Notes: a model not told the origin generated them from the sequence alone. 64,000 nucleotides of DNA from Bdellovibrionales bacterium (GCA_965203275.1 OZ241865.1:1504001-1568000), one strand, 5' to 3'. Shown: positions 1 to 64,000, counted from the first letter of the stretch. Translations and numbers: made by a program.

Positions 1-325
1 AAAGATGAATCAATGTCCCTACACCTGTGATGATCAAAACCATCACTATGCTTATAGGGTCTATAATAAAAGAGGCATTGATTTGGAAGTCTCCTACAGA
101 AATCCATTGAAAAAAATGAGCTACAAGTTGTCTTTGATCAGATGCTTTTGCTAAAAGTCTTACAAAAGCCCAAATGCCACAAACAAAAGAGGCTAACACT
201 GCACAAGTAGCTATCACACCAGAAGTTTTAGATGTAGGAAATCGTATGGCTTTCAAACCACAGATGAAAAAACCAACAAGAGGGCATAAAAGCAAAAGAG
301 CTATAATTATTTCTTCTCTTATCAT
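1..325 (-). CDS. nuoL: NADH-quinone oxidoreductase subunit L (5' part; runs off window)
   Basis: Manual translation MIREEIIIALLLLCPLVGF...FQWISVGDFQINASFIIDPISIVMVLIITGVGTLIHL; follows nuoK. Confidence 0.9.
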   Translation of the reverse strand, partial: MIREEIIIALLLLCPLVGFFICGLKAIRFPTSKTSGVIATCAVLASFVCGIWAFVRLLAKASDQRQLVAHFFQWISVGDFQINASFIIDPISIVMVLIITGVGTLIHL

Positions 326-335
326 TTTATCTCAC

Positions 336-653
336 TTATCCTTTTAAGTTTTCAAAAAGTCGTATATGGATGCCTCCAAATCTTTTGAAAACAGCTACAG
401 CAATGGCTAAGCCTACAGCTGCTTCAGCAGCAGCAATAGCCATAACAAAAAAGACCATCACCTGTCCGTCCAGATGATTCATAAAACGACTAAAGGCAAC
501 AAAAGTCAGATTGACTGCATTTAACATCAGTTCAATAGACATCAAAACAACAAGTGCATTTTTCCGCAACAAGACACCTAAAAAACCTATAACAAAAAGC
601 ATTGCTGATAAAATCAAGTAATGTGAAAGCCCTACTTCTATCCAATCATGCAT
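336..653 (-). CDS. nuoK: NADH-quinone oxidoreductase subunit K
   Basis: [20 protein letters not shown] and [11 protein letters not shown] motifs; start at ATG 653 overlapping the nuoJ stop. Confidence 0.95.
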
Positions 654-1161
654 GAGTCCCTCCTTTGCCTTTAGCCAAAGCAATAGCTCCCACAAGAACA
701 ACCAATAACAGAACTCCTATAGCTTCAAATACAAAAACATATTTTGTAAAAAGTTGAACAGCTAAACCCTTTGCTGCAATCATTGCAGCTGTGTTGATTT
801 CAGTCAGTGGAGTTTGAGGAATAGCAGCAAAAATAGCCCCTATAATAGCTGCCAGTAAAAGAGACGTCCCTGAAATTTTCAGTACATTACTGAAAAGTCC
901 CCTGACAAATGCCCTTTTTTCTTCTTGCAGGTTAAAGATCATTAAAATCATTACGAACATCACCACAACAGCACCTGCATAAATAATAACCTGAACACCC
1001 GCAATAAAATAAGCTTCTAATGTGAAGAAAAGGCCAGCCATACCTAACATACAAATGGCTAAGGCTAAGGCACAATACAAAGGGTTAGGCAAAAGCACAA
1101 CAGCTAAAGCCGAAGCAAAAGTTACAAAAGCTAGTAAAAAATAAATACCCTGTAATATCAT
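646..1161 (-). CDS. nuoJ: NADH-quinone oxidoreductase subunit J
   Basis: [30 protein letters not shown] motifs. Confidence 0.95.
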
Positions 1162-1241
1162 TGGACTTACATTGGACCTATTATTACCTAATTTCGTTAA
1201 TCTTCATCTACCCATACGTACCTTTTTTAGAAATACGGCGT

Positions 1242-1391
1242 TGTTTCACTAAAAGTGGTCTAGCCTCTGGCTACTTTCTAGGCGATGACCACGATGGCTT
1301 TCGCCATCGATAAAATGGTCATCGCCTAGAAAGCGTGACCACTTTTAGTAGGAAGGATCCTCTCGTCTCTTAACTACATGTTAAGGAAACA
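1242..1391 (+). repeat. Family A structured palindromic element, full copy
   Basis: TGTTTC-ACTAAAAGTGGTC...GACCACTTTTAGT...CATGTTAAGGAAACA with nested inverted repeats. Confidence 0.9.
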
Positions 1392-1409
1392 AGACTTTCA
1401 CTTTATCCC

Positions 1410-1462
1410 TGCCTGTCTGATGCCGGGTTGCCAGATCCCGGATCCCAGATCCCGGAAAAAGG
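1410..1462. repeat. Family E GC-rich heptamer run (GATCCCG/GATCCCA)
   Basis: ctgatgccgggttgccagatcccggatcccagatcccgg; related runs near 4832, 6268, 37079, 37969, 52673. Confidence 0.7.
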
Positions 1463-1598
1463 ATTCTCTCATATCTTTATACCATGTTAAGGAAACAAAG
1501 CATTCGTTTTTTTATTTTTTTATTCTTTTTAGATTCTGCGTAACTCTCAAAAAGATGAAGAATATTATGAGTGGGAGGCGGGGGCAGGCTGGAGGAGT

Positions 1599-1838
1599 TG
1601 TTTCACTAAAAGTGGTCTAGCCTCTGGCTACTTTCTAGGCGATGACCACGATGGCTTTCGCCATCGATAAAATGGTCATCGCCTAGAAAGCTTGACCACT
1701 TTTAGTAAGAAGGATCTCCTCGTTTTTTAACTCCATGTTAAGGAAAAAGTTCTTTCTTACACCTCTCGGCTTTCGCCATTGGCAAAATGGTCATTGCCCA
1801 AAAACATGCCAGAGGCATGATGCATTTTGAGTGAAAAA
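1599..1838 (+). repeat. Family A full copy plus mosaic partial copy
   Basis: 1599-1747 nearly identical to 1242-1391, followed by rearranged arms. Confidence 0.85.
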
Positions 1839-1954
1839 AGCTTTTGATTAAGATGGCTTCCAGTATTTGGTCTTTAAGATCATGTTTTCTATTGACAGCA
1901 ATGAAAGCTAATAAGTATAATAAACACAAGCTTAAAAATGATCACGAGGTTATA

Positions 1955-2626
1955 ATGTTTAAAAAATATGTTTTTATTTTTTTAGGGGTTCTTATGTTTC
2001 AAAATATATCAATCTTAGCACAAGAGGATAAAAAAACACCTAGAGAAACTCAGAAAAAATCTCCTCCACCTTCTATAAACTTAAATAAATTTCAAAGTGT
2101 TATAGCCGTTATACAAACATCTCTTGGAACTATTCAAGCCAATTTATACCATAAAAGAGTCCCTAAAACAGTTGCCAACTTTGTTGAGCTGGCAAGAGGA
2201 CAAAAAGGCATCAAGATCACAGATTCTAAAAAAGGAACAACAACAGTGCCTTTCTATAATGGATTGATTTTTCATCGTGTGATCCCTCAATTTATGATTC
2301 AAACAGGATGTCCTTATGGAACAGGGACAGGAGGACCAGGTTATACATTCGATGATGAATTTCATTCTTCCTTACGCCACGATGCCCCTGGTATTTTATC
2401 TATGGCTAACTCCGGCAAGAATACCAATGGGAGTCAATTTTTCATAACTCTTGCACCAACTCCTTGGTTAGACGACAAACATTCTGTTTTTGGAAAGGTC
2501 TCTGAAGGAATGGATATAGCCAATAAAATTGCAGGTGCTAAACGTAATCCTCTCAATGATAAACCCTTGAAAGATATTAAAATTATAAAACTCACAATTA
2601 AAACAACTCCCATAGCCAAAAAGTAA
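1955..2626 (+). CDS. Cyclophilin-type peptidyl-prolyl cis-trans isomerase with signal peptide
   Basis: FYNGLIFHRVIPQFMIQTG, LSMANSGKNTNGSQFFIT, HSVFGKV; ATG 1955 preceded by GAGG. Confidence 0.95.
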   Translation: MFKKYVFIFLGVLMFQNISILAQEDKKTPRETQKKSPPPSINLNKFQSVIAVIQTSLGTIQANLYHKRVPKTVANFVELARGQKGIKITDSKKGTTTVPFYNGLIFHRVIPQFMIQTGCPYGTGTGGPGYTFDDEFHSSLRHDAPGILSMANSGKNTNGSQFFITLAPTPWLDDKHSVFGKVSEGMDIANKIAGAKRNPLNDKPLKDIKIIKLTIKTTPIAKK

Positions 2627-2976
2627 CTATTGACCTTGCAACAATCAGTAACAATCCAGTAAAAATCAATATATCTATAAAAAAAGACCTACAAACCCAC
2701 AAAAGCATATAATCTATCAAGTAAAAAGAAAGCTAACTTATTAAATCCAACAAAAATCTTTTTCTTTATTATCATTGGCTTTTGAATTTGTCATAATAAA
2801 CATTCTTTCTTTTTAAATTGTTTTTTTATACCTGTTATTATACCTGCTTTATAAATCGAACATTGTGTATTGATTTTTTCCTTAAATAAGTATAATGAAA
2901 TAAAAGTAGAAAATCATATAACTTTATTAAACATAATTGAAGGCTTTCTTCACTTTACAAAAATAGGATGTATTAA

Positions 2977-3150
2977 ATGGAGCTTTTACAAATAGTTGTA
3001 ACTGTTATGGTTTTTTTGGTAGCTTAGTTGGCATTGTGCAATTTTATATCGGACCTATTGAACAAAGGATCAAAGATTTTAGAATGAGATTAAAGAACAA
3101 GTCAGCAATCATCTACCTTCACAAATTAGAAGGCTAGAAGACAACATTAT
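2977..3150 (+). pseudogene. Frameshifted member of TM + NH[IL]P[TS]Q coiled-coil family
   Basis: With two frame corrections reads MELLQIVVTVMVFFGSLVGIVQFYIGPIEQRIKDF..EIKEQVSNHLPSQIRRLED. Confidence 0.6.
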
Positions 3151-3214
3151 AATGGATGAGACTTTAATAAGTCTTTTCTTAAAAGTCTCCAATGAGGATG
3201 ATTATAAGGACTTT

Positions 3215-3508
3215 TCATATTTTCTTTATATCATCCATTAAATGAGAAATAACCAAAGCTATTTTAATATTATCCTTCATCATCAAATAAGAAAGGTGAG
3301 TCATAATCCCCCAATACAACTTTCCTTTTTTATTTAATGAATCTAAATAATCCTTTAAGTCCCTTACTTCGTCTATAGGATTTTTAGACTCTTTTAGAAA
3401 TTCATTAACAAATCTTTTTAAAAAAAGCTCTGGATTAATTTCATCCATACGCATCATATAACATAAGGCTTTAATAATATCTTTATATACAGAAAGCGTG
3501 TTATCCAT
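3215..3508 (-). CDS. Hypothetical protein
   Basis: 97-aa ORF, ATG start, no motif recognised. Confidence 0.5.
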   Translation of the reverse strand: MDNTLSVYKDIIKALCYMMRMDEINPELFLKRFVNEFLKESKNPIDEVRDLKDYLDSLNKKGKLYWGIMTHLSYLMMKDNIKIALVISHLMDDIKKI

Positions 3509-3714
3509 AAACCCTGTATAGGATTATTTTCTAAGAAAGTCAAAAAAACTATATGGACTTTAGCGATAGTCCCTATGCTCCATCATGCTTAAACTTTAAA
3601 ATTAAAGGATTATGTTTATTGAGTACTATCTTGAGTATTAGTCAGCACTTTATTATTATTCATTGTCCACTCGTCGTCTTGACTACCATCTATATCTCCA
3701 GTTGCTCCAATTGT

Positions 3715-3774
3715 AAAAGTCACAGTATTAAGTAGCTGAAATCACTGGATTTCTAATTTTCAAACCTAATTCCT
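3715..3774 (+). repeat. Family D half element (AAAAGTCACAGTATTAAG...)
   Basis: Similar to the arms of the palindromes at 37214-37251 and 37566-37589. Confidence 0.6.
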
Positions 3775-3810
3775 CTCATTTTTTAGAAAAATATACAGAG
3801 AAACAAATAT

Positions 3811-3970
3811 CTTGTTTCCTTAATATCTCACTCAAAATGAGCCACACCTCTGGTTCACTAAAAGTAAACCAACCTCTGGTTGCTTTTGAGGTAGCCAGCC
3901 TTGATGAAGGAACTTTTTCCTGAACATTTCACTCAAAATAAACTGGCCTCCGGCCACTTTTAGTGAAACA
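3811..3970. repeat. Family A mosaic of partial arms
   Basis: tgtttccttaa tail, tcactcaaaat arms, caacctctggttg hairpin, ttagtgaaaca end. Confidence 0.75.
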
Positions 3971-4045
3971 AGCTTGACATTTCTTTTACTTAATTATAGG
4001 CTATCTTTAATTATTTTATAAGTTCAAACAACAATCTCACTCTTA

Positions 4046-4774
4046 GTGGAGGTACACTATGTCTATGATCAATCAATTAAAAAAGAATTTATTTATTTAT
4101 TTATTTATTTATTTAGTAATTTAGGCTTTCCAGGAGGTTCTCATTTTGCTTATGGCAATGTGGAGATTTCAGGCCATTTTGGTAAAAAACTCAAAAAATA
4201 TGGAGCATTGAATTTTGGAGCAGACACTCTTTTTTATAGATTATCCTTAGATGAAAACTCTAGTTTTGCATTAGGTGCAAGATATCGTTACTTCTTCGGC
4301 TCAATAGCAACAAATATAAATATAACTGGAATGACTATTGAAACACAAGAAGCAAGAAAACCTCATAAGCATCGCCTAGCTCTTCTAACGAATTACAGAT
4401 TTCTTCTACATAGATCATTTTTTATAGGAGCTATTGCTGGAATAGATATTTGGAAATTTTTAACTCTTACTAACAAAATTAGTGGAAGTTATAAGGAAAT
4501 ACCTGCCAATGCAGATGTGAATATTACAAGTAGTCAGTTTTTATGGAATAGAATCACTGGACAGCTTGCTTTAGAACTGGGATATATGAGTACCTCTAAT
4601 TTCCTAGTCAAATTAGAAGTTGGATATGATATATTTGGCTTTAATAAATATAAAGTAGAAGCTACAGCTACACTGGAGGGAACAGGAACAGGAACAGGAA
4701 GTGATGACGCAGAAGGTGATTTTAATCTCAATGGTGTTTATGCCACATTTGGATTAGGTTATTTCTTTGGATAA
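4046..4774 (+). CDS. Putative outer-membrane beta-barrel protein; the SD-linked ATG at 4059 is out of frame
   Basis: Amphipathic beta-strand pattern, C-terminal GVYATFGLGYFFG; GGAGG precedes ATG 4059. Confidence 0.65.
   Translation: MEVHYVYDQSIKKEFIYLFIYLFSNLGFPGGSHFAYGNVEISGHFGKKLKKYGALNFGADTLFYRLSLDENSSFALGARYRYFFGSIATNINITGMTIETQEARKPHKHRLALLTNYRFLLHRSFFIGAIAGIDIWKFLTLTNKISGSYKEIPANADVNITSSQFLWNRITGQLALELGYMSTSNFLVKLEVGYDIFGFNKYKVEATATLEGTGTGTGSDDAEGDFNLNGVYATFGLGYFFG
4087..4114 (+). repeat. Simple sequence repeat (ATTT)7 in the signal-peptide region
   Basis: Seven exact ATTT units. Confidence 0.9.
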
Positions 4775-4831
4775 TCTTCTTTAATTCAGTGTTAGTTAGT
4801 TTGTATTGAATTTAATATACTGTTAAACAAT

Positions 4832-4880
4832 CCTTCTTCCGGGATCCGGGATCCGGCAATCAGGCAACCCGGCATCAGAT
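4832..4880. repeat. Family E heptamer run upstream of four-helix-bundle gene
   Basis: ccgggatccgggatccggcaatcaggcaacccggcatcag. Confidence 0.7.
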
Positions 4881-4971
4881 CATAGAGATGCATATTGATC
4901 GTAATGAATTTTTGCATCTAAAAAATTTCCTCCTGAGCCCTTGGCGGGTTTTCAGAAAGGAGGAAATTTTT

Positions 4972-5181
4972 ATGACGATGCAAAAATTCAAAACTTACCA
5001 ATTAGCTACTGAGTTTTATCGTAACTCTAAAAAATTACATCTGAAAGAGTCTCATAGAAGTCAATTTCGAAGGGCTGTTTCAAGTATTGTACTTAACTTA
5101 GCTGAAGGATCTGCTAAGCCTACAGCAAAAGATCGTAGGAAATTTTATTATATTAGTCTTGGCTCTCTAATATCTCAATGA
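4972..5181 (+). pseudogene. Four-helix-bundle (23S rRNA IVP-like) protein, C-terminally truncated
   Basis: YQLA..FY, QFRRAVSSIVLNLAEG, KFYYISLGSL; only 69 aa, ending next to a family A element; AAGGAGG SD. Confidence 0.8.
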
Positions 5182-5186
5182 AACTC

Positions 5187-5362
5187 TTTTTCCTTAACAT
5201 GGTGTTAAGAAACGAAGAGATCCTCCCTACTCAAAGTGAACAGGCTTTTGAGACAATGACCATTTTGTCAAAGGCGAAAGCCTTTGCGGTCATTGTCCAA
5301 AAGTGGCCAGAGGCCAGTTCACTTTGAGTGAAACAGAGATGCGGCCCACTTTGAGTGAAACA
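5187..5362 (-). repeat. Family A full copy (5187-5335) plus nested partial end
   Basis: ACTCAAAGTGAAC/GTTCACTTTGAGT stem variant; second GAGTGAAACA end at 5362. Confidence 0.9.
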
Positions 5363-5436
5363 AACGGCTTGACCTGGTGGATATACGAAATTAAAGATAG
5401 AAAGTTCAAGGAAGGGAATTTGAGAGGGGATAATGA

Positions 5437-6219
5437 ATGCAGTTTGATATTGTAACTATTTTCCCAGAAATATTTACCTCAGAGGGTTTTAAGGGAGTGG
5501 TAGGCCAAGCCATTGCCAATCAAAAGATTTGCCTTAACAAAATAGATCTGCGTAAGTTTTCTGATAAAAAATATAAACAAGTAGATGATCGCCCTTTTGG
5601 TGGAGGGGATGGAATGATCTATCGAGCTGATATTTTATCTCAAGCCATCCGATCTATTCCTAAAAAACCACAATCTTTATCTATTTATTTAACCCCTCAA
5701 GGCAAGTTATTTAACCAAACCTTAGCTAGACAGCTCACTGAAAAGGAGCAAATTATTTTTGTTTGTGGTCGCTATGGAGGAGTGGATGAAAGAATTTTAC
5801 GCACAGATATTGATGTAGAGCTTTCCATTGGTGATTATGTGCTAAGTGGCGGAGAACTAGCTGCTATGGTGGTGATTGATGTGGTCGCTCGATTAAAAAC
5901 AGGAACACTTGGAAATGAAAACTCTATTCAACACGATTCCTTTGGCAAATCAGGCATTGGTCGTTTGTTAGAAGCTCCTCAATTTACCCACCCCAGAGTA
6001 TTTGAAGGCATGAGCGTCCCTGAAGTTTTATTAAGTGGCCATCATCAAAAAATTGCTGATTGGAAAAAGAACCTCTCTATTTTAAGGACACTTTTAAGAA
6101 AGCCTTTTTTAATAGATAGCAGTATTACTGAAGATGATAAAAAAGCTGCTTATGAATTCTATCAAAGCCTATCAGAAGAACAATGTAAAATATACGGGTT
6201 ACCCTTTTGTTCATTTTGA
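5437..6219 (+). CDS. trmD: tRNA (guanine37-N1)-methyltransferase
   Basis: VDDRPFGGGDGM, CGRYGGVDER, SIGDYVLSGGE, VPEVLLSGHH. Confidence 0.97.
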   Translation: MQFDIVTIFPEIFTSEGFKGVVGQAIANQKICLNKIDLRKFSDKKYKQVDDRPFGGGDGMIYRADILSQAIRSIPKKPQSLSIYLTPQGKLFNQTLARQLTEKEQIIFVCGRYGGVDERILRTDIDVELSIGDYVLSGGELAAMVVIDVVARLKTGTLGNENSIQHDSFGKSGIGRLLEAPQFTHPRVFEGMSVPEVLLSGHHQKIADWKKNLSILRTLLRKPFLIDSSITEDDKKAAYEFYQSLSEEQCKIYGLPFCSF

Positions 6220-6295
6220 CATGCTTGTTCTATAAGCCTATTGCTTGTACCTTTACCCATCCGCCCGATGCCGGACTGCCAGATCCGGATAAATT

Positions 6296-7497
6296 ACGAT
6301 GTTAAGGAAACAAGAGTTTCATTTGTAAACCCGCTTGCTCTTGAGGTAATAAAAGAAAATTTTCCCTAACATGGTGTCAGAAGCAAGGAGATCCGCTCTA
6401 CTCAAAATGAACAAGCTTTTGAGGTAGCCAGCCTTTTACGACGGCGTGAGCCGTCGGGCTAAACAGCTTATTTCCTTAACATGATGTTAGGAGACGAAGA
6501 GATCCTCTTTACTCAAAGTGAACAGGCTTTTGAGACAATGACCATTTTGTCAAAGGCGAAAGCCTTTGCGGTCATTGTCCAAAAGTGGCCAGAGGCCAGT
6601 TCACTTTGAGTGAAATGTTAAGGAAACAAGAGTTTCATTTGTAAACCCGCTTGCTCTTGAGGTAATAAAAGAAAATTTTCCCTAACATGGTGTAAAGGAG
6701 TAAAAGGATCCTCCTCTACTCAAAATGCATGGATTTTTGAGGCAATGACTATTTTGCCAACGTGAAGTAAACATCTTGTTTCCTTAACATCGTGTAAAGA
6801 GACAAGAGGATTCTTCTTACTAAAAATAAACGGATTTTTGAGGCAATCAGCCTTTGTCGACGGCGAGAGCCGTCGGGCTGATTGTCCAAAAACAGCCAGA
6901 GGCTGGTTTATTTTTAGTGAGACAAACGCGGTCATTGCCCAAGGTGTAAGAAGAAACTTTTTCCTTAACATGTGGTCAAGAGACGAAGAGATTCTTCTTC
7001 CTAAAATTGAACAAGCTTTTGAGGCAATCAGCCTTTGTCGACGGCGAGAGCCGTCGGGCTGATTGTCCAAAAACAGCCAGAGGCTGGTTTATTTTTAGTG
7101 AGACAAACGCGGTCATTGCCCAAGGTGTAAGAAGAAACTTTTTCCTTAACATGTGGTCAAGAGACGAAGAGATTCTTCTTCCTAAAATTGAACAAGCTTT
7201 TGAGGCGGTTAGCCTTTGATCGACGGCGGTAGCCGTCGGGCTGATTGTCCAAAAACAGCCAGAGGCTGGTTTATTTTTAGTGAGACAAACGCGGTCATTG
7301 CCCAAGGTGTAAGAAGAAACTTTTTCCTTAACATGTGGTCAAGAGACGAAGAGATTCTTCTTCCTAAAATTGAACAAGCTTTTGAGGCGGTTAGCCTTTG
7401 ATCGACGGCGGTAGCCGTCGGGCTAACTGCCCAAAAGTAGCCAGAGGCTAGTTCAATTTTAGGGAAACAGAGGCATGATGCATTTTGAGTGAAAAAA
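6296..7497 (-). repeat. Family A cluster including four tandem units (period 181-182 bp, about 6777-7469)
   Basis: Equivalent positions at 6840, 7021, 7202, 7384; 79-bp direct repeat at 6299-6377 and 6615-6693. Confidence 0.9.
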
Positions 7498-7806
7498 TAA
7501 GGTTAGGGATAATCCTTTTGTCTCTCAAAACTCCATGTTAGGAAAACAAGGCTTTCACTTTATCCTTGCCCATCTGCCCGCCCGTCCATCCGCCCATCTG
7601 CCTATTCTTCATAACATGCTGTTATAACTAAGTTTTATTTTAAAAAGGATAAAAAAGCTGTAAAAAGCTTAAGAAAAAAAGACCATATTCTTATTATAAT
7701 TAAAGGGCTTAGAAAAGAACTTAGGGTCATCAATACATATTGCAAAAAAAATACTAGACAACGTAATTGTTTGTTTGTAGAATAAAAGTAAAAAAGGATT
7801 TTAAAA

Positions 7807-8049
7807 ATGGCACGTATAACTGTTGAAGACTGTTTAGATAAAGTAGTGAATCGGTTTGATTTGGTAATTTTAGTGGCAAGAAGAGCAAAGGCCTTGTTCA
7901 GAGGGGCAGAGCCTATGGTTCAAAGCAAGGACGATAATAAGCAAGTTGTTACAGCCTTGAGAGAAGTTGCTGCTAATTATGTGAGCTTTGCACACAATGA
8001 GGCATTAGGGACCCCTATTGAGCAAATTGAACGGGACCTCAATCGCTAA
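7807..8049 (+). CDS. rpoZ: RNA polymerase omega subunit
   Basis: MARITVEDCL..NRFDLV..ALREVA. Confidence 0.97.
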   Translation: MARITVEDCLDKVVNRFDLVILVARRAKALFRGAEPMVQSKDDNKQVVTALREVAANYVSFAHNEALGTPIEQIERDLNR

Positions 8050-8261
8050 AGAGTTATCAAAAAGATCGCACTTTTATCAGGGCAGAACCTTAAAAGCAAA
8101 AAATACCAGAGGGTGTTTTTCTGGAGGGCAGGTATATGGCCACCAGAAAATAGCCAAAATAGCCCAAAGAGCTAAGAATAGCTAAAGTGTCCTAGAAAAA
8201 GTAGTTTTAAAGAGCAAACAAATGCCAAACTACTTTCAATGAGACAAAGAGCAAAAGGAGG

Positions 8262-10541
8262 TTGATGTCTGATCATCAAAACGATCAAAAATTAACTTCT
8301 GCAAATCAAGTATTGGTGGAATCTCAAGGTTATCTCACCCAAGGAGTCTCTCAGTCGTTTTCTTACTCCATTACATCCATTAAAGACCTTTTAGCACGCT
8401 TAACAGGTGAATATTCACAAGAACATCTTCAGCTCATAAGGAAAGCATACGACTTTTCTAAAAAAGCCCACGAAGGGCAGTACAGGAAAAGTGGAGAGGC
8501 TTTTATCTTACATCCTTTGTCCGTATCTGCCATTTTAGCAGAACTTAATTTAGACCCTGCCAGTATAGCTACTGGTCTTTTACATGATACAGTTGAAGAT
8601 ACCTCTGTGACACTTCAAGATATCACACAGCATTTTGGCGAAGAAATTGCTCATTTAGTCGACGGCGTAACTAAAATTTCCAAGCTGACTTTTTATACCA
8701 ACACACATAGCAAACAAGGTGAAAATATCCGCAAGATGTTTGTTGCTATGGCAAAGGACATGCGTGTGGTTGTTGTTAAACTAGCTGATCGCCTTCATAA
8801 TATGAGAACACTTAACCACATGCCTTATGAAAAGCAATTAAATATATCTCAAGAAACCCTTGATATTTATGCTCCTTTATCTCATCGCTTGGGGATCAGT
8901 GCTTGGCAAGTAGAATTAGAAGACTTAAGTTTTAAATATCTCAAACCCAATAATTATCAAGATCTTTCTCAAAAATTTTCTGATACAAAAAAAGAGAAAA
9001 AACAATTTATTAAAGACACTACTCAGACTTTATTTCAAGAGATCAAAAAGCAAACCAAACTCACGCCTATTGTACAGGGTCGACATAAGCATCTTTACTC
9101 TATCTATCAAAAAATGAGCAGAAAAAACGTGGACTATGATGCCATTTATGATGTGTTTGGCTTTCGGGTGATCACAGATACAAAAACCCAATGCTATGAA
9201 ATACTTGGCATTATGCATAGCTTATATCATCCTATTCCGGGGCGGTTTAAAGATTATATTGCTATACCTAAGGCCAATCATTATCAAAGCTTACATACGA
9301 CTGTGATGAGTTCTCAAGGAGATAGAATTGAAATTCAAATACGTACAAAAAAAATGCATTTAATAGCAGAAAAAGGCATTGCAGCTCACTGGACATATAA
9401 GTCAGGTCAAAAAATAGCTTCTACGATAGGTACTTCAGAGCGATTTGAGTGGATGAAAAACCTTATGGATTGGAATAAAGAAACATACGACCCCAGTGAG
9501 TTTTTAGAAAACATCAAGTCTGATTTGTTGCAATCAGAAATTTATATTTTTACTCCCAAGGGAGATGTAAGGGCTTTAAGAAAGGGGGCTACAGCCCTTG
9601 ACTTTGCTTATCTTATTCACACAGAGATAGGTCATCACACAATAGGGGCTAAGATTGACGGCCAAATAGTGCCGATCAAACATCAGCTACAAAATGGAGA
9701 TACAGTGCAAATTATGACGGCCTCACATCAAAAGCCTTCTAAAGATTGGTTACAATACTGTATCACCACAAGTGCTAGATCTAAAATTCGCAACTTTATC
9801 CGCACAGAGGAGGGGAAAAAATCCATTGATTTAGGACATCAACTTTTAGAAAAAGAGTTTAAAAAACATGGCTTTAAATTAGACAAGTACATCAACACAG
9901 AACAGAGCAAAAAATACTTAGAAAGCATAGGTATAAAAACAAAAGAAAATTTATATTCTCAAATAGCTTATGGAAAACATACGCCTAATAAAATCTTTAT
10001 AAAACTTAACCCTGACTTTCAAAAAGAAACCAAAAAACCTGTCTTAAAAAGCCTATTAGATAAAGTTTACAATAAAGATAAAAAGAGAAAAGATCGTTCA
10101 TTGATCAAAGTAGATGGTATGACAGATATGCTTTTGCATTATGCTAAGTGCTGTCAACCTATTCCAGGGGATCCTATTGTAGGGTTTATTTCTAGAAATA
10201 GAGGCTTGGTGATTCATCAAAGGTCTTGTTCTAAGAACTTTGAAGTTGATCCTGAAAGGAAGGTCGACGTGGAGTGGATGGATGTTCCTCATGCTAAACA
10301 CATTACAAGGTTGCGTGTGGTCTGCCATGATTATCCAGGGCTACTGAAAATAGTTAGTGAGACATTTACCTTAAAGGGCATTAATATTGAAGAAGCTCAA
10401 GTGAAGACACAGAAGAATAAAAAGACAATATGTATCTTCACTGTTTCTGTCACGGATAAGTTTCAGTTACTTCAAGCTCTAAAAAGCCTTGAGAAAGTCA
10501 ATGGCGTTATCCACGCTGAACGTACCTTTTACGAAAGTTGA
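8262..10541 (+). CDS. rel: Bifunctional (p)ppGpp synthetase/hydrolase (long RSH)
   Basis: HD motif LHDTVEDT, KLADRLHNMRTL, YQSLHT, EIQIRT, TGS (FTPKG..DFAY..HT), CCQPIPGD, C-terminal ACT. Confidence 0.95.
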   Translation: MMSDHQNDQKLTSANQVLVESQGYLTQGVSQSFSYSITSIKDLLARLTGEYSQEHLQLIRKAYDFSKKAHEGQYRKSGEAFILHPLSVSAILAELNLDPASIATGLLHDTVEDTSVTLQDITQHFGEEIAHLVDGVTKISKLTFYTNTHSKQGENIRKMFVAMAKDMRVVVVKLADRLHNMRTLNHMPYEKQLNISQETLDIYAPLSHRLGISAWQVELEDLSFKYLKPNNYQDLSQKFSDTKKEKKQFIKDTTQTLFQEIKKQTKLTPIVQGRHKHLYSIYQKMSRKNVDYDAIYDVFGFRVITDTKTQCYEILGIMHSLYHPIPGRFKDYIAIPKANHYQSLHTTVMSSQGDRIEIQIRTKKMHLIAEKGIAAHWTYKSGQKIASTIGTSERFEWMKNLMDWNKETYDPSEFLENIKSDLLQSEIYIFTPKGDVRALRKGATALDFAYLIHTEIGHHTIGAKIDGQIVPIKHQLQNGDTVQIMTASHQKPSKDWLQYCITTSARSKIRNFIRTEEGKKSIDLGHQLLEKEFKKHGFKLDKYINTEQSKKYLESIGIKTKENLYSQIAYGKHTPNKIFIKLNPDFQKETKKPVLKSLLDKVYNKDKKRKDRSLIKVDGMTDMLLHYAKCCQPIPGDPIVGFISRNRGLVIHQRSCSKNFEVDPERKVDVEWMDVPHAKHITRLRVVCHDYPGLLKIVSETFTLKGINIEEAQVKTQKNKKTICIFTVSVTDKFQLLQALKSLEKVNGVIHAERTFYES

Positions 10542-10643
10542 CAGTTTTTAAATGGGTATTTAATTGTATTTGTGGGCTATAAAAGAAATAAGAGGTTTCA
10601 TTAGAAGGGCGATGTGTTTTACATGATGACATATCCAAAATGG

Positions 10644-11642
10644 TCATATTGGCTTGAAAGTTTCTGGAGGCATCAAAGTTTTATAAAAATAAATATTTCC
10701 AAAGATGCGTTCCTTGCCTGCTGGTCTTTGTGTGGGGTTGCATCCTGTTATTAAATTTTTACATTTCATCATATTATTGTTGTGAAAGTTTATTTCTATC
10801 ACATTTTCTAAGTCCTTTGCATTGATCGTTCGAATGTTCGCACCATAATCATAACGTTGCCCTTGGGGGTCATCAGCAAATAAAAAATAACGAAAGGTCA
10901 AAGTGATCTTAGCCGTTTTAGCCATATTGTGTGTATGGTTACAAGTGACATTTCCGCTATTATTATTTTCGCATACATCGCTAACATCCATACCTATAAT
11001 TTCTAATTCAAAATCTGAAAGTCCTGAAAAAACTATATCTGTACTGTCTGGTGCAAATAAATAACTGTGACCAGAGCGTTCCCCTACATCAATATAAAGC
11101 TTGCCTGGAACATCATTAGTTGTGTTGCCAGCAGAGCTACTTGGTCTTTGATAAAAAATAGCAGATACAAAAAGATCCACAGTATTATAGCTAAAGGAGT
11201 TTTCTCTAGGGAAAAGAGCAATTAAAGATGTTATTGGAGTATCAGAGCAAACATCTTGCGGTTTAGGCTTTTTATATTTACTAATAATAAACCCTTGATC
11301 TCTAAAGTTACCTAATAAAGCTTTAGTTAAATGACAATTCTTATTTGTTGAATTGCCAACCTCTTTTACCTCAGTGTTGACAGCTTGAGATAAATAGCTA
11401 CGGACATAGTAAGATGCCCATAGCAAATCCTCTTCTGCTTTGTGTTGTTGGACGAGAATATTAAACTGTTCTACAGAAAAAATCAATATAGAAGCAACAG
11501 CAACCGTTAAAAAGCCAGAAAGAGCTACTGCCACTAGTAATTCTACTAATGAAAAACCGCGATTTTGTTTCGTTTTGATACATTTTGAGATTTTGAAAGT
11601 ACCACTAAAAGATTTTTTTTTATAAATTTTATAAAATAGCAT
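10644..11642 (-). CDS. Prepilin-type N-terminal cleavage/methylation domain protein (minor pilin-like)
   Basis: RGFSLVELLVAVAL motif; start uncertain (ORF open to 11726). Confidence 0.8.
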   Translation of the reverse strand: MLFYKIYKKKSFSGTFKISKCIKTKQNRGFSLVELLVAVALSGFLTVAVASILIFSVEQFNILVQQHKAEEDLLWASYYVRSYLSQAVNTEVKEVGNSTNKNCHLTKALLGNFRDQGFIISKYKKPKPQDVCSDTPITSLIALFPRENSFSYNTVDLFVSAIFYQRPSSSAGNTTNDVPGKLYIDVGERSGHSYLFAPDSTDIVFSGLSDFELEIIGMDVSDVCENNNSGNVTCNHTHNMAKTAKITLTFRYFLFADDPQGQRYDYGANIRTINAKDLENVIEINFHNNNMMKCKNLITGCNPTQRPAGKERIFGNIYFYKTLMPPETFKPI

Positions 11643-11890
11643 AATGTTTATTCCTTTATAATGGCTTGCTTGCATAAAAAACAAGGCTTTTATGCGAATC
11701 CAATAGTAAAGATGCAATCCAATCATAAACCCTTAGGTTTATTTTAAAAGATTTTTTATCATTGATCAAGTATGTATCATAAAAAGTGGCTTATTTTTGA
11801 ATAAGAAAGCTTATTTTTTTAGGGCTAGTTTTAAGATTTGTTGAAGACAACAACATTTTTTATTGAGGGACGGACGATTGTTAAATAATT

Positions 11891-13453
11891 TCAGCGAGCA
11901 AGCTTTCTTTTGTCAAGGTTGTATTTCTCAACTTTCATAATAAGACCTGCTCTGGAAATGCCAAGCTCCTTAGCTAATCTGGATTTATTCCAGCCAGTTC
12001 TCCTAAGTCCTTCTTTGATCATTTCTCTTTCCAGGTCATCAAGGGCATCTTTTAACTTGCCATTGAGTCTTGAGTTTTGAAGTTTATTGCTTTCTGAAGA
12101 GGCATTGACAATCCTCTCAGAGATCATTTGAGGTGTGATTTGTTCTTCTTCCCCGGATAGCACTACAATTCTTTCTATCTCATTTTGAAGCTCTCGAATA
12201 TTTCCCGGCCATGAATAATCATAAAACTTTTTAATTACATTTTTTGTAATTATTTTTTTCATTTCCATTTGCTCTGAGGCACGTCCTAAAAAATAATCAA
12301 TTAAAATAGGGATATCCTCTTTGCGTTCTCTTAAAGGAGGAACATGAAGATTAATCACATTCAACCTATAGTAAAGGTCTTCTCTAAACAAACCTTTTTC
12401 AACCATATCTCTCAAAGGCTTGTTAGTAGCTGCAATAATGCGTACATCTATTTTTTTAGGCTCTGTTCCTCCTACTGGCATAAATGTTCCTTCTTGTAAA
12501 ACTCTCAATAATTTGACCTGCATAGAAGGAGTGGTATCACCAATTTCGTCTAAGAAAAAGGTCCCTTTGTCAGCAGTTTCAAAAAGCCCTTTTTTATCTT
12601 TGATAGCTCCTGTAAAAGAACCCTTAACATGCCCAAACAGCTCTGATTCTAAAAGATTATCATTAAAAGAAGAACAATTCTGAATCACAAAGGCTTTGTC
12701 TTTTCTTGGAGAATTATAATGGATGGCTTTTGCGATAAGTTCTTTACCTGTACCATTTTCTCCTTGAACTAAAATAGTGCTTTCAGTAGATTTTATGCGA
12801 TCTAACATGGCATAGAGGTCTTGCATTGGTTGAGATTGACCAATCATATTATCGTATTTATGACGATGACCCAGCTCTTTTTTAAGGGCATTTATGCGAT
12901 CTTCCCTAGTGGTGATCTCTACATAAACAGTGATAATCTCTTTAGCTACAAGTTCTGTAAGGTCTGTGAAATGTTCCTTTTGGGCCTCATTTAATGATTT
13001 AATATGGCTCAAACACTCTTTGATAATTCGATCTTCTAAGTTGAGTTGTGAAAGCTTATTTTTAATTTCATCGAGCCTTTGCTCTGTGTTGGATTGATCT
13101 TTTAAAAAGCCTAAAGCAACAACTGTTCCTGCTAGATCATTGTTAATAATAATAGGTACAATCAGGGCATCATAACCTACAATCTCCCATTTACTGATCA
13201 CAAACCGATTTTTCATATCTTTAAGTCTTTCTAAAGCCTCATTGACCAAGGCAGTTAAGTCCTTTTGAAGATCTTCTCTTTGTAACAAGTGAGTAACAGC
13301 TGGATTAAATAAAGAAGGTTTATCTGTCCTAGATGATTTGATGATCCCTCTATCATCTGTGAAGATCAGATCAATCTCCCACCAAGACAGTAGAATTTCT
13401 TTTAGTTTTTTAATGACATGAATGTCTACAAAATTATCCCAATTAATTATCAT
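11891..13453 (-). CDS. Sigma-54-dependent enhancer-binding protein with N-terminal PocR/GAF-like sensor and Fis HTH
   Basis: GENGTGKEL, ESELFGHVKGSFTGA, LDEIGD, FREDLYYRL, WPGNIREL, GWNKSRLAKELGISR. Confidence 0.93.
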   Translation of the reverse strand: MIINWDNFVDIHVIKKLKEILLSWWEIDLIFTDDRGIIKSSRTDKPSLFNPAVTHLLQREDLQKDLTALVNEALERLKDMKNRFVISKWEIVGYDALIVPIIINNDLAGTVVALGFLKDQSNTEQRLDEIKNKLSQLNLEDRIIKECLSHIKSLNEAQKEHFTDLTELVAKEIITVYVEITTREDRINALKKELGHRHKYDNMIGQSQPMQDLYAMLDRIKSTESTILVQGENGTGKELIAKAIHYNSPRKDKAFVIQNCSSFNDNLLESELFGHVKGSFTGAIKDKKGLFETADKGTFFLDEIGDTTPSMQVKLLRVLQEGTFMPVGGTEPKKIDVRIIAATNKPLRDMVEKGLFREDLYYRLNVINLHVPPLRERKEDIPILIDYFLGRASEQMEMKKIITKNVIKKFYDYSWPGNIRELQNEIERIVVLSGEEEQITPQMISERIVNASSESNKLQNSRLNGKLKDALDDLEREMIKEGLRRTGWNKSRLAKELGISRAGLIMKVEKYNLDKRKLAR

Positions 13454-13514
13454 GACGTACCTCTTGTTGTAACTAGATTGTGGTTTTAATATAAAATATT
13501 TCCTCTTATATTTT

Positions 13515-13541
13515 GTATCGTCAAAAGTTTAAACAACATTA
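13515..13541 (-). promoter_or_regulatory. Putative sigma-28 (FliA) promoter
   Basis: TAAT-N15-GACGATAC about 60 bp upstream of the activator gene. Confidence 0.45.
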
Positions 13542-13726
13542 ACAGTTAATTTAAAAAAAAATATTTTATATACTTTAGGCGGTCTACAGGACTTCAAGTG
13601 AAAAAATATGTATAAATTTGATACACTAAATAATTCTTATAGACTATAACCTTGTTGTGTGAAATAGTATTTTCAACTAATTATGAAAATTATCATTATT
13701 GCACGATAGAACAAAGCGAGAACATA

Positions 13727-15029
13727 ATGAGAACTTATGTAATAGATATAAGAAAAAACATACAGAAATATCAAAACCAAAAGATAGAGCTTAAGGGATG
13801 GGTTTATCTTGTGAGGTCCTCTGGAAAGATTAAGTTTTTAATTCTTCGAGATGGAACAGGTTTTTGCCAGTGTACTTTCGTCAAGGCAAACCTAGATGCA
13901 AAAACATGGGATGCTTGCAGTCAATTAACCCAAGAGTCTACGATAAGGGTTTTTGGGGCAGTTAAGAGAGGACAAAAGGTCACCTGGAGGCTTTGAACTC
14001 ACAGCAGAACAATTAGAAATTTTGCATCAGACCTTTGATTATCCTATTGGTCCTAAAGAACATGGCATAGATTTTTTGATGAATCACCGTCACTTATGGT
14101 TAAGATCAAAAAAACAACATGCTATTTTAAGTATTCGCAATGAGTTGGTATCTAGTATCAAAGATTTTTTCAACAGCAGATACTTTACATTAGTTGATGC
14201 CCCTATTTTTACAGCTAATGCTTGTGAAGGAACTTCCACACTTTTTAAAACCTCTTATTTTGACCAGCAGGTTTATTTATCTCAAAGCGGGCAGCTTTAT
14301 ATGGAGGCTGCTGCGGCTGCTTTTGGAAAAGTGTATTGTTTTGGCCCTACCTTTCGTGCAGAAAAATCTAAAACCAGAAGACACCTTATAGAATTTTGGA
14401 TGGTCGAACCAGAAGTAGCTTTTAATGATCTTCAGGATAATATGGAGCTTGCAGAAGCTTTTGTGGAATATATCGTACAGAGAGTTCTTAAAAATAAACA
14501 AGAAGAGCTTGCTATTTTAGAAAGAAACTTATCTCTACTAGAAAAGGTCAAATCCCCTTTCCCTCGCATTGCTTATAAAGAAGCTGTTAGGTTAATTCAA
14601 AAAGAAAACCCTCAATTTACTGAAGGCAATGATTTTGGAGCTCCAGAGGAAACTTTCTTAGGGCAACAATTTGATTGCCCTATTTTTGTTTACAATTATC
14701 CTGCTACTATTAAGGCCTTTTATATGAAACGGGATCCGGATCATCCTGAAGATAGCAAAAGCTGTGATTTGATTGCCACAGAAGGATATGGTGAAATTAT
14801 TGGAGGAGGACAGAGAGAAGACAATCCAGAAGTTCTTTTGCAAAGGATGAAAGAACATCATTTGAACCCTAAGGAATTCCAATGGTATATTGATTTAAGA
14901 AAGTACGGAGCTTTTGTTTCTTCAGGGTTTGGATTAGGAATAGAAAGAACCCTCTCATGGATTTGTGGACTTTCACACGTCAGAGAGACTATTCCTTTTC
15001 CAAGACTTTATGGTCGCTATCACCCTTAA
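13727..15029 (+). CDS. asnS: Asparagine--tRNA ligase, split by one frameshift near 13955-13965
   Basis: N-terminal OB fold ([20 protein letters not shown]) in one frame; [29 protein letters not shown] in the next. Confidence 0.9.
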
Positions 15030-15156
15030 TTTATTTTTAAAATATTTTAAAATTTAAAAATATTTATTTTAATGAATTTTATTTTTTTTATTTTATTTTT
15101 TTAATGGTATCAACAGCATCTTTTTTAGATTATTTATGAAGTAAAAATACCAATAT

Positions 15157-15182
15157 TTTTTGAGATAATATTATCTCAAAAA
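15157..15182. promoter_or_regulatory. Perfect 26-bp palindrome, probable antitoxin operator
   Basis: TTTTTGAGATAATATTATCTCAAAAA upstream of the XRE-HipA pair; degenerate AATATATTATT copies near 15205 and 15258. Confidence 0.6.
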
Positions 15183-15291
15183 GTGCCAAAAACGCCGTTA
15201 ATGAGAATATATTATCCCTTTATTTTTTGCAAAAAATCATTAAAAAAAAGTAAAAAATAATATATTATTTGTTTCATAAAAGGATATAAAC

Positions 15292-15609
15292 ATGGTGCGT
15301 TTTAATGAGATGTCGGATGCGAAAATTTTAAAAGAGTTAGGTCGTAGGTTAAAACAAAAACGTCTTAATCAAAACTTTTCTCAAGATGCTCTTGCAAAAA
15401 AATCCGGGCTTTCAAGGAGGAGTATTTATTTAGTGGAATCTGGGCATTCAGTAGGATTAAGTGTTATGATTCGTATTTTAAGAACACTGAGGAGTTTAGA
15501 CGGCTTAGATGCTTTTTTACCAGTAGAAGATGTCAGCCCTGTAGAGTTTATAAAATTAAAAGGTGTAGTACGTAAGCGTGCTTCAAAAAAAAGAGGAGTT
15601 AGTGTATGA
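15292..15609 (+). CDS. XRE-family HTH antitoxin (HipB-like)
   Basis: RLKQKRL..SQDALAKKSGLSRRSIYLVESG; overlaps hipA start. Confidence 0.85.
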   Translation: MVRFNEMSDAKILKELGRRLKQKRLNQNFSQDALAKKSGLSRRSIYLVESGHSVGLSVMIRILRTLRSLDGLDAFLPVEDVSPVEFIKLKGVVRKRASKKRGVSV

Positions 15610-16886
15610 ATTCAGCAGCCCGAGTAAAAATTTGGGGGCAAGTTGTTGGAGCGATACGGTGGGATGAAAAGAAAAGAGCTTCTTATTTTCAATATGATTC
15701 TCAATTTTTAAATTCAGGGATAGAGCTTTCACCTATTTATATGCCATTGAGTAAAGGTAATGAAATTTATAACTTCAAACATCTTAATTTTGAAACTTAC
15801 AGAGGGCTTCCTGGATTGCTTGCTGATAGTCTTACTGATGCATTTGGAAATAAACTTATAGATATGTGGTTAGCTCAAGAAGGACGTTCGAGAGAAGATT
15901 TTAGTCCTATTGAAAGATTATGTTATATTGGGAACAGAGGTATGGGAGCTTTAGAATTTGAACCTATGATTGAAAGACCTCAAGTGGAATTCATTAAAAT
16001 GAGTCACTTAGTTCAACTCACCAATCAAATTCTTAAAGAAAAGGAATCTTTCAAAACAACCTTTAAGAAATCTAATAATCTTCAAGATATAATCAATGTA
16101 GGCACTTCTGCCGGTGGGATGCGTCCCAAAGCAGTCATTGCAATTCATAAAAAAACAAAAGAGATAAGATCTGGACAAATTGAACTACCAAAAGAATTTG
16201 AATATTGGTTGCTTAAGTTTGATGGGGTTTCTGGCAGTGGCTTTGAGACACCTAAAGGATATGGACGAATAGAATATGCTTATTATCTTATGGCACAAAA
16301 ACTTGGGATTGATATGTCAGACTGTAAAATCTATAAAGAAAATGGTCGATCTCATTTTATGACTAAAAGATTTGATAGACAGTTTGGATATAGACATCAC
16401 TTACAAACATTATGTGGCATGGACCACTGTGATTATAGAATGCCTGGATATTATTCTTATGAACAGCTCTTTCAAGTGATGAGAAAATTGCACTTTTCAT
16501 ATCAAGATGTTGAGCAGATGTTTAAACGTATGGCTTTTAATATCATTGCAAGAAACCAAGATGATCATACAAAAAATATAAGCTTTTTACTTAAGAAAGG
16601 AGAAGATTGGAGATTAGCTCCTGCTTATGATTTGACTTTTTCTTATAACCCAGGAGGTTTGTGGACCTCAAAACATCACATGATGATGAGCGGGAAAGAT
16701 GATCACTTTGTAGAAGATGATTTTAATAAAGTAGCTACTTCTTTAGGAATTAATAAATGGAGAAATATTATGAAGGAAGTAGTTCAGGTAGTAAAACATT
16801 GGCCAGATTTTGCTAAAAAGGCTGGGGTGTATGCAAGGCAAATCAAATCAGTTGCTTCTCATCATAGAACCAAACTTAAGTTTTAA
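15606..16886 (+). CDS. hipA: Type II TA HipA-family kinase toxin
   Basis: TSAGGMRPKA, WLLKFD, KRFDR, RNQDDHTKN, LAPAYD. Confidence 0.93.
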   Translation: MNSAARVKIWGQVVGAIRWDEKKRASYFQYDSQFLNSGIELSPIYMPLSKGNEIYNFKHLNFETYRGLPGLLADSLTDAFGNKLIDMWLAQEGRSREDFSPIERLCYIGNRGMGALEFEPMIERPQVEFIKMSHLVQLTNQILKEKESFKTTFKKSNNLQDIINVGTSAGGMRPKAVIAIHKKTKEIRSGQIELPKEFEYWLLKFDGVSGSGFETPKGYGRIEYAYYLMAQKLGIDMSDCKIYKENGRSHFMTKRFDRQFGYRHHLQTLCGMDHCDYRMPGYYSYEQLFQVMRKLHFSYQDVEQMFKRMAFNIIARNQDDHTKNISFLLKKGEDWRLAPAYDLTFSYNPGGLWTSKHHMMMSGKDDHFVEDDFNKVATSLGINKWRNIMKEVVQVVKHWPDFAKKAGVYARQIKSVASHHRTKLKF

Positions 16887-16950
16887 GTTTCAAAGATAAA
16901 TTTCATTAATGAATATTTCCAAATAATTATTGGAACTCAAAGAAAAATGT

Positions 16951-17610
16951 ATGAAAACAGCATGCAATCTACAAGCTTTACTTGATAAGATTCTGACTTA
17001 CTTTATAGGTGGCTCCTATAAACAAGATGTTTTGCTTGCTCAAAAAGATTTCTTTAATGAGATGATGCCTGTCAATGATCATGTCTATCAATTTGATACT
17101 AAGATGTCACAATTTTTAGACTGGTATCTTTTAGATTATCGTTTGCAAAAAACAGGATTTACGCCTTTAGAAGAAATTCTTGAAACAAAGTCTATTCAAG
17201 ATCAACTTCAAATAAATGATAAAGAAGTTCTTATACTTCAAAGCCTTTGCAGTCATTGTCACAGTTTATTCGAATTAACTCATCCCACTCGTCAAGAAGG
17301 ATTTTCTGTAAAAGATATCTTCAATCGAAAGAAACTCATAGCCGAAAACCATACTCTTACTTTTCATCTCAGAAAAGGTGAATGTTTTGAGGCAAGAATT
17401 GTATCTTTTGATCAAAGTTATCAGATGTTAGGTGGAATATGTGTTCATCCTTTAGAAGCTAGAAGCTTTATTTTAGATGAAGTGAAAAAAGTAAGAGGTG
17501 AATATGAACAGAAAGAACTAATGAAAAAGCTAACCAAAATGTGCTTTAAACATCATCAATTTCCTCACATTCCTATTAAACATGTTTACACATATACAAA
17601 AATAAATTAA
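16951..17610 (+). CDS. Hypothetical protein
   Basis: ~220-aa ORF containing FLDWYLLD; no family recognised. Confidence 0.7.
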   Translation: MKTACNLQALLDKILTYFIGGSYKQDVLLAQKDFFNEMMPVNDHVYQFDTKMSQFLDWYLLDYRLQKTGFTPLEEILETKSIQDQLQINDKEVLILQSLCSHCHSLFELTHPTRQEGFSVKDIFNRKKLIAENHTLTFHLRKGECFEARIVSFDQSYQMLGGICVHPLEARSFILDEVKKVRGEYEQKELMKKLTKMCFKHHQFPHIPIKHVYTYTKIN

Positions 17611-17618
17611 GTCTATTT

Positions 17619-18521
17619 ATGTTGAGTCTTGCAATTTCAGGAGCTACTGTGTTTAAAGAGTCCGAATTTTCTAAAAGCAATAAAAAAGATTTTAAGCGTG
17701 AAGCTCTGCACACTTATACCTCTTTACAAAGTCAAAATGATCGCAGTATTTTTGTGCAGAAACATCACAGTGTTATTTTTTATCAAACCTTGCCTATTTT
17801 ATTAAAAAGAAAATCCTATTTAAGGGCTATACGCCTTCAAATTATTCCTTGTCAGACGATTATATGCTATGCAAACCAAAAGACTAGCATTTCTGATATT
17901 ATGAATTTTTTATCCGCTCACGATAAGTGGATACATAAGCAACTTAATAAATTACAGAATCTAGCAGATCAATATCCACATATCTACTGGAATAGCCATG
18001 CTCAAGTGCCTTTTTTAGGAGAGTTCAAACCTTTAAAGATTATAAATGGCAAGCCTAAACAAGTAAGGGTTCAAGAAGATCATATAGAGGTTCATTTACC
18101 TCATTTTAAAGTTTCTCAAACAGAATGGTCTGAGCTTTTTAAACAGCACTATAAAAAATTAGGCATTCGTGTACTTAAATGTAGGCTGGATAAATGGTCT
18201 GATCAGATGCAATTACATCCTCAAAAAGTGATTTTTAAAAAACAAAAATCACAATGGGGTAGCTGTTCTACAACAGGTAGCCTTTCTTTAAATTGGAAGC
18301 TTATTGTAGCTCCTCTTGCTGTGATAGATTATGTGATCATACATGAGTTATCTCATCTTAAATATCCCAATCATTCAGTTGCGTTTTGGGCTTTTGTAAA
18401 TACTTATTTTCAACGTACTCAGGAATGTCGTAGGTGGCTTAAACGCAATCAATATGCTTTTGATTTTTTAGAGGATAGACCAGAGTTGCACGCCTCTGAT
18501 ATTCAATTGCCTTTTTCATAG
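17619..18521 (+). CDS. YgjP/DUF45-family (M48-like) zinc metallohydrolase
   Basis: QWGSCS, LNWKL, DYVIIHELSHL..NHS..FW. Confidence 0.88.
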   Translation: MLSLAISGATVFKESEFSKSNKKDFKREALHTYTSLQSQNDRSIFVQKHHSVIFYQTLPILLKRKSYLRAIRLQIIPCQTIICYANQKTSISDIMNFLSAHDKWIHKQLNKLQNLADQYPHIYWNSHAQVPFLGEFKPLKIINGKPKQVRVQEDHIEVHLPHFKVSQTEWSELFKQHYKKLGIRVLKCRLDKWSDQMQLHPQKVIFKKQKSQWGSCSTTGSLSLNWKLIVAPLAVIDYVIIHELSHLKYPNHSVAFWAFVNTYFQRTQECRRWLKRNQYAFDFLEDRPELHASDIQLPFS

Positions 18522-18597
18522 CAATATTTAGATAAGAAAGTTATCAATGGTTTTTTAGTTGGGCAAACTAAAAGAGCAAAATTTTAAAATGCAAAGT

Positions 18598-18997
18598 TTA
18601 TTTCTTTTGATGTTCTTTAGCTAGAATTTCAAATAATCCGTCGAGCCTTTGATTAACTTTGTCGATCTTTTCTTCGAGTTTGTCTATTTTCTGGTCGATT
18701 TTTTCTTCAAGTTTGTCTATTTTCTGGTCAATCTTCGGATTAACTTTGTCGATCTTTTCTTCGAGTTTGCAATCTTCTGTTCAAATTTCTGATCAATGGC
18801 TCTGAGTTGAGTTGGGATATGATTATTTACTTGGTTCTCAATGTAAGTAAGCCTTTGATTTAGCCCCTCTATTTTTGTGTTTAATGCGTCAAATTTCGTG
18901 TTCAATGAATCAAACAGAATTTAAGTATGATCACCAGTGAAGCAATCACAATGAGAATGGTAGCGATAGAAGCCATATTTTCTAAAAACCATTCCAT
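18598..18997 (-). pseudogene. Frameshifted TM + NNHIPTQ coiled-coil family member
   Basis: AAGGAGG SD; MEWFLENMASIATILIVIASLVIILKF..ENQVNNHIPTQLRAIDQK..KIDKLEEKIDQKIDKLEEK..KEHQKK* needs two frame corrections. Confidence 0.75.
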
Positions 18998-19176
18998 TGG
19001 TAACCTCCTTTTTACTGTATCATTAATAATCTAAGAAAGCAAATGAATTTTTCAAGCACTGCAAGCACTGTTTTTAGTGGGGTGGACGTAACTAATAATG
19101 GTTTTAATGTAGTCAAGCCTTAAAGGCCATATAAATAGGGCTAGAGATTTTATTTCAAAATAATCTTTTCAAAAGA

Positions 19177-19593
19177 CTAAAAAGTAATGACTTCTGGTTC
19201 ATATTCAATAGACTCTTGGTCAATAGAAACCTTCTTAATAGTCCAACTTTCTTGAGGGTTCTCTGATGCAGGATTCAATAAGGCCCATCCTTTCAGTTTT
19301 GAAGATGTCAATTGTTCTTCTGATGGATGTTGAAATTGGTATTCAAAAAAAACTTTTATTTCATCATCATTAATTAGTTCAGACCAGAGTGATAAAAACT
19401 GAATATTTGTTGCAGATGGTAAGTTTTCCTTAATATGATTGACAACAAACTCTTGCAGTCCTTTTTGAAGTCTAGCATGAAATTCCCATGAAACTTGATA
19501 AGACCTGCTGGTGGATCCTTGGTAAATATACCAAGAAGTACATAAAATGACAATCCATAAAATAATTGCTAGTAGCGGATTAAAATACTTCAT
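19177..19593 (-). CDS. Hypothetical membrane-anchored protein
   Basis: N-terminal hydrophobic helix; GAGGA SD. Confidence 0.7.
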   Translation of the reverse strand: MKYFNPLLAIILWIVILCTSWYIYQGSTSRSYQVSWEFHARLQKGLQEFVVNHIKENLPSATNIQFLSLWSELINDDEIKVFFEYQFQHPSEEQLTSSKLKGWALLNPASENPQESWTIKKVSIDQESIEYEPEVITF

Positions 19594-19647
19594 TCTAGTT
19601 CCTCTCTTTTATTCTACATGAAATCACTTTGAAAATCTTTAAATTTT

Positions 19648-20583
19648 TTAGCGAGCCAAATGAACATTGCTTACAAAATTTAAATAAAACCTTTTTGCAT
19701 TGTCAGAAAACTGGTCTTCAGCAACAAAAAAATCACCTGTAGGGTTGCGTACAAGCCCTATAGGCAAAACCTTGCGAGAAACCCCTGGTCGAGAGCCTCT
19801 ATGATACACAAAATGAATTTGCCTTTGATCTAAAACAGCATTCATTAAAAGCTTCATTTCTGGTTTTGCTTGAATATGCTTGAGAGAAAAGTAATCCCAC
19901 ATTAAAGGCACATTCATATAATCATTTATGGCATCCATTGTCAGAGGATGTATCTTTTTGAAACATTCTAAGGCAACTAATAAACAAGCATGAGAATCAT
20001 TTAAAGATCTATGAGATGGTTGTTGTTTTTTTAATTTGAAATATTCAATGAGAGTTTGTAATTTGTGATTAGGAAATTCAGGGAAAAGACTGCGAGATAA
20101 AAGAGATGTACAAATCACTTTATTGGTAGGCAATTTGTGTTGGCATCGTTCTTCTAAGTCATAAGCTATAAAGCCCATGTCAAATGGAGCATGATGTGCA
20201 ATTAAAGTAGCATCTCCAATAAAATTTAAAAACTGTGGCAAAACCTCCTCAATGTAAGGCTGGCTATTTAGTTGAGTAGCAGAAATACGATGCACTTGAT
20301 AAGCCACAGGATGCATGGGACCTCTAGGACGCACCAACTGGGAAAACTCATCAATAACTTGGCCATCCTTCCATTTAACACCTGCAATCTCGCAGATTTC
20401 CCATTTCATGGGATAAGCACCAGTTGTCTCTGTGTCAAAAGCAACAAAAAAAGCTTCTTCTTTTGTATCTGAAGAAGGTTTTTCCTTTTGGTGCTTAAAT
20501 TCTTCTTGAGTCTCTTCTGTATTTCCCTTGATATTATTTGTCATTTTTGATATATTCCTTGTGATGATTTTCTGCAATGCCAT
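19648..20583 (-). CDS. DEDDh 3'-5' exonuclease (DnaQ-like) with probable C-terminal WYL domain
   Basis: FDTETTG, AHHAPFDMGF, HRSLND; C-terminal I.F.Y....R.V.P..L...KRFYL..V. Confidence 0.85.
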   Translation of the reverse strand: MALQKIITRNISKMTNNIKGNTEETQEEFKHQKEKPSSDTKEEAFFVAFDTETTGAYPMKWEICEIAGVKWKDGQVIDEFSQLVRPRGPMHPVAYQVHRISATQLNSQPYIEEVLPQFLNFIGDATLIAHHAPFDMGFIAYDLEERCQHKLPTNKVICTSLLSRSLFPEFPNHKLQTLIEYFKLKKQQPSHRSLNDSHACLLVALECFKKIHPLTMDAINDYMNVPLMWDYFSLKHIQAKPEMKLLMNAVLDQRQIHFVYHRGSRPGVSRKVLPIGLVRNPTGDFFVAEDQFSDNAKRFYLNFVSNVHLAR

Positions 20584-20623
20584 ATAAAAATATGTTAATC
20601 TTTAATAAGTAGGTGTTAAAAAT

Positions 20624-22390
20624 ATGAAAGCAAACTTTTTATCGTATATTTATTTTATTGTATCTTGGAATCTTATTTATTTTCTACTAATTCCTTTATC
20701 TTCTTATGCTAAATTGCCCACTCCTCACCCTCAACCTTTGTCTATCTCTCTCCAACAGATGGAAACCCCTATAAAAGTTCAAGAGAAAAATCAAATCAAA
20801 TTTCAGCTTAAGTTGATAGATGGCTACAGGGCTTATTTAGATAAATTTCAAATTAAGTCTAAAAATCCTAAAAATATTGAATATTCTTCTATTCAGGTAG
20901 AACCCACGATTGTTTTTTATGATAAATTTTTTGATAAAGAACAAGAAGGCCTTGTAGGACAAGGAGAGCTATCAGCTCAATTTCAAATCCCAGAAGGTGT
21001 GGATGTGCATCAGTTAGACGGATGGCTTGTTTATCAAGCTTGTACAGATGACTTTTGTCTCTTGCCTAAGGAGATTCCATTTTCTTTGCATGTGACTTCT
21101 AATTTTCACACGATACCTGGATTTCAAGAGGCCCTTAGTAGAGGTATTTTTTGGGCTTTTCTGCTTGTCTTTATGGCAGGTTTTTTGACAAGTTTAACGC
21201 CTTGTTTTTTCCCTATGATTCCCATTACACTTTCTGTTTTAGGGACTCAAGCCATTGGACAATCTCGGCTTAAAAGCTTTTTCTTAAGTCTGTGCTATGT
21301 GTTAGGAATGGGCATTACTTATGCCTTATTAGGTGTTATGGCAGCTACTACTGGCTCTCTTTTTGGTTCGTTGCTGGCTAATCCTTTGGTGATCATCACT
21401 ATTGCTATTGTGTTTGTTCTGATGGGATTGAGTATGTATGGTGTTTTTGAAGTGAAAACTCCTGATTGGATGCAGAAAAGATTTGGTCAAAGTGGTATTG
21501 GCAAAGGATTTAAAGGGGTTTTTATTGCAGGACTTATGTCAGGTGTGATTGCAAGTCCTTGTGTAGGGCCTGTGTTGATAGGATTGCTGACTTATGTGAG
21601 CCAAACTCAGGATATTGTGATGGGCTTTTTGCTTCTTTTAACTTTTGCTATGGGTTTAGGTGTTTTGTTTTTATTACTAGGTACATTTAGCCAACTGATC
21701 AACCAGCTTCCTAAATCAGGAGCATGGATGGAAAGTGTGAAATTTCTTTTTGGTACCACCATGATTGCTATGGCTTTTTATTATCTAAACTTTACCTTAG
21801 ATTGGCACTATTTAAAGATTTTATTGGGTTTAAGTTGTTTCTTTGTAGGATTACAATTGTATTGGAAGTTTAGAAAGGCTACTTCATCTTATGCTCTTTA
21901 TCAGTTCAGAAAGGTACTTTCTGGTACATGTTATTTGATGGGCATTTTGTTATTGTTGACTGCTTTTTTTGATTTAGATGCTTTATTAAAATCTCCATCA
22001 AGTGGCACTTTATCACAGGACAAAAATGATACAAAAATAATAACTCCCTGGCAAGATTTTTCCAATGAGTTATTTCAAAGCGGCCTTTCTGAAAATCGCC
22101 CTATGATTATAGACTTTACAGCACAGTGGTGTGGTGTATGTAAAGCTTTAGAAATGAATACTTTTTCCGATGTCACTGTGCAAGTCGAGTTAAAAAAGTT
22201 TTTACTTTTGCAGGTGGATGCTACAACAGAGACAAACGATGTTGCTCAGTGGACTTCTCAATTTAAGGTATTAGGACTGCCGACATTGCTGTTTTATGAT
22301 CAAGAGGGGATCCTCCAAGAAGACTTAACCTTAACTCACTTTGAAGATCCACAGCCTTTTCTACAAAGACTTAAAAAAGTTTTAAATTAA
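20624..22390 (+). CDS. dsbD: Thiol:disulfide interchange protein DsbD
   Basis: YQACTDDFCL, LTPCFFPMIPI, SPCVGP, FTAQWCGVCK. Confidence 0.95.
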   Translation: MKANFLSYIYFIVSWNLIYFLLIPLSSYAKLPTPHPQPLSISLQQMETPIKVQEKNQIKFQLKLIDGYRAYLDKFQIKSKNPKNIEYSSIQVEPTIVFYDKFFDKEQEGLVGQGELSAQFQIPEGVDVHQLDGWLVYQACTDDFCLLPKEIPFSLHVTSNFHTIPGFQEALSRGIFWAFLLVFMAGFLTSLTPCFFPMIPITLSVLGTQAIGQSRLKSFFLSLCYVLGMGITYALLGVMAATTGSLFGSLLANPLVIITIAIVFVLMGLSMYGVFEVKTPDWMQKRFGQSGIGKGFKGVFIAGLMSGVIASPCVGPVLIGLLTYVSQTQDIVMGFLLLLTFAMGLGVLFLLLGTFSQLINQLPKSGAWMESVKFLFGTTMIAMAFYYLNFTLDWHYLKILLGLSCFFVGLQLYWKFRKATSSYALYQFRKVLSGTCYLMGILLLLTAFFDLDALLKSPSSGTLSQDKNDTKIITPWQDFSNELFQSGLSENRPMIIDFTAQWCGVCKALEMNTFSDVTVQVELKKFLLLQVDATTETNDVAQWTSQFKVLGLPTLLFYDQEGILQEDLTLTHFEDPQPFLQRLKKVLN

Positions 22391-22437
22391 ATATGAGGTT
22401 TTAAAATTTAGTAGCTATTCAAAGGAGGGCATTTAAT

Positions 22438-23397
22438 ATGTATCTTATGCTTGAAAGTTTCAGAAACCTTAAAAAATATCATCACAAGATGCGTGTTATT
22501 TTTAAATATTATCTTAGTTTTATACTTATATGTTTATGTATGGGTGGTTGTACACAAAAAAGACCTCCCCTTGGTTCTGTTCAAAACCCTATTAAGTTTA
22601 TATTGCTTCCTTCGGCAGACTCTGCTCTCTTAGCTGACAAAGCTGTTTTTGTCAAACGTTACTTAGAAACACACACACCTTATAAATATAAATTTTCTGT
22701 ACCTACAAGTTATATTGCTGTGGTGGAATCCTTCGGCACAAAAAGAGCCGATATAGCTTCTATTAATACTATGGGATACATCATGGCTCATGATCGCTAT
22801 AAAACAGAAGCTCGCCTTATTATAGAAAGACATGGTATGGAAACTTATCAATCTCAAATTATTGCTAAAGCTCATGGGCCTATCAAATCGCTCAAAGACA
22901 TCAACAACAAGCGATTTGCATACGTAGACCCTATGTCTACATCAGGTTATTTAATGCCAGCTAAGTTATTTTCTGATCTAAAAGTTAAACCCAAAGAAAC
23001 CATTTTTGCTCAAAAACATGACAATGTGGTCACAATGATCTACCAAGATCAAGTAGATGCAGGTGCTACGTGGTATTCCCCGCCTCATAAGGGTCAAATA
23101 CGTGATGCTCGCCGGCTTGTCCAAACTCAATACAAAGATATAGAAAGCAAAATCAAAATTGTACATCTTACTGAACATCTTCCTAATGATCCTATTGTTT
23201 TTCGTGCGGACCTACCATCATCTATCAAAGAGGCGACAATCAATAGCTTGCTTGCTTATATTGCTACAACAGAAGGCCAACAAATTTTTGATGATTTGTT
23301 AGGGGCAACAGGATTGATCAAATGCTCTGATAGTCGATATGATGGTGTCAGAGAGATGCTTAAAACACTTAAAAAATCAGTCAGAGATTTGCTTTAA
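22438..23397 (+). CDS. phnD: Phosphate/phosphonate ABC substrate-binding lipoprotein
   Basis: Lipobox MGGC; FAYVDPMSTSGYLMP, HDNVV, LPNDP. Confidence 0.85.
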   Translation: MYLMLESFRNLKKYHHKMRVIFKYYLSFILICLCMGGCTQKRPPLGSVQNPIKFILLPSADSALLADKAVFVKRYLETHTPYKYKFSVPTSYIAVVESFGTKRADIASINTMGYIMAHDRYKTEARLIIERHGMETYQSQIIAKAHGPIKSLKDINNKRFAYVDPMSTSGYLMPAKLFSDLKVKPKETIFAQKHDNVVTMIYQDQVDAGATWYSPPHKGQIRDARRLVQTQYKDIESKIKIVHLTEHLPNDPIVFRADLPSSIKEATINSLLAYIATTEGQQIFDDLLGATGLIKCSDSRYDGVREMLKTLKKSVRDLL

Positions 23398-24150
23398 ATG
23401 GCTATCCTCTCTATAAAAAACCTTAATAAAATTTACCTAAGTAGCAACATACATGCACTGAAAGATGTTTCTTTTGATGTACAGCCAGGTGAGTTTTTAG
23501 CTGTGATTGGCTTAAGTGGTTCTGGCAAAACAACTCTTTTAAAATGCATCAATCATTTGCAGGAACCAACAGATGGGCAGATGATATTTCAAGGACAAGA
23601 CACAACACACTTAAACAACCGATTAAAAAGATTGCTACGTCAAAAAGTTGCTATGATTTTCCAGCAGTTTCACTTAATTGATCGCTATACAGTGATCAAT
23701 AATGTGATGATGGGTTGCTTATCTTATACAGGAAGTGTGCAAAGCATTTTAGGGTTGTTTCAAAATAAAGAAAAGGCATTAGAGCATTTGCGTTTTGTAG
23801 GCATTGCTGACAGAGCTTATGAAAAGGTCCAACAGTTATCAGGGGGACAAAAGCAACGTGTAGCTATTGCCAGAGCCTTAATGCAAAATCCTCAGATGTT
23901 ATTAGCTGATGAACCTGTCTCTCACCTTGACCCTGCTACAAGCCACACTGTGATGGACTACCTAGAGAAAATCAATCAAAAAATGGGCATCACTATTATT
24001 TGTAATTTGCATTTTTTAGAGTTGGTCCAGCATTATGCGACACGCGTTATTGCCCTTGCAGAAGGTCGGCTTGTTTATGATGGGGATCCACAGCATATTG
24101 ATTCGATTTGTTTAAAGAAAATCTACGGAGAACATTCGTTTTTGAGTTAA
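23398..24150 (+). CDS. phnC: Phosphonate ABC ATP-binding protein
   Basis: GLSGSGKTT, LSGGQKQRVAIARAL, LADEPV, CNLH. Confidence 0.88.
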   Translation: MAILSIKNLNKIYLSSNIHALKDVSFDVQPGEFLAVIGLSGSGKTTLLKCINHLQEPTDGQMIFQGQDTTHLNNRLKRLLRQKVAMIFQQFHLIDRYTVINNVMMGCLSYTGSVQSILGLFQNKEKALEHLRFVGIADRAYEKVQQLSGGQKQRVAIARALMQNPQMLLADEPVSHLDPATSHTVMDYLEKINQKMGITIICNLHFLELVQHYATRVIALAEGRLVYDGDPQHIDSICLKKIYGEHSFLS

Positions 24151-24269
24151 AATAAGTCTGATTGATTCTTTGATGTTTTGATTGATTCTTTCACATGAAA
24201 TCAGTGGTCTTGAAAAATGGTTTTGAATTGGTTAGGCAGTTCATCAATAAACAGCAAGATAGAAAAAAG

Positions 24270-24298
24270 AAAGGTGGATGATCATTATCCACCTTTTT
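24270..24298. terminator. Probable bidirectional intrinsic terminator
   Basis: AAAGGTGGAT-N7-ATCCACCTTT between convergent genes. Confidence 0.7.
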
Positions 24299-24331
24299 AT
24301 TCTATTTGAATTAGCTACTTCATATTCAAGA

Positions 24332-24592
24332 TTAGTTGTTTTCTTGAATTATGTATTCAGCATCTTCACTGCTGTCAATCTCAAATGTGACAAAGCTACC
24401 ATCTTGAGAGACAAAGTTAAGTCCTGAAAAAGCGTTCGCTACACACACATTTTTGTCGTTTTTGGTCCCTGCTTCACCATCAGGAGTAGTGCATGCCTCA
24501 CCCTTTTTACCACAACCTACAATGGCCAAGGATGCAACAAAAAGCAAAGTAGCCAGTGAGATACTTATTGATTTTAAATTTATAAATTTCAT
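24332..24592 (-). CDS. Small lipoprotein
   Basis: GGAGG SD; MKFINLK..LAIVGC lipobox. Confidence 0.75.
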   Translation of the reverse strand: MKFINLKSISISLATLLFVASLAIVGCGKKGEACTTPDGEAGTKNDKNVCVANAFSGLNFVSQDGSFVTFEIDSSEDAEYIIQENN

Positions 24593-24843
24593 AACTCCTC
24601 CGTTTTTATTAAATTTATTAAAGTCCATTTTATTGAATTTATTGAAAACTAAAAGTAAATATTATAATAAATACTTAAAACTAAGACTGACACAATCAAA
24701 CTATGCCTGTCTATAAAAAATATTACTTCACTAGACATAAGGCTACACACGTTTAAATAGAAAATCAAGCCTGCCAAACATTTTAACGGACTGCGTTATC
24801 AACAGTATTTTACTAATAGCTTTTTATTTAAACGTTAGGTTAG

Positions 24844-25794
24844 TTAGTTTTTAAAAGATGTGGGCAAGGATTGACGTAGCTTTTCGATCAAGTGACTTTC
24901 TATTTGCCGTACGCGTTCTCTTGTAATGCCATAAAAATCTCCAACCTCTTTTAAAGTCAAAGACTGATCTGCTAATAAGCGTTTGTTTAAAATATAAAGT
25001 TCTTTTTCGTTTAAAGAAGGTTTGATTTTATCAATGTGGTTTTTTAATAGAGCAAGTTGCTCTTTCAAGGCAAGGATTTCATCTATAGAGCTAGCTTGAT
25101 CTTCTCCTGCTTGCCTGTCTATAAGATGTCCTTGTTGGTTTTTGCTAGGGGCATCTAAGTAGATAGGTTGAGAAGCCATCCTGACCTTCATGGTTTCTAC
25201 TTCTTTTTCTGGCACGTCTAACCTTTGGCTTAGTAGCCGATTGGTAGGTTCAAAACCTTTGGATTCTAGTTGATTGATCTCATTTTGAAGATTGTAAAAA
25301 AGCTTTCTTTGAGAGTGTGTCGTAGCTATTTTAACTTGAGAATAATTTTTAAGTAAATATTCCTTAATGTAACCTTTAATCCACCATACAGCATAACTTG
25401 TCAATCGCACCCCTTTATAAGGATTATATTCACGCACAGCGTGCATTAAGCCAATGTTTCCTTCTTGAATGACATCAATCAACTTAGCTCCAAATTTAAA
25501 ATATTCCATAGCAATTTTAATGACAAAACGCAGATTAGCTTTTACAAGCTGGCTTGCAGCTTCTGCGTCTCTTTCTTCAAAATATTTAATGGCTAGACGT
25601 TTTTCTTCCTCTGGACTTAATAATGGATATTTTCTGACTTCTATAAGATAAGTTCTTAAAAGGTCTTTGTGGGCAGGAGGGAGCTTTTGATGAGGTAAAT
25701 AAATTTCGGAAGACAGATCCCGTTTAGGTTTTGCCTGAGTCTTTTGATCAGTTAAATGAGCGGTTTGAGAAGAGGGCTTGTTTGATTTTTTCAC
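24844..25794 (-). CDS. RNA polymerase sigma-32 (RpoH-like) factor
   Basis: ANLRFV, DVIQEGNIGLM, YAVWWIK, RpoH-box-like SQRKLFYNL, GITRERVRQIE. Confidence 0.88.
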   Translation of the reverse strand: MKKSNKPSSQTAHLTDQKTQAKPKRDLSSEIYLPHQKLPPAHKDLLRTYLIEVRKYPLLSPEEEKRLAIKYFEERDAEAASQLVKANLRFVIKIAMEYFKFGAKLIDVIQEGNIGLMHAVREYNPYKGVRLTSYAVWWIKGYIKEYLLKNYSQVKIATTHSQRKLFYNLQNEINQLESKGFEPTNRLLSQRLDVPEKEVETMKVRMASQPIYLDAPSKNQQGHLIDRQAGEDQASSIDEILALKEQLALLKNHIDKIKPSLNEKELYILNKRLLADQSLTLKEVGDFYGITRERVRQIESHLIEKLRQSLPTSFKN

Positions 25795-25798
25795 TTTA

Positions 25799-26131
25799 TT
25801 ATTTATTGTTTAATTCAAAGGCCTGGTTTAGCTTTTTCTCTAAAGTAGATTGTATCATCTTTTTAAATGGATATAACATCAAAGGCAGATCTAAAATAAT
25901 ACAGACATTGCTTTCTTTGTGGTTGCTTTGAGAGGGAGTGACAGAAAAAGACACATTGAGGTGTTTGCTTTTAATATTGATAGTGTCTTTAAGCACTTCA
26001 CATTGATAATTCGAATCCCATTTTTTCATTTCTTTTGAAACTTCAGGGTCATTGACCATCACATATTTTAGTTTTTCAAAAGCTACTTTGGAATCTACAG
26101 GCAATGTGCGATTAATTTGTACTTTCGACAT
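25799..26131 (-). CDS. Hypothetical protein (resembles PHA-system-associated small proteins)
   Basis: 110 aa, AGGAG SD, V.I.LDLPL.L.PFK..I pattern. Confidence 0.6.
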   Translation of the reverse strand: MSKVQINRTLPVDSKVAFEKLKYVMVNDPEVSKEMKKWDSNYQCEVLKDTINIKSKHLNVSFSVTPSQSNHKESNVCIILDLPLMLYPFKKMIQSTLEKKLNQAFELNNK

Positions 26132-26220
26132 ATTAACTCCTTGTTAGGTAAATATTTTGTGTTAATGAGCCAACCATTTTTAGTGAAACAAATTGTGGAT
26201 TGTTCAACAAATAATAATGT

Positions 26221-26412
26221 TTAGCTTAGATTGTTCAGTTTTTTCTGTATTTCTCGTATTCTGTTCTCTGTGGACTCTGTGATTTTTGCAATGATCGAAA
26301 TATCCATGTTATTTTTAAGCATTTTTAAGATGACACTTTGTTCTCCTTCCTGTCGCCCTTTTTGCAATCCTTCCTGTAATAATCTTTCTCTTGTGATCTG
26401 TAATGGTGGCAT
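26221..26412 (-). CDS. Orphan Rpn C-terminal cassette (RpnS-like) with divergent tail, 63 aa
   Basis: AAGGAGG SD then MPPLQITRERLLQEG..EQSVILKMLKNNMDISIIAKIT. Confidence 0.75.
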   Translation of the reverse strand: MPPLQITRERLLQEGLQKGRQEGEQSVILKMLKNNMDISIIAKITESTENRIREIQKKLNNLS

Positions 26413-26493
26413 GATTCTTTCCTCCTTTGATATATGTTTTTCTTCTATTTTTCGCAATACTTTCCATGTAAAACTAGGATCATAAATCCTGTC

Positions 26494-26737
26494 TGTTTCA
26501 CTCAAAGTGAACTGGCCTCTGGCCACTTTTGGACAATGACCGCAAAGGCTTTCGCCTTTGACAAAATGGTCATTGTCTCAAAAGCCTGTTCACTTTGAGT
26601 AGGGAGGATCTCTTCGTTTCTTAACACCATGTTAAGGAAAACATCCTTCTAATCGTTAGCCCGACGGCGGTAGCCGTCGGGCTAACTGCCAGAAAACATG
26701 CCAGAGGCATGATGCATTTTGAGTGCAATGTTAAGAA
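26494..26737 (+). repeat. Family A full copy plus partial module, spacer between Rpn cassettes
   Basis: Nearly identical to 27074-27317. Confidence 0.9.
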
Positions 26738-26755
26738 AGGGGTTAAATATAAAGC

Positions 26756-26992
26756 TTATAATCTTTGAAGGTTTAGTATTTCTTGTTTAGAAAGCCCTGT
26801 AGCTTTGCAAATAGTTTGGATATCTATATTAGCTTTTAAAAGCTTAGACAGAATCTCCCTCCGCCCTTCTTGCAAGCCCTCCTGTCGCCCTTCCTGTCGC
26901 CCTTCCTGTCGCCCTTCCTGTCGCCCTTTTTGCAACCCTTTTTGTAGTCCTTCTTGTAATAATCTTTCTCTTGTGATCTGTAGTGGTGGCAT
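26756..26992 (-). CDS. Orphan Rpn C-terminal cassette (RpnS-like), 78 aa
   Basis: Copy of rpn 3' end with one extra RQEG unit; same SD. Confidence 0.75.
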   Translation of the reverse strand: MPPLQITRERLLQEGLQKGLQKGRQEGRQEGRQEGRQEGLQEGRREILSKLLKANIDIQTICKATGLSKQEILNLQRL

Positions 26993-27073
26993 GGTTCTTT
27001 CCTCCTTTGATATATGTTTTTCTTCTATTTTTCGCAATACTTTCCATGTAAAACTAGGATCATAAATCCTGTC

Positions 27074-27317
27074 TGTTTCACTCAAAGTGAACTGGCCTCT
27101 GGCCACTTTTGGACAATGACCGCAAAGGCTTTCGCCTTTGACAAAATGGTCATTGTCTCAAAAGCCTGTTCACTTTGAGTAGGGAGGATATCTTCGTTTC
27201 TTAACACCATGTTAAGGAAAACATCCTTCTAATCGTTAGCCCGACGGCGGTAGCCGTCGGGCTAACTGCCAGAAAACATGCCAGAGGCATGATGCATTTT
27301 GAGTGCAATGTTAAGAA
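27074..27317 (+). repeat. Family A full copy plus partial module
   Basis: Duplicate of 26494-26737 (offset 580). Confidence 0.9.
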
Positions 27318-27335
27318 AGGGGTTAAATATAAAGC

Positions 27336-27560
27336 TTATAATCTTTGAAGGTTTAGTATTTCTTGTTTAGAAAGCCCTGTAGCTTTGCAAATAGTTTGGA
27401 TATCTATATTAGCTTTTAAAAGCTTAGACAGAATCTCCCTCCGCCCTTCTTGCAAGCCCTCCTGTCGCCCTTCCTGTCGCCCTTCCTGTCGCCCTTTTTG
27501 CAACCCTTTTTGTAGTCCTTCTTGTAATAATCTTTCTCTTGTGATCTGTAGTGGTGGCAT
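27336..27560 (-). CDS. Putative intragenic RpnS antitoxin (74 aa, in frame within rpn)
   Basis: Internal AAAGGAGG SD 7 nt before ATG 27560. Confidence 0.65.
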   Translation of the reverse strand: MPPLQITRERLLQEGLQKGLQKGRQEGRQEGRQEGLQEGRREILSKLLKANIDIQTICKATGLSKQEILNLQRL

Positions 27561-28361
27561 GGTTCTTTCCTCCTTTGATATATGTTTTTCTTCTATTTTT
27601 CGCAATACTTTCCATGTAAAACTAGGATCATAAATCCTAATAAAATCGACTGCTCTATCAACTAAAAATAACCTATCTTTTTCACTCTTTGCCTCATTAG
27701 ACAGCTTAAATAATTCCCCAACTACTTCCTCGTTTAAATTCCATACATTCTTTAGTATAAACAATATCATACTGGAAATCAAGTTTTTAGATTTTAATGT
27801 CTCTATACCTAAATCATATAGATTGAGCAAGCGATATTTGTAATTGAGAATATTCTCTTTAAAAGCTGCTTGCACCTTTGATGATGGAAAATTCAAATAT
27901 CCATGGAAACTCAACGGCATCTTCCAAGGCTCCTTACCAGAATAAACCAATACAGGAATTACCAAAGAAGGCACTTTATTTTTACCCTGTTGATCTTTAC
28001 TGTCCTTCTCATAAATATTAGCTTGGTAATTGAGCATCTGGATAAAAACACTAGGGTCGTTATAAGACTTATGCTCAAAAAGAAAAATAATCTCAACCAT
28101 CTGCCCTGTTTTCAGTTTAACAGAAAAAATCACATCAGCCCGACGCTCTCTAAAAGCCTTATCTATAAAAACAGTCACTCTAGATTGCAAAGTACTCCAA
28201 TCAAAAAGTTCAAATTCCTCTGAAGTTAAAACCAAACGGAATAAATCTAAAATATATTGTTCCTTGCTGTAAACTTCATAAAATAAATGGTCAAATAAAT
28301 GTAAGACATCACGCTTAAAACCTTTTTTGTTCTTTTTACGATGTTTGAATTTTTTAGACAT
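27336..28361 (-). CDS. Rpn/YhgA-like PD-(D/E)XK nuclease
   Basis: RRADVIFSV, FLFEHKS, QMLNY, VIPVLVYSG..W, xQEG repeats, C-terminal helical domain. Confidence 0.92.
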   Translation of the reverse strand: MSKKFKHRKKNKKGFKRDVLHLFDHLFYEVYSKEQYILDLFRLVLTSEEFELFDWSTLQSRVTVFIDKAFRERRADVIFSVKLKTGQMVEIIFLFEHKSYNDPSVFIQMLNYQANIYEKDSKDQQGKNKVPSLVIPVLVYSGKEPWKMPLSFHGYLNFPSSKVQAAFKENILNYKYRLLNLYDLGIETLKSKNLISSMILFILKNVWNLNEEVVGELFKLSNEAKSEKDRLFLVDRAVDFIRIYDPSFTWKVLRKIEEKHISKEERTMPPLQITRERLLQEGLQKGLQKGRQEGRQEGRQEGLQEGRREILSKLLKANIDIQTICKATGLSKQEILNLQRL

Positions 28362-28381
28362 AATCACTCCTTATGTGTTTT

Positions 28382-28556
28382 TGTTTCATTAAAAATAGTC
28401 TAGCCTCTGTTTCACTCAAAGTAAACTGACCTCTGGTCACTTTTGGACAATGACCGCAAAGGCTTTCGCCTTTGACAAAATGGTCATTGTCTCAAAAGCC
28501 TGTTCACTTTGAGTAGGGAGGATATCTTCGTTTCTTAACACAATGTTAAGGAAAAA
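28382..28556 (+). repeat. Family A partial end plus full copy (28408-28556) upstream of rpn
   Basis: tagcctc|tgtttcactc nested junction. Confidence 0.9.
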
Positions 28557-28643
28557 GTTCGTTTTTTGTTTTTCATATCGGGGAAATATGACCTTTCATA
28601 AAGATGAGAATTGGCAACTTCTCTAAGAAATTAGGAAAATAGC

Positions 28644-28765
28644 CCTGATTTTGATAGCCTGCAAAAATAAAGTTGTGAGATTTCAGTAGGTTATAAGCTT
28701 TATAAGATTTTGTGCCACTACAATATAAGCTTTTTAACCTAAAAAATGATTAATTTATTTATCTA
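28644..28765 (+). mobile_element. Family B IS-end-like repeat (CCTGAKTTTGATAGCC...)
   Basis: Related copies at 29977, 41850 and inverted at 52860-52957, all with a sharp CCTGA boundary. Confidence 0.6.
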
Positions 28766-29128
28766 ACCCCTCTATATTTATTTAGGCTTTTTATATTTTA
28801 CATTATTTTTCTTTCACCATCATTTACAAATCAAATGTCTAAACTTAGGAGGATTTGGTTTGTTAGCAGATACAGAAGACATGAAGTCTAAGTGACAAAT
28901 TGCGGACACTTTAAAGTCATAATGACAAAAATTGTCGGTATTTTTCTTCAAACCATAGATAAAAGCTCTTTTAATCAAGGCCTTTATCTTGCATATACTT
29001 CTATCTTTTGTAAGAGAAAACTTACTTTGATGATTCGGTAAATTTTTGAAAATTAAAGAAATGCCTTGACTTTATAGGATTTTTGCTTTATCCTTGTTAA
29101 AGGTATTTAAAGAAAGGAGATTTTTATT

Positions 29129-29731
29129 GTGAAAAATTTTATTATTATATCTATTTTTTTGATGACTCTTTTGATAACACAGGTTGGCTGTCAAAACTCT
29201 CAAAATCTTTTCAAAGAGGAGCAGGATTCTAAAGTTTATGACAGTAGCTTAAATGGAATGGCTACAAGCTTTTCATGGAATCAACAAGATGTTGTAGAAA
29301 CGTGGGATTGTCAAAGGGAAGATAACAGTGATCAGGTGATCCATTTGTGTGATATTATTAATAAAGGGTTATTAGATAAGGTTCATTTAGCAGGGTATAT
29401 TATAGAAGATTTGAAGGTTGAAAGTGAAACGCAGACTCAGCCTTTTACAAATCAAGACCCTTCTGTTTTAGAAAAGTATACTATTCAATATGTGTTAAAT
29501 CCATCAGATCCATCAGATCCACCAGAGGGGTTTGATGAAAAAAAAGCAGGTATCTGTTTATGGTTATCAAAATATACCTTGTTAGGCCACTTAGATTCAA
29601 TGACAGAATATGAAATTGACAAATGCACTCATCCAGAGATTCTTGTAGAAGATATCAGGGGAATATTATTTAGAAGTTGGTTTGGCAGAAATAAAGTTGT
29701 CTTTGCTGGTGGAACAAGAACTTTCAATTAA
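29129..29731 (+). CDS. Hypothetical lipoprotein
   Basis: AAGGAG SD, GTG start, lipobox QVGC. Confidence 0.75.
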   Translation: MKNFIIISIFLMTLLITQVGCQNSQNLFKEEQDSKVYDSSLNGMATSFSWNQQDVVETWDCQREDNSDQVIHLCDIINKGLLDKVHLAGYIIEDLKVESETQTQPFTNQDPSVLEKYTIQYVLNPSDPSDPPEGFDEKKAGICLWLSKYTLLGHLDSMTEYEIDKCTHPEILVEDIRGILFRSWFGRNKVVFAGGTRTFN

Positions 29732-29979
29732 AGGAAGCCATGCTCAATCAAAAGAAGTTTTTGTTGACAGCGACGCTTGAGATCAGTCCAAGAATTAACA
29801 TAGTGAGTAAAAGGTTAGACCCTCCATAAGAGAATAATGGTAAAGGGATTCCCACGATAGGCAACAGTCCTGTCACCATGCCAACATTGACAAAAATATG
29901 CCAAAAGAGAATAGCTACCCCTCCAATAGCCAATAAAACCCCTGCTTTATCAGAAGCCCCTGACGCAATATTTACCCCT
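29702..29979. repeat. 278-bp direct repeat of rodA 3' end plus downstream DNA (second copy 33762-34039)
   Basis: Matching sequence at offset 4060. Confidence 0.95.
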
Positions 29980-30095
29980 GAGTTTGATGTCCCGCAAAAA
30001 TAAAGTTATGAGATTTCAGTAGGTTATAAGCGTAATAAGATTTTGTGCCACTAGGATGTGAGTTTTTTTAACCTAAAAAATGCTTTATTTATCGG
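29977..30095 (+). mobile_element. Family B IS-end-like repeat at the island junction
   Basis: CCTGAGTTTGATG begins exactly where rodA identity ends. Confidence 0.6.
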
Positions 30096-30279
30096 AAACT
30101 TCATCTTTTCCTCTTATTTTCAGACTTTTTATATTTTTATCATTGCTTATCTGGATTTTTAATAAAGAGACCTCTAAATGCCAATTAAATAAGCCGTAAT
30201 CATTGATATTTCGGGGGAGGTAAAAAGTATTGACAAGTATAGAGGATTAGGCTAAATGCATAATTAGTAGAGGTTTATA

Positions 30280-30483
30280 ATGATCACAGAAAAAGAGATG
30301 GATAATATATCTGAAGAAATTACCTATATTGAGGAAAGACTTAATATTCTTTCTTTAAATAATTCCATTGAAAGTCAAGAAAGAAGAAGGCTTTTGAGAC
30401 GTCTTGACTTTCTTGAATATCAACTGAGATCTTCTCTTATTTCTTTAAAAAGTAAGAAGCCTCAGTTAGGACTTGTCTCTTAA
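30280..30483 (+). CDS. Small hypothetical helical protein
   Basis: GAGG SD, TTGACA upstream, 67 aa. Confidence 0.5.
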   Translation: MITEKEMDNISEEITYIEERLNILSLNNSIESQERRRLLRRLDFLEYQLRSSLISLKSKKPQLGLVS

Positions 30484-30496
30484 ACTTTTTTTATTA

Positions 30497-33400
30497 TTAT
30501 ATCTCTTTTTGTTCTTCTTTTTCCTGTATTTCTTCAATATGTTTTATCTCTTTTTCAATACGACTCTCTTTTGTAAAGATAGCTTCTTGTGTTGTTTTAA
30601 GAAGTTGAGAAATAAGATTATTGAGCTTTTCCCATGCATTTGTACTTTCGATTTCTTCTCTGATCTCTTGTCGAATTCTTTGAAATTTCCATTGTGGTTT
30701 AATTTCTACATTTTGAGCAATTTTTTTGATTTCCTTTACTTGAATTACAATGTCCTTATGGAGTGAGTCTGAAGGATTATATTTTGGAAAAGAAGGTTTT
30801 AATAAATGTGTATGAAAGTGTCTTGGTCCATGATTTCCTTGAGATTGTAAAGGTTGAACTTGATTTAAAATGCACTCACTATTTAAAATCCCCTCAAGAT
30901 ATATTCCTTCATCTTGACTGTCAACAGGACTCCAATATAAACTTGTGTCAATAACTCCTTTTATATCTTCTAATAAAACCGCTGCTGGATATGTTCCTGA
31001 AGCTGTGTAAACTATTCTTAATTTTGAAATAGGAAATTGATTTTCTAAAAGTTTCTGATAATTAATTCTTTCTTTGAAAGTCATCTTTTCACTACTATTA
31101 GCCTTCCAAATATCTTCGGCTCTTTTGAGATATTGACTTAAATAAGTATAACCTTTTTGCTCTGCTTCAAAGGAGTTCATAACTTGATTGTCATAAGGTA
31201 TCACAGCTAGTTTTGCATCATCAATAATTCTAAACGGAGCAATAGATTTGCCTGTATAAACAGGTTTTAAAAATTGTGATTCCATTTTGTTTTCTATTGG
31301 GTCAATACTTTTCCAAGGTTCTTTATCTTGACTGGAAGTAACACCTTTGACTAAAGGTGTTTTCTTTAAAACTCCAAGTTTTCCTCCTTGCATTTTTTCT
31401 ACAAAAATAAATCGCCTTGGAACTAAAGAAGCTCCTTGTTTAAATTTATCAAAATAATAAGAATACTCAGAAGGATCATTATAATGACTTAAAGGCCATT
31501 CTTTCTTTTCATAAGATAAAGCCTTATTAGCTTCTTCTAAGTTTATATTTTTTTGAGGAAGTTTTCCTTTAAAATAAAATATATCTTCCTGAGGTAGTGA
31601 TGCTTCAGATGGCTTTCTTCTTTGAGAAAACAAAACACAACAAGTTGTTTTAAAAAGATTTTTAACCTTTGAATCAAAAAGCCACGCATTTGTAAATTTA
31701 ATTGATATTTGAGTATCGGAGTTTCTGCTAAAAGAACCCTCTCTGAAGGCTCTATGATGATCTCCATTTATAACTCCATAAGGCATTACAAAAGCTAGTT
31801 TTCCTGTCTCTTTCATATACAATTCAATGGATCTCACGAAAAAATAAGTGGATATATCCTGGCTTGTTTGAAATTTGCTATTATTTTTATTGCTGTGCAA
31901 TAATTTAATGGCACAGCATTCATCCTTAAAATTTTTCTGCATGTCGTTTGTCATACTGTTATATTTTAACCAAGGAGGATTTCCAATGACGACATCTGCT
32001 TTTTGTTTTTCTGATGAAAGCCATATTGGACGAGTTAGATTTCTTGCCATATAACCCCAAATATGATTTCTATTTTCTTTATGAAGACTAACTAACTCTT
32101 GATAAGTTTTTAATAATATTTTAAATTCATTTTGGTTACTATATTCTTTGTAGTTCTTTTGCATCCATGCTTTAAAAGCTGAATCTTTTTTATGCTCTCC
32201 GGCTAAACCAATCATTCTTCTAAGAATATCTTCAAATTTTTCAGATTCTTGGCAAATAGATTCAGGAAAAATCAATTGTCTGCTATTTGCTTTTTCTTGC
32301 TCTGGCGGAACAAGAACTTTCAAGTGAGAATTTCCATGTTGTTTATATTTATTCCATTGCAGAGAGTCTCCTAAATAGACGGGAATATTCAAATTGTCCG
32401 GTCGGCCTTCCTCTATCTTCTCTAATATGGCTAGAAGATAAGTAATCCTTGAGAAAATAACAGCTACAGGATGGATGTCAATACCTGCTATATTTTGACA
32501 GATAAGATCTATTGTTTTTTCAGAAGATATGTTTTCTGTTTGAGCTTTAGAAATTAATAATTTTATCGCATGGAATAAAAATGTACCAGAACCACAAGCA
32601 GGATCAATCACCCTTTGTTGAAGGGGATTTTCTATTGCTTCTTTGCAAATCCTTTCAGCAAGCCAATCTGGTGTGTAATATTCTCCTAATCGATGCTTTG
32701 GCCCTTGTCTGATAAGATTCTCATATAGATCCTTTAGAATATCTGCTTGGATTTTAGAAAAGTCAAACCTATTTATGTGAGAAGCAATTTTTAAAATTAA
32801 TTTTGAACCTTCCTGATCAGATGCGATCCAACTAAAAAAATCGTTTTCAATGACACCAAAAACACTGGCATCTTTAAAACCTTTGCCACTTAATAAGTCT
32901 TTTCCTGATTGAGGAATTGTATCAAAGAAGGCAATGTGTCCAATAGCTTTGGAAATAATGGTTAAATAAGTATGTTCAATAAAAAGAGATTCTTCTATAC
33001 ATTCTTTTCCATATACGTTTTCAACAGCTTTTTTCCAAAGATCATATTTTAACTTAACTTCAGGTTTATTTTTGACTTTCTTCCATAAAGATTGAATTAA
33101 AATCAATGAACTTTGACAAAGGGGACTTTGTTGACCTATTTCTTTGCGTTGACCTATTTCTTTGCAAATATTTTCAGATGTAGCTTTTAAATGATCTTTG
33201 ATCAAAACAACACTTTCAAGCCATAATATAAATTCATTAGGTTTATCTTTTTGAATAGTGAAATCACTGATTTGTTTTAATTTATCTTTATGAAGGATAT
33301 AAACAATGTATTTTTTCCCATCAGTAGCAATACCAATATGTTTAATTCCAGTGTCTTTTTCTTTAGATTTGATATACCTTTTAATTTGATCTTGAGCATC

Positions 33401-33619
33401 TTGTAATTCCCTATTTAAGTTTCTTTTAATCTCAAAAATAGTTTGCCTCCATAAAGTATCAATACGTCCCCTACAAGAAAGTCTTTCTTCTAAATCAATT
33501 TCATCATCCTTAGCATAAAGTGCATCTTTTAAAATGTCACATAAAGTAAATTTAACTTGTTCATGCCCAGGTTTGCTATGAAGTTTATTGATATTTTGAA
33601 GGATTTGAGAAGATGTCAT
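30497..33619 (-). CDS. Single-chain restriction-modification enzyme (type IIG/IIL-like; nuclease + N6-adenine MTase + TRD)
   Basis: RID..IFEIK nuclease motif, GEYYTPDWLAE, IDPACGSGTFL, VIGNPPW. Confidence 0.9.
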   Translation of the reverse strand: MTSSQILQNINKLHSKPGHEQVKFTLCDILKDALYAKDDEIDLEERLSCRGRIDTLWRQTIFEIKRNLNRELQDAQDQIKRYIKSKEKDTGIKHIGIATDGKKYIVYILHKDKLKQISDFTIQKDKPNEFILWLESVVLIKDHLKATSENICKEIGQRKEIGQQSPLCQSSLILIQSLWKKVKNKPEVKLKYDLWKKAVENVYGKECIEESLFIEHTYLTIISKAIGHIAFFDTIPQSGKDLLSGKGFKDASVFGVIENDFFSWIASDQEGSKLILKIASHINRFDFSKIQADILKDLYENLIRQGPKHRLGEYYTPDWLAERICKEAIENPLQQRVIDPACGSGTFLFHAIKLLISKAQTENISSEKTIDLICQNIAGIDIHPVAVIFSRITYLLAILEKIEEGRPDNLNIPVYLGDSLQWNKYKQHGNSHLKVLVPPEQEKANSRQLIFPESICQESEKFEDILRRMIGLAGEHKKDSAFKAWMQKNYKEYSNQNEFKILLKTYQELVSLHKENRNHIWGYMARNLTRPIWLSSEKQKADVVIGNPPWLKYNSMTNDMQKNFKDECCAIKLLHSNKNNSKFQTSQDISTYFFVRSIELYMKETGKLAFVMPYGVINGDHHRAFREGSFSRNSDTQISIKFTNAWLFDSKVKNLFKTTCCVLFSQRRKPSEASLPQEDIFYFKGKLPQKNINLEEANKALSYEKKEWPLSHYNDPSEYSYYFDKFKQGASLVPRRFIFVEKMQGGKLGVLKKTPLVKGVTSSQDKEPWKSIDPIENKMESQFLKPVYTGKSIAPFRIIDDAKLAVIPYDNQVMNSFEAEQKGYTYLSQYLKRAEDIWKANSSEKMTFKERINYQKLLENQFPISKLRIVYTASGTYPAAVLLEDIKGVIDTSLYWSPVDSQDEGIYLEGILNSECILNQVQPLQSQGNHGPRHFHTHLLKPSFPKYNPSDSLHKDIVIQVKEIKKIAQNVEIKPQWKFQRIRQEIREEIESTNAWEKLNNLISQLLKTTQEAIFTKESRIEKEIKHIEEIQEKEEQKEI

Positions 33620-33807
33620 CTTTATATGATATACGATCTGAGCTTTGCGAATGAATAACTTCAGAATAAAAAAGACTTTTACCTCGTCTAGTGTAACCTA
33701 AAAGCTTGACTTATGGTGGACTTCATTGACTTTTGTTTTGTATTTTTCTAAATTGAAAATTTTTGCTGGTGGAACAAGAACTTTCAATTAAAGGAAGCCA
33801 TGCTCAA

Positions 33808-34923
33808 TCAAAAGAAGTTTTTGTTGACAGCGACGCTTGAGATCAGTCCAAGAATTAACATAGTGAGTAAAAGGTTAGACCCTCCATAAGAGAATAATGG
33901 TAAAGGGATTCCCACGATAGGCAACAGTCCTGTCACCATGCCAACATTGACAAAAATATGCCAAAAGAGAATAGCTACCCCTCCAATAGCCAATAAAACC
34001 CCTGCTTTATCAGAAGCCCCTGACGCAATATTTACCCCTAAATATAACAAAACAACGAATAAACCAATAACAATTAAACTTCCTAAAAATCCATGCTCCT
34101 CACTTAAAACACTAAAAATAAAGTCTGTATGCCTTTCAGGTAAAAACCGTAATTGAGATTGAGTTCCTCTACGAAATCCCTTACCTAATATCTGCCCTGA
34201 CCCTATAGATATTTTAGATTGATTAGAGTTATAACCAGAACCTTTAGGATCACTTGATGGGTCTAAATAAGTTAAAATTCTTTCTTTTTGATAATCTTTG
34301 AGGGCAAAGTTCCATGCTAAAGGCAGTGCTACAATACCCATAAATATAAATGCAATAAAAAGCTTTCTTTCAATCCCTACAAATAAAATCATAGATGAAG
34401 CGACTGCCAAAAAGATCAAGGCAGTACCTAAATCAGGTTGCCGAAGTGTCAATATAAAAGGTATAATTGTCACAAGAAATGGCCCCACAAGATGCTTTAA
34501 TCGCAAAGCTTGATGATGAGAATGAGCTAATAAATGGGTTAATACTAAAACAAGGCTTAACTTCATAGTCTCAGAAGGTTGAAAATTAAAAAAACCTAGA
34601 TCGAGCCATCTTTTAGCACCATAGATAGAATGTCCTATAAAAGGCACTAACATCAAAGCTATCACATTTATAAGGTAAAAAAGATAAGAAAAACGTATAA
34701 AATGTTTGTAATGTAAAACAGTCATCACCATAAAAATAAGCCACCCAGCTAAAAAGTACGTGGCTTGAAGTAAAAAATTTTTACTGAGATGATTGAGTAC
34801 TCCGTATGTGGCACTGTAAAGGTTAATTAACCCTATAATGGTTAAAAGGAGCATAATTATTGGCAATCGCCAATCTATCCTTTGCAGTAAAGATCTTTCT
34901 TCTACAAGCAAATATGAATTCAT
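33808..34923 (-). CDS. rodA: Rod shape-determining SEDS protein
   Basis: GAKRWL, FQPSE, QPDLGTA, FLPERHTDFIF, GIPLPLFSYGGS. Confidence 0.95.
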   Translation of the reverse strand: MNSYLLVEERSLLQRIDWRLPIIMLLLTIIGLINLYSATYGVLNHLSKNFLLQATYFLAGWLIFMVMTVLHYKHFIRFSYLFYLINVIALMLVPFIGHSIYGAKRWLDLGFFNFQPSETMKLSLVLVLTHLLAHSHHQALRLKHLVGPFLVTIIPFILTLRQPDLGTALIFLAVASSMILFVGIERKLFIAFIFMGIVALPLAWNFALKDYQKERILTYLDPSSDPKGSGYNSNQSKISIGSGQILGKGFRRGTQSQLRFLPERHTDFIFSVLSEEHGFLGSLIVIGLFVVLLYLGVNIASGASDKAGVLLAIGGVAILFWHIFVNVGMVTGLLPIVGIPLPLFSYGGSNLLLTMLILGLISSVAVNKNFF

Positions 34924-34965
34924 TTTGCCCGCCCCTCAGCTTGTTTTGATCCAATACAAGATTGC

Positions 34966-36150
34966 TTAAAGCATCAAAGCCAATGTTTTTATTCTGTTAG
35001 AAGCCTCTAACATTTTATCTTGATCAATAGCATAAATAATCCTCACATAACCTTCTTGTCCAAACTCAACACCAGGGACAAGGGCTACTTTTTCAGATTC
35101 TAAAAGTTTTTGAGAAAAATCACGCGAGCTTTTAAAACCATTACGTGTATTTAAAAGCTGTTCTATATTAATCCAAAGATAAAGCCCCCCTGATGGCAAA
35201 TCACAGTTGAGTTTAGGTAAATCATTAAACAGTTTATGGGCAAAATCTCTTCGCTCTTTAAGCTCTAAGACAGTCTCTTTGACTTGACTTGAGGTATTGG
35301 TGATGGCTTCTATGGCTGCCTTTTGGCAAAAACTTGTAGGACAACTCACTGACTGACTTTGAAAGGAGGACATAGCTTTAATTAAAACTTTAGGGCCTAC
35401 ACCCCATCCTATTCGCCATCCAGTCATTCCATAAGTCTTTGAAAGGCCATTTAAAATCAATGTGCGGTCTTGTAGCTGAGGTGCGACTTCTAAAATATGA
35501 GGAGCATAGTCTAATCCTTCAAAAAAAAGCTGATTGTAAATATCATCGGAAAAAATTAAAACATTTGGAAAGTCTTGTAAAACAAGTGCAAGAGCTTTTA
35601 ATTCCTCCTGAGAATAGCTTTGACCTGTGGGATTGCTTGGACTGTTTAAAAGTAAAACCTTTGTCTGAGGAGTTAAGGCTTGTTTTAATTGATCTGCTGT
35701 GAGTTTAAAGTGATTTTCTGCTGTGGTGGATGCGATTGTAGGCTCTCCCCCTGCAAGACGGATCATTTCTGGATAACTTACCCAGTAAGGAGAAGGAACA
35801 ATGACCTTGTCTCCTTCATCAATCACTGATTGAAGGGCAGCAAAAAGCACAAATTTAGACCCTGTTGAAACTGTGACCTGTTCAGGAGTGTATTCAATAT
35901 TTAAGTGTTTTTGTGTGCTTTCTGCAATGACTTTACGTAGCTCTGGTATACCTGAAGCTGGTGTATATTTTGTAAAATCATTTTTGATAGCTTGAATACC
36001 TGCATGAGCTACATTTTTATAAGTACTCCAGTCAGGCTCTCCCGCAGAGAGGTTAATGACATCATAACCTTCTGCCTTAAGTCTGCCTGCTAAAGCGGTC
36101 AAAGCTAAGGTGGGTGAAGGTTGAAGTGATTGGATTCTTTTAGAGAGCAT
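34966..36150 (-). CDS. PLP-dependent class I (aspartate) aminotransferase
   Basis: LSAGEPD, NSPSNPTG, SDDIY, SKTYGMTGWRIG. Confidence 0.93.
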   Translation of the reverse strand: MLSKRIQSLQPSPTLALTALAGRLKAEGYDVINLSAGEPDWSTYKNVAHAGIQAIKNDFTKYTPASGIPELRKVIAESTQKHLNIEYTPEQVTVSTGSKFVLFAALQSVIDEGDKVIVPSPYWVSYPEMIRLAGGEPTIASTTAENHFKLTADQLKQALTPQTKVLLLNSPSNPTGQSYSQEELKALALVLQDFPNVLIFSDDIYNQLFFEGLDYAPHILEVAPQLQDRTLILNGLSKTYGMTGWRIGWGVGPKVLIKAMSSFQSQSVSCPTSFCQKAAIEAITNTSSQVKETVLELKERRDFAHKLFNDLPKLNCDLPSGGLYLWINIEQLLNTRNGFKSSRDFSQKLLESEKVALVPGVEFGQEGYVRIIYAIDQDKMLEASNRIKTLALML

Positions 36151-36688
36151 TATGTATTTCCTTTCTCTTTTCAAGTAAAGCCTTTATAACTGATTTTGTG
36201 ACAAATTTTTCTAGTTGTTGAGGGTTTGTGCAAACTCTTGCCAGCTCTTTAATGGCTGTGGAAGAACATTCTCTATAAATAGGATCTGCTAATAAAAAGA
36301 AAGTTTCTATCTTGTTATCTAACTGATGGTTCATTGTAGCCATTGCTCTTTCAAACTCAAGATCGTTTGCATTCCTTAAACCTCTTAAAATAGAAGGAAT
36401 ACCAGAAGATTGACAATAATCTACAAGCAAGCCCTTCCATTTGACAACCTGAAGACTGGTAGCTAAAAGCCCCACATCATTTAAAGATTTTTGAACTAAA
36501 ATATATCTTTCGTCAAGACTAAAAAGTGTTTTTTTATCACTGCTACTAGCTACCACAATATGGAGCTTGTGGCATCGAGGTAATATACGTTGGATTAAAG
36601 CAATATGCCCTCTTGTTATAGGGTCAAAGCTTCCTGAAAGTGCAAAAGAATGCCTATGTGAATGAGGAGAGGGTGGCGTAGCCTGCAT
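36140..36688 (-). CDS. coaD: Pantetheine-phosphate adenylyltransferase
   Basis: GSFDPITRGH, RGLR..DLEFE, SSTAIKE. Confidence 0.95.
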   Translation of the reverse strand: MQATPPSPHSHRHSFALSGSFDPITRGHIALIQRILPRCHKLHIVVASSSDKKTLFSLDERYILVQKSLNDVGLLATSLQVVKWKGLLVDYCQSSGIPSILRGLRNANDLEFERAMATMNHQLDNKIETFFLLADPIYRECSSTAIKELARVCTNPQQLEKFVTKSVIKALLEKRKEIHNAL

Positions 36689-36730
36689 AAAAGAAACGTG
36701 TAGTATTTTTTAAAATAAAAATCAACCTTT

Positions 36731-37002
36731 CATTTTCCCTAAAAGTGGTCTAGCCGTCATTTTCCCTAAAAGTAAACTGACCTCTGTTTCACTAAAAGTG
36801 GTCTGACCTCTGGTCACTTTCTGGTTGCCAGCCGAAGGCTATCGCCTTCTTATCTTTTTCACTAAAAATAAACCAGCCTCTGGCTGTTTTTGGGCAATCA
36901 GCCCGACGGCTGTCGCCGTCGATCAAAGGCTGATTGCCTCAAACATCCGTTTATTTTTAGTAGAGAGAATCCTCTCGTCTCTTTACACGATGTTAAGGAA
37001 AA
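36731..37002 (+). repeat. Family A: three stacked partial left ends plus full copy (36855-37002)
   Basis: Successive restarts at cattttccc / tgtttcac / tttttcac. Confidence 0.88.
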
Positions 37003-37011
37003 AGTTCTTTT

Positions 37012-37115
37012 TAAACCCGCCAGGGCTTGGGAGGAAATTTTTTAGATGCAAAAATTCATTACAATCAATGCTTTAAAACCAGATCCCGGGTTGCCGGACC
37101 CCAGATCCCGGATGA
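37012..37115 (-). repeat. Second copy of the four-helix-bundle leader plus family E heptamers, ORF absent
   Basis: Reverse complement matches about 4838-4952 (gtaatgaatttttgcatctaaaaaatttcctcc..gccc.tggcgggttt). Confidence 0.75.
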
Positions 37116-37213
37116 AAATCATGTTAGGGAAACAAGATGTTCGTCTTTTAGGAATTTTTCTAAAAGATGGGAAAAAGGCATTTGAAAATTAGAATTTAAG
37201 TAATTTCAATAAG

Positions 37214-37251
37214 TTAATACTGTGACTTTTGTATAAAAGTCACAGTATTAA
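37214..37251. repeat. Family D palindrome (17-bp arms, 4-nt centre)
   Basis: TTAATACTGTGACTTTT-GTAT-AAAAGTCACAGTATTAA; shorter copy at 37566-37589. Confidence 0.8.
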
Positions 37252-37662
37252 GTGTTTGTAATTGTTAGACTTTTTTAGGTCGACTTTAGAAATTTCTAAT
37301 TTTTCGTCTAACACAATTCTTATCGTTTATTATGACATAAAACTTTATATTTTTGTTAAAAAAAATCAAAAAAAGTTACATTTTGTATCAAAAAGAATCA
37401 CTTTTTTAAACTTTTGTATCATCTTGAAACACTTGACCAACCTTAAAGATATAAGATCAGCAAAACAAACAATAAATTTTCATTTGTATTTTCTGATTTT
37501 TGCTTTGTTTGATTTTTCAAAACAATTTTCTTGCAAAAATTTGTCTGTTTTTTGCTCTTTCAAATTGTGACTTTTATACAAAAGTCACAGTGCTAAGTCC
37601 TTGAAATCACTAGGCTCATTTTTTTGTACTCTCTAAAGGTATAGAGACAAATAAACGAACTA

Positions 37663-37960
37663 GTTTCACTCAAAATAAATCATGCCTCTGGCATGTTTTC
37701 TGGCAGTTAGCCCGACGGCTACCGCCGTCGATCAAAGGCTAACTGCCTAGAAAAATCATTTATTTTGAGTAGGGGGGAGGATCTCCTCATTTTTTGACAA
37801 GATGTTAGGGAGTTTGTTTCACTAAAAGTGGTCTGACCTCTGGTCACTTTCTGGTTGCCAGCCGAAGGCTACCGCCTTCTTAAATGCTGGCAACCTAGAA
37901 AGCCTGACCACTTTTAGTAAGAAGGATCCCTTCGTTTCTTTACACGATGTTAAGGAAACA
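37663..37960 (+). repeat. Two tandem family A copies with different stem alleles
   Basis: ACTCAAAATAAAT/ATTTATTTTGAGT copy then ACTAAAAGTGGTC/GACCACTTTTAGT copy. Confidence 0.9.
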
Positions 37961-38155
37961 AGATGTCCTTCTGATGCCAGACTGCCGGTTTACCGGATCC
38001 CGGATGGACATCATGTTAAGAAAAGAAGGGAAGGGAAGAAAAGGTTAGGTAAGCATCTGGGAGATACAAACAAGCCTAACTATAAAAGGTAAAAGAGGAT
38101 GGTTTAAGATGCTATCCATAATTTTTTATTTCATTTAACCACGAGGAGGTACAAA

Positions 38156-38878
38156 ATGAAAAAAATAAGTTTAAATCAAAGAGGCTTTAGCTTAATCGAG
38201 CTAATGGTCGTCGTAGCCGTTATTGGAATATTGGCAGTTATTGCAATACCAAACTATCAACGTTTCCAAAGAACAGCTAGACAAACAGAGGCTAAAACGC
38301 AAATGGGTGGAATCTACACAGCTATACAAACGTTTATATCACAACATGGAGTGGGTACACCAAATTTACCACAAATGGGTTATCAAGTTTCTGGTAGCAT
38401 TATTTATGATGTAGGATGGGCCGGTGCTGATAAAGTTGCAGCCGGAGTTTTGAATCCAAATCTAACAACACGACCAGCAGGTTATACAGGGCCTGCCGCT
38501 GGTGACGTAGATCATGTTAGTACTTTTGAAATCGGAACAAAAGCAGCTGGTGCTGATAAAGATGTAGCTGGTAATGCTTTAACGTTAAACACATTTCAAG
38601 CTTCAACACCGGCTAGCTGTACCAGGGGTTCTGGTGCAACTGCAAACCAGGCAACTTGTAATCAAAGTCAAAATACTTGTGGAACAACTGCTTGTGGTCC
38701 GGGTACCTGGGTTCCTGCAGTAACCACAAGAAGCGGTTCTGTAGAAGTAAACAATCGAGGACCAGGTCGTGCCACTTTTACTATTGGTGCAAGAGGAAAT
38801 ATTGGTGGTACTGATGAGGATGAGTGGAGAATGACGGAATCAAAAGCTTTAATCCATGACACTGATGGAGTCCAATAA
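38156..38878 (+). CDS. Type IV pilin
   Basis: RGFSLIELMVVVAVIGILAVIAIPNY..ARQTEAK; GGAGG SD. Confidence 0.93.
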   Translation: MKKISLNQRGFSLIELMVVVAVIGILAVIAIPNYQRFQRTARQTEAKTQMGGIYTAIQTFISQHGVGTPNLPQMGYQVSGSIIYDVGWAGADKVAAGVLNPNLTTRPAGYTGPAAGDVDHVSTFEIGTKAAGADKDVAGNALTLNTFQASTPASCTRGSGATANQATCNQSQNTCGTTACGPGTWVPAVTTRSGSVEVNNRGPGRATFTIGARGNIGGTDEDEWRMTESKALIHDTDGVQ

Positions 38879-38893
38879 TTTTAATTCAATTAT

Positions 38894-38931
38894 AAGGCTA
38901 TGGGTTTAGGTAGTCCCATAGCCTTTATTTT
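38894..38931 (+). terminator. Hairpin/terminator after pilin gene
   Basis: AAGGCTATGGG-N10-CCCATAGCCTT then T-rich. Confidence 0.6.
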
Positions 38932-38950
38932 ATCTTTGGAGACTATAGTC

Positions 38951-39496
38951 ATGCTTAACAAAATAAGAAAGCCCATCAAATATTTAGCAACACCGAGAAA
39001 GCTTTTATATCTTTATGGAATATGTGCATTAACCTGGTTATGGGCAGGTTATATTATCTATGAGGATAAATTCATTGAATCTAAAGAAAAGTATCGACAA
39101 ATGGAAAGAGAGCAATTCTTTAGAGCTGATCCGGACGTAATTAGAGATACAAGATTAACACAAGACTTTTTTGATGTAGTTTTTGAGATTCAAACAGATA
39201 GTATCGTTAAAAACAAATCAGAGGGAGAGGAAGCCCTTTTTGTGAGTGTATGTGCTACCGAGTGTCGAGTTAAAAAAGGAAAGGATATTTGTAAAGATAG
39301 ATGCAAGATGCCTCTTGACATGCCAGAGCTAAAGAATCTTTGTTTAAATGATTTGTCGACTTCAAGGGAATTTCATAAACATAGGGTTTATGATTGTCGA
39401 TTGAAGGTAAGTTTAGATGGTGATCAACCATTGCTTTGTACACCATACACGTGGAGAGGTTTTAAGGCTATTTGTACAGAGTTAAATAATACATAA
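38951..39496 (+). CDS. Hypothetical membrane-anchored Cys-rich protein
   Basis: One TM segment, multiple Cys, downstream of pilin. Confidence 0.65.
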   Translation: MLNKIRKPIKYLATPRKLLYLYGICALTWLWAGYIIYEDKFIESKEKYRQMEREQFFRADPDVIRDTRLTQDFFDVVFEIQTDSIVKNKSEGEEALFVSVCATECRVKKGKDICKDRCKMPLDMPELKNLCLNDLSTSREFHKHRVYDCRLKVSLDGDQPLLCTPYTWRGFKAICTELNNT

Positions 39497-39537
39497 ACCT
39501 TTTTGAGAACTTAAAAGTATTTTAACGTTTTCATTTT

Positions 39538-39569
39538 AAAGAGGGCTTTACGACGGGCCCTCTTTTTTT
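39538..39569 (+). terminator. Intrinsic terminator
   Basis: AAAGAGGGC...GCCCTCTTTTTTT. Confidence 0.7.
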
Positions 39570-39594
39570 AACATAGTATGAAAACAGGTTATTT

Positions 39595-39837
39595 ATGAAA
39601 TTCGATAAGAAGTATATACTAATCTTTTTAATTTCACAGTTCCTGGCTGGTATTCTTATCTTAATCAGTGTTGTTTTTGATTTGAACATGGATATAATGT
39701 TTTATTTTATTTGTGGTTCGATTTTTTTAATACTTCTTTATTATTTATTTTTTGTTCGTGGCCCTAGTTTTTTAGGAATTATGACAATTATTTATTTTAT
39801 CTTGTATGTTATAACATCCATTATGATAGGACCATGA
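39595..39837 (+). CDS. Small integral membrane protein
   Basis: 80 aa, three hydrophobic segments. Confidence 0.5.
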   Translation: MKFDKKYILIFLISQFLAGILILISVVFDLNMDIMFYFICGSIFLILLYYLFFVRGPSFLGIMTIIYFILYVITSIMIGP

Positions 39838-39873
39838 AAGGCATTATGATCATCTATTTATAGGTTTTATCCT

Positions 39874-39900
39874 TAAGTCTGGCTAAAATCCTGCCGATAG
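39874..39900 (+). promoter_or_regulatory. Putative sigma-28 (FliA) promoter
   Basis: TAAG-N15-GCCGATAG upstream of ankyrin gene. Confidence 0.6.
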
Positions 39901-39977
39901 AGTATTTAGATAGCATTTTAATATCTAAAGGTCGGTACAAAATTCCTAGAAAACAGAAAGCTTATTTATCGTTATTA

Positions 39978-40496
39978 TTGTTTGTTTTGTCTTGTGTGGC
40001 ATTCGGGTTTAACAATTGCGAATTAGATAATATTGAAAACAAGACGTCAAGCTCCACAATGACACACACAAACCCATCACCAATGCCAAACAAAAACAAC
40101 GGAATAAACGAATTACTAATCATAGCCACCGCGGAGAGAAACATCAGTAGGGTAAGAGATGCTTTAAATAATGGAGCAAATGCTGATTATGAAGAAAAAG
40201 ATGGGTGGACGGCTTTAATAATAGCTAGTTATGCAGGCTATATAGAGATTGTAAGGTTATTGCTAGCGGCCGGAGCTAATATTGATCTTAAAGGTCGGCA
40301 AGGCTTTACGGCTTTAATATCGGCCACTTTGGGAAGGCAGTTTGGAGGCCAGCCTGAGGTTGTAAGGTTATTGCTAGCGGCCGGAGCTAACGTCAATATT
40401 CGAAGTAATAAAGGAAATACGGCTTTAATGTTTGCAATAGGTGAAGGCCATACTGAAATTGAAAGACTATTAAGAGAGGCCGGAGCTACAGAATAA
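39978..40496 (+). CDS. Ankyrin-repeat protein, probable lipoprotein (start uncertain)
   Basis: AFGFNNC; GWTALIIAS, GFTALISA, GNTALMFA ankyrin repeats. Confidence 0.88.
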   Translation: MFVLSCVAFGFNNCELDNIENKTSSSTMTHTNPSPMPNKNNGINELLIIATAERNISRVRDALNNGANADYEEKDGWTALIIASYAGYIEIVRLLLAAGANIDLKGRQGFTALISATLGRQFGGQPEVVRLLLAAGANVNIRSNKGNTALMFAIGEGHTEIERLLREAGATE

Positions 40497-40748
40497 TACC
40501 AATTCTATATTTGTCTAAAAGTGAGATTCTTTTTTTTATCAAATAAATCATTAAGTAAGTCCAAAGCCCTATTCAATAGAGTACTTGTATAACAATTCTA
40601 TCACTAAAGGTAGGTAAATTTTTCATAGTAGCATTAACCTCTTGCGATCTAAATAAATCTTTTATAGAAAATGCTTGACTATTTATTAAATAGGTTTTAT
40701 ACTTCGTTAAGTCTATTAATTAAACCAATTATGATAAAGGAGATTATT

Positions 40749-41141
40749 ATGGTGAACAATTTTTTTAAAATAGCAATAGTAATAGTATGTTTCTCTACTA
40801 AACCCTTATTTGCTCAAAGTTTAAATTATGGATATTTAAAACTTACAAAAGACGTCAACTCTGTTAATTTAATCATGGCTAGTAAGTACGGCAGTTTAGA
40901 GGATGTAATCTCATCGCTAGATGCAGGTGCAGACGTCAATGCTGTCTATGTCCCTTCTGGTTGGACTCCTTTAATGTTTGCTGGCTTTAATGGCCATCTT
41001 GAGATTGTAGAATCATTGCTAGAAGCTGGAGCAAACGTCAATCATCAAACAGATATGGGTAAAACGGCTTTAACTTATGCTCGTAGACAAGGCCATACTG
41101 AAATTGTAGGACTCTTAGAAGAAGCCGGTGCTACAGAATAA
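40749..41141 (+). CDS. Secreted ankyrin-repeat protein
   Basis: AAGGAG SD, signal peptide, GWTPLMFA, GKTALTYA. Confidence 0.88.
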   Translation: MVNNFFKIAIVIVCFSTKPLFAQSLNYGYLKLTKDVNSVNLIMASKYGSLEDVISSLDAGADVNAVYVPSGWTPLMFAGFNGHLEIVESLLEAGANVNHQTDMGKTALTYARRQGHTEIVGLLEEAGATE

Positions 41142-41225
41142 TACCAATTCTATAAATCTACGTATTTTTTTGACTTTCCTTAAGCTGTGTTGCACTTTGA
41201 AGTAAACCAGAGTGGGAGACACAGC

Positions 41226-41318
41226 TTGAATATTAAACAATATGTAGCTTATTATAGAGTATCGACATCAAGACAAACTATTGGCTTACAAACTCAAGAG
41301 ACAATGGTCAAAGCCTAG
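41226..41318 (+). pseudogene. Serine recombinase N-terminal remnant (30 aa)
   Basis: Manual translation NIKQYVAYYRVSTSRQTIGLQTQ with the catalytic YxRVS motif; ends 7 bp before a family A copy. Confidence 0.7.
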
Positions 41319-41324
41319 TCTAAA

Positions 41325-41812
41325 CACTAAAAGTGGTCTGGCCGCTGGCCACTTTCTGGCGATGACCACGACGGCTTTCGCCGTCGATAAAATGGTCATC
41401 ACCTAGAAAGCCTGACCACTTTTAGTAGAGAGGATCCTCTCGTCTCTTGACCACATGTTAAGGAAAAAGTTCCTTCTTACACCTTGGGCGATGACCACGA
41501 TGGCTTTCGCCATTGGCAAAATGGTCATTGCCTCAAAAGTCCGTTTACTTTTAGTAAAGAGGATATCTTCGTTTTTTGACTACATGTTAAGGAAAAAGTT
41601 CCTTCTTACACCTTGGGCGATGACCACGATGGCTTTCGCCGTCGATCAAAGGCTGATTGCCTCAAAAATCCGTTTATTTTTAGTAGGAAGAATCCTCTTG
41701 TCTCTTGACTACATGTTAAGGAAACAGTTTCTTCCTACACCTGTTGCCTGCAAAGGCTTTCGCCTTTGACAAAATAGGCAACATCTAAAAAGCCCGCTCA
41801 TTTTGAGTGAAA
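41325..41812 (+). repeat. Family A tandem cluster (one near-full, three partial units)
   Basis: Repeated catgttaaggaaa tails and aagttccttcttacaccttgggcgatgacc linkers. Confidence 0.88.
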
Positions 41813-41849
41813 AAGCAATCGAAGGGTGGTGAGTGGGGTTAGAGATAAT

Positions 41850-41880
41850 CCTGAGTTTGATAGCCTGAAAAAATAAATTT
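41850..41880 (+). mobile_element. Family B end, short copy
   Basis: CCTGAGTTTGATAGCCTGAAAAAATAAA. Confidence 0.55.
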
Positions 41881-42300
41881 GATTATTAAAAAAACTTAAG
41901 CCGACTTATCATTGGTAAAATGGTCTTTTAAAAATTTTTCAATATACTTACAATATACTTAAAAGATGCATTAACTTCTTTAAAATTTGCATCAAAATTT
42001 TTTTGCTATTTTATTTTGATTGTGGTGTTTGGCCAATGCATTGATGCATAGCGTTAGATATTTATGTTTTGAAAGTGGGTTTATTTGAGCTTCATATTTT
42101 TTATGTTTTTTATTGTCTCTTTTAGAGACACTTAAATAAAAATGGCTGTCTTTTCTCTAAAGTTTATGTTATAAAGCTCCGACTAAATAGACATAACATG
42201 CCCTAAAGACTAATATCACTATTGAAACAATTCATAAATAAAAAATAAACATGAATAATAAATAAAAACATGTATAATAAAAGAGAGAGGAAAATATCTT

Positions 42301-42762
42301 ATGATTGATCTATCAATGGATATTGATTTGATATGGTGGTTTTTGGTAAAACATCCTATATTTTCCTTAATTATAGGAATTGTTTCAGGGATAATAGGAT
42401 TCTGTTTTTGGACTTTATATCAACAGCTATCTAACCATTTACCTACACAGATCAAAGAGGTAAAGCAAGAGGTAAAAGAGGTCAAACAAGAGGTAGAGCA
42501 AGAGATAAAAGAGGTGAAACAAGAGATAAAAAAAGTTAAAGAAGAGGTAAGGCAAGAGATAAAAGAAGTGAAAAAAGAGGTGAAACAAGAGATAAAAGAA
42601 GTTAAAGAAGAGGTAAGGCAAGAGATAAAAGAAGTTAAAGAAGAGGTGAAACAAGAGATAAAAGAAGTTAAAGAAGAGGTAAAACAAGAGATAAAAGAAG
42701 TTAAAGAAGAGGTAAAGGAAGTTAAGCAAGACATTAAAGGTCTTCTTAAGAAGTCCGGTTAA
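42301..42762 (+). CDS. TM + NHLPTQ + 11-aa-periodic coiled-coil protein
   Basis: N-terminal TM, QLSNHLPTQIKE, repeated KEEV(K/R)QEIKEV (33-bp units). Confidence 0.8.
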   Translation: MIDLSMDIDLIWWFLVKHPIFSLIIGIVSGIIGFCFWTLYQQLSNHLPTQIKEVKQEVKEVKQEVEQEIKEVKQEIKKVKEEVRQEIKEVKKEVKQEIKEVKEEVRQEIKEVKEEVKQEIKEVKEEVKQEIKEVKEEVKEVKQDIKGLLKKSG

Positions 42763-42849
42763 TTCAATTCTAAGTGATTGACTTTATCCAAAGAGGATGA
42801 GATACTATAATTAATTTCTATTGTTGTAGATAAACCCATAATTGTTTCT

Positions 42850-42877
42850 AAAAGAGGCCCTTGCGGCCTCTTTTTTT
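42850..42877 (+). terminator. Intrinsic terminator
   Basis: AAAAGAGGCC-cttgc-GGCCTCTTTTTTT. Confidence 0.75.
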
Positions 42878-42982
42878 ATGGAGATAAAAATTATGATATT
42901 GCTTGCTAGTAGATGGGGTTGGTTCCCTAAAAATAAATTAATCTCTGGTCTCTGTTGAAGATTAGCAACCCTGAATAGAATC

Positions 42983-43010
42983 AAAAAAGCCTGAAAGCAT
43001 TTTCAGGCTT
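42983..43010 (-). terminator. Intrinsic terminator of lipoprotein gene
   Basis: AAGCCTGAAA-atgc-TTTCAGGCTTTTTT on the minus strand. Confidence 0.7.
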
Positions 43011-43040
43011 AAAAGTAATTTATTTTGCAAAAAGCTACTT

Positions 43041-43655
43041 TTAGCAAGTACCTTCTACTTCACATAGATAAAGCTCTACATATCCTAATGTACCGGTTGT
43101 ACCATTTCCATTATAAGTATTATCAAAATCAATGCGGAAAAAAGCTCTTTCATTATCTATTGCTTCCACTTCTAAAAAAGTCACATAGCCTTGGCCATCA
43201 GTATAAGCCTGTGGGCAGGGTGCTGCATTACAAAATATTGTTTCTTTTCTTAAATTAAGAGTGATGTCACCTAAGTCATCCCATATCCTTATATCTAGAT
43301 CTCCATTGTAAAAGCTTATTTCTATGCCTTCAAAGTAACCTAAATCATCTGAATCTAAAAAGTCCACTAGAAAATCTTCCATTACTTCTGCTTGATATGC
43401 CGGTTGAACTGCTAGCCAGCCATGATCAGAATGACCGTTGTTATTGTGATGATCTTGCTGATGATTTTGCTGTTGGTTATTGTGGTTATTTACTGGATTG
43501 GCACTTCTGGTACCTCTCACATTTTTAGCACTTAAAGGTATGTTGATGCCTTCTTTCTTCTTAAAACAACCTGTAGTGAATATCAAAGCTGAAAATAATA
43601 CAGCTAAATGTAATATAGATTGAACTTTTTTGCAAGACTTCATTTGATTTTTCAT
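43041..43655 (-). CDS. Hypothetical lipoprotein with N/Q/H-rich linker
   Basis: GAGGAG SD, lipobox TTGC. Confidence 0.75.
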   Translation of the reverse strand: MKNQMKSCKKVQSILHLAVLFSALIFTTGCFKKKEGINIPLSAKNVRGTRSANPVNNHNNQQQNHQQDHHNNNGHSDHGWLAVQPAYQAEVMEDFLVDFLDSDDLGYFEGIEISFYNGDLDIRIWDDLGDITLNLRKETIFCNAAPCPQAYTDGQGYVTFLEVEAIDNERAFFRIDFDNTYNGNGTTGTLGYVELYLCEVEGTC

Positions 43656-43701
43656 TTTGTTCTCCTCTTGTTAATAATTTTTTCCTCTTGTAAATGGTAA
43701 G

Positions 43702-43717
43702 TGCAAGAGCAATGCCA
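43702..43717 (-). promoter_or_regulatory. Putative sigma-54 promoter
   Basis: TGGCATTGCTCTTGCA matches -24 GG / -12 GC spacing, about 45 bp upstream of 43655. Confidence 0.65.
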
Positions 43718-43876
43718 AAAATGACCTGTTATATATATTTTCTTAAGGATATAAGTGCATTTTTTAAAGCTTTTGTGTTTAAATGAAGTTTAAGTCTTCT
43801 AAAGTGACATTTTTTGTATCCAATTGACTTTTTCTTGAACACTTTAGCTTAATGAGCAAAATAAAAGGTAGATGGT

Positions 43877-44656
43877 ATGAAAAATAAACTAAATGTAGGC
43901 AAACAAATATTACAAGTGGTTGCAAGAGAAGTCACAGGCTCTTTAATTGCAGCTAATCTCTATCCTTTAGGTTTGTTGCAGAAAATCAGAGCTAAGGAGG
44001 AAATTCCTTCTTACCCTCCTCACACCTCTATTCAAAATAAAACCTCTTATAATCGACCTGTTCTATTGGTGCATGGCATAGCTCACAATGCTTCTGCTTT
44101 TATAAGAATGAAAAACCAAATGGAGCAACAAGGCTGGATTCATGTTTTTACTATGAACTATAATACTTTCAATAGAAACATTCTCACAATGGTTGAACAG
44201 CTATCAAAGCAGGTCAATAAAGTAATGGAAGTCACTCAAGCCTCTCAAATTGATATTGTAGCTCATTCACTTGGAGGGATTGTCTCTCGTTATTATATGT
44301 CTATGGGTGAGGGGAGAGATAAAGTGAAAAACCTTGTGACATTAGGTAGTTCTCATCAAGGGACTTATTTAAGCCCTCTTTTAAGACCATTTGCTTTAAA
44401 TAAAAGACTATCTCGTGATCTTTATATTGGATCTCCTTTTCTAAAAACCTTACAACAAACACAAATCTCTGAAAACTCAACAATTACAAGTATTTACTCT
44501 AAATACGACTGGACAGTCTGGCCACAAAGTAGCTCTTTTGCAGAAGGTTTACCAAGCCACGCTTTTAAAAACATCCAGGTTGATTTTGTGAGTCATATAG
44601 GGTTGTTATATAGTTCCCGTGTCCTTAAACATATTGTAAAAACCTTAAAACACTGA
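43877..44656 (+). CDS. Alpha/beta-hydrolase (lipase class 2-like)
   Basis: PVLLVHG, IVAHSLGG, VTLGSSHQGT, SHIGLL. Confidence 0.88.
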   Translation: MKNKLNVGKQILQVVAREVTGSLIAANLYPLGLLQKIRAKEEIPSYPPHTSIQNKTSYNRPVLLVHGIAHNASAFIRMKNQMEQQGWIHVFTMNYNTFNRNILTMVEQLSKQVNKVMEVTQASQIDIVAHSLGGIVSRYYMSMGEGRDKVKNLVTLGSSHQGTYLSPLLRPFALNKRLSRDLYIGSPFLKTLQQTQISENSTITSIYSKYDWTVWPQSSSFAEGLPSHAFKNIQVDFVSHIGLLYSSRVLKHIVKTLKH

Positions 44657-44796
44657 AGGCCTCTACTTTCAGCCCATTATATCGTAAAGATTAATGTTAA
44701 ATGTCAATCCTAAAAATTTAGATCAAACAAGGATATTTTTTGTTATTCTCAATAAAAAGCTTTATCAAAAACCTCTATATATGTTAAAAGATAACT

Positions 44797-45645
44797 ATGA
44801 GCTATATTTTATGTGTTGTTAATCAAAAAGGGGGTGTTGGTAAAACCACAACATCCATTAATCTTGCAGCAGGACTGGCCCGGCTAGGCAAAAAAGTTCT
44901 GCTTATTGATATGGACCCCCAGAGCAATGCCTCCAGTGGCTTAGGCATTCGGAAAGAAAGAACCATTTACCACGTTCTTATTGGAGAAAATACTGTTTCT
45001 GAGATTGTAACACCTACATCTATCACCAATCTAAGCCTTCTTCCTGCTAATTCCCACCTTGTCGGAGGTGAGGTGGAATTTATAGACACACCTCGCAGAG
45101 AGTATTTATTACGCGATGCATTGTCTGCCTTTGAGGCTCAAGATCAATCCTTTAATTATATTATAATGGACTTGCCACCTTCTTTGAGTTTGTTGACAAT
45201 TAATGCTTTAACAGCTGCAAATGGATTTATTGTGCCTCTACAATGTGAATATTATGCCTTAGAAGGACTTAGCCAGCTTCTCAACACAACCAGCTTAATT
45301 AAAAAAAACTTCAATCAAAAGCTTATAATGTGTGGTATAGTCTTAACAATGTTTGATGTCAGAAATAAGCTCTCTCATCAGATAGTTGCTGAAGCAAAGA
45401 GCTATTTTGAAAATAAGGTCTTTAAAACAGTTATTCCAAGAAACATTAAATTAAGTGAAGCCCCCAGCCATGGTCTGTGTATTTTTGATTATGACCCTAA
45501 GTCAATGGGTGGGCTTTGCTATCAACAATTTGCAGAAGAAGTCCATCAAAAAATAAGCAAAAGCTTATCAAAAACCTATTCTTCGAATGTTCCACGTGGA
45601 ACATTGCCGTCTGAACACCCTAAAAATAAGGAGATTTTATGTTAA
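44797..45645 (+). CDS. parA: Chromosome partitioning ATPase ParA/Soj
   Basis: NQKGGVGKTT, DMDPQSNA, PLQCEYYALEGL, IPRNIKLSEAPS. Confidence 0.96.
   Translation: MSYILCVVNQKGGVGKTTTSINLAAGLARLGKKVLLIDMDPQSNASSGLGIRKERTIYHVLIGENTVSEIVTPTSITNLSLLPANSHLVGGEVEFIDTPRREYLLRDALSAFEAQDQSFNYIIMDLPPSLSLLTINALTAANGFIVPLQCEYYALEGLSQLLNTTSLIKKNFNQKLIMCGIVLTMFDVRNKLSHQIVAEAKSYFENKVFKTVIPRNIKLSEAPSHGLCIFDYDPKSMGGLCYQQFAEEVHQKISKSLSKTYSSNVPRGTLPSEHPKNKEILC
45588..45603. promoter_or_regulatory. parS site 1 (inside parA 3' end)
   Basis: TGTTCCACGTGGAACA. Confidence 0.92.
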
Positions 45646-46559
45646 ATATCAATAAAAACAAAAGTAAAGTAGCTTCTTCTAAAAAGAAGCTACATAAACC
45701 ATTGGGGAGAGGGCTAGGTAGTTTATTAGGGGAATCTTCCGTTGCCTTGCCTACGACCACATCTCAAAACAAAGATCAAAGTCGCATTTGGGATATTCCG
45801 GTGCATAAAATAAAACCTGGTCTATCACAGCCTAGAAAAACCTTTGAAAAGCCAAAACTTCAGGAACTAGCTCAATCTATAAAACAACAAGGCATTATTC
45901 AACCCATTACTGTCAAAAAAATCAATGCCTCTAATTTTGAAATTCTCACAGGTGAGAGAAGGTGGAGAGCCTGCCAAATGATTGGATTTAAAACAATTCC
46001 TGCTATTATTAAAAAGATCAGTGAAGAATCAGCATTAGAAATAGCCTTAATAGAAAATATCCAGAGGGAAAATCTCAATCCTGTTGAGGAGGCCAATGCC
46101 TACCATCAGTTGTTGTTGCGTTACAACCTCACTCAAGAGCAGATTTCTAAAAAAGTGGGTAAAGATAGAGCCACTGTTTCAAACACTTTAAGGCTTCTTA
46201 AGCTGGATTCCCAAATACAAAAGTGGATTGCTGAAGGGAAACTATCCACAGGTCATGCAAAAATACTTCTGAGCATAAATGATATTAAAAGGCAGAAAAA
46301 GCTAGCCCATCAAGTCATCAGCAAACATCTGACAGTTCATCAACTGGCAGGAATGAAGCAAAATATGGGAAAATCTAAGCCACAAACTAAGCAAGCCAAC
46401 AACCTTGAAACCAAAGCTCTTTTGAAGCTAGAAAAGGACCTACAAAAAAGCTTAGGGACAAAGGTGGAAATTAAAAGTCATCAAAAAGAGAAGGGGTTGA
46501 TTTCCATTTATTATTATTCAAATGAACAATTATCTGCCATTTCAGAGAAACTATTGTAA
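45639..46559 (+). CDS. parB: Chromosome partitioning protein ParB
   Basis: LGRGLGSLL, QPRKTF, GERRWRA, ENIQRENLNPVEEA. Confidence 0.96.
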   Translation: MLNINKNKSKVASSKKKLHKPLGRGLGSLLGESSVALPTTTSQNKDQSRIWDIPVHKIKPGLSQPRKTFEKPKLQELAQSIKQQGIIQPITVKKINASNFEILTGERRWRACQMIGFKTIPAIIKKISEESALEIALIENIQRENLNPVEEANAYHQLLLRYNLTQEQISKKVGKDRATVSNTLRLLKLDSQIQKWIAEGKLSTGHAKILLSINDIKRQKKLAHQVISKHLTVHQLAGMKQNMGKSKPQTKQANNLETKALLKLEKDLQKSLGTKVEIKSHQKEKGLISIYYYSNEQLSAISEKLL

Positions 46560-46630
46560 CTGCTCTATTATTTTTTGATATTTTTTAGGAATTTAATATC
46601 ATATTGTTTTTATTATGTTTTTAATAGATA

Positions 46631-46646
46631 TGTTCCACGTGGAACA
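46631..46646. promoter_or_regulatory. parS site 2
   Basis: TGTTCCACGTGGAACA. Confidence 0.92.
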
Positions 46647-47074
46647 TTTGAAAGTAAAAAGTCCTATTGGTTTCGATACATACTTTAACGATCGTTAAGA
46701 CCACGTTTTAAAGTGTGACCATCTAAGAAACAAAAGGGCTGTTTTATAATACTTTGGTGGAGCTTTTTCTCAATATCACAACTGTTTGAATTAATCCTGA
46801 CAGAGTTTATATGATCGCTGTGGTCTGTTTTCGTCAGACTTGCTACTTTTCTTTTCTGTGAATGACTTAACGGGAGGCCATTTGTACCTTCCTTTTGAAT
46901 TTTTGATTTTATAACAACATAATAAAGTTTTATCTAAGTTCCAAGACTATATGGCAGTGCGTCAAAATCTACATTGTCTATTGACACACCTTCAAAATAA
47001 ATCTAAAATAAAAGAGTAGGCAATTAATGTTTGTTTCTGTTAAGGTTTTTAAAAGGTTTAAGGAGAAATTAGCA

Positions 47075-47479
47075 ATGGAAGATGGATTATTACGGGTTTT
47101 ATTGATAGTTTTAGGGATTATTGGTGTTTTTAATTTGTTTTCCTTTGCTATTTTCTTTGGTAGCCTATTTAGTATTGTAAAGTTCTGGGTTGAACCTACG
47201 ATTGCCCCCATAAAAGATAATCAAATAGAATTAAAAGATAATCAAAGGGAATTAAAAACTGACATCAATAATTTAAAAGCCGACATCAATAAATTAGAAA
47301 CCAACGTCCATAAAATCGATCAGAAAGTAGACGGAATGGAAAAAAACATTAAAGGATTAGAACAAAATATTAAAGGATTAGAAAGAAATGTTAAAGGATT
47401 AGAAAAAAATGTTACAGAATTAAAAGATGGCTTCAGTAGAGTTATTCACGTGATTGAAAGATTACCAACATCTGGTTAA
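47075..47479 (+). CDS. TM + heptad coiled-coil protein (related architecture, lacks NHIPTQ)
   Basis: AAGGAG SD, TM segment, repeated KGLE(Q/R/K)N(I/V). Confidence 0.7.
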   Translation: MEDGLLRVLLIVLGIIGVFNLFSFAIFFGSLFSIVKFWVEPTIAPIKDNQIELKDNQRELKTDINNLKADINKLETNVHKIDQKVDGMEKNIKGLEQNIKGLERNVKGLEKNVTELKDGFSRVIHVIERLPTSG

Positions 47480-47868
47480 TCTTATACTTTCCTCTCACTT
47501 CATTGGGTGGGCCTCCACATAAGTAATGTATCCACCATCACCTCTTGTATCAATATAATCAATATGATAGATTGTAAATAAGGGGTATATTTATGAAGTT
47601 ATTGGTTCTTACAATATTATCTGCTTTTATTGTTTCAATGCCGAGATATATATGGAAGGTGTTCTTATGACTATATTTGTGATTCTGACTTCTGTGGTAG
47701 CTTACAAATTTGTAAGTATGATTGAAGCTTTAGCCTTAAATTTTATCTCATATTTTCTTAACTTGGTCTTTTTAAAACCTTCCACAAATGAGAATATGGC
47801 ACTACTCTGAAACTCAAATTTCATATTTTTTCCAGAAATCCTTAATTTTTAAGGCTTTTCAGGGCAAA

Positions 47869-47884
47869 TGTTCCACGTGGAACA
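47869..47884. promoter_or_regulatory. parS site 3
   Basis: TGTTCCACGTGGAACA within extended palindrome GCAAA...TTTGC. Confidence 0.92.
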
Positions 47885-47922
47885 TTTGCTATTTTAAATG
47901 CATAGTGTATGGGCTGGATTTT

Positions 47923-49347
47923 TTATCTAGCCCCTCCTGTTGCCCTTGAGTTTCTTTGCCTGTGTTCACGACGGGTTGTTGGTCTAGATGATCCTTCTGT
48001 TGCCCTTGAGTTTCTGTTGACTCTTGAAGTATCAGAAGAAGGCAGGCAATGTTCAAATTCTTGAGATAAACCTGCCCAAGTATTATTTCGCTGTGTTCTT
48101 GTATCAGAATTAGAACCCTGTCCATCTCCAAATAAAAAATCTGTAATAGTTCTGTTTTTACGGCCCTCTGGAATACGACGACATTGGGTATTGCTAGATG
48201 AAGTACAAGAAATTTCAGGGATGGTGTAACTTACAGCCTGATCACTTAAATCTTTGGTGACTCTTTTTTGCCTGTCCATTTTTTGAAAAAAAGTCATACC
48301 ATCAGTAAATTCATCAGTAAAGGGAATCACGCCAGAAATAAAAGAACCAACCCCTTCAAGTATTGTATACGGCTCTCTCCATTGTTCCTGTAGTACTAAA
48401 CGAGTAAATCTAAGTCTGTGGTTTGAGTGACGGCCTAATGGAAGTAATTCATCTTTGTCATGATGTGTAGGAGCTGTTGCCAAAGGTTCTATATTTTTAT
48501 TGTTACAAATATGTCCAAATAACCGTATTGCTTCATAAAGAGCCACTCGACTCGACTCTATACATTGTGGGTTATCAGGAAAAAATTCCCTATGCCATAA
48601 TTCATATACATATTCATATACATTATTTCTGGATCTAATCCTATTATATTTTTCATCTACATATCTTTGGATCCTTCTGTTTGGATTTGAACTTGCTCTT
48701 GTCAAACGAGTGACCTGAGAATGATCGTTAGGGTATGTTCCTGGAAAATAATCATGAACCTCAATTGTGTTTAGGCTATTTCTTTCATTGCAAGAATTTG
48801 AATGTACACATGAAGTTTTTAAGTCACAAAGATTAGTTTTTTCAGGGTATTTCCCTATTTTAATGTGTACAATTTCACCATTCTCTTTTTGATGGTTAAA
48901 GTCAGCTACATGACTTCTACCATTTGCTCTACATGCCATGCCCTGATTGCCTACTAAATTATTAGGATTTGAAAAATTACTTTTATCTCCATGATAAGTA
49001 TTACGAGGTTGAAATTTTGAGCGATCTAGACAATATTCTCTTGATTCTCTATTGAGCTTATAAACTTTGGCTTGTAATTGGGCATTTCTGTTTATTTGAT
49101 TATTTCCATTTAAGCCTCCTTCCAGTCTTACCACGAAATATTCAGGATTTCTTTGTGGCATATAAAATTGGCAAAAATGTTCTCCAGGCAACTTGTGAAA
49201 AGGGAAACAACTATTTGTATTATTTTCTACCTCTTCAGATGCCGATGCTCTAGTACGAGATACACCATCAGACTGAGCAAAGACTTCTATATGCCCTAAA
49301 AATACCTGTAAAAAAGATATAAGGATGGTTACAGATAGTTTTGACAC
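47923..49347 (-). CDS. Hypothetical secreted Cys-containing protein
   Basis: Signal peptide ending VFA-Q, 474 aa, Arg-rich duplicated C-terminus (RNSRAT x2). Confidence 0.75.
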   Translation of the reverse strand: MSKLSVTILISFLQVFLGHIEVFAQSDGVSRTRASASEEVENNTNSCFPFHKLPGEHFCQFYMPQRNPEYFVVRLEGGLNGNNQINRNAQLQAKVYKLNRESREYCLDRSKFQPRNTYHGDKSNFSNPNNLVGNQGMACRANGRSHVADFNHQKENGEIVHIKIGKYPEKTNLCDLKTSCVHSNSCNERNSLNTIEVHDYFPGTYPNDHSQVTRLTRASSNPNRRIQRYVDEKYNRIRSRNNVYEYVYELWHREFFPDNPQCIESSRVALYEAIRLFGHICNNKNIEPLATAPTHHDKDELLPLGRHSNHRLRFTRLVLQEQWREPYTILEGVGSFISGVIPFTDEFTDGMTFFQKMDRQKRVTKDLSDQAVSYTIPEISCTSSSNTQCRRIPEGRKNRTITDFLFGDGQGSNSDTRTQRNNTWAGLSQEFEHCLPSSDTSRVNRNSRATEGSSRPTTRREHRQRNSRATGGAR

Positions 49348-49444
49348 ACTGCCCCCCCCCTCATTTTTTGGTGAAAGATTGAATTTATAGTGTGCATGAT
49401 GACCTCCTGTTTTTAATTTAAATAAAACACTTGTTACAATTTAT

Positions 49445-49471
49445 CTATCGACAACAATTTAAAATATTTAA
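49445..49471 (-). promoter_or_regulatory. Putative sigma-28 (FliA) promoter
   Basis: TTAA-N15-GTCGATAG about 100 bp upstream of 49347. Confidence 0.4.
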
Positions 49472-49621
49472 AGGGTTTTTAATGTTGAATCTAAAAAAAA
49501 TTGATTCAAATTGAGACATCTTTTTTGAATTTTCCTTAAGTTCTAAACTTGATAGTTAAATGATAACTGAAAAAGATAGAATAAATTAACATCTGAATTT
49601 TCTTACACTTCTCAGGGCAAA

Positions 49622-49637
49622 TGTTCCACGTGGAACA
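49622..49637. promoter_or_regulatory. parS site 4
   Basis: TGTTCCACGTGGAACA; 35-bp context identical to site 3. Confidence 0.92.
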
Positions 49638-49680
49638 TTTGCTATTGACAACTGTCCATATTTGAATCTATACTTCAAAT

Positions 49681-50832
49681 ATGGACAGTTATATTGATAG
49701 AAATATCACTCAAAATATACTTCAAGACCTTAAGGAATATCCTGTTGTGGCTTTGTTAGGGCCTCGTCAGGTGGGTAAGTCGACTTTAGCTAAACGCTTG
49801 ATTCAAAATAACTTATCTGGACTTTATTTAGATTTAGAAAGACCAAGTCAAAGACTTAAACTTCAAGACCCAGAATCATTTCTGCAACAAAATGCATCAA
49901 CCCTTATTTGTTTTGATGAAATACAAAGAGTACCAGAGATATTTTCTCTTTTGAGAAGTTTTGCAGATGAAAGGGCAATCAATGGTCAGTTTTTAATTTT
50001 AGGAAGTCTTTCTAGGGATTTATTAAAGCAAAGCAGTCAAACTTTAGCAGGACGCATGTCTTATTTAGAAATGACCCCTTTGACTCTATCTGAAATCCCT
50101 CAAGGCCAAGATATAAACTTGTGGTTAAAAGGGGGTTTACCTAGAAGCTTCCTCAGCAAAGACCTTTTAACAAGTTTAAAATGGAGAGAAAATTATATCC
50201 GTACTTTTTTAGAAAGAGATATTCCTCAAATGGGCTTTAATATATCAAGTGATCAGGTGGGGCGATTATGGAGGATGCTAGCTCATATTCATGGACAACC
50301 TTTAAATGCTTCAAAGTTAGGCTCTAGTTTGGGTGTGACCTCTCATACAATTAATTCTTATATTGGTATTTTAGAGCAAGCCTTTTTATTGAGAGTTTTA
50401 CAACCTCTTAGTGGTAACTTTAAAAAAAGATGGGTTAAATCACCTAAAATTTATATTCGAGATAGCGGGCTTTTACATTCTTTGTTGGAAATTGAGTCAA
50501 TGAATGACCTTTTAGGTCATCCTAACTATGGGGCTTCTTTTGAAGGTATGGTTATTGAACAAATTGCTTGTTCCCTCCCGCAGTGGAATTTTCATTTTTA
50601 TCAAACAAAGTCAGGCAATGAAATCGACTTAGTGATGACAAAAGGGCAAAGAACTATTGCCATTGAGATAAAAGCCAATCAAGCCCCTAAAATTAGGAAG
50701 GGATTTTGGACAGCTATTGAAGATATACAGGCAACTGAAAAATATCTTATTGCCAGTATCGATTCACCCTATCCTATCGGTGATGGAGTTATGGCTATGA
50801 ATATACGGCATTTCTTAAGCATTTTTAAATAA
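49681..50832 (+). CDS. AAA+ ATPase (AAA_14 + DUF4143-type with C-terminal PD-(D/E)XK-like segment)
   Basis: GPRQVGKST, FDEIQ, LAGR, KSPKIYIRDSGL, EIDLV..IEIK. Confidence 0.9.
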   Translation: MDSYIDRNITQNILQDLKEYPVVALLGPRQVGKSTLAKRLIQNNLSGLYLDLERPSQRLKLQDPESFLQQNASTLICFDEIQRVPEIFSLLRSFADERAINGQFLILGSLSRDLLKQSSQTLAGRMSYLEMTPLTLSEIPQGQDINLWLKGGLPRSFLSKDLLTSLKWRENYIRTFLERDIPQMGFNISSDQVGRLWRMLAHIHGQPLNASKLGSSLGVTSHTINSYIGILEQAFLLRVLQPLSGNFKKRWVKSPKIYIRDSGLLHSLLEIESMNDLLGHPNYGASFEGMVIEQIACSLPQWNFHFYQTKSGNEIDLVMTKGQRTIAIEIKANQAPKIRKGFWTAIEDIQATEKYLIASIDSPYPIGDGVMAMNIRHFLSIFK

Positions 50833-50846
50833 AAAATAAATTCGAA

Positions 50847-50862
50847 TGTTCCACGTGGAACA
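50847..50862. promoter_or_regulatory. parS site 5
   Basis: TGTTCCACGTGGAACA. Confidence 0.92.
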
Positions 50863-51162
50863 TTTGCAGTTTTAAATGACATAAAACCACTGTGGTTGAT
50901 TGATTTTTAGTTGTGGAGCAAGACAAAAACGAGTCATTTTTTAAGCTGACAGGTGGTTTGTATGGTCATCACAAATAAACGCTATTTTATTTCTGGTAGC
51001 TAGCCCCTAAGGCTTTTGGCATAAGCCTTTATGTGACTTCAAAGGTAGTTTTTACATATATACACCCTTCTGCAAATGTTTGTTGCTTCAAAAGTACTTG
51101 CTAATACGTTTAAAATGTTATAGTATGTACAAAATGTATAATTGATTATTGAGAGGTCTTGT

Positions 51163-51498
51163 ATGTCAAATGCAACAAAGCATCAAATCACAGCCTTACT
51201 GGATAAAGGTGCTATTTTTGAAGGAAATCTTACTTTTGAAGGAACTGTCCGAATTGGTGGGAAGTTTCGAGGGGAAATTTTCACAAAAGATACCTTGGTT
51301 GTGGATCCAGGAGCTGATATTGAAGCACAAATCGAAGCCAATGTGGTGATTATTTCTGGCACAGTCAAAGGGAATGTTTTTGCTCAAGAGCAGGTGGTGA
51401 TGCATCCACCTGCTGTGCTTAAGGGGACTGTTACCACTCCCAGCCTTAAAATTGAAGAAGGTGTTGTTTTTGAAGGGGCTTCCTATATGCAAAAATAA
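51163..51498 (+). CDS. Bactofilin (polymer-forming cytoskeletal protein)
   Basis: FEGNLTFEGTVRIGG..ISGTVKGNV..IEEGVVFEG beta-helix pattern. Confidence 0.92.
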   Translation: MSNATKHQITALLDKGAIFEGNLTFEGTVRIGGKFRGEIFTKDTLVVDPGADIEAQIEANVVIISGTVKGNVFAQEQVVMHPPAVLKGTVTTPSLKIEEGVVFEGASYMQK

Positions 51499-51597
51499 GT
51501 TCAATTTATAAAAACCTGCAATTTTTATATCACATAAAATGTCAAAAAAGATATACATTAAGCTATCAGTCAATAAGGGTTTTTATTCTTGCTCGAA

Positions 51598-51613
51598 TGT
51601 TCCACGTGGAACA
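51598..51613. promoter_or_regulatory. parS site 6
   Basis: TGTTCCACGTGGAACA. Confidence 0.92.
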
Positions 51614-51786
51614 TATCTATTAAAAATATAATAAAAACAATATGTTACAAATTTCAACCGGTTTGTTTTTGTGGAACAAAGAAGCAATGGAATGTTTGGC
51701 CATGCATAGATTTTTAGAAATTAAATTGACATGGTTTCCCTAGTGTGATAGGGTTTGTTATTTCAAGATTTAAGGAGGACAAATAA

Positions 51787-52632
51787 ATGAACAATTTCAA
51801 GAACTTCAAGAATAAAAAGTCAACTGTTAAACAAATAATAAACGTAAGTAATGTGATTATTTTGATGTTAGGTATCTTTATATATCAAGATGCATACGCA
51901 CAGTTTGTACCTTGGATCCCTCATCCCTTAACACCAACACCAGCGGAGAGAATAGCAGAGAGAAGGGCCATAGCGATGCGACAAGAACAAATACGACGAC
52001 AAGTAGTTAGAGAGTTAATAATAACAGAAAACATACGAAATATCTTGGAAGAAGATATATATGCGAATCTAAACTCTATTGTTCAAGATCATTTTGCAGG
52101 TCAGTTTGATTTAGAATATTCGTTTTCTTTTCATACACCTAAGGCTATCTATGCACTCTATACAACCATTATTGTTGGTGGTGTTGTAGCTTTTGTTGTT
52201 GCCCCCATTTTGACGCTGGTTGGAGCTTCAGATATAGTGGTGGGCCTTTTAATAGGTGGAGGTGCTATGACTTCTTTGCTTGGTGTATCTGCCGCTATGT
52301 TATATTCAGCAAACTGGATGGAATGGGGGTATAAAGGATATTTTGATAGAGATAACAGAAAGCGGTTTATTTATACACTCTTTGATAGACAAACGGGTGA
52401 TTATTTAGAAAAAGAATGTATCATTCATCTTAAATATTCAGGCACAGAGGATGGTTTTAGGATAACTTATGAATTAGACTGGTGTCCTGATCTTCCACAG
52501 AATATAAATGGTGAATTAAGAATAAGTGAATATTCTAGGTTGTTTGATATTGGTCAGGAGACAGTTGTCACTAAGGGTTCAGTGGATTTTCCTTATTCAA
52601 AACCTCGAAGAGTAAATGTTTTCAGAGATTAA
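51787..52632 (+). CDS. Hypothetical exported/membrane protein with Gly-rich hydrophobic hairpin
   Basis: AAGGAGG SD, signal peptide ending AYA-Q, two internal hydrophobic segments. Confidence 0.7.
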   Translation: MNNFKNFKNKKSTVKQIINVSNVIILMLGIFIYQDAYAQFVPWIPHPLTPTPAERIAERRAIAMRQEQIRRQVVRELIITENIRNILEEDIYANLNSIVQDHFAGQFDLEYSFSFHTPKAIYALYTTIIVGGVVAFVVAPILTLVGASDIVVGLLIGGGAMTSLLGVSAAMLYSANWMEWGYKGYFDRDNRKRFIYTLFDRQTGDYLEKECIIHLKYSGTEDGFRITYELDWCPDLPQNINGELRISEYSRLFDIGQETVVTKGSVDFPYSKPRRVNVFRD

Positions 52633-52672
52633 TCTCATTACGTAAATTTATCTTCAATAACATGATGTTCAT

Positions 52673-52830
52673 CCAGGATCTGGGATCTGGGATCTGGGAT
52701 CCGGGATCCGGCATCAGACAAGGATGAAACGAATATCTTGTTTCCTTAACATTTCACTCAAAATGAGCGGATTTTTTAGATGTTGCCTATTTTGTCAAAA
52801 GCGAAAGCCTTTGCAGAAGATGTAAGAAAG
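52673..52830. repeat. Family E heptamers (GGATCTG/GGATCCG) plus partial family A
   Basis: ggatctgggatctgggatctgggatccgggatccggcatcag; tgtttccttaacatttcactcaaaatg. Confidence 0.75.
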
Positions 52831-52859
52831 AATTTTTTCCTTATAGATTTTCTAAAATT

Positions 52860-52957
52860 CTGCCACAAAAGCTGACATTGTAGTGGCACAAAATCTCTTT
52901 TGACTCATAACTTACTGATTTTACTCAACTTTATTTTTTCAGGCTATCAGACTCAGG
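52860..52957 (-). mobile_element. Family B end, inverted copy
   Basis: Reverse complement CCTGAGTCTGATAGCCTGAAAAAATAAAGTT...ATTTTGTGCCACTACAAT. Confidence 0.6.
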
Positions 52958-53028
52958 AATTAAATATCTCTTAACTATAAATCACAATATAATTGACTAT
53001 TCATCTCACCTGTGTTATCATTAGCTCT

Positions 53029-53811
53029 ATGAAATATTTGGGTTGGAGTATTTTTCTAGTTATATTTTTTATAGGTTTTATAGGTTGCCGACTTATTGAT
53101 CAAACTCTTGTGAGGCAAGAACTAAAAGCACTTCAGGATAGTATACATGAAGGACTCTTACCATCAGATACTTTTCCGTTATTTGTCACATTAAATACAA
53201 TGCTCTCTAGTGATACTTTATATGTTTTAGGACAGAGGCACAGCCATTCACAATCCCAAAATATTCCAAACATCCCATCTATCATCTCACATTATTTTGA
53301 TGACATACAATCTAGGATTGTAATTAATAAGGGTAGCACTATTGAACTAAAAGCTCATCATATTCTTTCTTCTATCCCCTTCATTGATACAAAAGCTATC
53401 CCTGGAATAGCGACTATGATTGAAGATCAATATCAAGATATCCAGGATGGCCAGGAAATCTATGGTTATTGGTTCGATCACAAATTTCTTTGTAAATATG
53501 AATGTGCATGTTACGCTATAAAGTTTACTTCATTAATTAATGCTCATGCTAGTGCCAATGTAGTGATTATCCCTATAAAAATAACAGGGGGGGGGGCAGG
53601 AGTCAAGGTGAAAAGAGGCTTTGGAATGCAGTCAACATATTTATACCACGTCACTTCAATTATTGTAGATCTAAAAGATTATTCAGCGGGTGTGATAGAC
53701 CCTATCATATTTGGAGATGCTAAAATATACCCTTTGTCATCTCTTTATGAAAGGATTATAAATGTTTCTACTATGACTTTTTCGACCTTTTATCACTCTA
53801 TGAGAAGGTAA
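53029..53811 (+). CDS. Lipoprotein with putative papain-like protein-glutaminase domain
   Basis: Lipobox FIGC; ordered ECACYA, YLYHVTSII, VIDPIIF motifs. Confidence 0.55.
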   Translation: MKYLGWSIFLVIFFIGFIGCRLIDQTLVRQELKALQDSIHEGLLPSDTFPLFVTLNTMLSSDTLYVLGQRHSHSQSQNIPNIPSIISHYFDDIQSRIVINKGSTIELKAHHILSSIPFIDTKAIPGIATMIEDQYQDIQDGQEIYGYWFDHKFLCKYECACYAIKFTSLINAHASANVVIIPIKITGGGAGVKVKRGFGMQSTYLYHVTSIIVDLKDYSAGVIDPIIFGDAKIYPLSSLYERIINVSTMTFSTFYHSMRR

Positions 53812-54090
53812 GGCGATGACCATTTTATCGATGGCGAAAGCCATCGTGGTCATTGTCAGAAAGTAGCCAGAGGCTAGACCACTTTTAGTGAAACAGCTCA
53901 GCCTTTGATCGACGACGACAGTCGTCGGGCTAACTATTAGAAGGATGTTTTCCTTAACATGGGGTTAAAAAACGAGGAGATCCTCCTTACTAAAAGTGGT
54001 CAAGCTTTCTAGGTTGCCAGCATTTAAGAAGGCGGTAGCCAGAGGCTGGCAACCAGAAAGTGACCAGAGGTCAGACCACTTTTAGTGAAA
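53812..54090 (-). repeat. Family A cluster (two partial, one full copy)
   Basis: Starts at the base after the upstream stop codon; other end overlaps the stop of the next gene. Confidence 0.88.
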
Positions 54091-55665
54091 TTTAAAAGAA
54101 TTAGGATTTGCTAATTGGATATATTCTCGAAGTACTTGAGGGATTTTGTTTTTTAAAAAATCCCCCGGTGTCACAGAAGGGAATAATTCTTCATAAGTTT
54201 TTACTTCTATTTTATTGATACGTCTGTTGAGAAAACTTCTTTTGATTTGCTCTGAACTGGCAGAACCAGTAGCACCAATTAAAGCAGCAAGGTAATGTAT
54301 ATTTTGCTTATGATAATAATAAACACGCCTCTTTTTATCTGTCACATTCAGTCCTATCACAAGATGAGGTTTCTGTGTAGCCACACCTACAGGGCATTGA
54401 TTAGAGTTGCACTTTCTGGCTTGAATGCAACCTAGTGCTAACATCATTCCTCGACCTGATGTTAAAATATCTCCACCAAGAGCTATTTTATTAAGCATTT
54501 GAAATGCCGTAATAATTTTTCCTGAACAAATAAGCTTAATATGCTTTCTTAAATCATACCCTTTCAAAACATCATGGACAAAGACAAGACTTTCATCTAA
54601 AGGTGTCCCCACTGCATTAGAAAACTCAAGAGGTGCTGCTCCTGTACCTCCTTCCCCTCCATCCACAGCAATAAAATCAGGATAAATTTGCTCCTCTACC
54701 ATAGCTTGACAAATAGCAATAAATTCATGCCGATGACCAATGCATAATTTAAAACCAATAGGTTTATAGCCTGAGAGTTCTCTGAGTTTTTGTACAAAAT
54801 GCAACAGTCCACGTGGAGTTTGAAAAGTGCTATGATAAGAAGGCGATACAATATCTTTGCCCATCGGAACATTTCTGATGCGAGCAATTTCAGGTGTGAT
54901 TTTGCGAGCAGGCAGAATACCTCCATGTGCAGGCTTAGCCCCTTGAGATAGTTTAAGTTCTATCATTTTAATTTGATCATCTTGAGCATTCTCTTGAAAT
55001 AACTCCTCACAAAAATTCCCATTTTTGTCACGGCAACCAAAATACCCTGTTCCTATTTGCCAAACAATGTCACCTCCAGGTTTACGATGATAAGGACTAA
55101 TGGACCCTTCTCCTGTGTTGTGATAAAAATGCCCCATCTTAGCTCCTCCATTAAGAGCTAGAATTGCATTTTTACTTAAAGACCCATAGCTCATACCAGC
55201 TATATTAAAGATGCTACAAGAATAAGGTTTTTTGCATTCTGTTCCGCCAACTAAAACACGCAAACTTTGAGGGTCTACTTTTTGAGGAGTTAAGGAATGG
55301 TTGATCCATTCATAGCCAACTCCATAGACATCTCTTTGAGTTCCAAAAGGGACAGTATCTAGCTCCCTTTTTGCTCTTTGATAAACAATACTTCGATATT
55401 CTCTGGAAAAAGGAGTACCATCAGTGTTGTTTTCTACAAAGTATTGTTGAATCTCAGGACGAATAGCTTCAAAAAAATACCTTAATCGACCAATAACAGG
55501 GAAGTTTTTTAGTACAGCTCGCTTTTTTTGATTCATATCTACTAAACCAACGACAAAGGCAATGAAAGCAGGTAAGAGTAACAACCAAATAGGTTGCCAA
55601 AAATAACCTCCCATCCCTATAAAACAAAAAACAATAAGAGATATTAGTAAGAACTCTAAACGCAT
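54082..55665 (-). CDS. FMN-binding glutamate synthase family protein
   Basis: GMSYGSLS, NTGEG, WQIGTGYFG, IELKLSQGAKP, DGGEGGTGAA, GCIQARKCNSNQCPVG; start set at MRLEF. Confidence 0.92.
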   Translation of the reverse strand: MRLEFLLISLIVFCFIGMGGYFWQPIWLLLLPAFIAFVVGLVDMNQKKRAVLKNFPVIGRLRYFFEAIRPEIQQYFVENNTDGTPFSREYRSIVYQRAKRELDTVPFGTQRDVYGVGYEWINHSLTPQKVDPQSLRVLVGGTECKKPYSCSIFNIAGMSYGSLSKNAILALNGGAKMGHFYHNTGEGSISPYHRKPGGDIVWQIGTGYFGCRDKNGNFCEELFQENAQDDQIKMIELKLSQGAKPAHGGILPARKITPEIARIRNVPMGKDIVSPSYHSTFQTPRGLLHFVQKLRELSGYKPIGFKLCIGHRHEFIAICQAMVEEQIYPDFIAVDGGEGGTGAAPLEFSNAVGTPLDESLVFVHDVLKGYDLRKHIKLICSGKIITAFQMLNKIALGGDILTSGRGMMLALGCIQARKCNSNQCPVGVATQKPHLVIGLNVTDKKRRVYYYHKQNIHYLAALIGATGSASSEQIKRSFLNRRINKIEVKTYEELFPSVTPGDFLKNKIPQVLREYIQLANPNSFKFH

Positions 55666-55940
55666 TTTTTCCTTAAAAGTCAACACACTGTTGGCATGTT
55701 TTTCACTCAAATTGGTCTAGTATCGTTGATCCTCTGGGCTACTTTCTGACGATCATTGCAATAGCTTGTGCCATTGACAACATAATCACACCTAGTGTTA
55801 AGCTTCAGAGAAGCTTGTTTACCTGATTGAATAAGAAAAAGTCATCAGAAGGTTAGTCAGAAGACTTTATAATGAATTTATCGGATATTTTGATCAATAT
55901 GATAAAGGGTAAAGTGATGTGTTTTGAATTTCTAGCCTTT

Positions 55941-56108
55941 TGTTTCCCTAAAAGTGGTCTTTTTCACTCAAAATAAACTGGCCTCTGGCCACTTTTGGAC
56001 AATGACCGCAAAGGCTTTCGCCTTTGACAAAATGGTCATTGTCTCAAAAGCCTGTTCACTTTGAGTAAGGAGGATCTCCTCGTTTTTTAACACAATGTTA
56101 AGGAAACA
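55941..56108 (+). repeat. Family A partial end plus full copy
   Basis: Chimeric outer stem ACTCAAAATAAAC / GTTCACTTTGAGT. Confidence 0.88.
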
Positions 56109-56182
56109 AGATGTTCGTATTTTTTCATTTTTTTTATTTTTTTAGATTCTGCGTAACTTTCAAAAAAGAAGTAATTAGGGAG

Positions 56183-56285
56183 GAGGATGGGGCAGTGGGA
56201 GACTGGAGATCTTCCGCAAATTGAGCTTGCTCTTTAAAAGCAAGCTCAATTGAGGACTTCGGAAGGCTCACACTGCCCCATCCTC
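56183..56285. other. GC-rich nested hairpin, unassigned
   Basis: 15-bp outer IR (GAGGATGGGGCAGTG/CACTGCCCCATCCTC) and 13-bp inner IR (AATTGAGCTTGCT/AGCAAGCTCAATT). Confidence 0.7.
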
Positions 56286-56344
56286 AAATAAAAATAAAAT
56301 GGAAAAGCAGAATCAAGGGCGGAGGGTGGGGTTAGGGAGTTAGC

Positions 56345-56597
56345 TGTTTCACTAAAAGTGGTCTGGCCTCTGTTTCCCTAAAATTGAACTGGCCTCTAGC
56401 CACTTCTGGGCAATCAGCCCGACGGCTCTCGCCGTCGATCAAAGGCTGATTGCCTCAAAAATCCGTTTATTTTTAGTAGAGAGGGAACCTTCGTTTTCTA
56501 ACACCATGTTAAGGAAACAAGATGTTTAGCACAATGGCTTTCGCCTTTGACAAAATGGTCATTGCTTCAAAAATTTATGCATTTTGAGTGAAAAAAA
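56345..56597 (+). repeat. Family A partial end, full copy (56371-56519) and partial
   Basis: ggcctc|tgtttccc nested junction. Confidence 0.88.
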
Positions 56598-56672
56598 CAT
56601 CATGTCAAAAAACAGCTTTTGACAAACTTTTAATAAGCAAGCTAAAATACTTCAAAATGACAAGGAGTCTTT

Positions 56673-58166
56673 TTGAAGAAACTTCCTCAACTCTTGCTGT
56701 TCATATCATTTATCGTCCCTGTATTGGTGATGGGCTTACTTGTTTGGCAAGGCTTAAGCCTCCTTAACCAAAGCCAAATGCCAGCTCTTAAAGAAGACTT
56801 TAAGCTCATTGCACTGATCATAATAGGCGGTTTTGCTTTACTCTCTCTTACTGCAACCATATTGATCAATAAAAAAATCAATTATCAGTTTTTATCTATA
56901 AAAAATGCCTTCTTAGAATTTACAGCTAAGCTAGGACTCCACAGCCATCCAACAAATCAAGACACTCAAGATGCTCAACAGACCATAAAAAGTCTTTTGA
57001 TCCAATCTCAAAAAAAAATTATCGAACGTCAAAAGAAAGAAAAACAACAATATTACAATGCAACCCATACAACTAAAATGAAAGCTTTAGTGCAGTTAAG
57101 TACAGGCATGGCCCATGAAATCAGCAATCCTTTGGCAGCTATCTTAGGCCATGCACAGCTAGCAAAAGGTAAATCAACAAATCCTCAAATACAAAATCAT
57201 CTGGATATTGTAGAGAAAGAAATACGTAAAATTAGTGAATTTGTGAGAAATCTTATGAAGTTTACTCAAAATATACCTTCCGAGTCTCAAGCATTTAATA
57301 TAAACCAAGTTATATCAGAAACCATGAACCTTATGGAACAACAATTAGCTTCAAAAGGTATTTTAATAAAAAAACACCTGATGTCTACACAAGATATTTA
57401 TGGCTCAGCCCATCATCTACAACAAGTGCTGATCAACTTAATAAATAATGCAGAATATGCTATGGAAAAATCTCATACTAAAATACTCTCTATCCATACG
57501 GAAGATTTTAAAAATTCTCTACGTATTCAAGTCCGCGACACAGGACCAGGCATCGCCTCTGATATAAAAGAGAGAATATTTGAGCCTTTCTTTACGACTA
57601 AAACATCCCAAGAAGAATTAGGAATCCAAGAATCAAAAACTCAACAATTAGCAAGTAAAACATTAAAAACTTCACAAGGTTATGGACTTGGACTCTTTAT
57701 AACTTATAATATTGTTCAAGAGTACAAAGGTCACATCACAGTTGAGTCAGAACCTAATAAAGGAACAACCTTTATTATTGATCTGCCTTACCAAAAGCCT
57801 CAGGATTTGCAAACAGAACAAAAAAATATCCCCAATCCCAAAAGTGTACCCCTTCAAGCCAACCCTATATCTTCAAATCAAAAAATTAAAATACCTTCTT
57901 TAAAAAAAGATTATCCAATAACAAAAAACCAAGTGGTTGATAAAAAGAGCTTTACAAATAATATAAATCCTCCCATAACACAAAAGCAGCAAATAAAACA
58001 TCCTCATCACAACATAGATTTTCAGATTAATCATTTGAAGCCTAAACAGAATATTTCTCAAAAACATCATTTTGCTATAGCCAAACATGATGTAATGAAA
58101 TCATTGGATTTCAAAGTCAAAATTAGACCAGCAAAAATGAAAAACCTCACCAATAAAGAAAACTAA
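56673..58166 (+). CDS. Membrane sensor histidine kinase
   Basis: Two TM segments, MAHEISNPL, QVLINLINNA, DTGPGI, FEPFFTTK, GLGL. Confidence 0.92.
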   Translation: MKKLPQLLLFISFIVPVLVMGLLVWQGLSLLNQSQMPALKEDFKLIALIIIGGFALLSLTATILINKKINYQFLSIKNAFLEFTAKLGLHSHPTNQDTQDAQQTIKSLLIQSQKKIIERQKKEKQQYYNATHTTKMKALVQLSTGMAHEISNPLAAILGHAQLAKGKSTNPQIQNHLDIVEKEIRKISEFVRNLMKFTQNIPSESQAFNINQVISETMNLMEQQLASKGILIKKHLMSTQDIYGSAHHLQQVLINLINNAEYAMEKSHTKILSIHTEDFKNSLRIQVRDTGPGIASDIKERIFEPFFTTKTSQEELGIQESKTQQLASKTLKTSQGYGLGLFITYNIVQEYKGHITVESEPNKGTTFIIDLPYQKPQDLQTEQKNIPNPKSVPLQANPISSNQKIKIPSLKKDYPITKNQVVDKKSFTNNINPPITQKQQIKHPHHNIDFQINHLKPKQNISQKHHFAIAKHDVMKSLDFKVKIRPAKMKNLTNKEN

Positions 58167-58180
58167 AAAGAGCATAAAAG

Positions 58181-59650
58181 ATGATTTTAGATAGTGTAAA
58201 AAATGAATTTAAAATTTATGTGATAGAACCTAATAAAGCTTCTTCTGATGCTTTATGTCATGCTCTTGAAGAGTCAGGGTTCCATATAACAGCCTTTCTT
58301 ACAGCAGAAGACGCTCTTGAAAATTTAAAAAAAGAACCCCCTCATATCATTGTAACTCATACAGACTTACCTCAAATGACAGGATTAGCCTTATTAAAAC
58401 GTGTTAAGTATTTAAGTGATGATATTTTAGTCATATTAATCACATCGAATAAAAGCCAAGGAATTCAAACAGGAGCTTATGAATGTATAGATCAAAGTCA
58501 AATAGAAGCAAATCTCATCAATGTTCTCAATAGAGCTATTGAAAAGCTCTATTTGCAATTTCAAAATGAACAACTTTTAGAAGAGCTGAAACATCACCAA
58601 ACATCACAATCAGTCAATCAATCGACAACAGATCAACATAAACCTTCATTTGATCCTATCCATCAAATGATCAATAAGATTTCTGTTCTCACAAGTACCA
58701 ATGAGGTGATTTGTTGTCTTACTGATCAATTATTTAATTTAATGGGACAACCTACACTATACCTTAAATATGTACCTTCACATACATCTTTACTACTCAC
58801 CCACCTATCAGGACTAGATATCAATAATTTTAAAAATGCAGGCATCCCTTTAAAAGGTGAGCCAAACTCTTATTTAGAAAAAATAAAACATCCACACACC
58901 TTTGACCTTTTACAAAATTTTATAACATCTGTCTTTCAAGTGGAATCTTGTTATGCTATTCCTATCACTGTAGACAAGAATATACTAGGAGTTGTTGTGA
59001 TTTTAAATAAAATCAAAGATCAATATAAAAACATAATAAATGTTTTGTTGGATATGTTTAAAGGATTTTTAGAAAAGGCCTACTTTCAAGAGAAAATGCA
59101 AAGCTTAATGGCTTTTGATTTATCTACAGGGGCATACAACAAAAAATATTTTACAAAAATTTTAGATCAAGAGATCAATCGTGCTGTTCGTATAAGGCAT
59201 CCTGTCTCTTTGCTCTATATGGGCATTGATGATTTTGACTTTTATGTTCAACGCAACGGAGAACAAATGGGTGATATTTTGTTAAAAATGGTGGTCCACA
59301 TTTGTGTTAAAACAAGCCGTAAAATTGACTTAATGGCTCGATTCCAAAAAGGAGAGTTTGTGATATTGTTACCTCATACAGATAAAGATAAAGCTATGAT
59401 TAAAGCAGAAAGATTTCGTCGCACTATATTTAATGCCAAATTTCCTTACAGCAATTACCAACCATCAGGACATTTATCTATCAGTATAGGTATTTCAGAA
59501 TATCCTACCCTCTCTCAGGATGCTATATCACTGATCCAAGTAGCTGATAATGCTTTTTATCAAGTGAAACAGTCCACAAAAAATCGCACTTGTATTGGTA
59601 TAGCTCCTAAAGGCTTCAAACCTGAATTTACATACCTTGTGAATAATTAA
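58181..59650 (+). CDS. REC-GAF-like-GGDEF protein with degenerate active site
   Basis: N-terminal receiver-like domain; DLSTGAYN, GIDDF, RKIDLMARFQKGEF, SIGI. Confidence 0.85.
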   Translation: MILDSVKNEFKIYVIEPNKASSDALCHALEESGFHITAFLTAEDALENLKKEPPHIIVTHTDLPQMTGLALLKRVKYLSDDILVILITSNKSQGIQTGAYECIDQSQIEANLINVLNRAIEKLYLQFQNEQLLEELKHHQTSQSVNQSTTDQHKPSFDPIHQMINKISVLTSTNEVICCLTDQLFNLMGQPTLYLKYVPSHTSLLLTHLSGLDINNFKNAGIPLKGEPNSYLEKIKHPHTFDLLQNFITSVFQVESCYAIPITVDKNILGVVVILNKIKDQYKNIINVLLDMFKGFLEKAYFQEKMQSLMAFDLSTGAYNKKYFTKILDQEINRAVRIRHPVSLLYMGIDDFDFYVQRNGEQMGDILLKMVVHICVKTSRKIDLMARFQKGEFVILLPHTDKDKAMIKAERFRRTIFNAKFPYSNYQPSGHLSISIGISEYPTLSQDAISLIQVADNAFYQVKQSTKNRTCIGIAPKGFKPEFTYLVNN

Positions 59651-59686
59651 TAAATTCAATTTTACGATAAAGCTTATTTAGGTGGT

Positions 59687-60073
59687 ATGATGAACAAACT
59701 GTATGGACAAAAACTCATTGAAGAATCAAGGCTAGAGGTCTTTGAAAATAGAAATAAACACAGAAAATACACTATTTATTTTGAATGTCCTGAATTTACT
59801 TGCCTTTGTCCACGAAGTGGGTTTCCTGACTTTGCTAACATCAAGATTAAATATATACCAGATCAGCTTTGTGTTGAGCTTAAATCACTTAAGCTCTATA
59901 TCAATCGATTTAGAGACCAACATATCTTCCATGAAGATGTGACCAATCACATTTTAGATGATCTTACTAAAGCCTTAGACCCTTGGTTTATTGAAGTTAT
60001 AGGTGATTTCAATGTAAGAGGCAATATCAAAGCAATCATTACAGCTCAGCATTCTAAAGAATCTAAAGCTTGA
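59687..60073 (+). CDS. queF: preQ0 reductase (7-cyano-7-deazaguanine reductase)
   Basis: [35 protein letters not shown]. Confidence 0.95.
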
Positions 60074-60100
60074 TATGGAGCTTTAATCTACTTGAATGCT

Positions 60101-60377
60101 TTTAACAAAGGGTGCGTCAAAAAAATAAATCCTGTTGACTTTTAGTTTTATGAAGTTATAATTAAGATAAAGCGGAGGTATTAAAAATGGATATGTATGA
60201 CATCTTAAAAATAACATTTGCCGTTGTTGTGGGAGTCATTAGTTCCGGTACTGGTTTAATTATTATTGCAAGATTTTTAATATCTCCAAATAAAGAACAA
60301 ATTAAAGAATTAAAAGAGAATCAAAAAGAAGTAACTGACCCGATTAAAGAACAGGTAAATAATCATATACCCACACA
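60101..60377 (+). repeat. 277-bp direct repeat (second copy 60576-60852) covering promoter and 5' half of two paralogs
   Basis: One visible mismatch; includes TTGACT-N16-TATAAT and GGAGG. Confidence 0.92.
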
Positions 60378-60540
60378 AATTAGAGAATTAAAAGAAAGCC
60401 TTAGAGAACTGAAAGAGGATCAAAGAGAGCTAAAAGAAGATCAGAGAGAACTGAAGCAAGAATTAAAGTCTGACATAAAAGCACTTGATCAAAAGCTTGA
60501 TAAATTAATTGAGAGGTCAAATAGTCACAGTCCCAGCTGA
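60187..60540 (+). CDS. TM + NNHIPTQ coiled-coil protein, short tail
   Basis: EQVNNHIPTQIRELKE..(ELKEDQR) repeats. Confidence 0.8.
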   Translation: MDMYDILKITFAVVVGVISSGTGLIIIARFLISPNKEQIKELKENQKEVTDPIKEQVNNHIPTQIRELKESLRELKEDQRELKEDQRELKQELKSDIKALDQKLDKLIERSNSHSPS

Positions 60541-60661
60541 TCGCCTTATTGATCCACCTCACTCCATCTGACTACTTTAACAAAGGGTGCGTCAAAAAAA
60601 TAAATCCTGTTGACTTTTAGTTTTATGAAGTTATAATTAAGATAAAGCGGAGGTATTAAAA

Positions 60662-61240
60662 ATGGATATGTATGACATCTTAAAAATAACATTTGCCGTT
60701 GTTGTGGGAGTCATTAGTTCCGGTACTGGTTTAATTATTATTGCAAGATTTTTAATATCTCCAAATAAAGAACAAATTAAAGAATTAAAAGAGAATCAAA
60801 AAGAAGTAACTGACCCGATTAAAGAACAAGTAAATAATCATATACCCACACAGATTGATACATTTAAAGAAAACCAAAAAGCACAAATCAACATATTAAA
60901 AGCAAATCAAGAATTACTCAAAGAGCATCAAGCTACACAAATTAATGCATTGAGAGAAAGTCAAAAGGAATTAAAGGAAAATCAAAAGGAATTAAAAGAG
61001 AATCAAAAGGAATTAAAAGCTGAAATAAAAGCAATCGACCAGAAACTTGATCAAAAGTTTGATGCTCTCACTAAGAAAATTGATAGGGAAGCCGAACAAA
61101 ATAATCAAAAGTTTGATGCTCTCACTAAGAAAATTGATAAGGAAGCCGAACAAAATAATAAAAACTTCGAAAAAATTAATCAACGTATCGACGTCCTATT
61201 GGATATATTCACATCAAATGCAAAAAAACCTGAAAAATAA
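60662..61240 (+). CDS. TM + NNHIPTQ coiled-coil protein, long tail
   Basis: Same first 65 aa, then ELKENQK repeats and duplicated QKFDALTKKID.EAEQNN. Confidence 0.8.
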   Translation: MDMYDILKITFAVVVGVISSGTGLIIIARFLISPNKEQIKELKENQKEVTDPIKEQVNNHIPTQIDTFKENQKAQINILKANQELLKEHQATQINALRESQKELKENQKELKENQKELKAEIKAIDQKLDQKFDALTKKIDREAEQNNQKFDALTKKIDKEAEQNNKNFEKINQRIDVLLDIFTSNAKKPEK

Positions 61241-61455
61241 AGAAATACTAAGTCTTTCCTTAGTCTTTTGCTCCAGTTGCTAATAATAACTCTACTGACC
61301 AACCTGCTCTTTTAGACACTTAATACTTTAATGATTATTCTTAAGATAACTATTTCTCTGTATAGTATTCATAAGTTTGTTTATTATTTACTCTATTGGC
61401 AGGGCTTTAGACTTACTTTAATAAAACAAAAAGGCCGTTTTGCCATACATCAATA

Positions 61456-64000
61456 TTAAAGCATAACTCTTACATATTTATTGCCAGACTTTTTCATTAA
61501 GCCTCTCTTAACAAAAGCATCACCGATGATTTGGTATACTTTATTTGAAAATTTCATTTGTTTTGCTAGATTGAGTATTTTTAAACCAGCATCAGCAAAA
61601 TTATCAGAATAAGCCAATAAAGGTAAATGATTATGAAATAAGCGAGCTATTTTAACGCTATCAGTCTGTGGATGCATATAAACTTCATACCATATAGAGT
61701 TGTATATATATCCCATGTTGTGTATTTGGCCCTTACTACACTGGAACATGGCCGGTGCAGTTTTTTTCTCGATGCATCTGCTGGTCATTGGTCTTCTTAA
61801 CGTAATCATAGAATAATAAAAACTAGCCTGCCCTTCATTAATAGCACTATAGCAACCTAAAAAATCTTCACAACGCATATAATAACGACTGTCTCTAGAC
61901 TGAATTAGTCCTGTGTCTTGTTTTTTAGCATAAGTAAGATTTGCATGACCGGCCTCATGCATTATAACATACATGTTTAAAGAATATTTAGCATTCAAGA
62001 CAATTGTGTTATCTCCCGGTGACCAGCATCCCCCCCAATTATAACAAGTTCCCTTTTTATTTTTTGGACTTTCTGCAATTATTTCTTTATCTTCTGCATA
62101 CCATCCACCAGCATTTAACTTCATCCATGCCCTTTGATACATTAACCAATAATAAGTCGTGGTTTGATGTACTTCTCGTGGAATCCATAGCACCTTTCCA
62201 TTTTTCATAACAGCAACGTTACTGATCTTCCACTTACCATTTCTTAAAATAGCACGATCAATGGAAAATTTACCATACTTGTATGCAGGTTTTACTTTAT
62301 AATGACTGTTTTCAAGATAACTGCCTACGTTATCTGTGATATTAACAGCATAATTAGGAGAGCGTGATGCACTGTAAATACATGCATTGTAATTAGGATT
62401 TGTTCGGCAGTTTTGTACAATCTTCCCTGCCATTTTAGGCTTTGGTGGTGGTTTTTTTATTAGACAAGTGCGAGAATTGCGACCACCAAACATTCCATCA
62501 CATCGCCATCTATAATGAGTACTGATGTCAGCAATAGCTTTTTCATTGGCTCTACCTTTAAGACATCCGTTCTTATTGGCATTGTTACACTGCCCATTGA
62601 TAGGTTTTCTCTTGTAACAAGTACTAGAATTGTGACCACCATATTGTCCATCACATCGCCATACATAATAGTAAGCATCATCAGGGATAGCTTTATCATT
62701 GGCTCTGCCTGTGCGACATCCATTTCTAAGAGAATTGTTGCACTGCCCATTGATAGGTTTTCTAATTTGACAAGTGCCTGAGTTTCGACCTCCATGTTGT
62801 CCATCGCATCTCCATCTATGATGAGTGCTAGTATCAGGGATAGCCCTTTCATTGGCTAGCCCTCTAAGGCATCCGTTTCTATAAGCATTTTTACACTGTC
62901 CATTAATTGGTTTTCTAATTTGACAAGTGCTTGAGTTGCGGCCTCCATGCTGTCCATCACATCGCCATCTATAATGAGTACCGGTATCAGCAATAGCTTT
63001 TTCATTGGCTCTACCTTTAAGACATCCGTTCTTAGTGGCATTTTTACACTGCCCATCAATAGGCTTTATAAATTGACAAGTACCAGAATGGCGACCTCCA
63101 TGCTGTCCATCACATCGCCATCTATAATGAGTACCGGTATCAGCAATAGCCTTTATATTGGCTGTACCTCTAAGGCATCCGTTCTTAGTGGCATTTTTAC
63201 ATTGCCCATTGATTGGCTTTCTTTTTTGACAAGTGTCTGAGTTTTGACCGCCATGTTGTCCATCACACTGCCATTTATAATGTGTGTCTGTATCTGCCAC
63301 AGCCGTTGGGTTAGGCGTGCCAGCAGAACATCCATTTTTGACATTGTTATTGCATGCTCCATTAAGAGGTTTATCTTTCTGACAATCTGTAGCTGTTGTC
63401 CCTCCATGCTCCCCTTCACAATGCCATTTATAAAATTCTTCTGAATCTTCTAAAACCGCATCATTGAATTGACCTAAAAGACAACCATTTTTCTTTGAGT
63501 TATCACACTGTCCATTGATGGGTATTCTCTTATGACAGTCTATGACTGTCTTTCCATTGTTGACCCCCACACAGTGCCATTTATAAAATTCTTCTGTATC
63601 TGCTATGACAGCATCATCAGCATCACCTGCAAGACATCCATTCCTAATAGAATTGTCACATTGTCCATCTATACTTCTATCCGTAGTAAGATCTGGACGC
63701 TGATCATCCTCTCTGCTAACTAATGCAATACTCTCTGAACAAAAATGCTGTCCTATACTTTCTTTCAGAGAACCAAAATAACAAATATCATCATTGGCTG
63801 GGCAGTAATTATAATATTGATAGGATGAATCGGTCTGATCTCTTGAAGAAGTCCAAATTTTAAAAAGAGTCCTCTGACACTCTTCATTTGAACTTAAACT
63901 AATATCTATAGCATCTTGACAATTTATTGAAGAACGGCTTCTATTATTGAGCTGAAACTCACATCTGTTAGCATTTCTAATATCTAAATTTAAAGTTTGA
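61456..64000 (-). CDS. Large Cys-rich repeat protein with C-terminal gluzincin-like metalloprotease (5' end outside window)
   Basis: Frame stays open from 63570 to the window edge; eight ~51-aa 4-Cys repeats; HEAGH...AINEG. Confidence 0.85.
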   Translation of the reverse strand, partial: QTLNLDIRNANRCEFQLNNRSRSSINCQDAIDISLSSNEECQRTLFKIWTSSRDQTDSSYQYYNYCPANDDICYFGSLKESIGQHFCSESIALVSREDDQRPDLTTDRSIDGQCDNSIRNGCLAGDADDAVIADTEEFYKWHCVGVNNGKTVIDCHKRIPINGQCDNSKKNGCLLGQFNDAVLEDSEEFYKWHCEGEHGGTTATDCQKDKPLNGACNNNVKNGCSAGTPNPTAVADTDTHYKWQCDGQHGGQNSDTCQKRKPINGQCKNATKNGCLRGTANIKAIADTGTHYRWRCDGQHGGRHSGTCQFIKPIDGQCKNATKNGCLKGRANEKAIADTGTHYRWRCDGQHGGRNSSTCQIRKPINGQCKNAYRNGCLRGLANERAIPDTSTHHRWRCDGQHGGRNSGTCQIRKPINGQCNNSLRNGCRTGRANDKAIPDDAYYYVWRCDGQYGGHNSSTCYKRKPINGQCNNANKNGCLKGRANEKAIADISTHYRWRCDGMFGGRNSRTCLIKKPPPKPKMAGKIVQNCRTNPNYNACIYSASRSPNYAVNITDNVGSYLENSHYKVKPAYKYGKFSIDRAILRNGKWKISNVAVMKNGKVLWIPREVHQTTTYYWLMYQRAWMKLNAGGWYAEDKEIIAESPKNKKGTCYNWGGCWSPGDNTIVLNAKYSLNMYVIMHEAGHANLTYAKKQDTGLIQSRDSRYYMRCEDFLGCYSAINEGQASFYYSMITLRRPMTSRCIEKKTAPAMFQCSKGQIHNMGYIYNSIWYEVYMHPQTDSVKIARLFHNHLPLLAYSDNFADAGLKILNLAKQMKFSNKVYQIIGDAFVKRGLMKKSGNKYVRVML

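Follow-up and report, generated by a model that had tools for sequence, protein, structure and literature searches.

The dispersed repeat described here, family A, is a non-coding unit of about 150 bases in which a three-armed fold is retained while the letters vary. Insertions are seen in older copies as well as in genes, accompanied by either a small deletion or a long duplication. We give roughly even chances to family A being a selfish, non-autonomous element that spreads, like a SINE, by target-primed copying from a folded single strand, a process that fits better than REP/RAYT, MITE or attC chemistry. The first-pass annotation of the 64-kb stretch analysed here (the window) had read the repeat as mobile and non-autonomous with a conserved fold, and this was borne out. 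The more than 20 full or partial copies that it reported were recovered (our count is about 18 near-full copies plus some 20 fragments), and its statements that no cognate enzyme lies inside the window and that no named family is recognised also stood, the latter with no match over the window at gathering score among 4,227 Rfam families. The window contains the following features.

1242..1389, plus strand: full copy (copy 1) without a bulge, in the first-written orientation, from sequence match and fold.
1248..1349, plus strand: predicted three-way fold of copy 1, whose modules are predicted as TGTTTC 1242-1247, outer stem 1248-1260/1337-1349, small hairpin 1261-1273, inner stem 1274-1291/1316-1333, apical hairpin 1292-1309 and tail to 1389.
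1410..1496, plus strand: heptamer (GATCCCG-type) run, then a tail-only fragment.
1595..1839, plus strand: full copy (1595-1747), with a headless piece (1768-1798) after it that switches to a minus-strand head (1789-1835).
3827..3967, no strand assigned: stacked heads that change strand at the inner stem.
4972..5169, plus strand: four-helix-bundle gene (TIGR02436/PF05635, Avd-like; family established on an intact paralogue), residues 1-66 of 101, interrupted by an element, with a heptamer run and a 5' hairpin upstream.
5187..5339, minus strand: full copy joined to the truncated four-helix-bundle gene, with stacked heads after it to about 5360.
6360..7493, minus strand: array with full copies at 6470-6616, 6778-6928, 6959-7109, 7140-7291 and 7321-7473 in 181-182 bp tandem units, headless pieces at 6360-6462 and 6676-6762, and a head at 7468-7493.
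26345..27309, no strand assigned: 580-bp tandem unit of the 3' part of an Rpn gene, a full copy and an inverted partial copy; the full copies within the units are at 26490-26641 and 27069-27221, plus strand.
27336..28367, minus strand: gene for an Rpn/YhgA-like nuclease (PF04754), lying between copies and often targeted.
28407..28555, plus strand: full copy.
36735..37003, plus strand: three stacked head fragments (ends at columns 19, 23 and 64), then a full copy (36852-37003).
37660..38026, plus strand: two full copies head to tail (37660-37811, 37812-37959), a heptamer remnant and a tail fragment.
41323..41811, plus strand: full copy, a pair of headless tandem units of 129 bp, and a piece ending in the minus-strand terminus.
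52753..52816, no strand assigned: partial copy that lies behind both a heptamer run and an inverted tail.
53811..54091, minus strand: partial copies (53811-53935) and a mosaic near-full copy (53948-54091).
55944..56107, plus strand: head fragment and full copy (55957-56107).
56348..56597, plus strand: head fragment, full copy (56370-56518) and a headless piece ending in a minus-strand terminus.

All five outer stems quoted earlier were found in place, the copy at 7363-7463 being on the minus strand, and the copy at 1242 folds as claimed (-52.5 kcal/mol as DNA, z -13.2; z -10.9 as RNA; equalled by 0 of 200 shuffles). The 13-bp outer stem was perfect in 542 of 670 intact copies, the remainder being mostly chimeras, and the TGTTTC end, present at copy 1, was variable across the family, with G at -1 in 65% of 633 copies. 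A bulged base in the inner stem, described as usual, was kept in 809 of 816 heads, but the copy at 1242, quoted first, is one of the 7 heads without it, as is its twin at 1599. The fold itself held and its strand did not: it is the reverse complement of the strand first written that folds. This folding strand bears G-N-N-A loops. In our tallies, 622 of 681 unique full copies had an apical loop reading G..A on the minus strand, and A.C/C.A mismatches exceeded G.U on the plus strand of a 47-copy alignment (43 vs 14), an asymmetry that was weaker within the host genome alone (249 vs 146) and there came mostly from chimeras. Stems contained almost nothing but Watson-Crick pairs, and among 568 four-base G..A loops 200 were of the GNYA type.

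Pairing is kept despite sequence change, as first proposed: among 47 copies, drawn partly from the window and partly from related loci, both sides had changed in 29 of 41 pairs, and the covariation score was 0.463, compared with 0.183 when shuffled and 0.045-0.096 when slid. The covariation exceeds relatedness, the linkage of paired arms being tighter than that of the intervening sequence. Variation consists of about ten discrete alleles per module that are reshuffled, giving 104 combinations in 405 parsed copies. Covariation arising merely from arm-to-arm copying was rejected, such copying being real but rare and the bulge surviving, and flip-flop (rolling-hairpin) inversion as the norm was rejected on loops that hold one orientation. 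Strand switches at stems were found at 39 of 996 ends, 16 of them inner flips, and fold-back additions of 14 nt were seen at the small-hairpin loop in related loci.

In the host genome (G000; 2.57 Mb, Bdellovibrionales-like, one closed contig, 90% complete, 65% AT), we found 1,292 non-redundant matches, 737 of them full length, and none in shuffled and reversed genomes. Family A makes up about 6.7% of this DNA, in 396 loci of 1-10 units, of which only 8 overlap a gene, so that the copies are almost all intergenic. The covariance model matched 2 of 150 order-level genomes and none of 150 phylum-level genomes, and the strict pattern had no match in viral and metagenome contigs. One relative, G004, had 12 matches, all on three small contigs, and a contig with family A carries an Rpn gene whose N-terminus is nearly identical to that of an Rpn from another relative, G001; from the small contigs and this G001-like gene, the G004 matches may be binning contamination.

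The 3' end of the folded strand (the TGTTTC end) is the nearly fixed end of the units, and the opposite end is variable. Compared with paralogous empty sites, 115 of 133 junctions lost target identity 2-11 bases ahead of the conserved C, and at the fixed end there are 0-9 additional T-rich bases (147 of 229 positions are T, partly because the genome is 65% AT) with no target consensus. At the variable end, 65 linker variants occurred among 128 heptamer-linked tails; the linkers, judged by eye, often resemble degenerate copies of the target, and this end may carry neighbouring DNA, namely heptamer runs and 5'-truncated four-helix-bundle genes. The base before the break was T in 45%, G in 27%, A in 18% and C in 10% of 84 junctions, where microhomology blurs the exact base, and neither C^T nor a tetranucleotide target was present at these junctions on either strand. 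Because paralogues were used to call the junctions, SNPs move the calls, and junctions that have been amplified do not count as independent events. Where a copy is nested, the host pieces flanking it re-pair in 34 of 87 cases (10.5 expected), and four-helix-bundle genes are split by family A with short target deletions. Self-insertion, and the truncated gene at 4972-5169 cut by the copy at 5187-5339, were absent from the first reading. A preference of non-self targets for hairpin loops was rejected (24 of 84 vs 18-26 in shifted controls).

No constant target-site duplication was found at low-copy junctions in a screen covering duplications of at least 10 bp: 315 of 372 junctions had none, and 11 of 372 had duplications of 27-139 bp, compared with 4 of 1,857 controls. 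Comparison with paralogous empty sites revealed either deletions or long duplications. The reading as a classical MITE that a DDE transposase of the host moves, or as a recombination site of attC type, is already largely refuted and in our judgement very improbable. Some copies do have a 6-bp TGTTTC/GAAACA inverted end, the tail contains GTTRRR, and IS256 and IS1634 are active in the genome; however, the inverted end is not conserved, no duplication is constant, and the ends of IS256 (GAGC..GCTC, 8-bp TSD) and IS1634 are unlike those of family A, while many outer-stem alleles lack the AAC/GTT core (RYYYAAC/GTTRRRY closure in integron attC) and the copies do not bound single-ORF cassettes. Precise chemistry in line with the REPIN- or attC-like logic of the first-pass annotation was not upheld, given imprecise junctions at both ends, no C^T or tetranucleotide target, no Y1/HUH match, and two tyrosine-recombinase (PF00589) matches in G000, a rejected candidate whose family is shared with element-free relatives.

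A REP/BIME-like ssDNA element, whose HUH transposase (Y1, RAYT/IS200-type) was lost from the chromosome or has diverged beyond detection and whose arrays arose by low-specificity cleavage and host polymerase extension, seems to us unlikely. The conserved extrahelical base, the strict Watson-Crick stems with C-GNNA-G loops and the BIME-like tandem arrays with mosaic linkers fit such an element, and G001 has one Y1 gene. In the accessible text of the sources, BIMEs are recombined and amplified in vitro by TnpA-REP (PMC3333891) and repeats without a dedicated enzyme exist (PMC3733652). On the other side, PF01797 (Y1/HUH, RAYT) and tblastn with the Y1 proteins of relatives were both empty in G000, no family A copy lies within 1.5 kb of the G001 Y1 locus, and neither C^T junctions nor, in the column profile of 737 copies, a GTAG/CGTC tag at the foot were present. 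To our knowledge, extra bases, deletions and duplications of 27-139 bp are not products of Y1 strand transfer.

Searches of G000 for other enzymes gave similar results. RT/HUH motif scans were empty, and no reverse transcriptase was found by PF00078 or by tblastn with two full-length G001 RTs. AEP (PF01896) and Y-family (PF00817) polymerases had no match, nor had PF02371 (IS110), with controls working; PF04986 (IS91) had none in a search whose control was blank too. PF13366 revealed no cognate enzyme, PF01541 matched one ORF of 653 aa, of a size similar to its matches in each of the five genomes, and PF04480 gave one weak match. Subtracting a relative without the element, G003, left 256 soluble ORF families; the 40 Pfam-scanned ORFs, most from these families, included no RT or transposase, and 18 had no Pfam family, in a scan of ORFs of at least 130 aa absent from G003 plus one HNH gene. 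Since identical family A copies exist, the enzyme should be recent.

Gene-context analysis linked family A to four-helix-bundle genes. A linked 101-aa ORF between heptamer runs exceeds the TIGR02436 cut-off (58.4 vs 24 bits) and belongs to the 23S rRNA IVS protein family (TIGR02436/PF05635), which we take to be related to the Avd of DGRs, but it does not lie in rRNA, and its heptamer runs are direct-oriented. Coverage of these genes was 12-15 at the 5' end compared with 28-31 at the 3' end. Of 18 C-terminal fragments, 17 start directly after an element end, and an element lies downstream on the opposite strand for 10 of 11 ORFs. This last arrangement was also found for 41 of 145 recently duplicated genes, compared with 61 of 591 single-copy genes (families not independent). 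Heptamer tracts lay within 90 nt of a family A tail in 169 of 227 cases, and no constant neighbour of the four-helix-bundle genes was found among 80 loci.

Rpn genes are numerous in the host and often split by family A. They enter a further reading that dispenses with a dedicated enzyme: hairpins would stall replication or be nicked (for example by Rpn), host polymerases would switch template among copies, and the fold would be kept as a host RNA stabiliser or terminator or because well-folded copies donate best. We consider this doubtful. The strand switches at stems, the abundance of split Rpn genes and the intergenic position of nearly all copies agree with it, and G000 has no tblastn match to two G001 proteins that are presumably SbcC and SbcD; RpnA leaves 3'-OH ends able to prime template switching, as far as the accessible part of PMC5350276 describes. 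The 16 Rpn matches in element-free G003 weaken Rpn as the mobilising enzyme, convergent gene pairs are not strongly favoured (96 of 396 loci vs 166 of 927 gaps), and generic template switching leaves the same start end of nearly every unit unexplained.

In the target-primed copying that we prefer, a free 3'-OH at a chromosomal nick or break would pair, over 0-3 bases, with the folded donor at its short A-rich 3' tail, and a low-fidelity polymerase would add a few T-rich bases and then copy the fold and tail. Copying would continue into the 5' DNA of the donor (heptamer runs, the four-helix-bundle gene, Rpn pieces, remnants of older copies), and partial homology would let the new strand rejoin the target at a point between a few and about 140 bases away from the nick. 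Group II-like RTs show untemplated T/A/G addition, snap-back synthesis and microhomology priming, as described in the accessible text of 10.1101/2022.03.14.484287. A mobile structured RNA, as suggested earlier, would give the best fit to the junctions; we lean modestly towards RNA (a read-through transcript trimmed just 3' of the outer stem) rather than ssDNA as the donor. The nearly all-Watson-Crick stems and the GNYA loops count against RNA, as they suit ssDNA equally well or better, the loops on energetic grounds. The mechanism has against it that no RT, AEP or Y-family polymerase was detected in G000, that rare variants lack a DGR-like adenine bias, and that four-helix-bundle/heptamer units are present in many genomes without family A. 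Among possible accessory factors, the Avd-like four-helix-bundle protein, present in multiple copies, is the strongest candidate. A tentative and rather unlikely extension is a bacterial SINE-like element in which a polymerase missed by standard RT models would copy a structured RNA, cut back to a defined 3' end, into nicks of the chromosome, with free-standing Avd-like proteins as accessory factor. Such a process would also duplicate and shuffle neighbouring genes and would explain the movement of the widespread four-helix-bundle/heptamer cassettes.

Comparisons with known systems show partial likeness. By description only, in the accessible text of PMC3184786, bcr1 of the Bacillus cereus group is likewise a dispersed, mobile repeat of about 155 bp with a branched fold, two stem-loops with compensatory changes and no enzyme of its own, but it is always flanked by 5-bp direct repeats, whereas family A has no constant duplication, self-nesting, one-sided cargo and 737 full copies. 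The Rickettsia palindromic elements (about 105-146 bp) are similar in size, palindromic and found in a small host-associated genome (PMC3184786, in part), whereas family A is almost wholly intergenic and lacks the CGTC tag reported for them (PMC3733652, in part). REP/BIME/REPIN-RAYT systems share intergenic hairpin repeats, mosaic tandem arrays, a conserved unpaired base and hundreds of copies, but excerpts of PMC3333891 and PMC3733652 give REP as a 20-40-nt hairpin, unlike the 150-nt three-way fold of family A, which also has no GTAG/CGTC tag, C^T junctions or host RAYT and has imprecise ends. From DGRs it differs in having no RT and no adenine-specific mutagenesis (T>N at 58 of 21,799 vs A>N at 36 of 17,916 positions). 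Non-LTR retrotransposons and SINEs spread by target-primed reverse transcription. With these and with MMEJ by group II-like RTs such as G2L4 (10.1101/2022.03.14.484287, in part), family A shares a fixed 3' end with a short A-rich tail and a variable 5' end, as well as variable target duplication or deletion, extra bases, inversions and snap-back additions; it differs in its bacterial host, 5' cargo capture and strong self-targeting, and no RT or partner LINE was found. The open-access literature searched described neither family A nor any SINE-like repeat of bacteria that is connected with four-helix-bundle genes.

Abundant structured intergenic repeats are already known (REP, bcr1, RPE), and the enzyme that moves them is often open. 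In family A, a single closed genome supplies junctions by the hundred, nested and datable, which misfit precise HUH, DDE and recombinase chemistry and resemble target-primed copying. If the RNA step is true, SINE-like spread would occur in bacteria, and the long-unexplained free-standing four-helix-bundle proteins would gain a testable substrate. Regardless of that step, family A occupies about 7% of the genome, disrupts genes and apparently carries neighbouring genes along.

The stems quoted in the first-pass annotation were all present in the window sequence, and the fold that it had described for the copy at 1242 was recovered, with z of -11 as RNA and -13 as DNA. This ~150-base three-armed repeat, family A, was represented in the window by ~18 near-full copies and ~20 pieces among ordinary housekeeping, defence and repeat-protein genes, and the Rfam search that had been proposed for it gave no match in the window. 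A genome-wide count, also proposed there and made with a profile built from the window copies, returned 1,292 non-redundant matches, 737 of them full length, in the host genome (2.57 Mb, single contig, 35% G+C, 90% complete), and 0 matches in shuffled or reversed DNA. The matches mask ~6.7% of the genome, and the 1,187 that exceed 30 bits group into 396 loci, each with 1-10 units; eight of these loci overlap a gene. Other features of the window included small membrane-anchored coiled-coil genes (60187-61240, 42301-42762 and 47027-47479; a similar family of ~60-67 copies in the genome mostly does not adjoin A), a HipBA-like toxin-antitoxin pair (15292-16886), a type IIG-like restriction-modification gene (30497-33619), and a cysteine-rich protein of 704 aa that has 51-aa tandem repeats and matches no Pfam family (61456-63570).

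Covariation in the stems was claimed from the window copies, and it holds beyond the kinship of those copies, the arms being linked more tightly than the DNA between them. In an alignment of 47 copies, 29 of 41 base pairs were altered on both sides, and the covariation score was 0.463, compared with 0.183 for shuffled and at most 0.096 for slid pairings. A perfect outer stem was found in 542 of 670 intact copies (90 expected). Among 405 copies parsed by pattern, the linkage V between paired arms was 0.89 for the outer stem, 0.91 and 0.89 for the inner stem and 0.99 for the apical hairpin, whereas the outer left arm and the sequence between the outer arms were more loosely linked (0.37-0.77); modules were reshuffled into 104 combinations. 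Because paired arms are tied more tightly than intervening sequence and modules are reshuffled, relatedness alone is insufficient to explain the covariation. Arm-to-arm copying does occur (16 inner flips; a strand switch at 39 of 996 ends). The bulge is absent from 7 of 816 heads, including those at 1242 and 1599 in the window, and its retention in the remaining heads despite such copying indicates that the fold is under selection.

The strand on which the repeat was first written is not the one that folds; its reverse complement is. Read on that complement, 622 of the 681 unique copies have an apical loop of the form G..A (GAAA 215, GGTA 89, GATA 79, GAGA 57, GTAA 56, and others), and by our own tally plus-strand mismatches in the 47-copy alignment were 43 A.C versus 14 G.U, the excess being less clear over 25 pairs in the host genome alone (249 versus 146). 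These loops and mismatches place the TGTTTC end at the 3' end of the folded strand. Since GNYA loops account for a third of those with four bases and few wobble alleles exist, RNA and ssDNA are indistinguishable as the folded form.

A was detected by BLAST in 2 of 40 relatives, and a covariance-model search found it in 2 of 150 genomes at the order level and in none of 150 at the phylum level. Its range in the genomes searched is thus nearly that of a single genus. The related genome G003 contained no A in 1.6 Mb. In another relative, G004, all A matches and the sole gene for a YhgA-like nuclease (Rpn) lie on small contigs (C1, C4, C11) resembling a third relative, G001, and these matches may therefore be bin contamination; G004 contig C4 also encodes a protein similar to the 704-aa cysteine-rich one. 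No description of A was found in the open-access literature, to which, as distinct from subscription literature, the search was confined.

A is polar, nested in itself and heterogeneous at its junctions. For 87 nested copies, the flanking host pieces re-pair in 34 (10.5 expected) and keep colinear order in 63 (44 expected), while pairing of the right-hand piece with an arm of the nested copy itself is confined to 9; nested insertion is real. Fragment ends concentrate at the loop of the small hairpin and at the three-way junction. In 115 of 133 junctions compared with paralogous empty sites, identity to the target stopped 2-11 bases short of the conserved C. In this and the junction counts that follow, paralogues serve as the reference, so that SNPs blur positions and amplified junctions recur. 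In a cleaner set of 84 junctions, T occupied 147 of 229 extra-base positions, no target consensus and no C^T were found, and hairpin loops were not preferred (24 of 84, compared with 18-26 in controls). No constant target-site duplication was found, 315 of 372 low-copy junctions having no 10-bp duplication, and it is very improbable that A is a MITE or an attC site. Long duplications of 27-139 bp occurred at 11 of 372 low-copy junctions versus 4 of 1,857 controls, several of them in A-derived DNA. A often lies beside, or is inserted into, a second family of structured repeats, which is rich in palindromes and contains poly-T and G/C-run segments (window 56130-56340 and 1500-1595); two further families elsewhere in the genome consist of a 38-bp perfect hairpin and a repeat with a GTACGTAC palindrome. 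In two different CRISPR arrays, at ~245,700 and ~369,400, A insertions each duplicated ~29-38 bp of repeat sequence; the genome also encodes Cas12a-type genes.

The end of A opposite the conserved C can carry cargo. It continues into a linker that is hypervariable, with 65 variants among 128 heptamer-linked copies, and the linkers listed often look, by eye, like error-laden target copies. Heptamer tracts lay within 90 nt of the A tail in 169 of 227 cases. A 101-aa gene of the TIGR02436 four-helix-bundle family, whose window protein has its nearest relatives in Bdellovibrionales, is present in nine intact copies, 18 C-terminal fragments and five cut or interrupted N-terminal copies, including:

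Window 4972-5169: cut N-terminal copy of the four-helix-bundle gene

A lies downstream on the opposite strand of 10 of 11 of these ORFs, so that gene and folded strand read the same way. Directly after an A end begin 17 of the 18 C-terminal fragments, and coverage of the gene rises twofold toward its 3' end. The same arrangement was found for 41 of 145 recently duplicated versus 61 of 591 single-copy genes, and the reverse arrangement was not enriched (33 of 145 versus 113 of 591). A tight partnership is nevertheless opposed by units of this gene and heptamers in many A-free genomes, and by either orientation of A to the gene in related loci. In ten loci from other genomes (L030, L040, L044, L055, L060, L063, L064, L066, L067, L071), the gene is apparently preceded by an inverted copy of its own 5' half, giving by eye a long fold-back hairpin.

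Rpn genes are frequently split by A. Behind an Rpn gene at window 26200-28367 lies a 580-bp tandem duplication that joins the gene's 3' end to an A copy, and its two versions of the 3' end are not identical; this 3' piece with A recurs at other Rpn loci, at ~888,200 and ~1,287,300. The case for Rpn as the enzyme for A is weakened by its presence in A-free G003 (source for Rpn biology: PMC5350276). The host genome gave no match to RT, Y1, IS110, GxxExxY, AEP or Y-family proteins, and 40 ORFs scanned after subtraction of G003 included no candidate enzyme. G001 has one Y1 gene and RTs that, from sequence, we take to be a group II intron RT, a fragment of one and a retron-like RT, the last ~440 bp from an A copy; the host genome shares none of these. 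A lost or hidden HUH enzyme as the mover of A is doubtful in our view. IS256 and IS1634 were rejected, as their ends are unrelated to A. IS256 copies lie within A arrays at 432,252-433,487 and 626,507-627,742 with 8-bp duplications, which makes those arrays older than the IS insertions.

The fixed 3' end of the folded strand, which carries a short A-rich tail, the variable cargo-bearing end, the extra bases, the deletions or long duplications and the snap-back additions (14 nt at the small-hairpin loop, 17 matches in related loci, some overlapping) jointly point to target-primed copying by a low-fidelity polymerase, a reading to which we give an even chance. Spread through template switching by host polymerases, without an enzyme dedicated to A, would accommodate the arm-to-arm copying and seems unlikely. 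The junction features of L1 and R2 are the basis for likening A joints to target-primed copying. Terminal transferase activity (T=A>G>>C), snap-back and priming by microhomology are all properties of group II-like RTs (10.1101/2022.03.14.484287). As a folded selfish intergenic repeat, A is like bcr1, REP/BIME and RPE (PMC3184786, PMC3333891, PMC3733652), but it is set apart from them in TSD, tag, C^T and RAYT. Its junctions are similar to those of SINEs, from which it differs in that no RT was found in the host; a SINE-like element, whose structured RNA is copied into the chromosome with the four-helix-bundle protein as accessory, is an improbable description. Under target-primed copying, the target would prime synthesis, the donor would somewhat more probably be RNA than ssDNA, and the four-helix-bundle protein may have a role in the spread of A.
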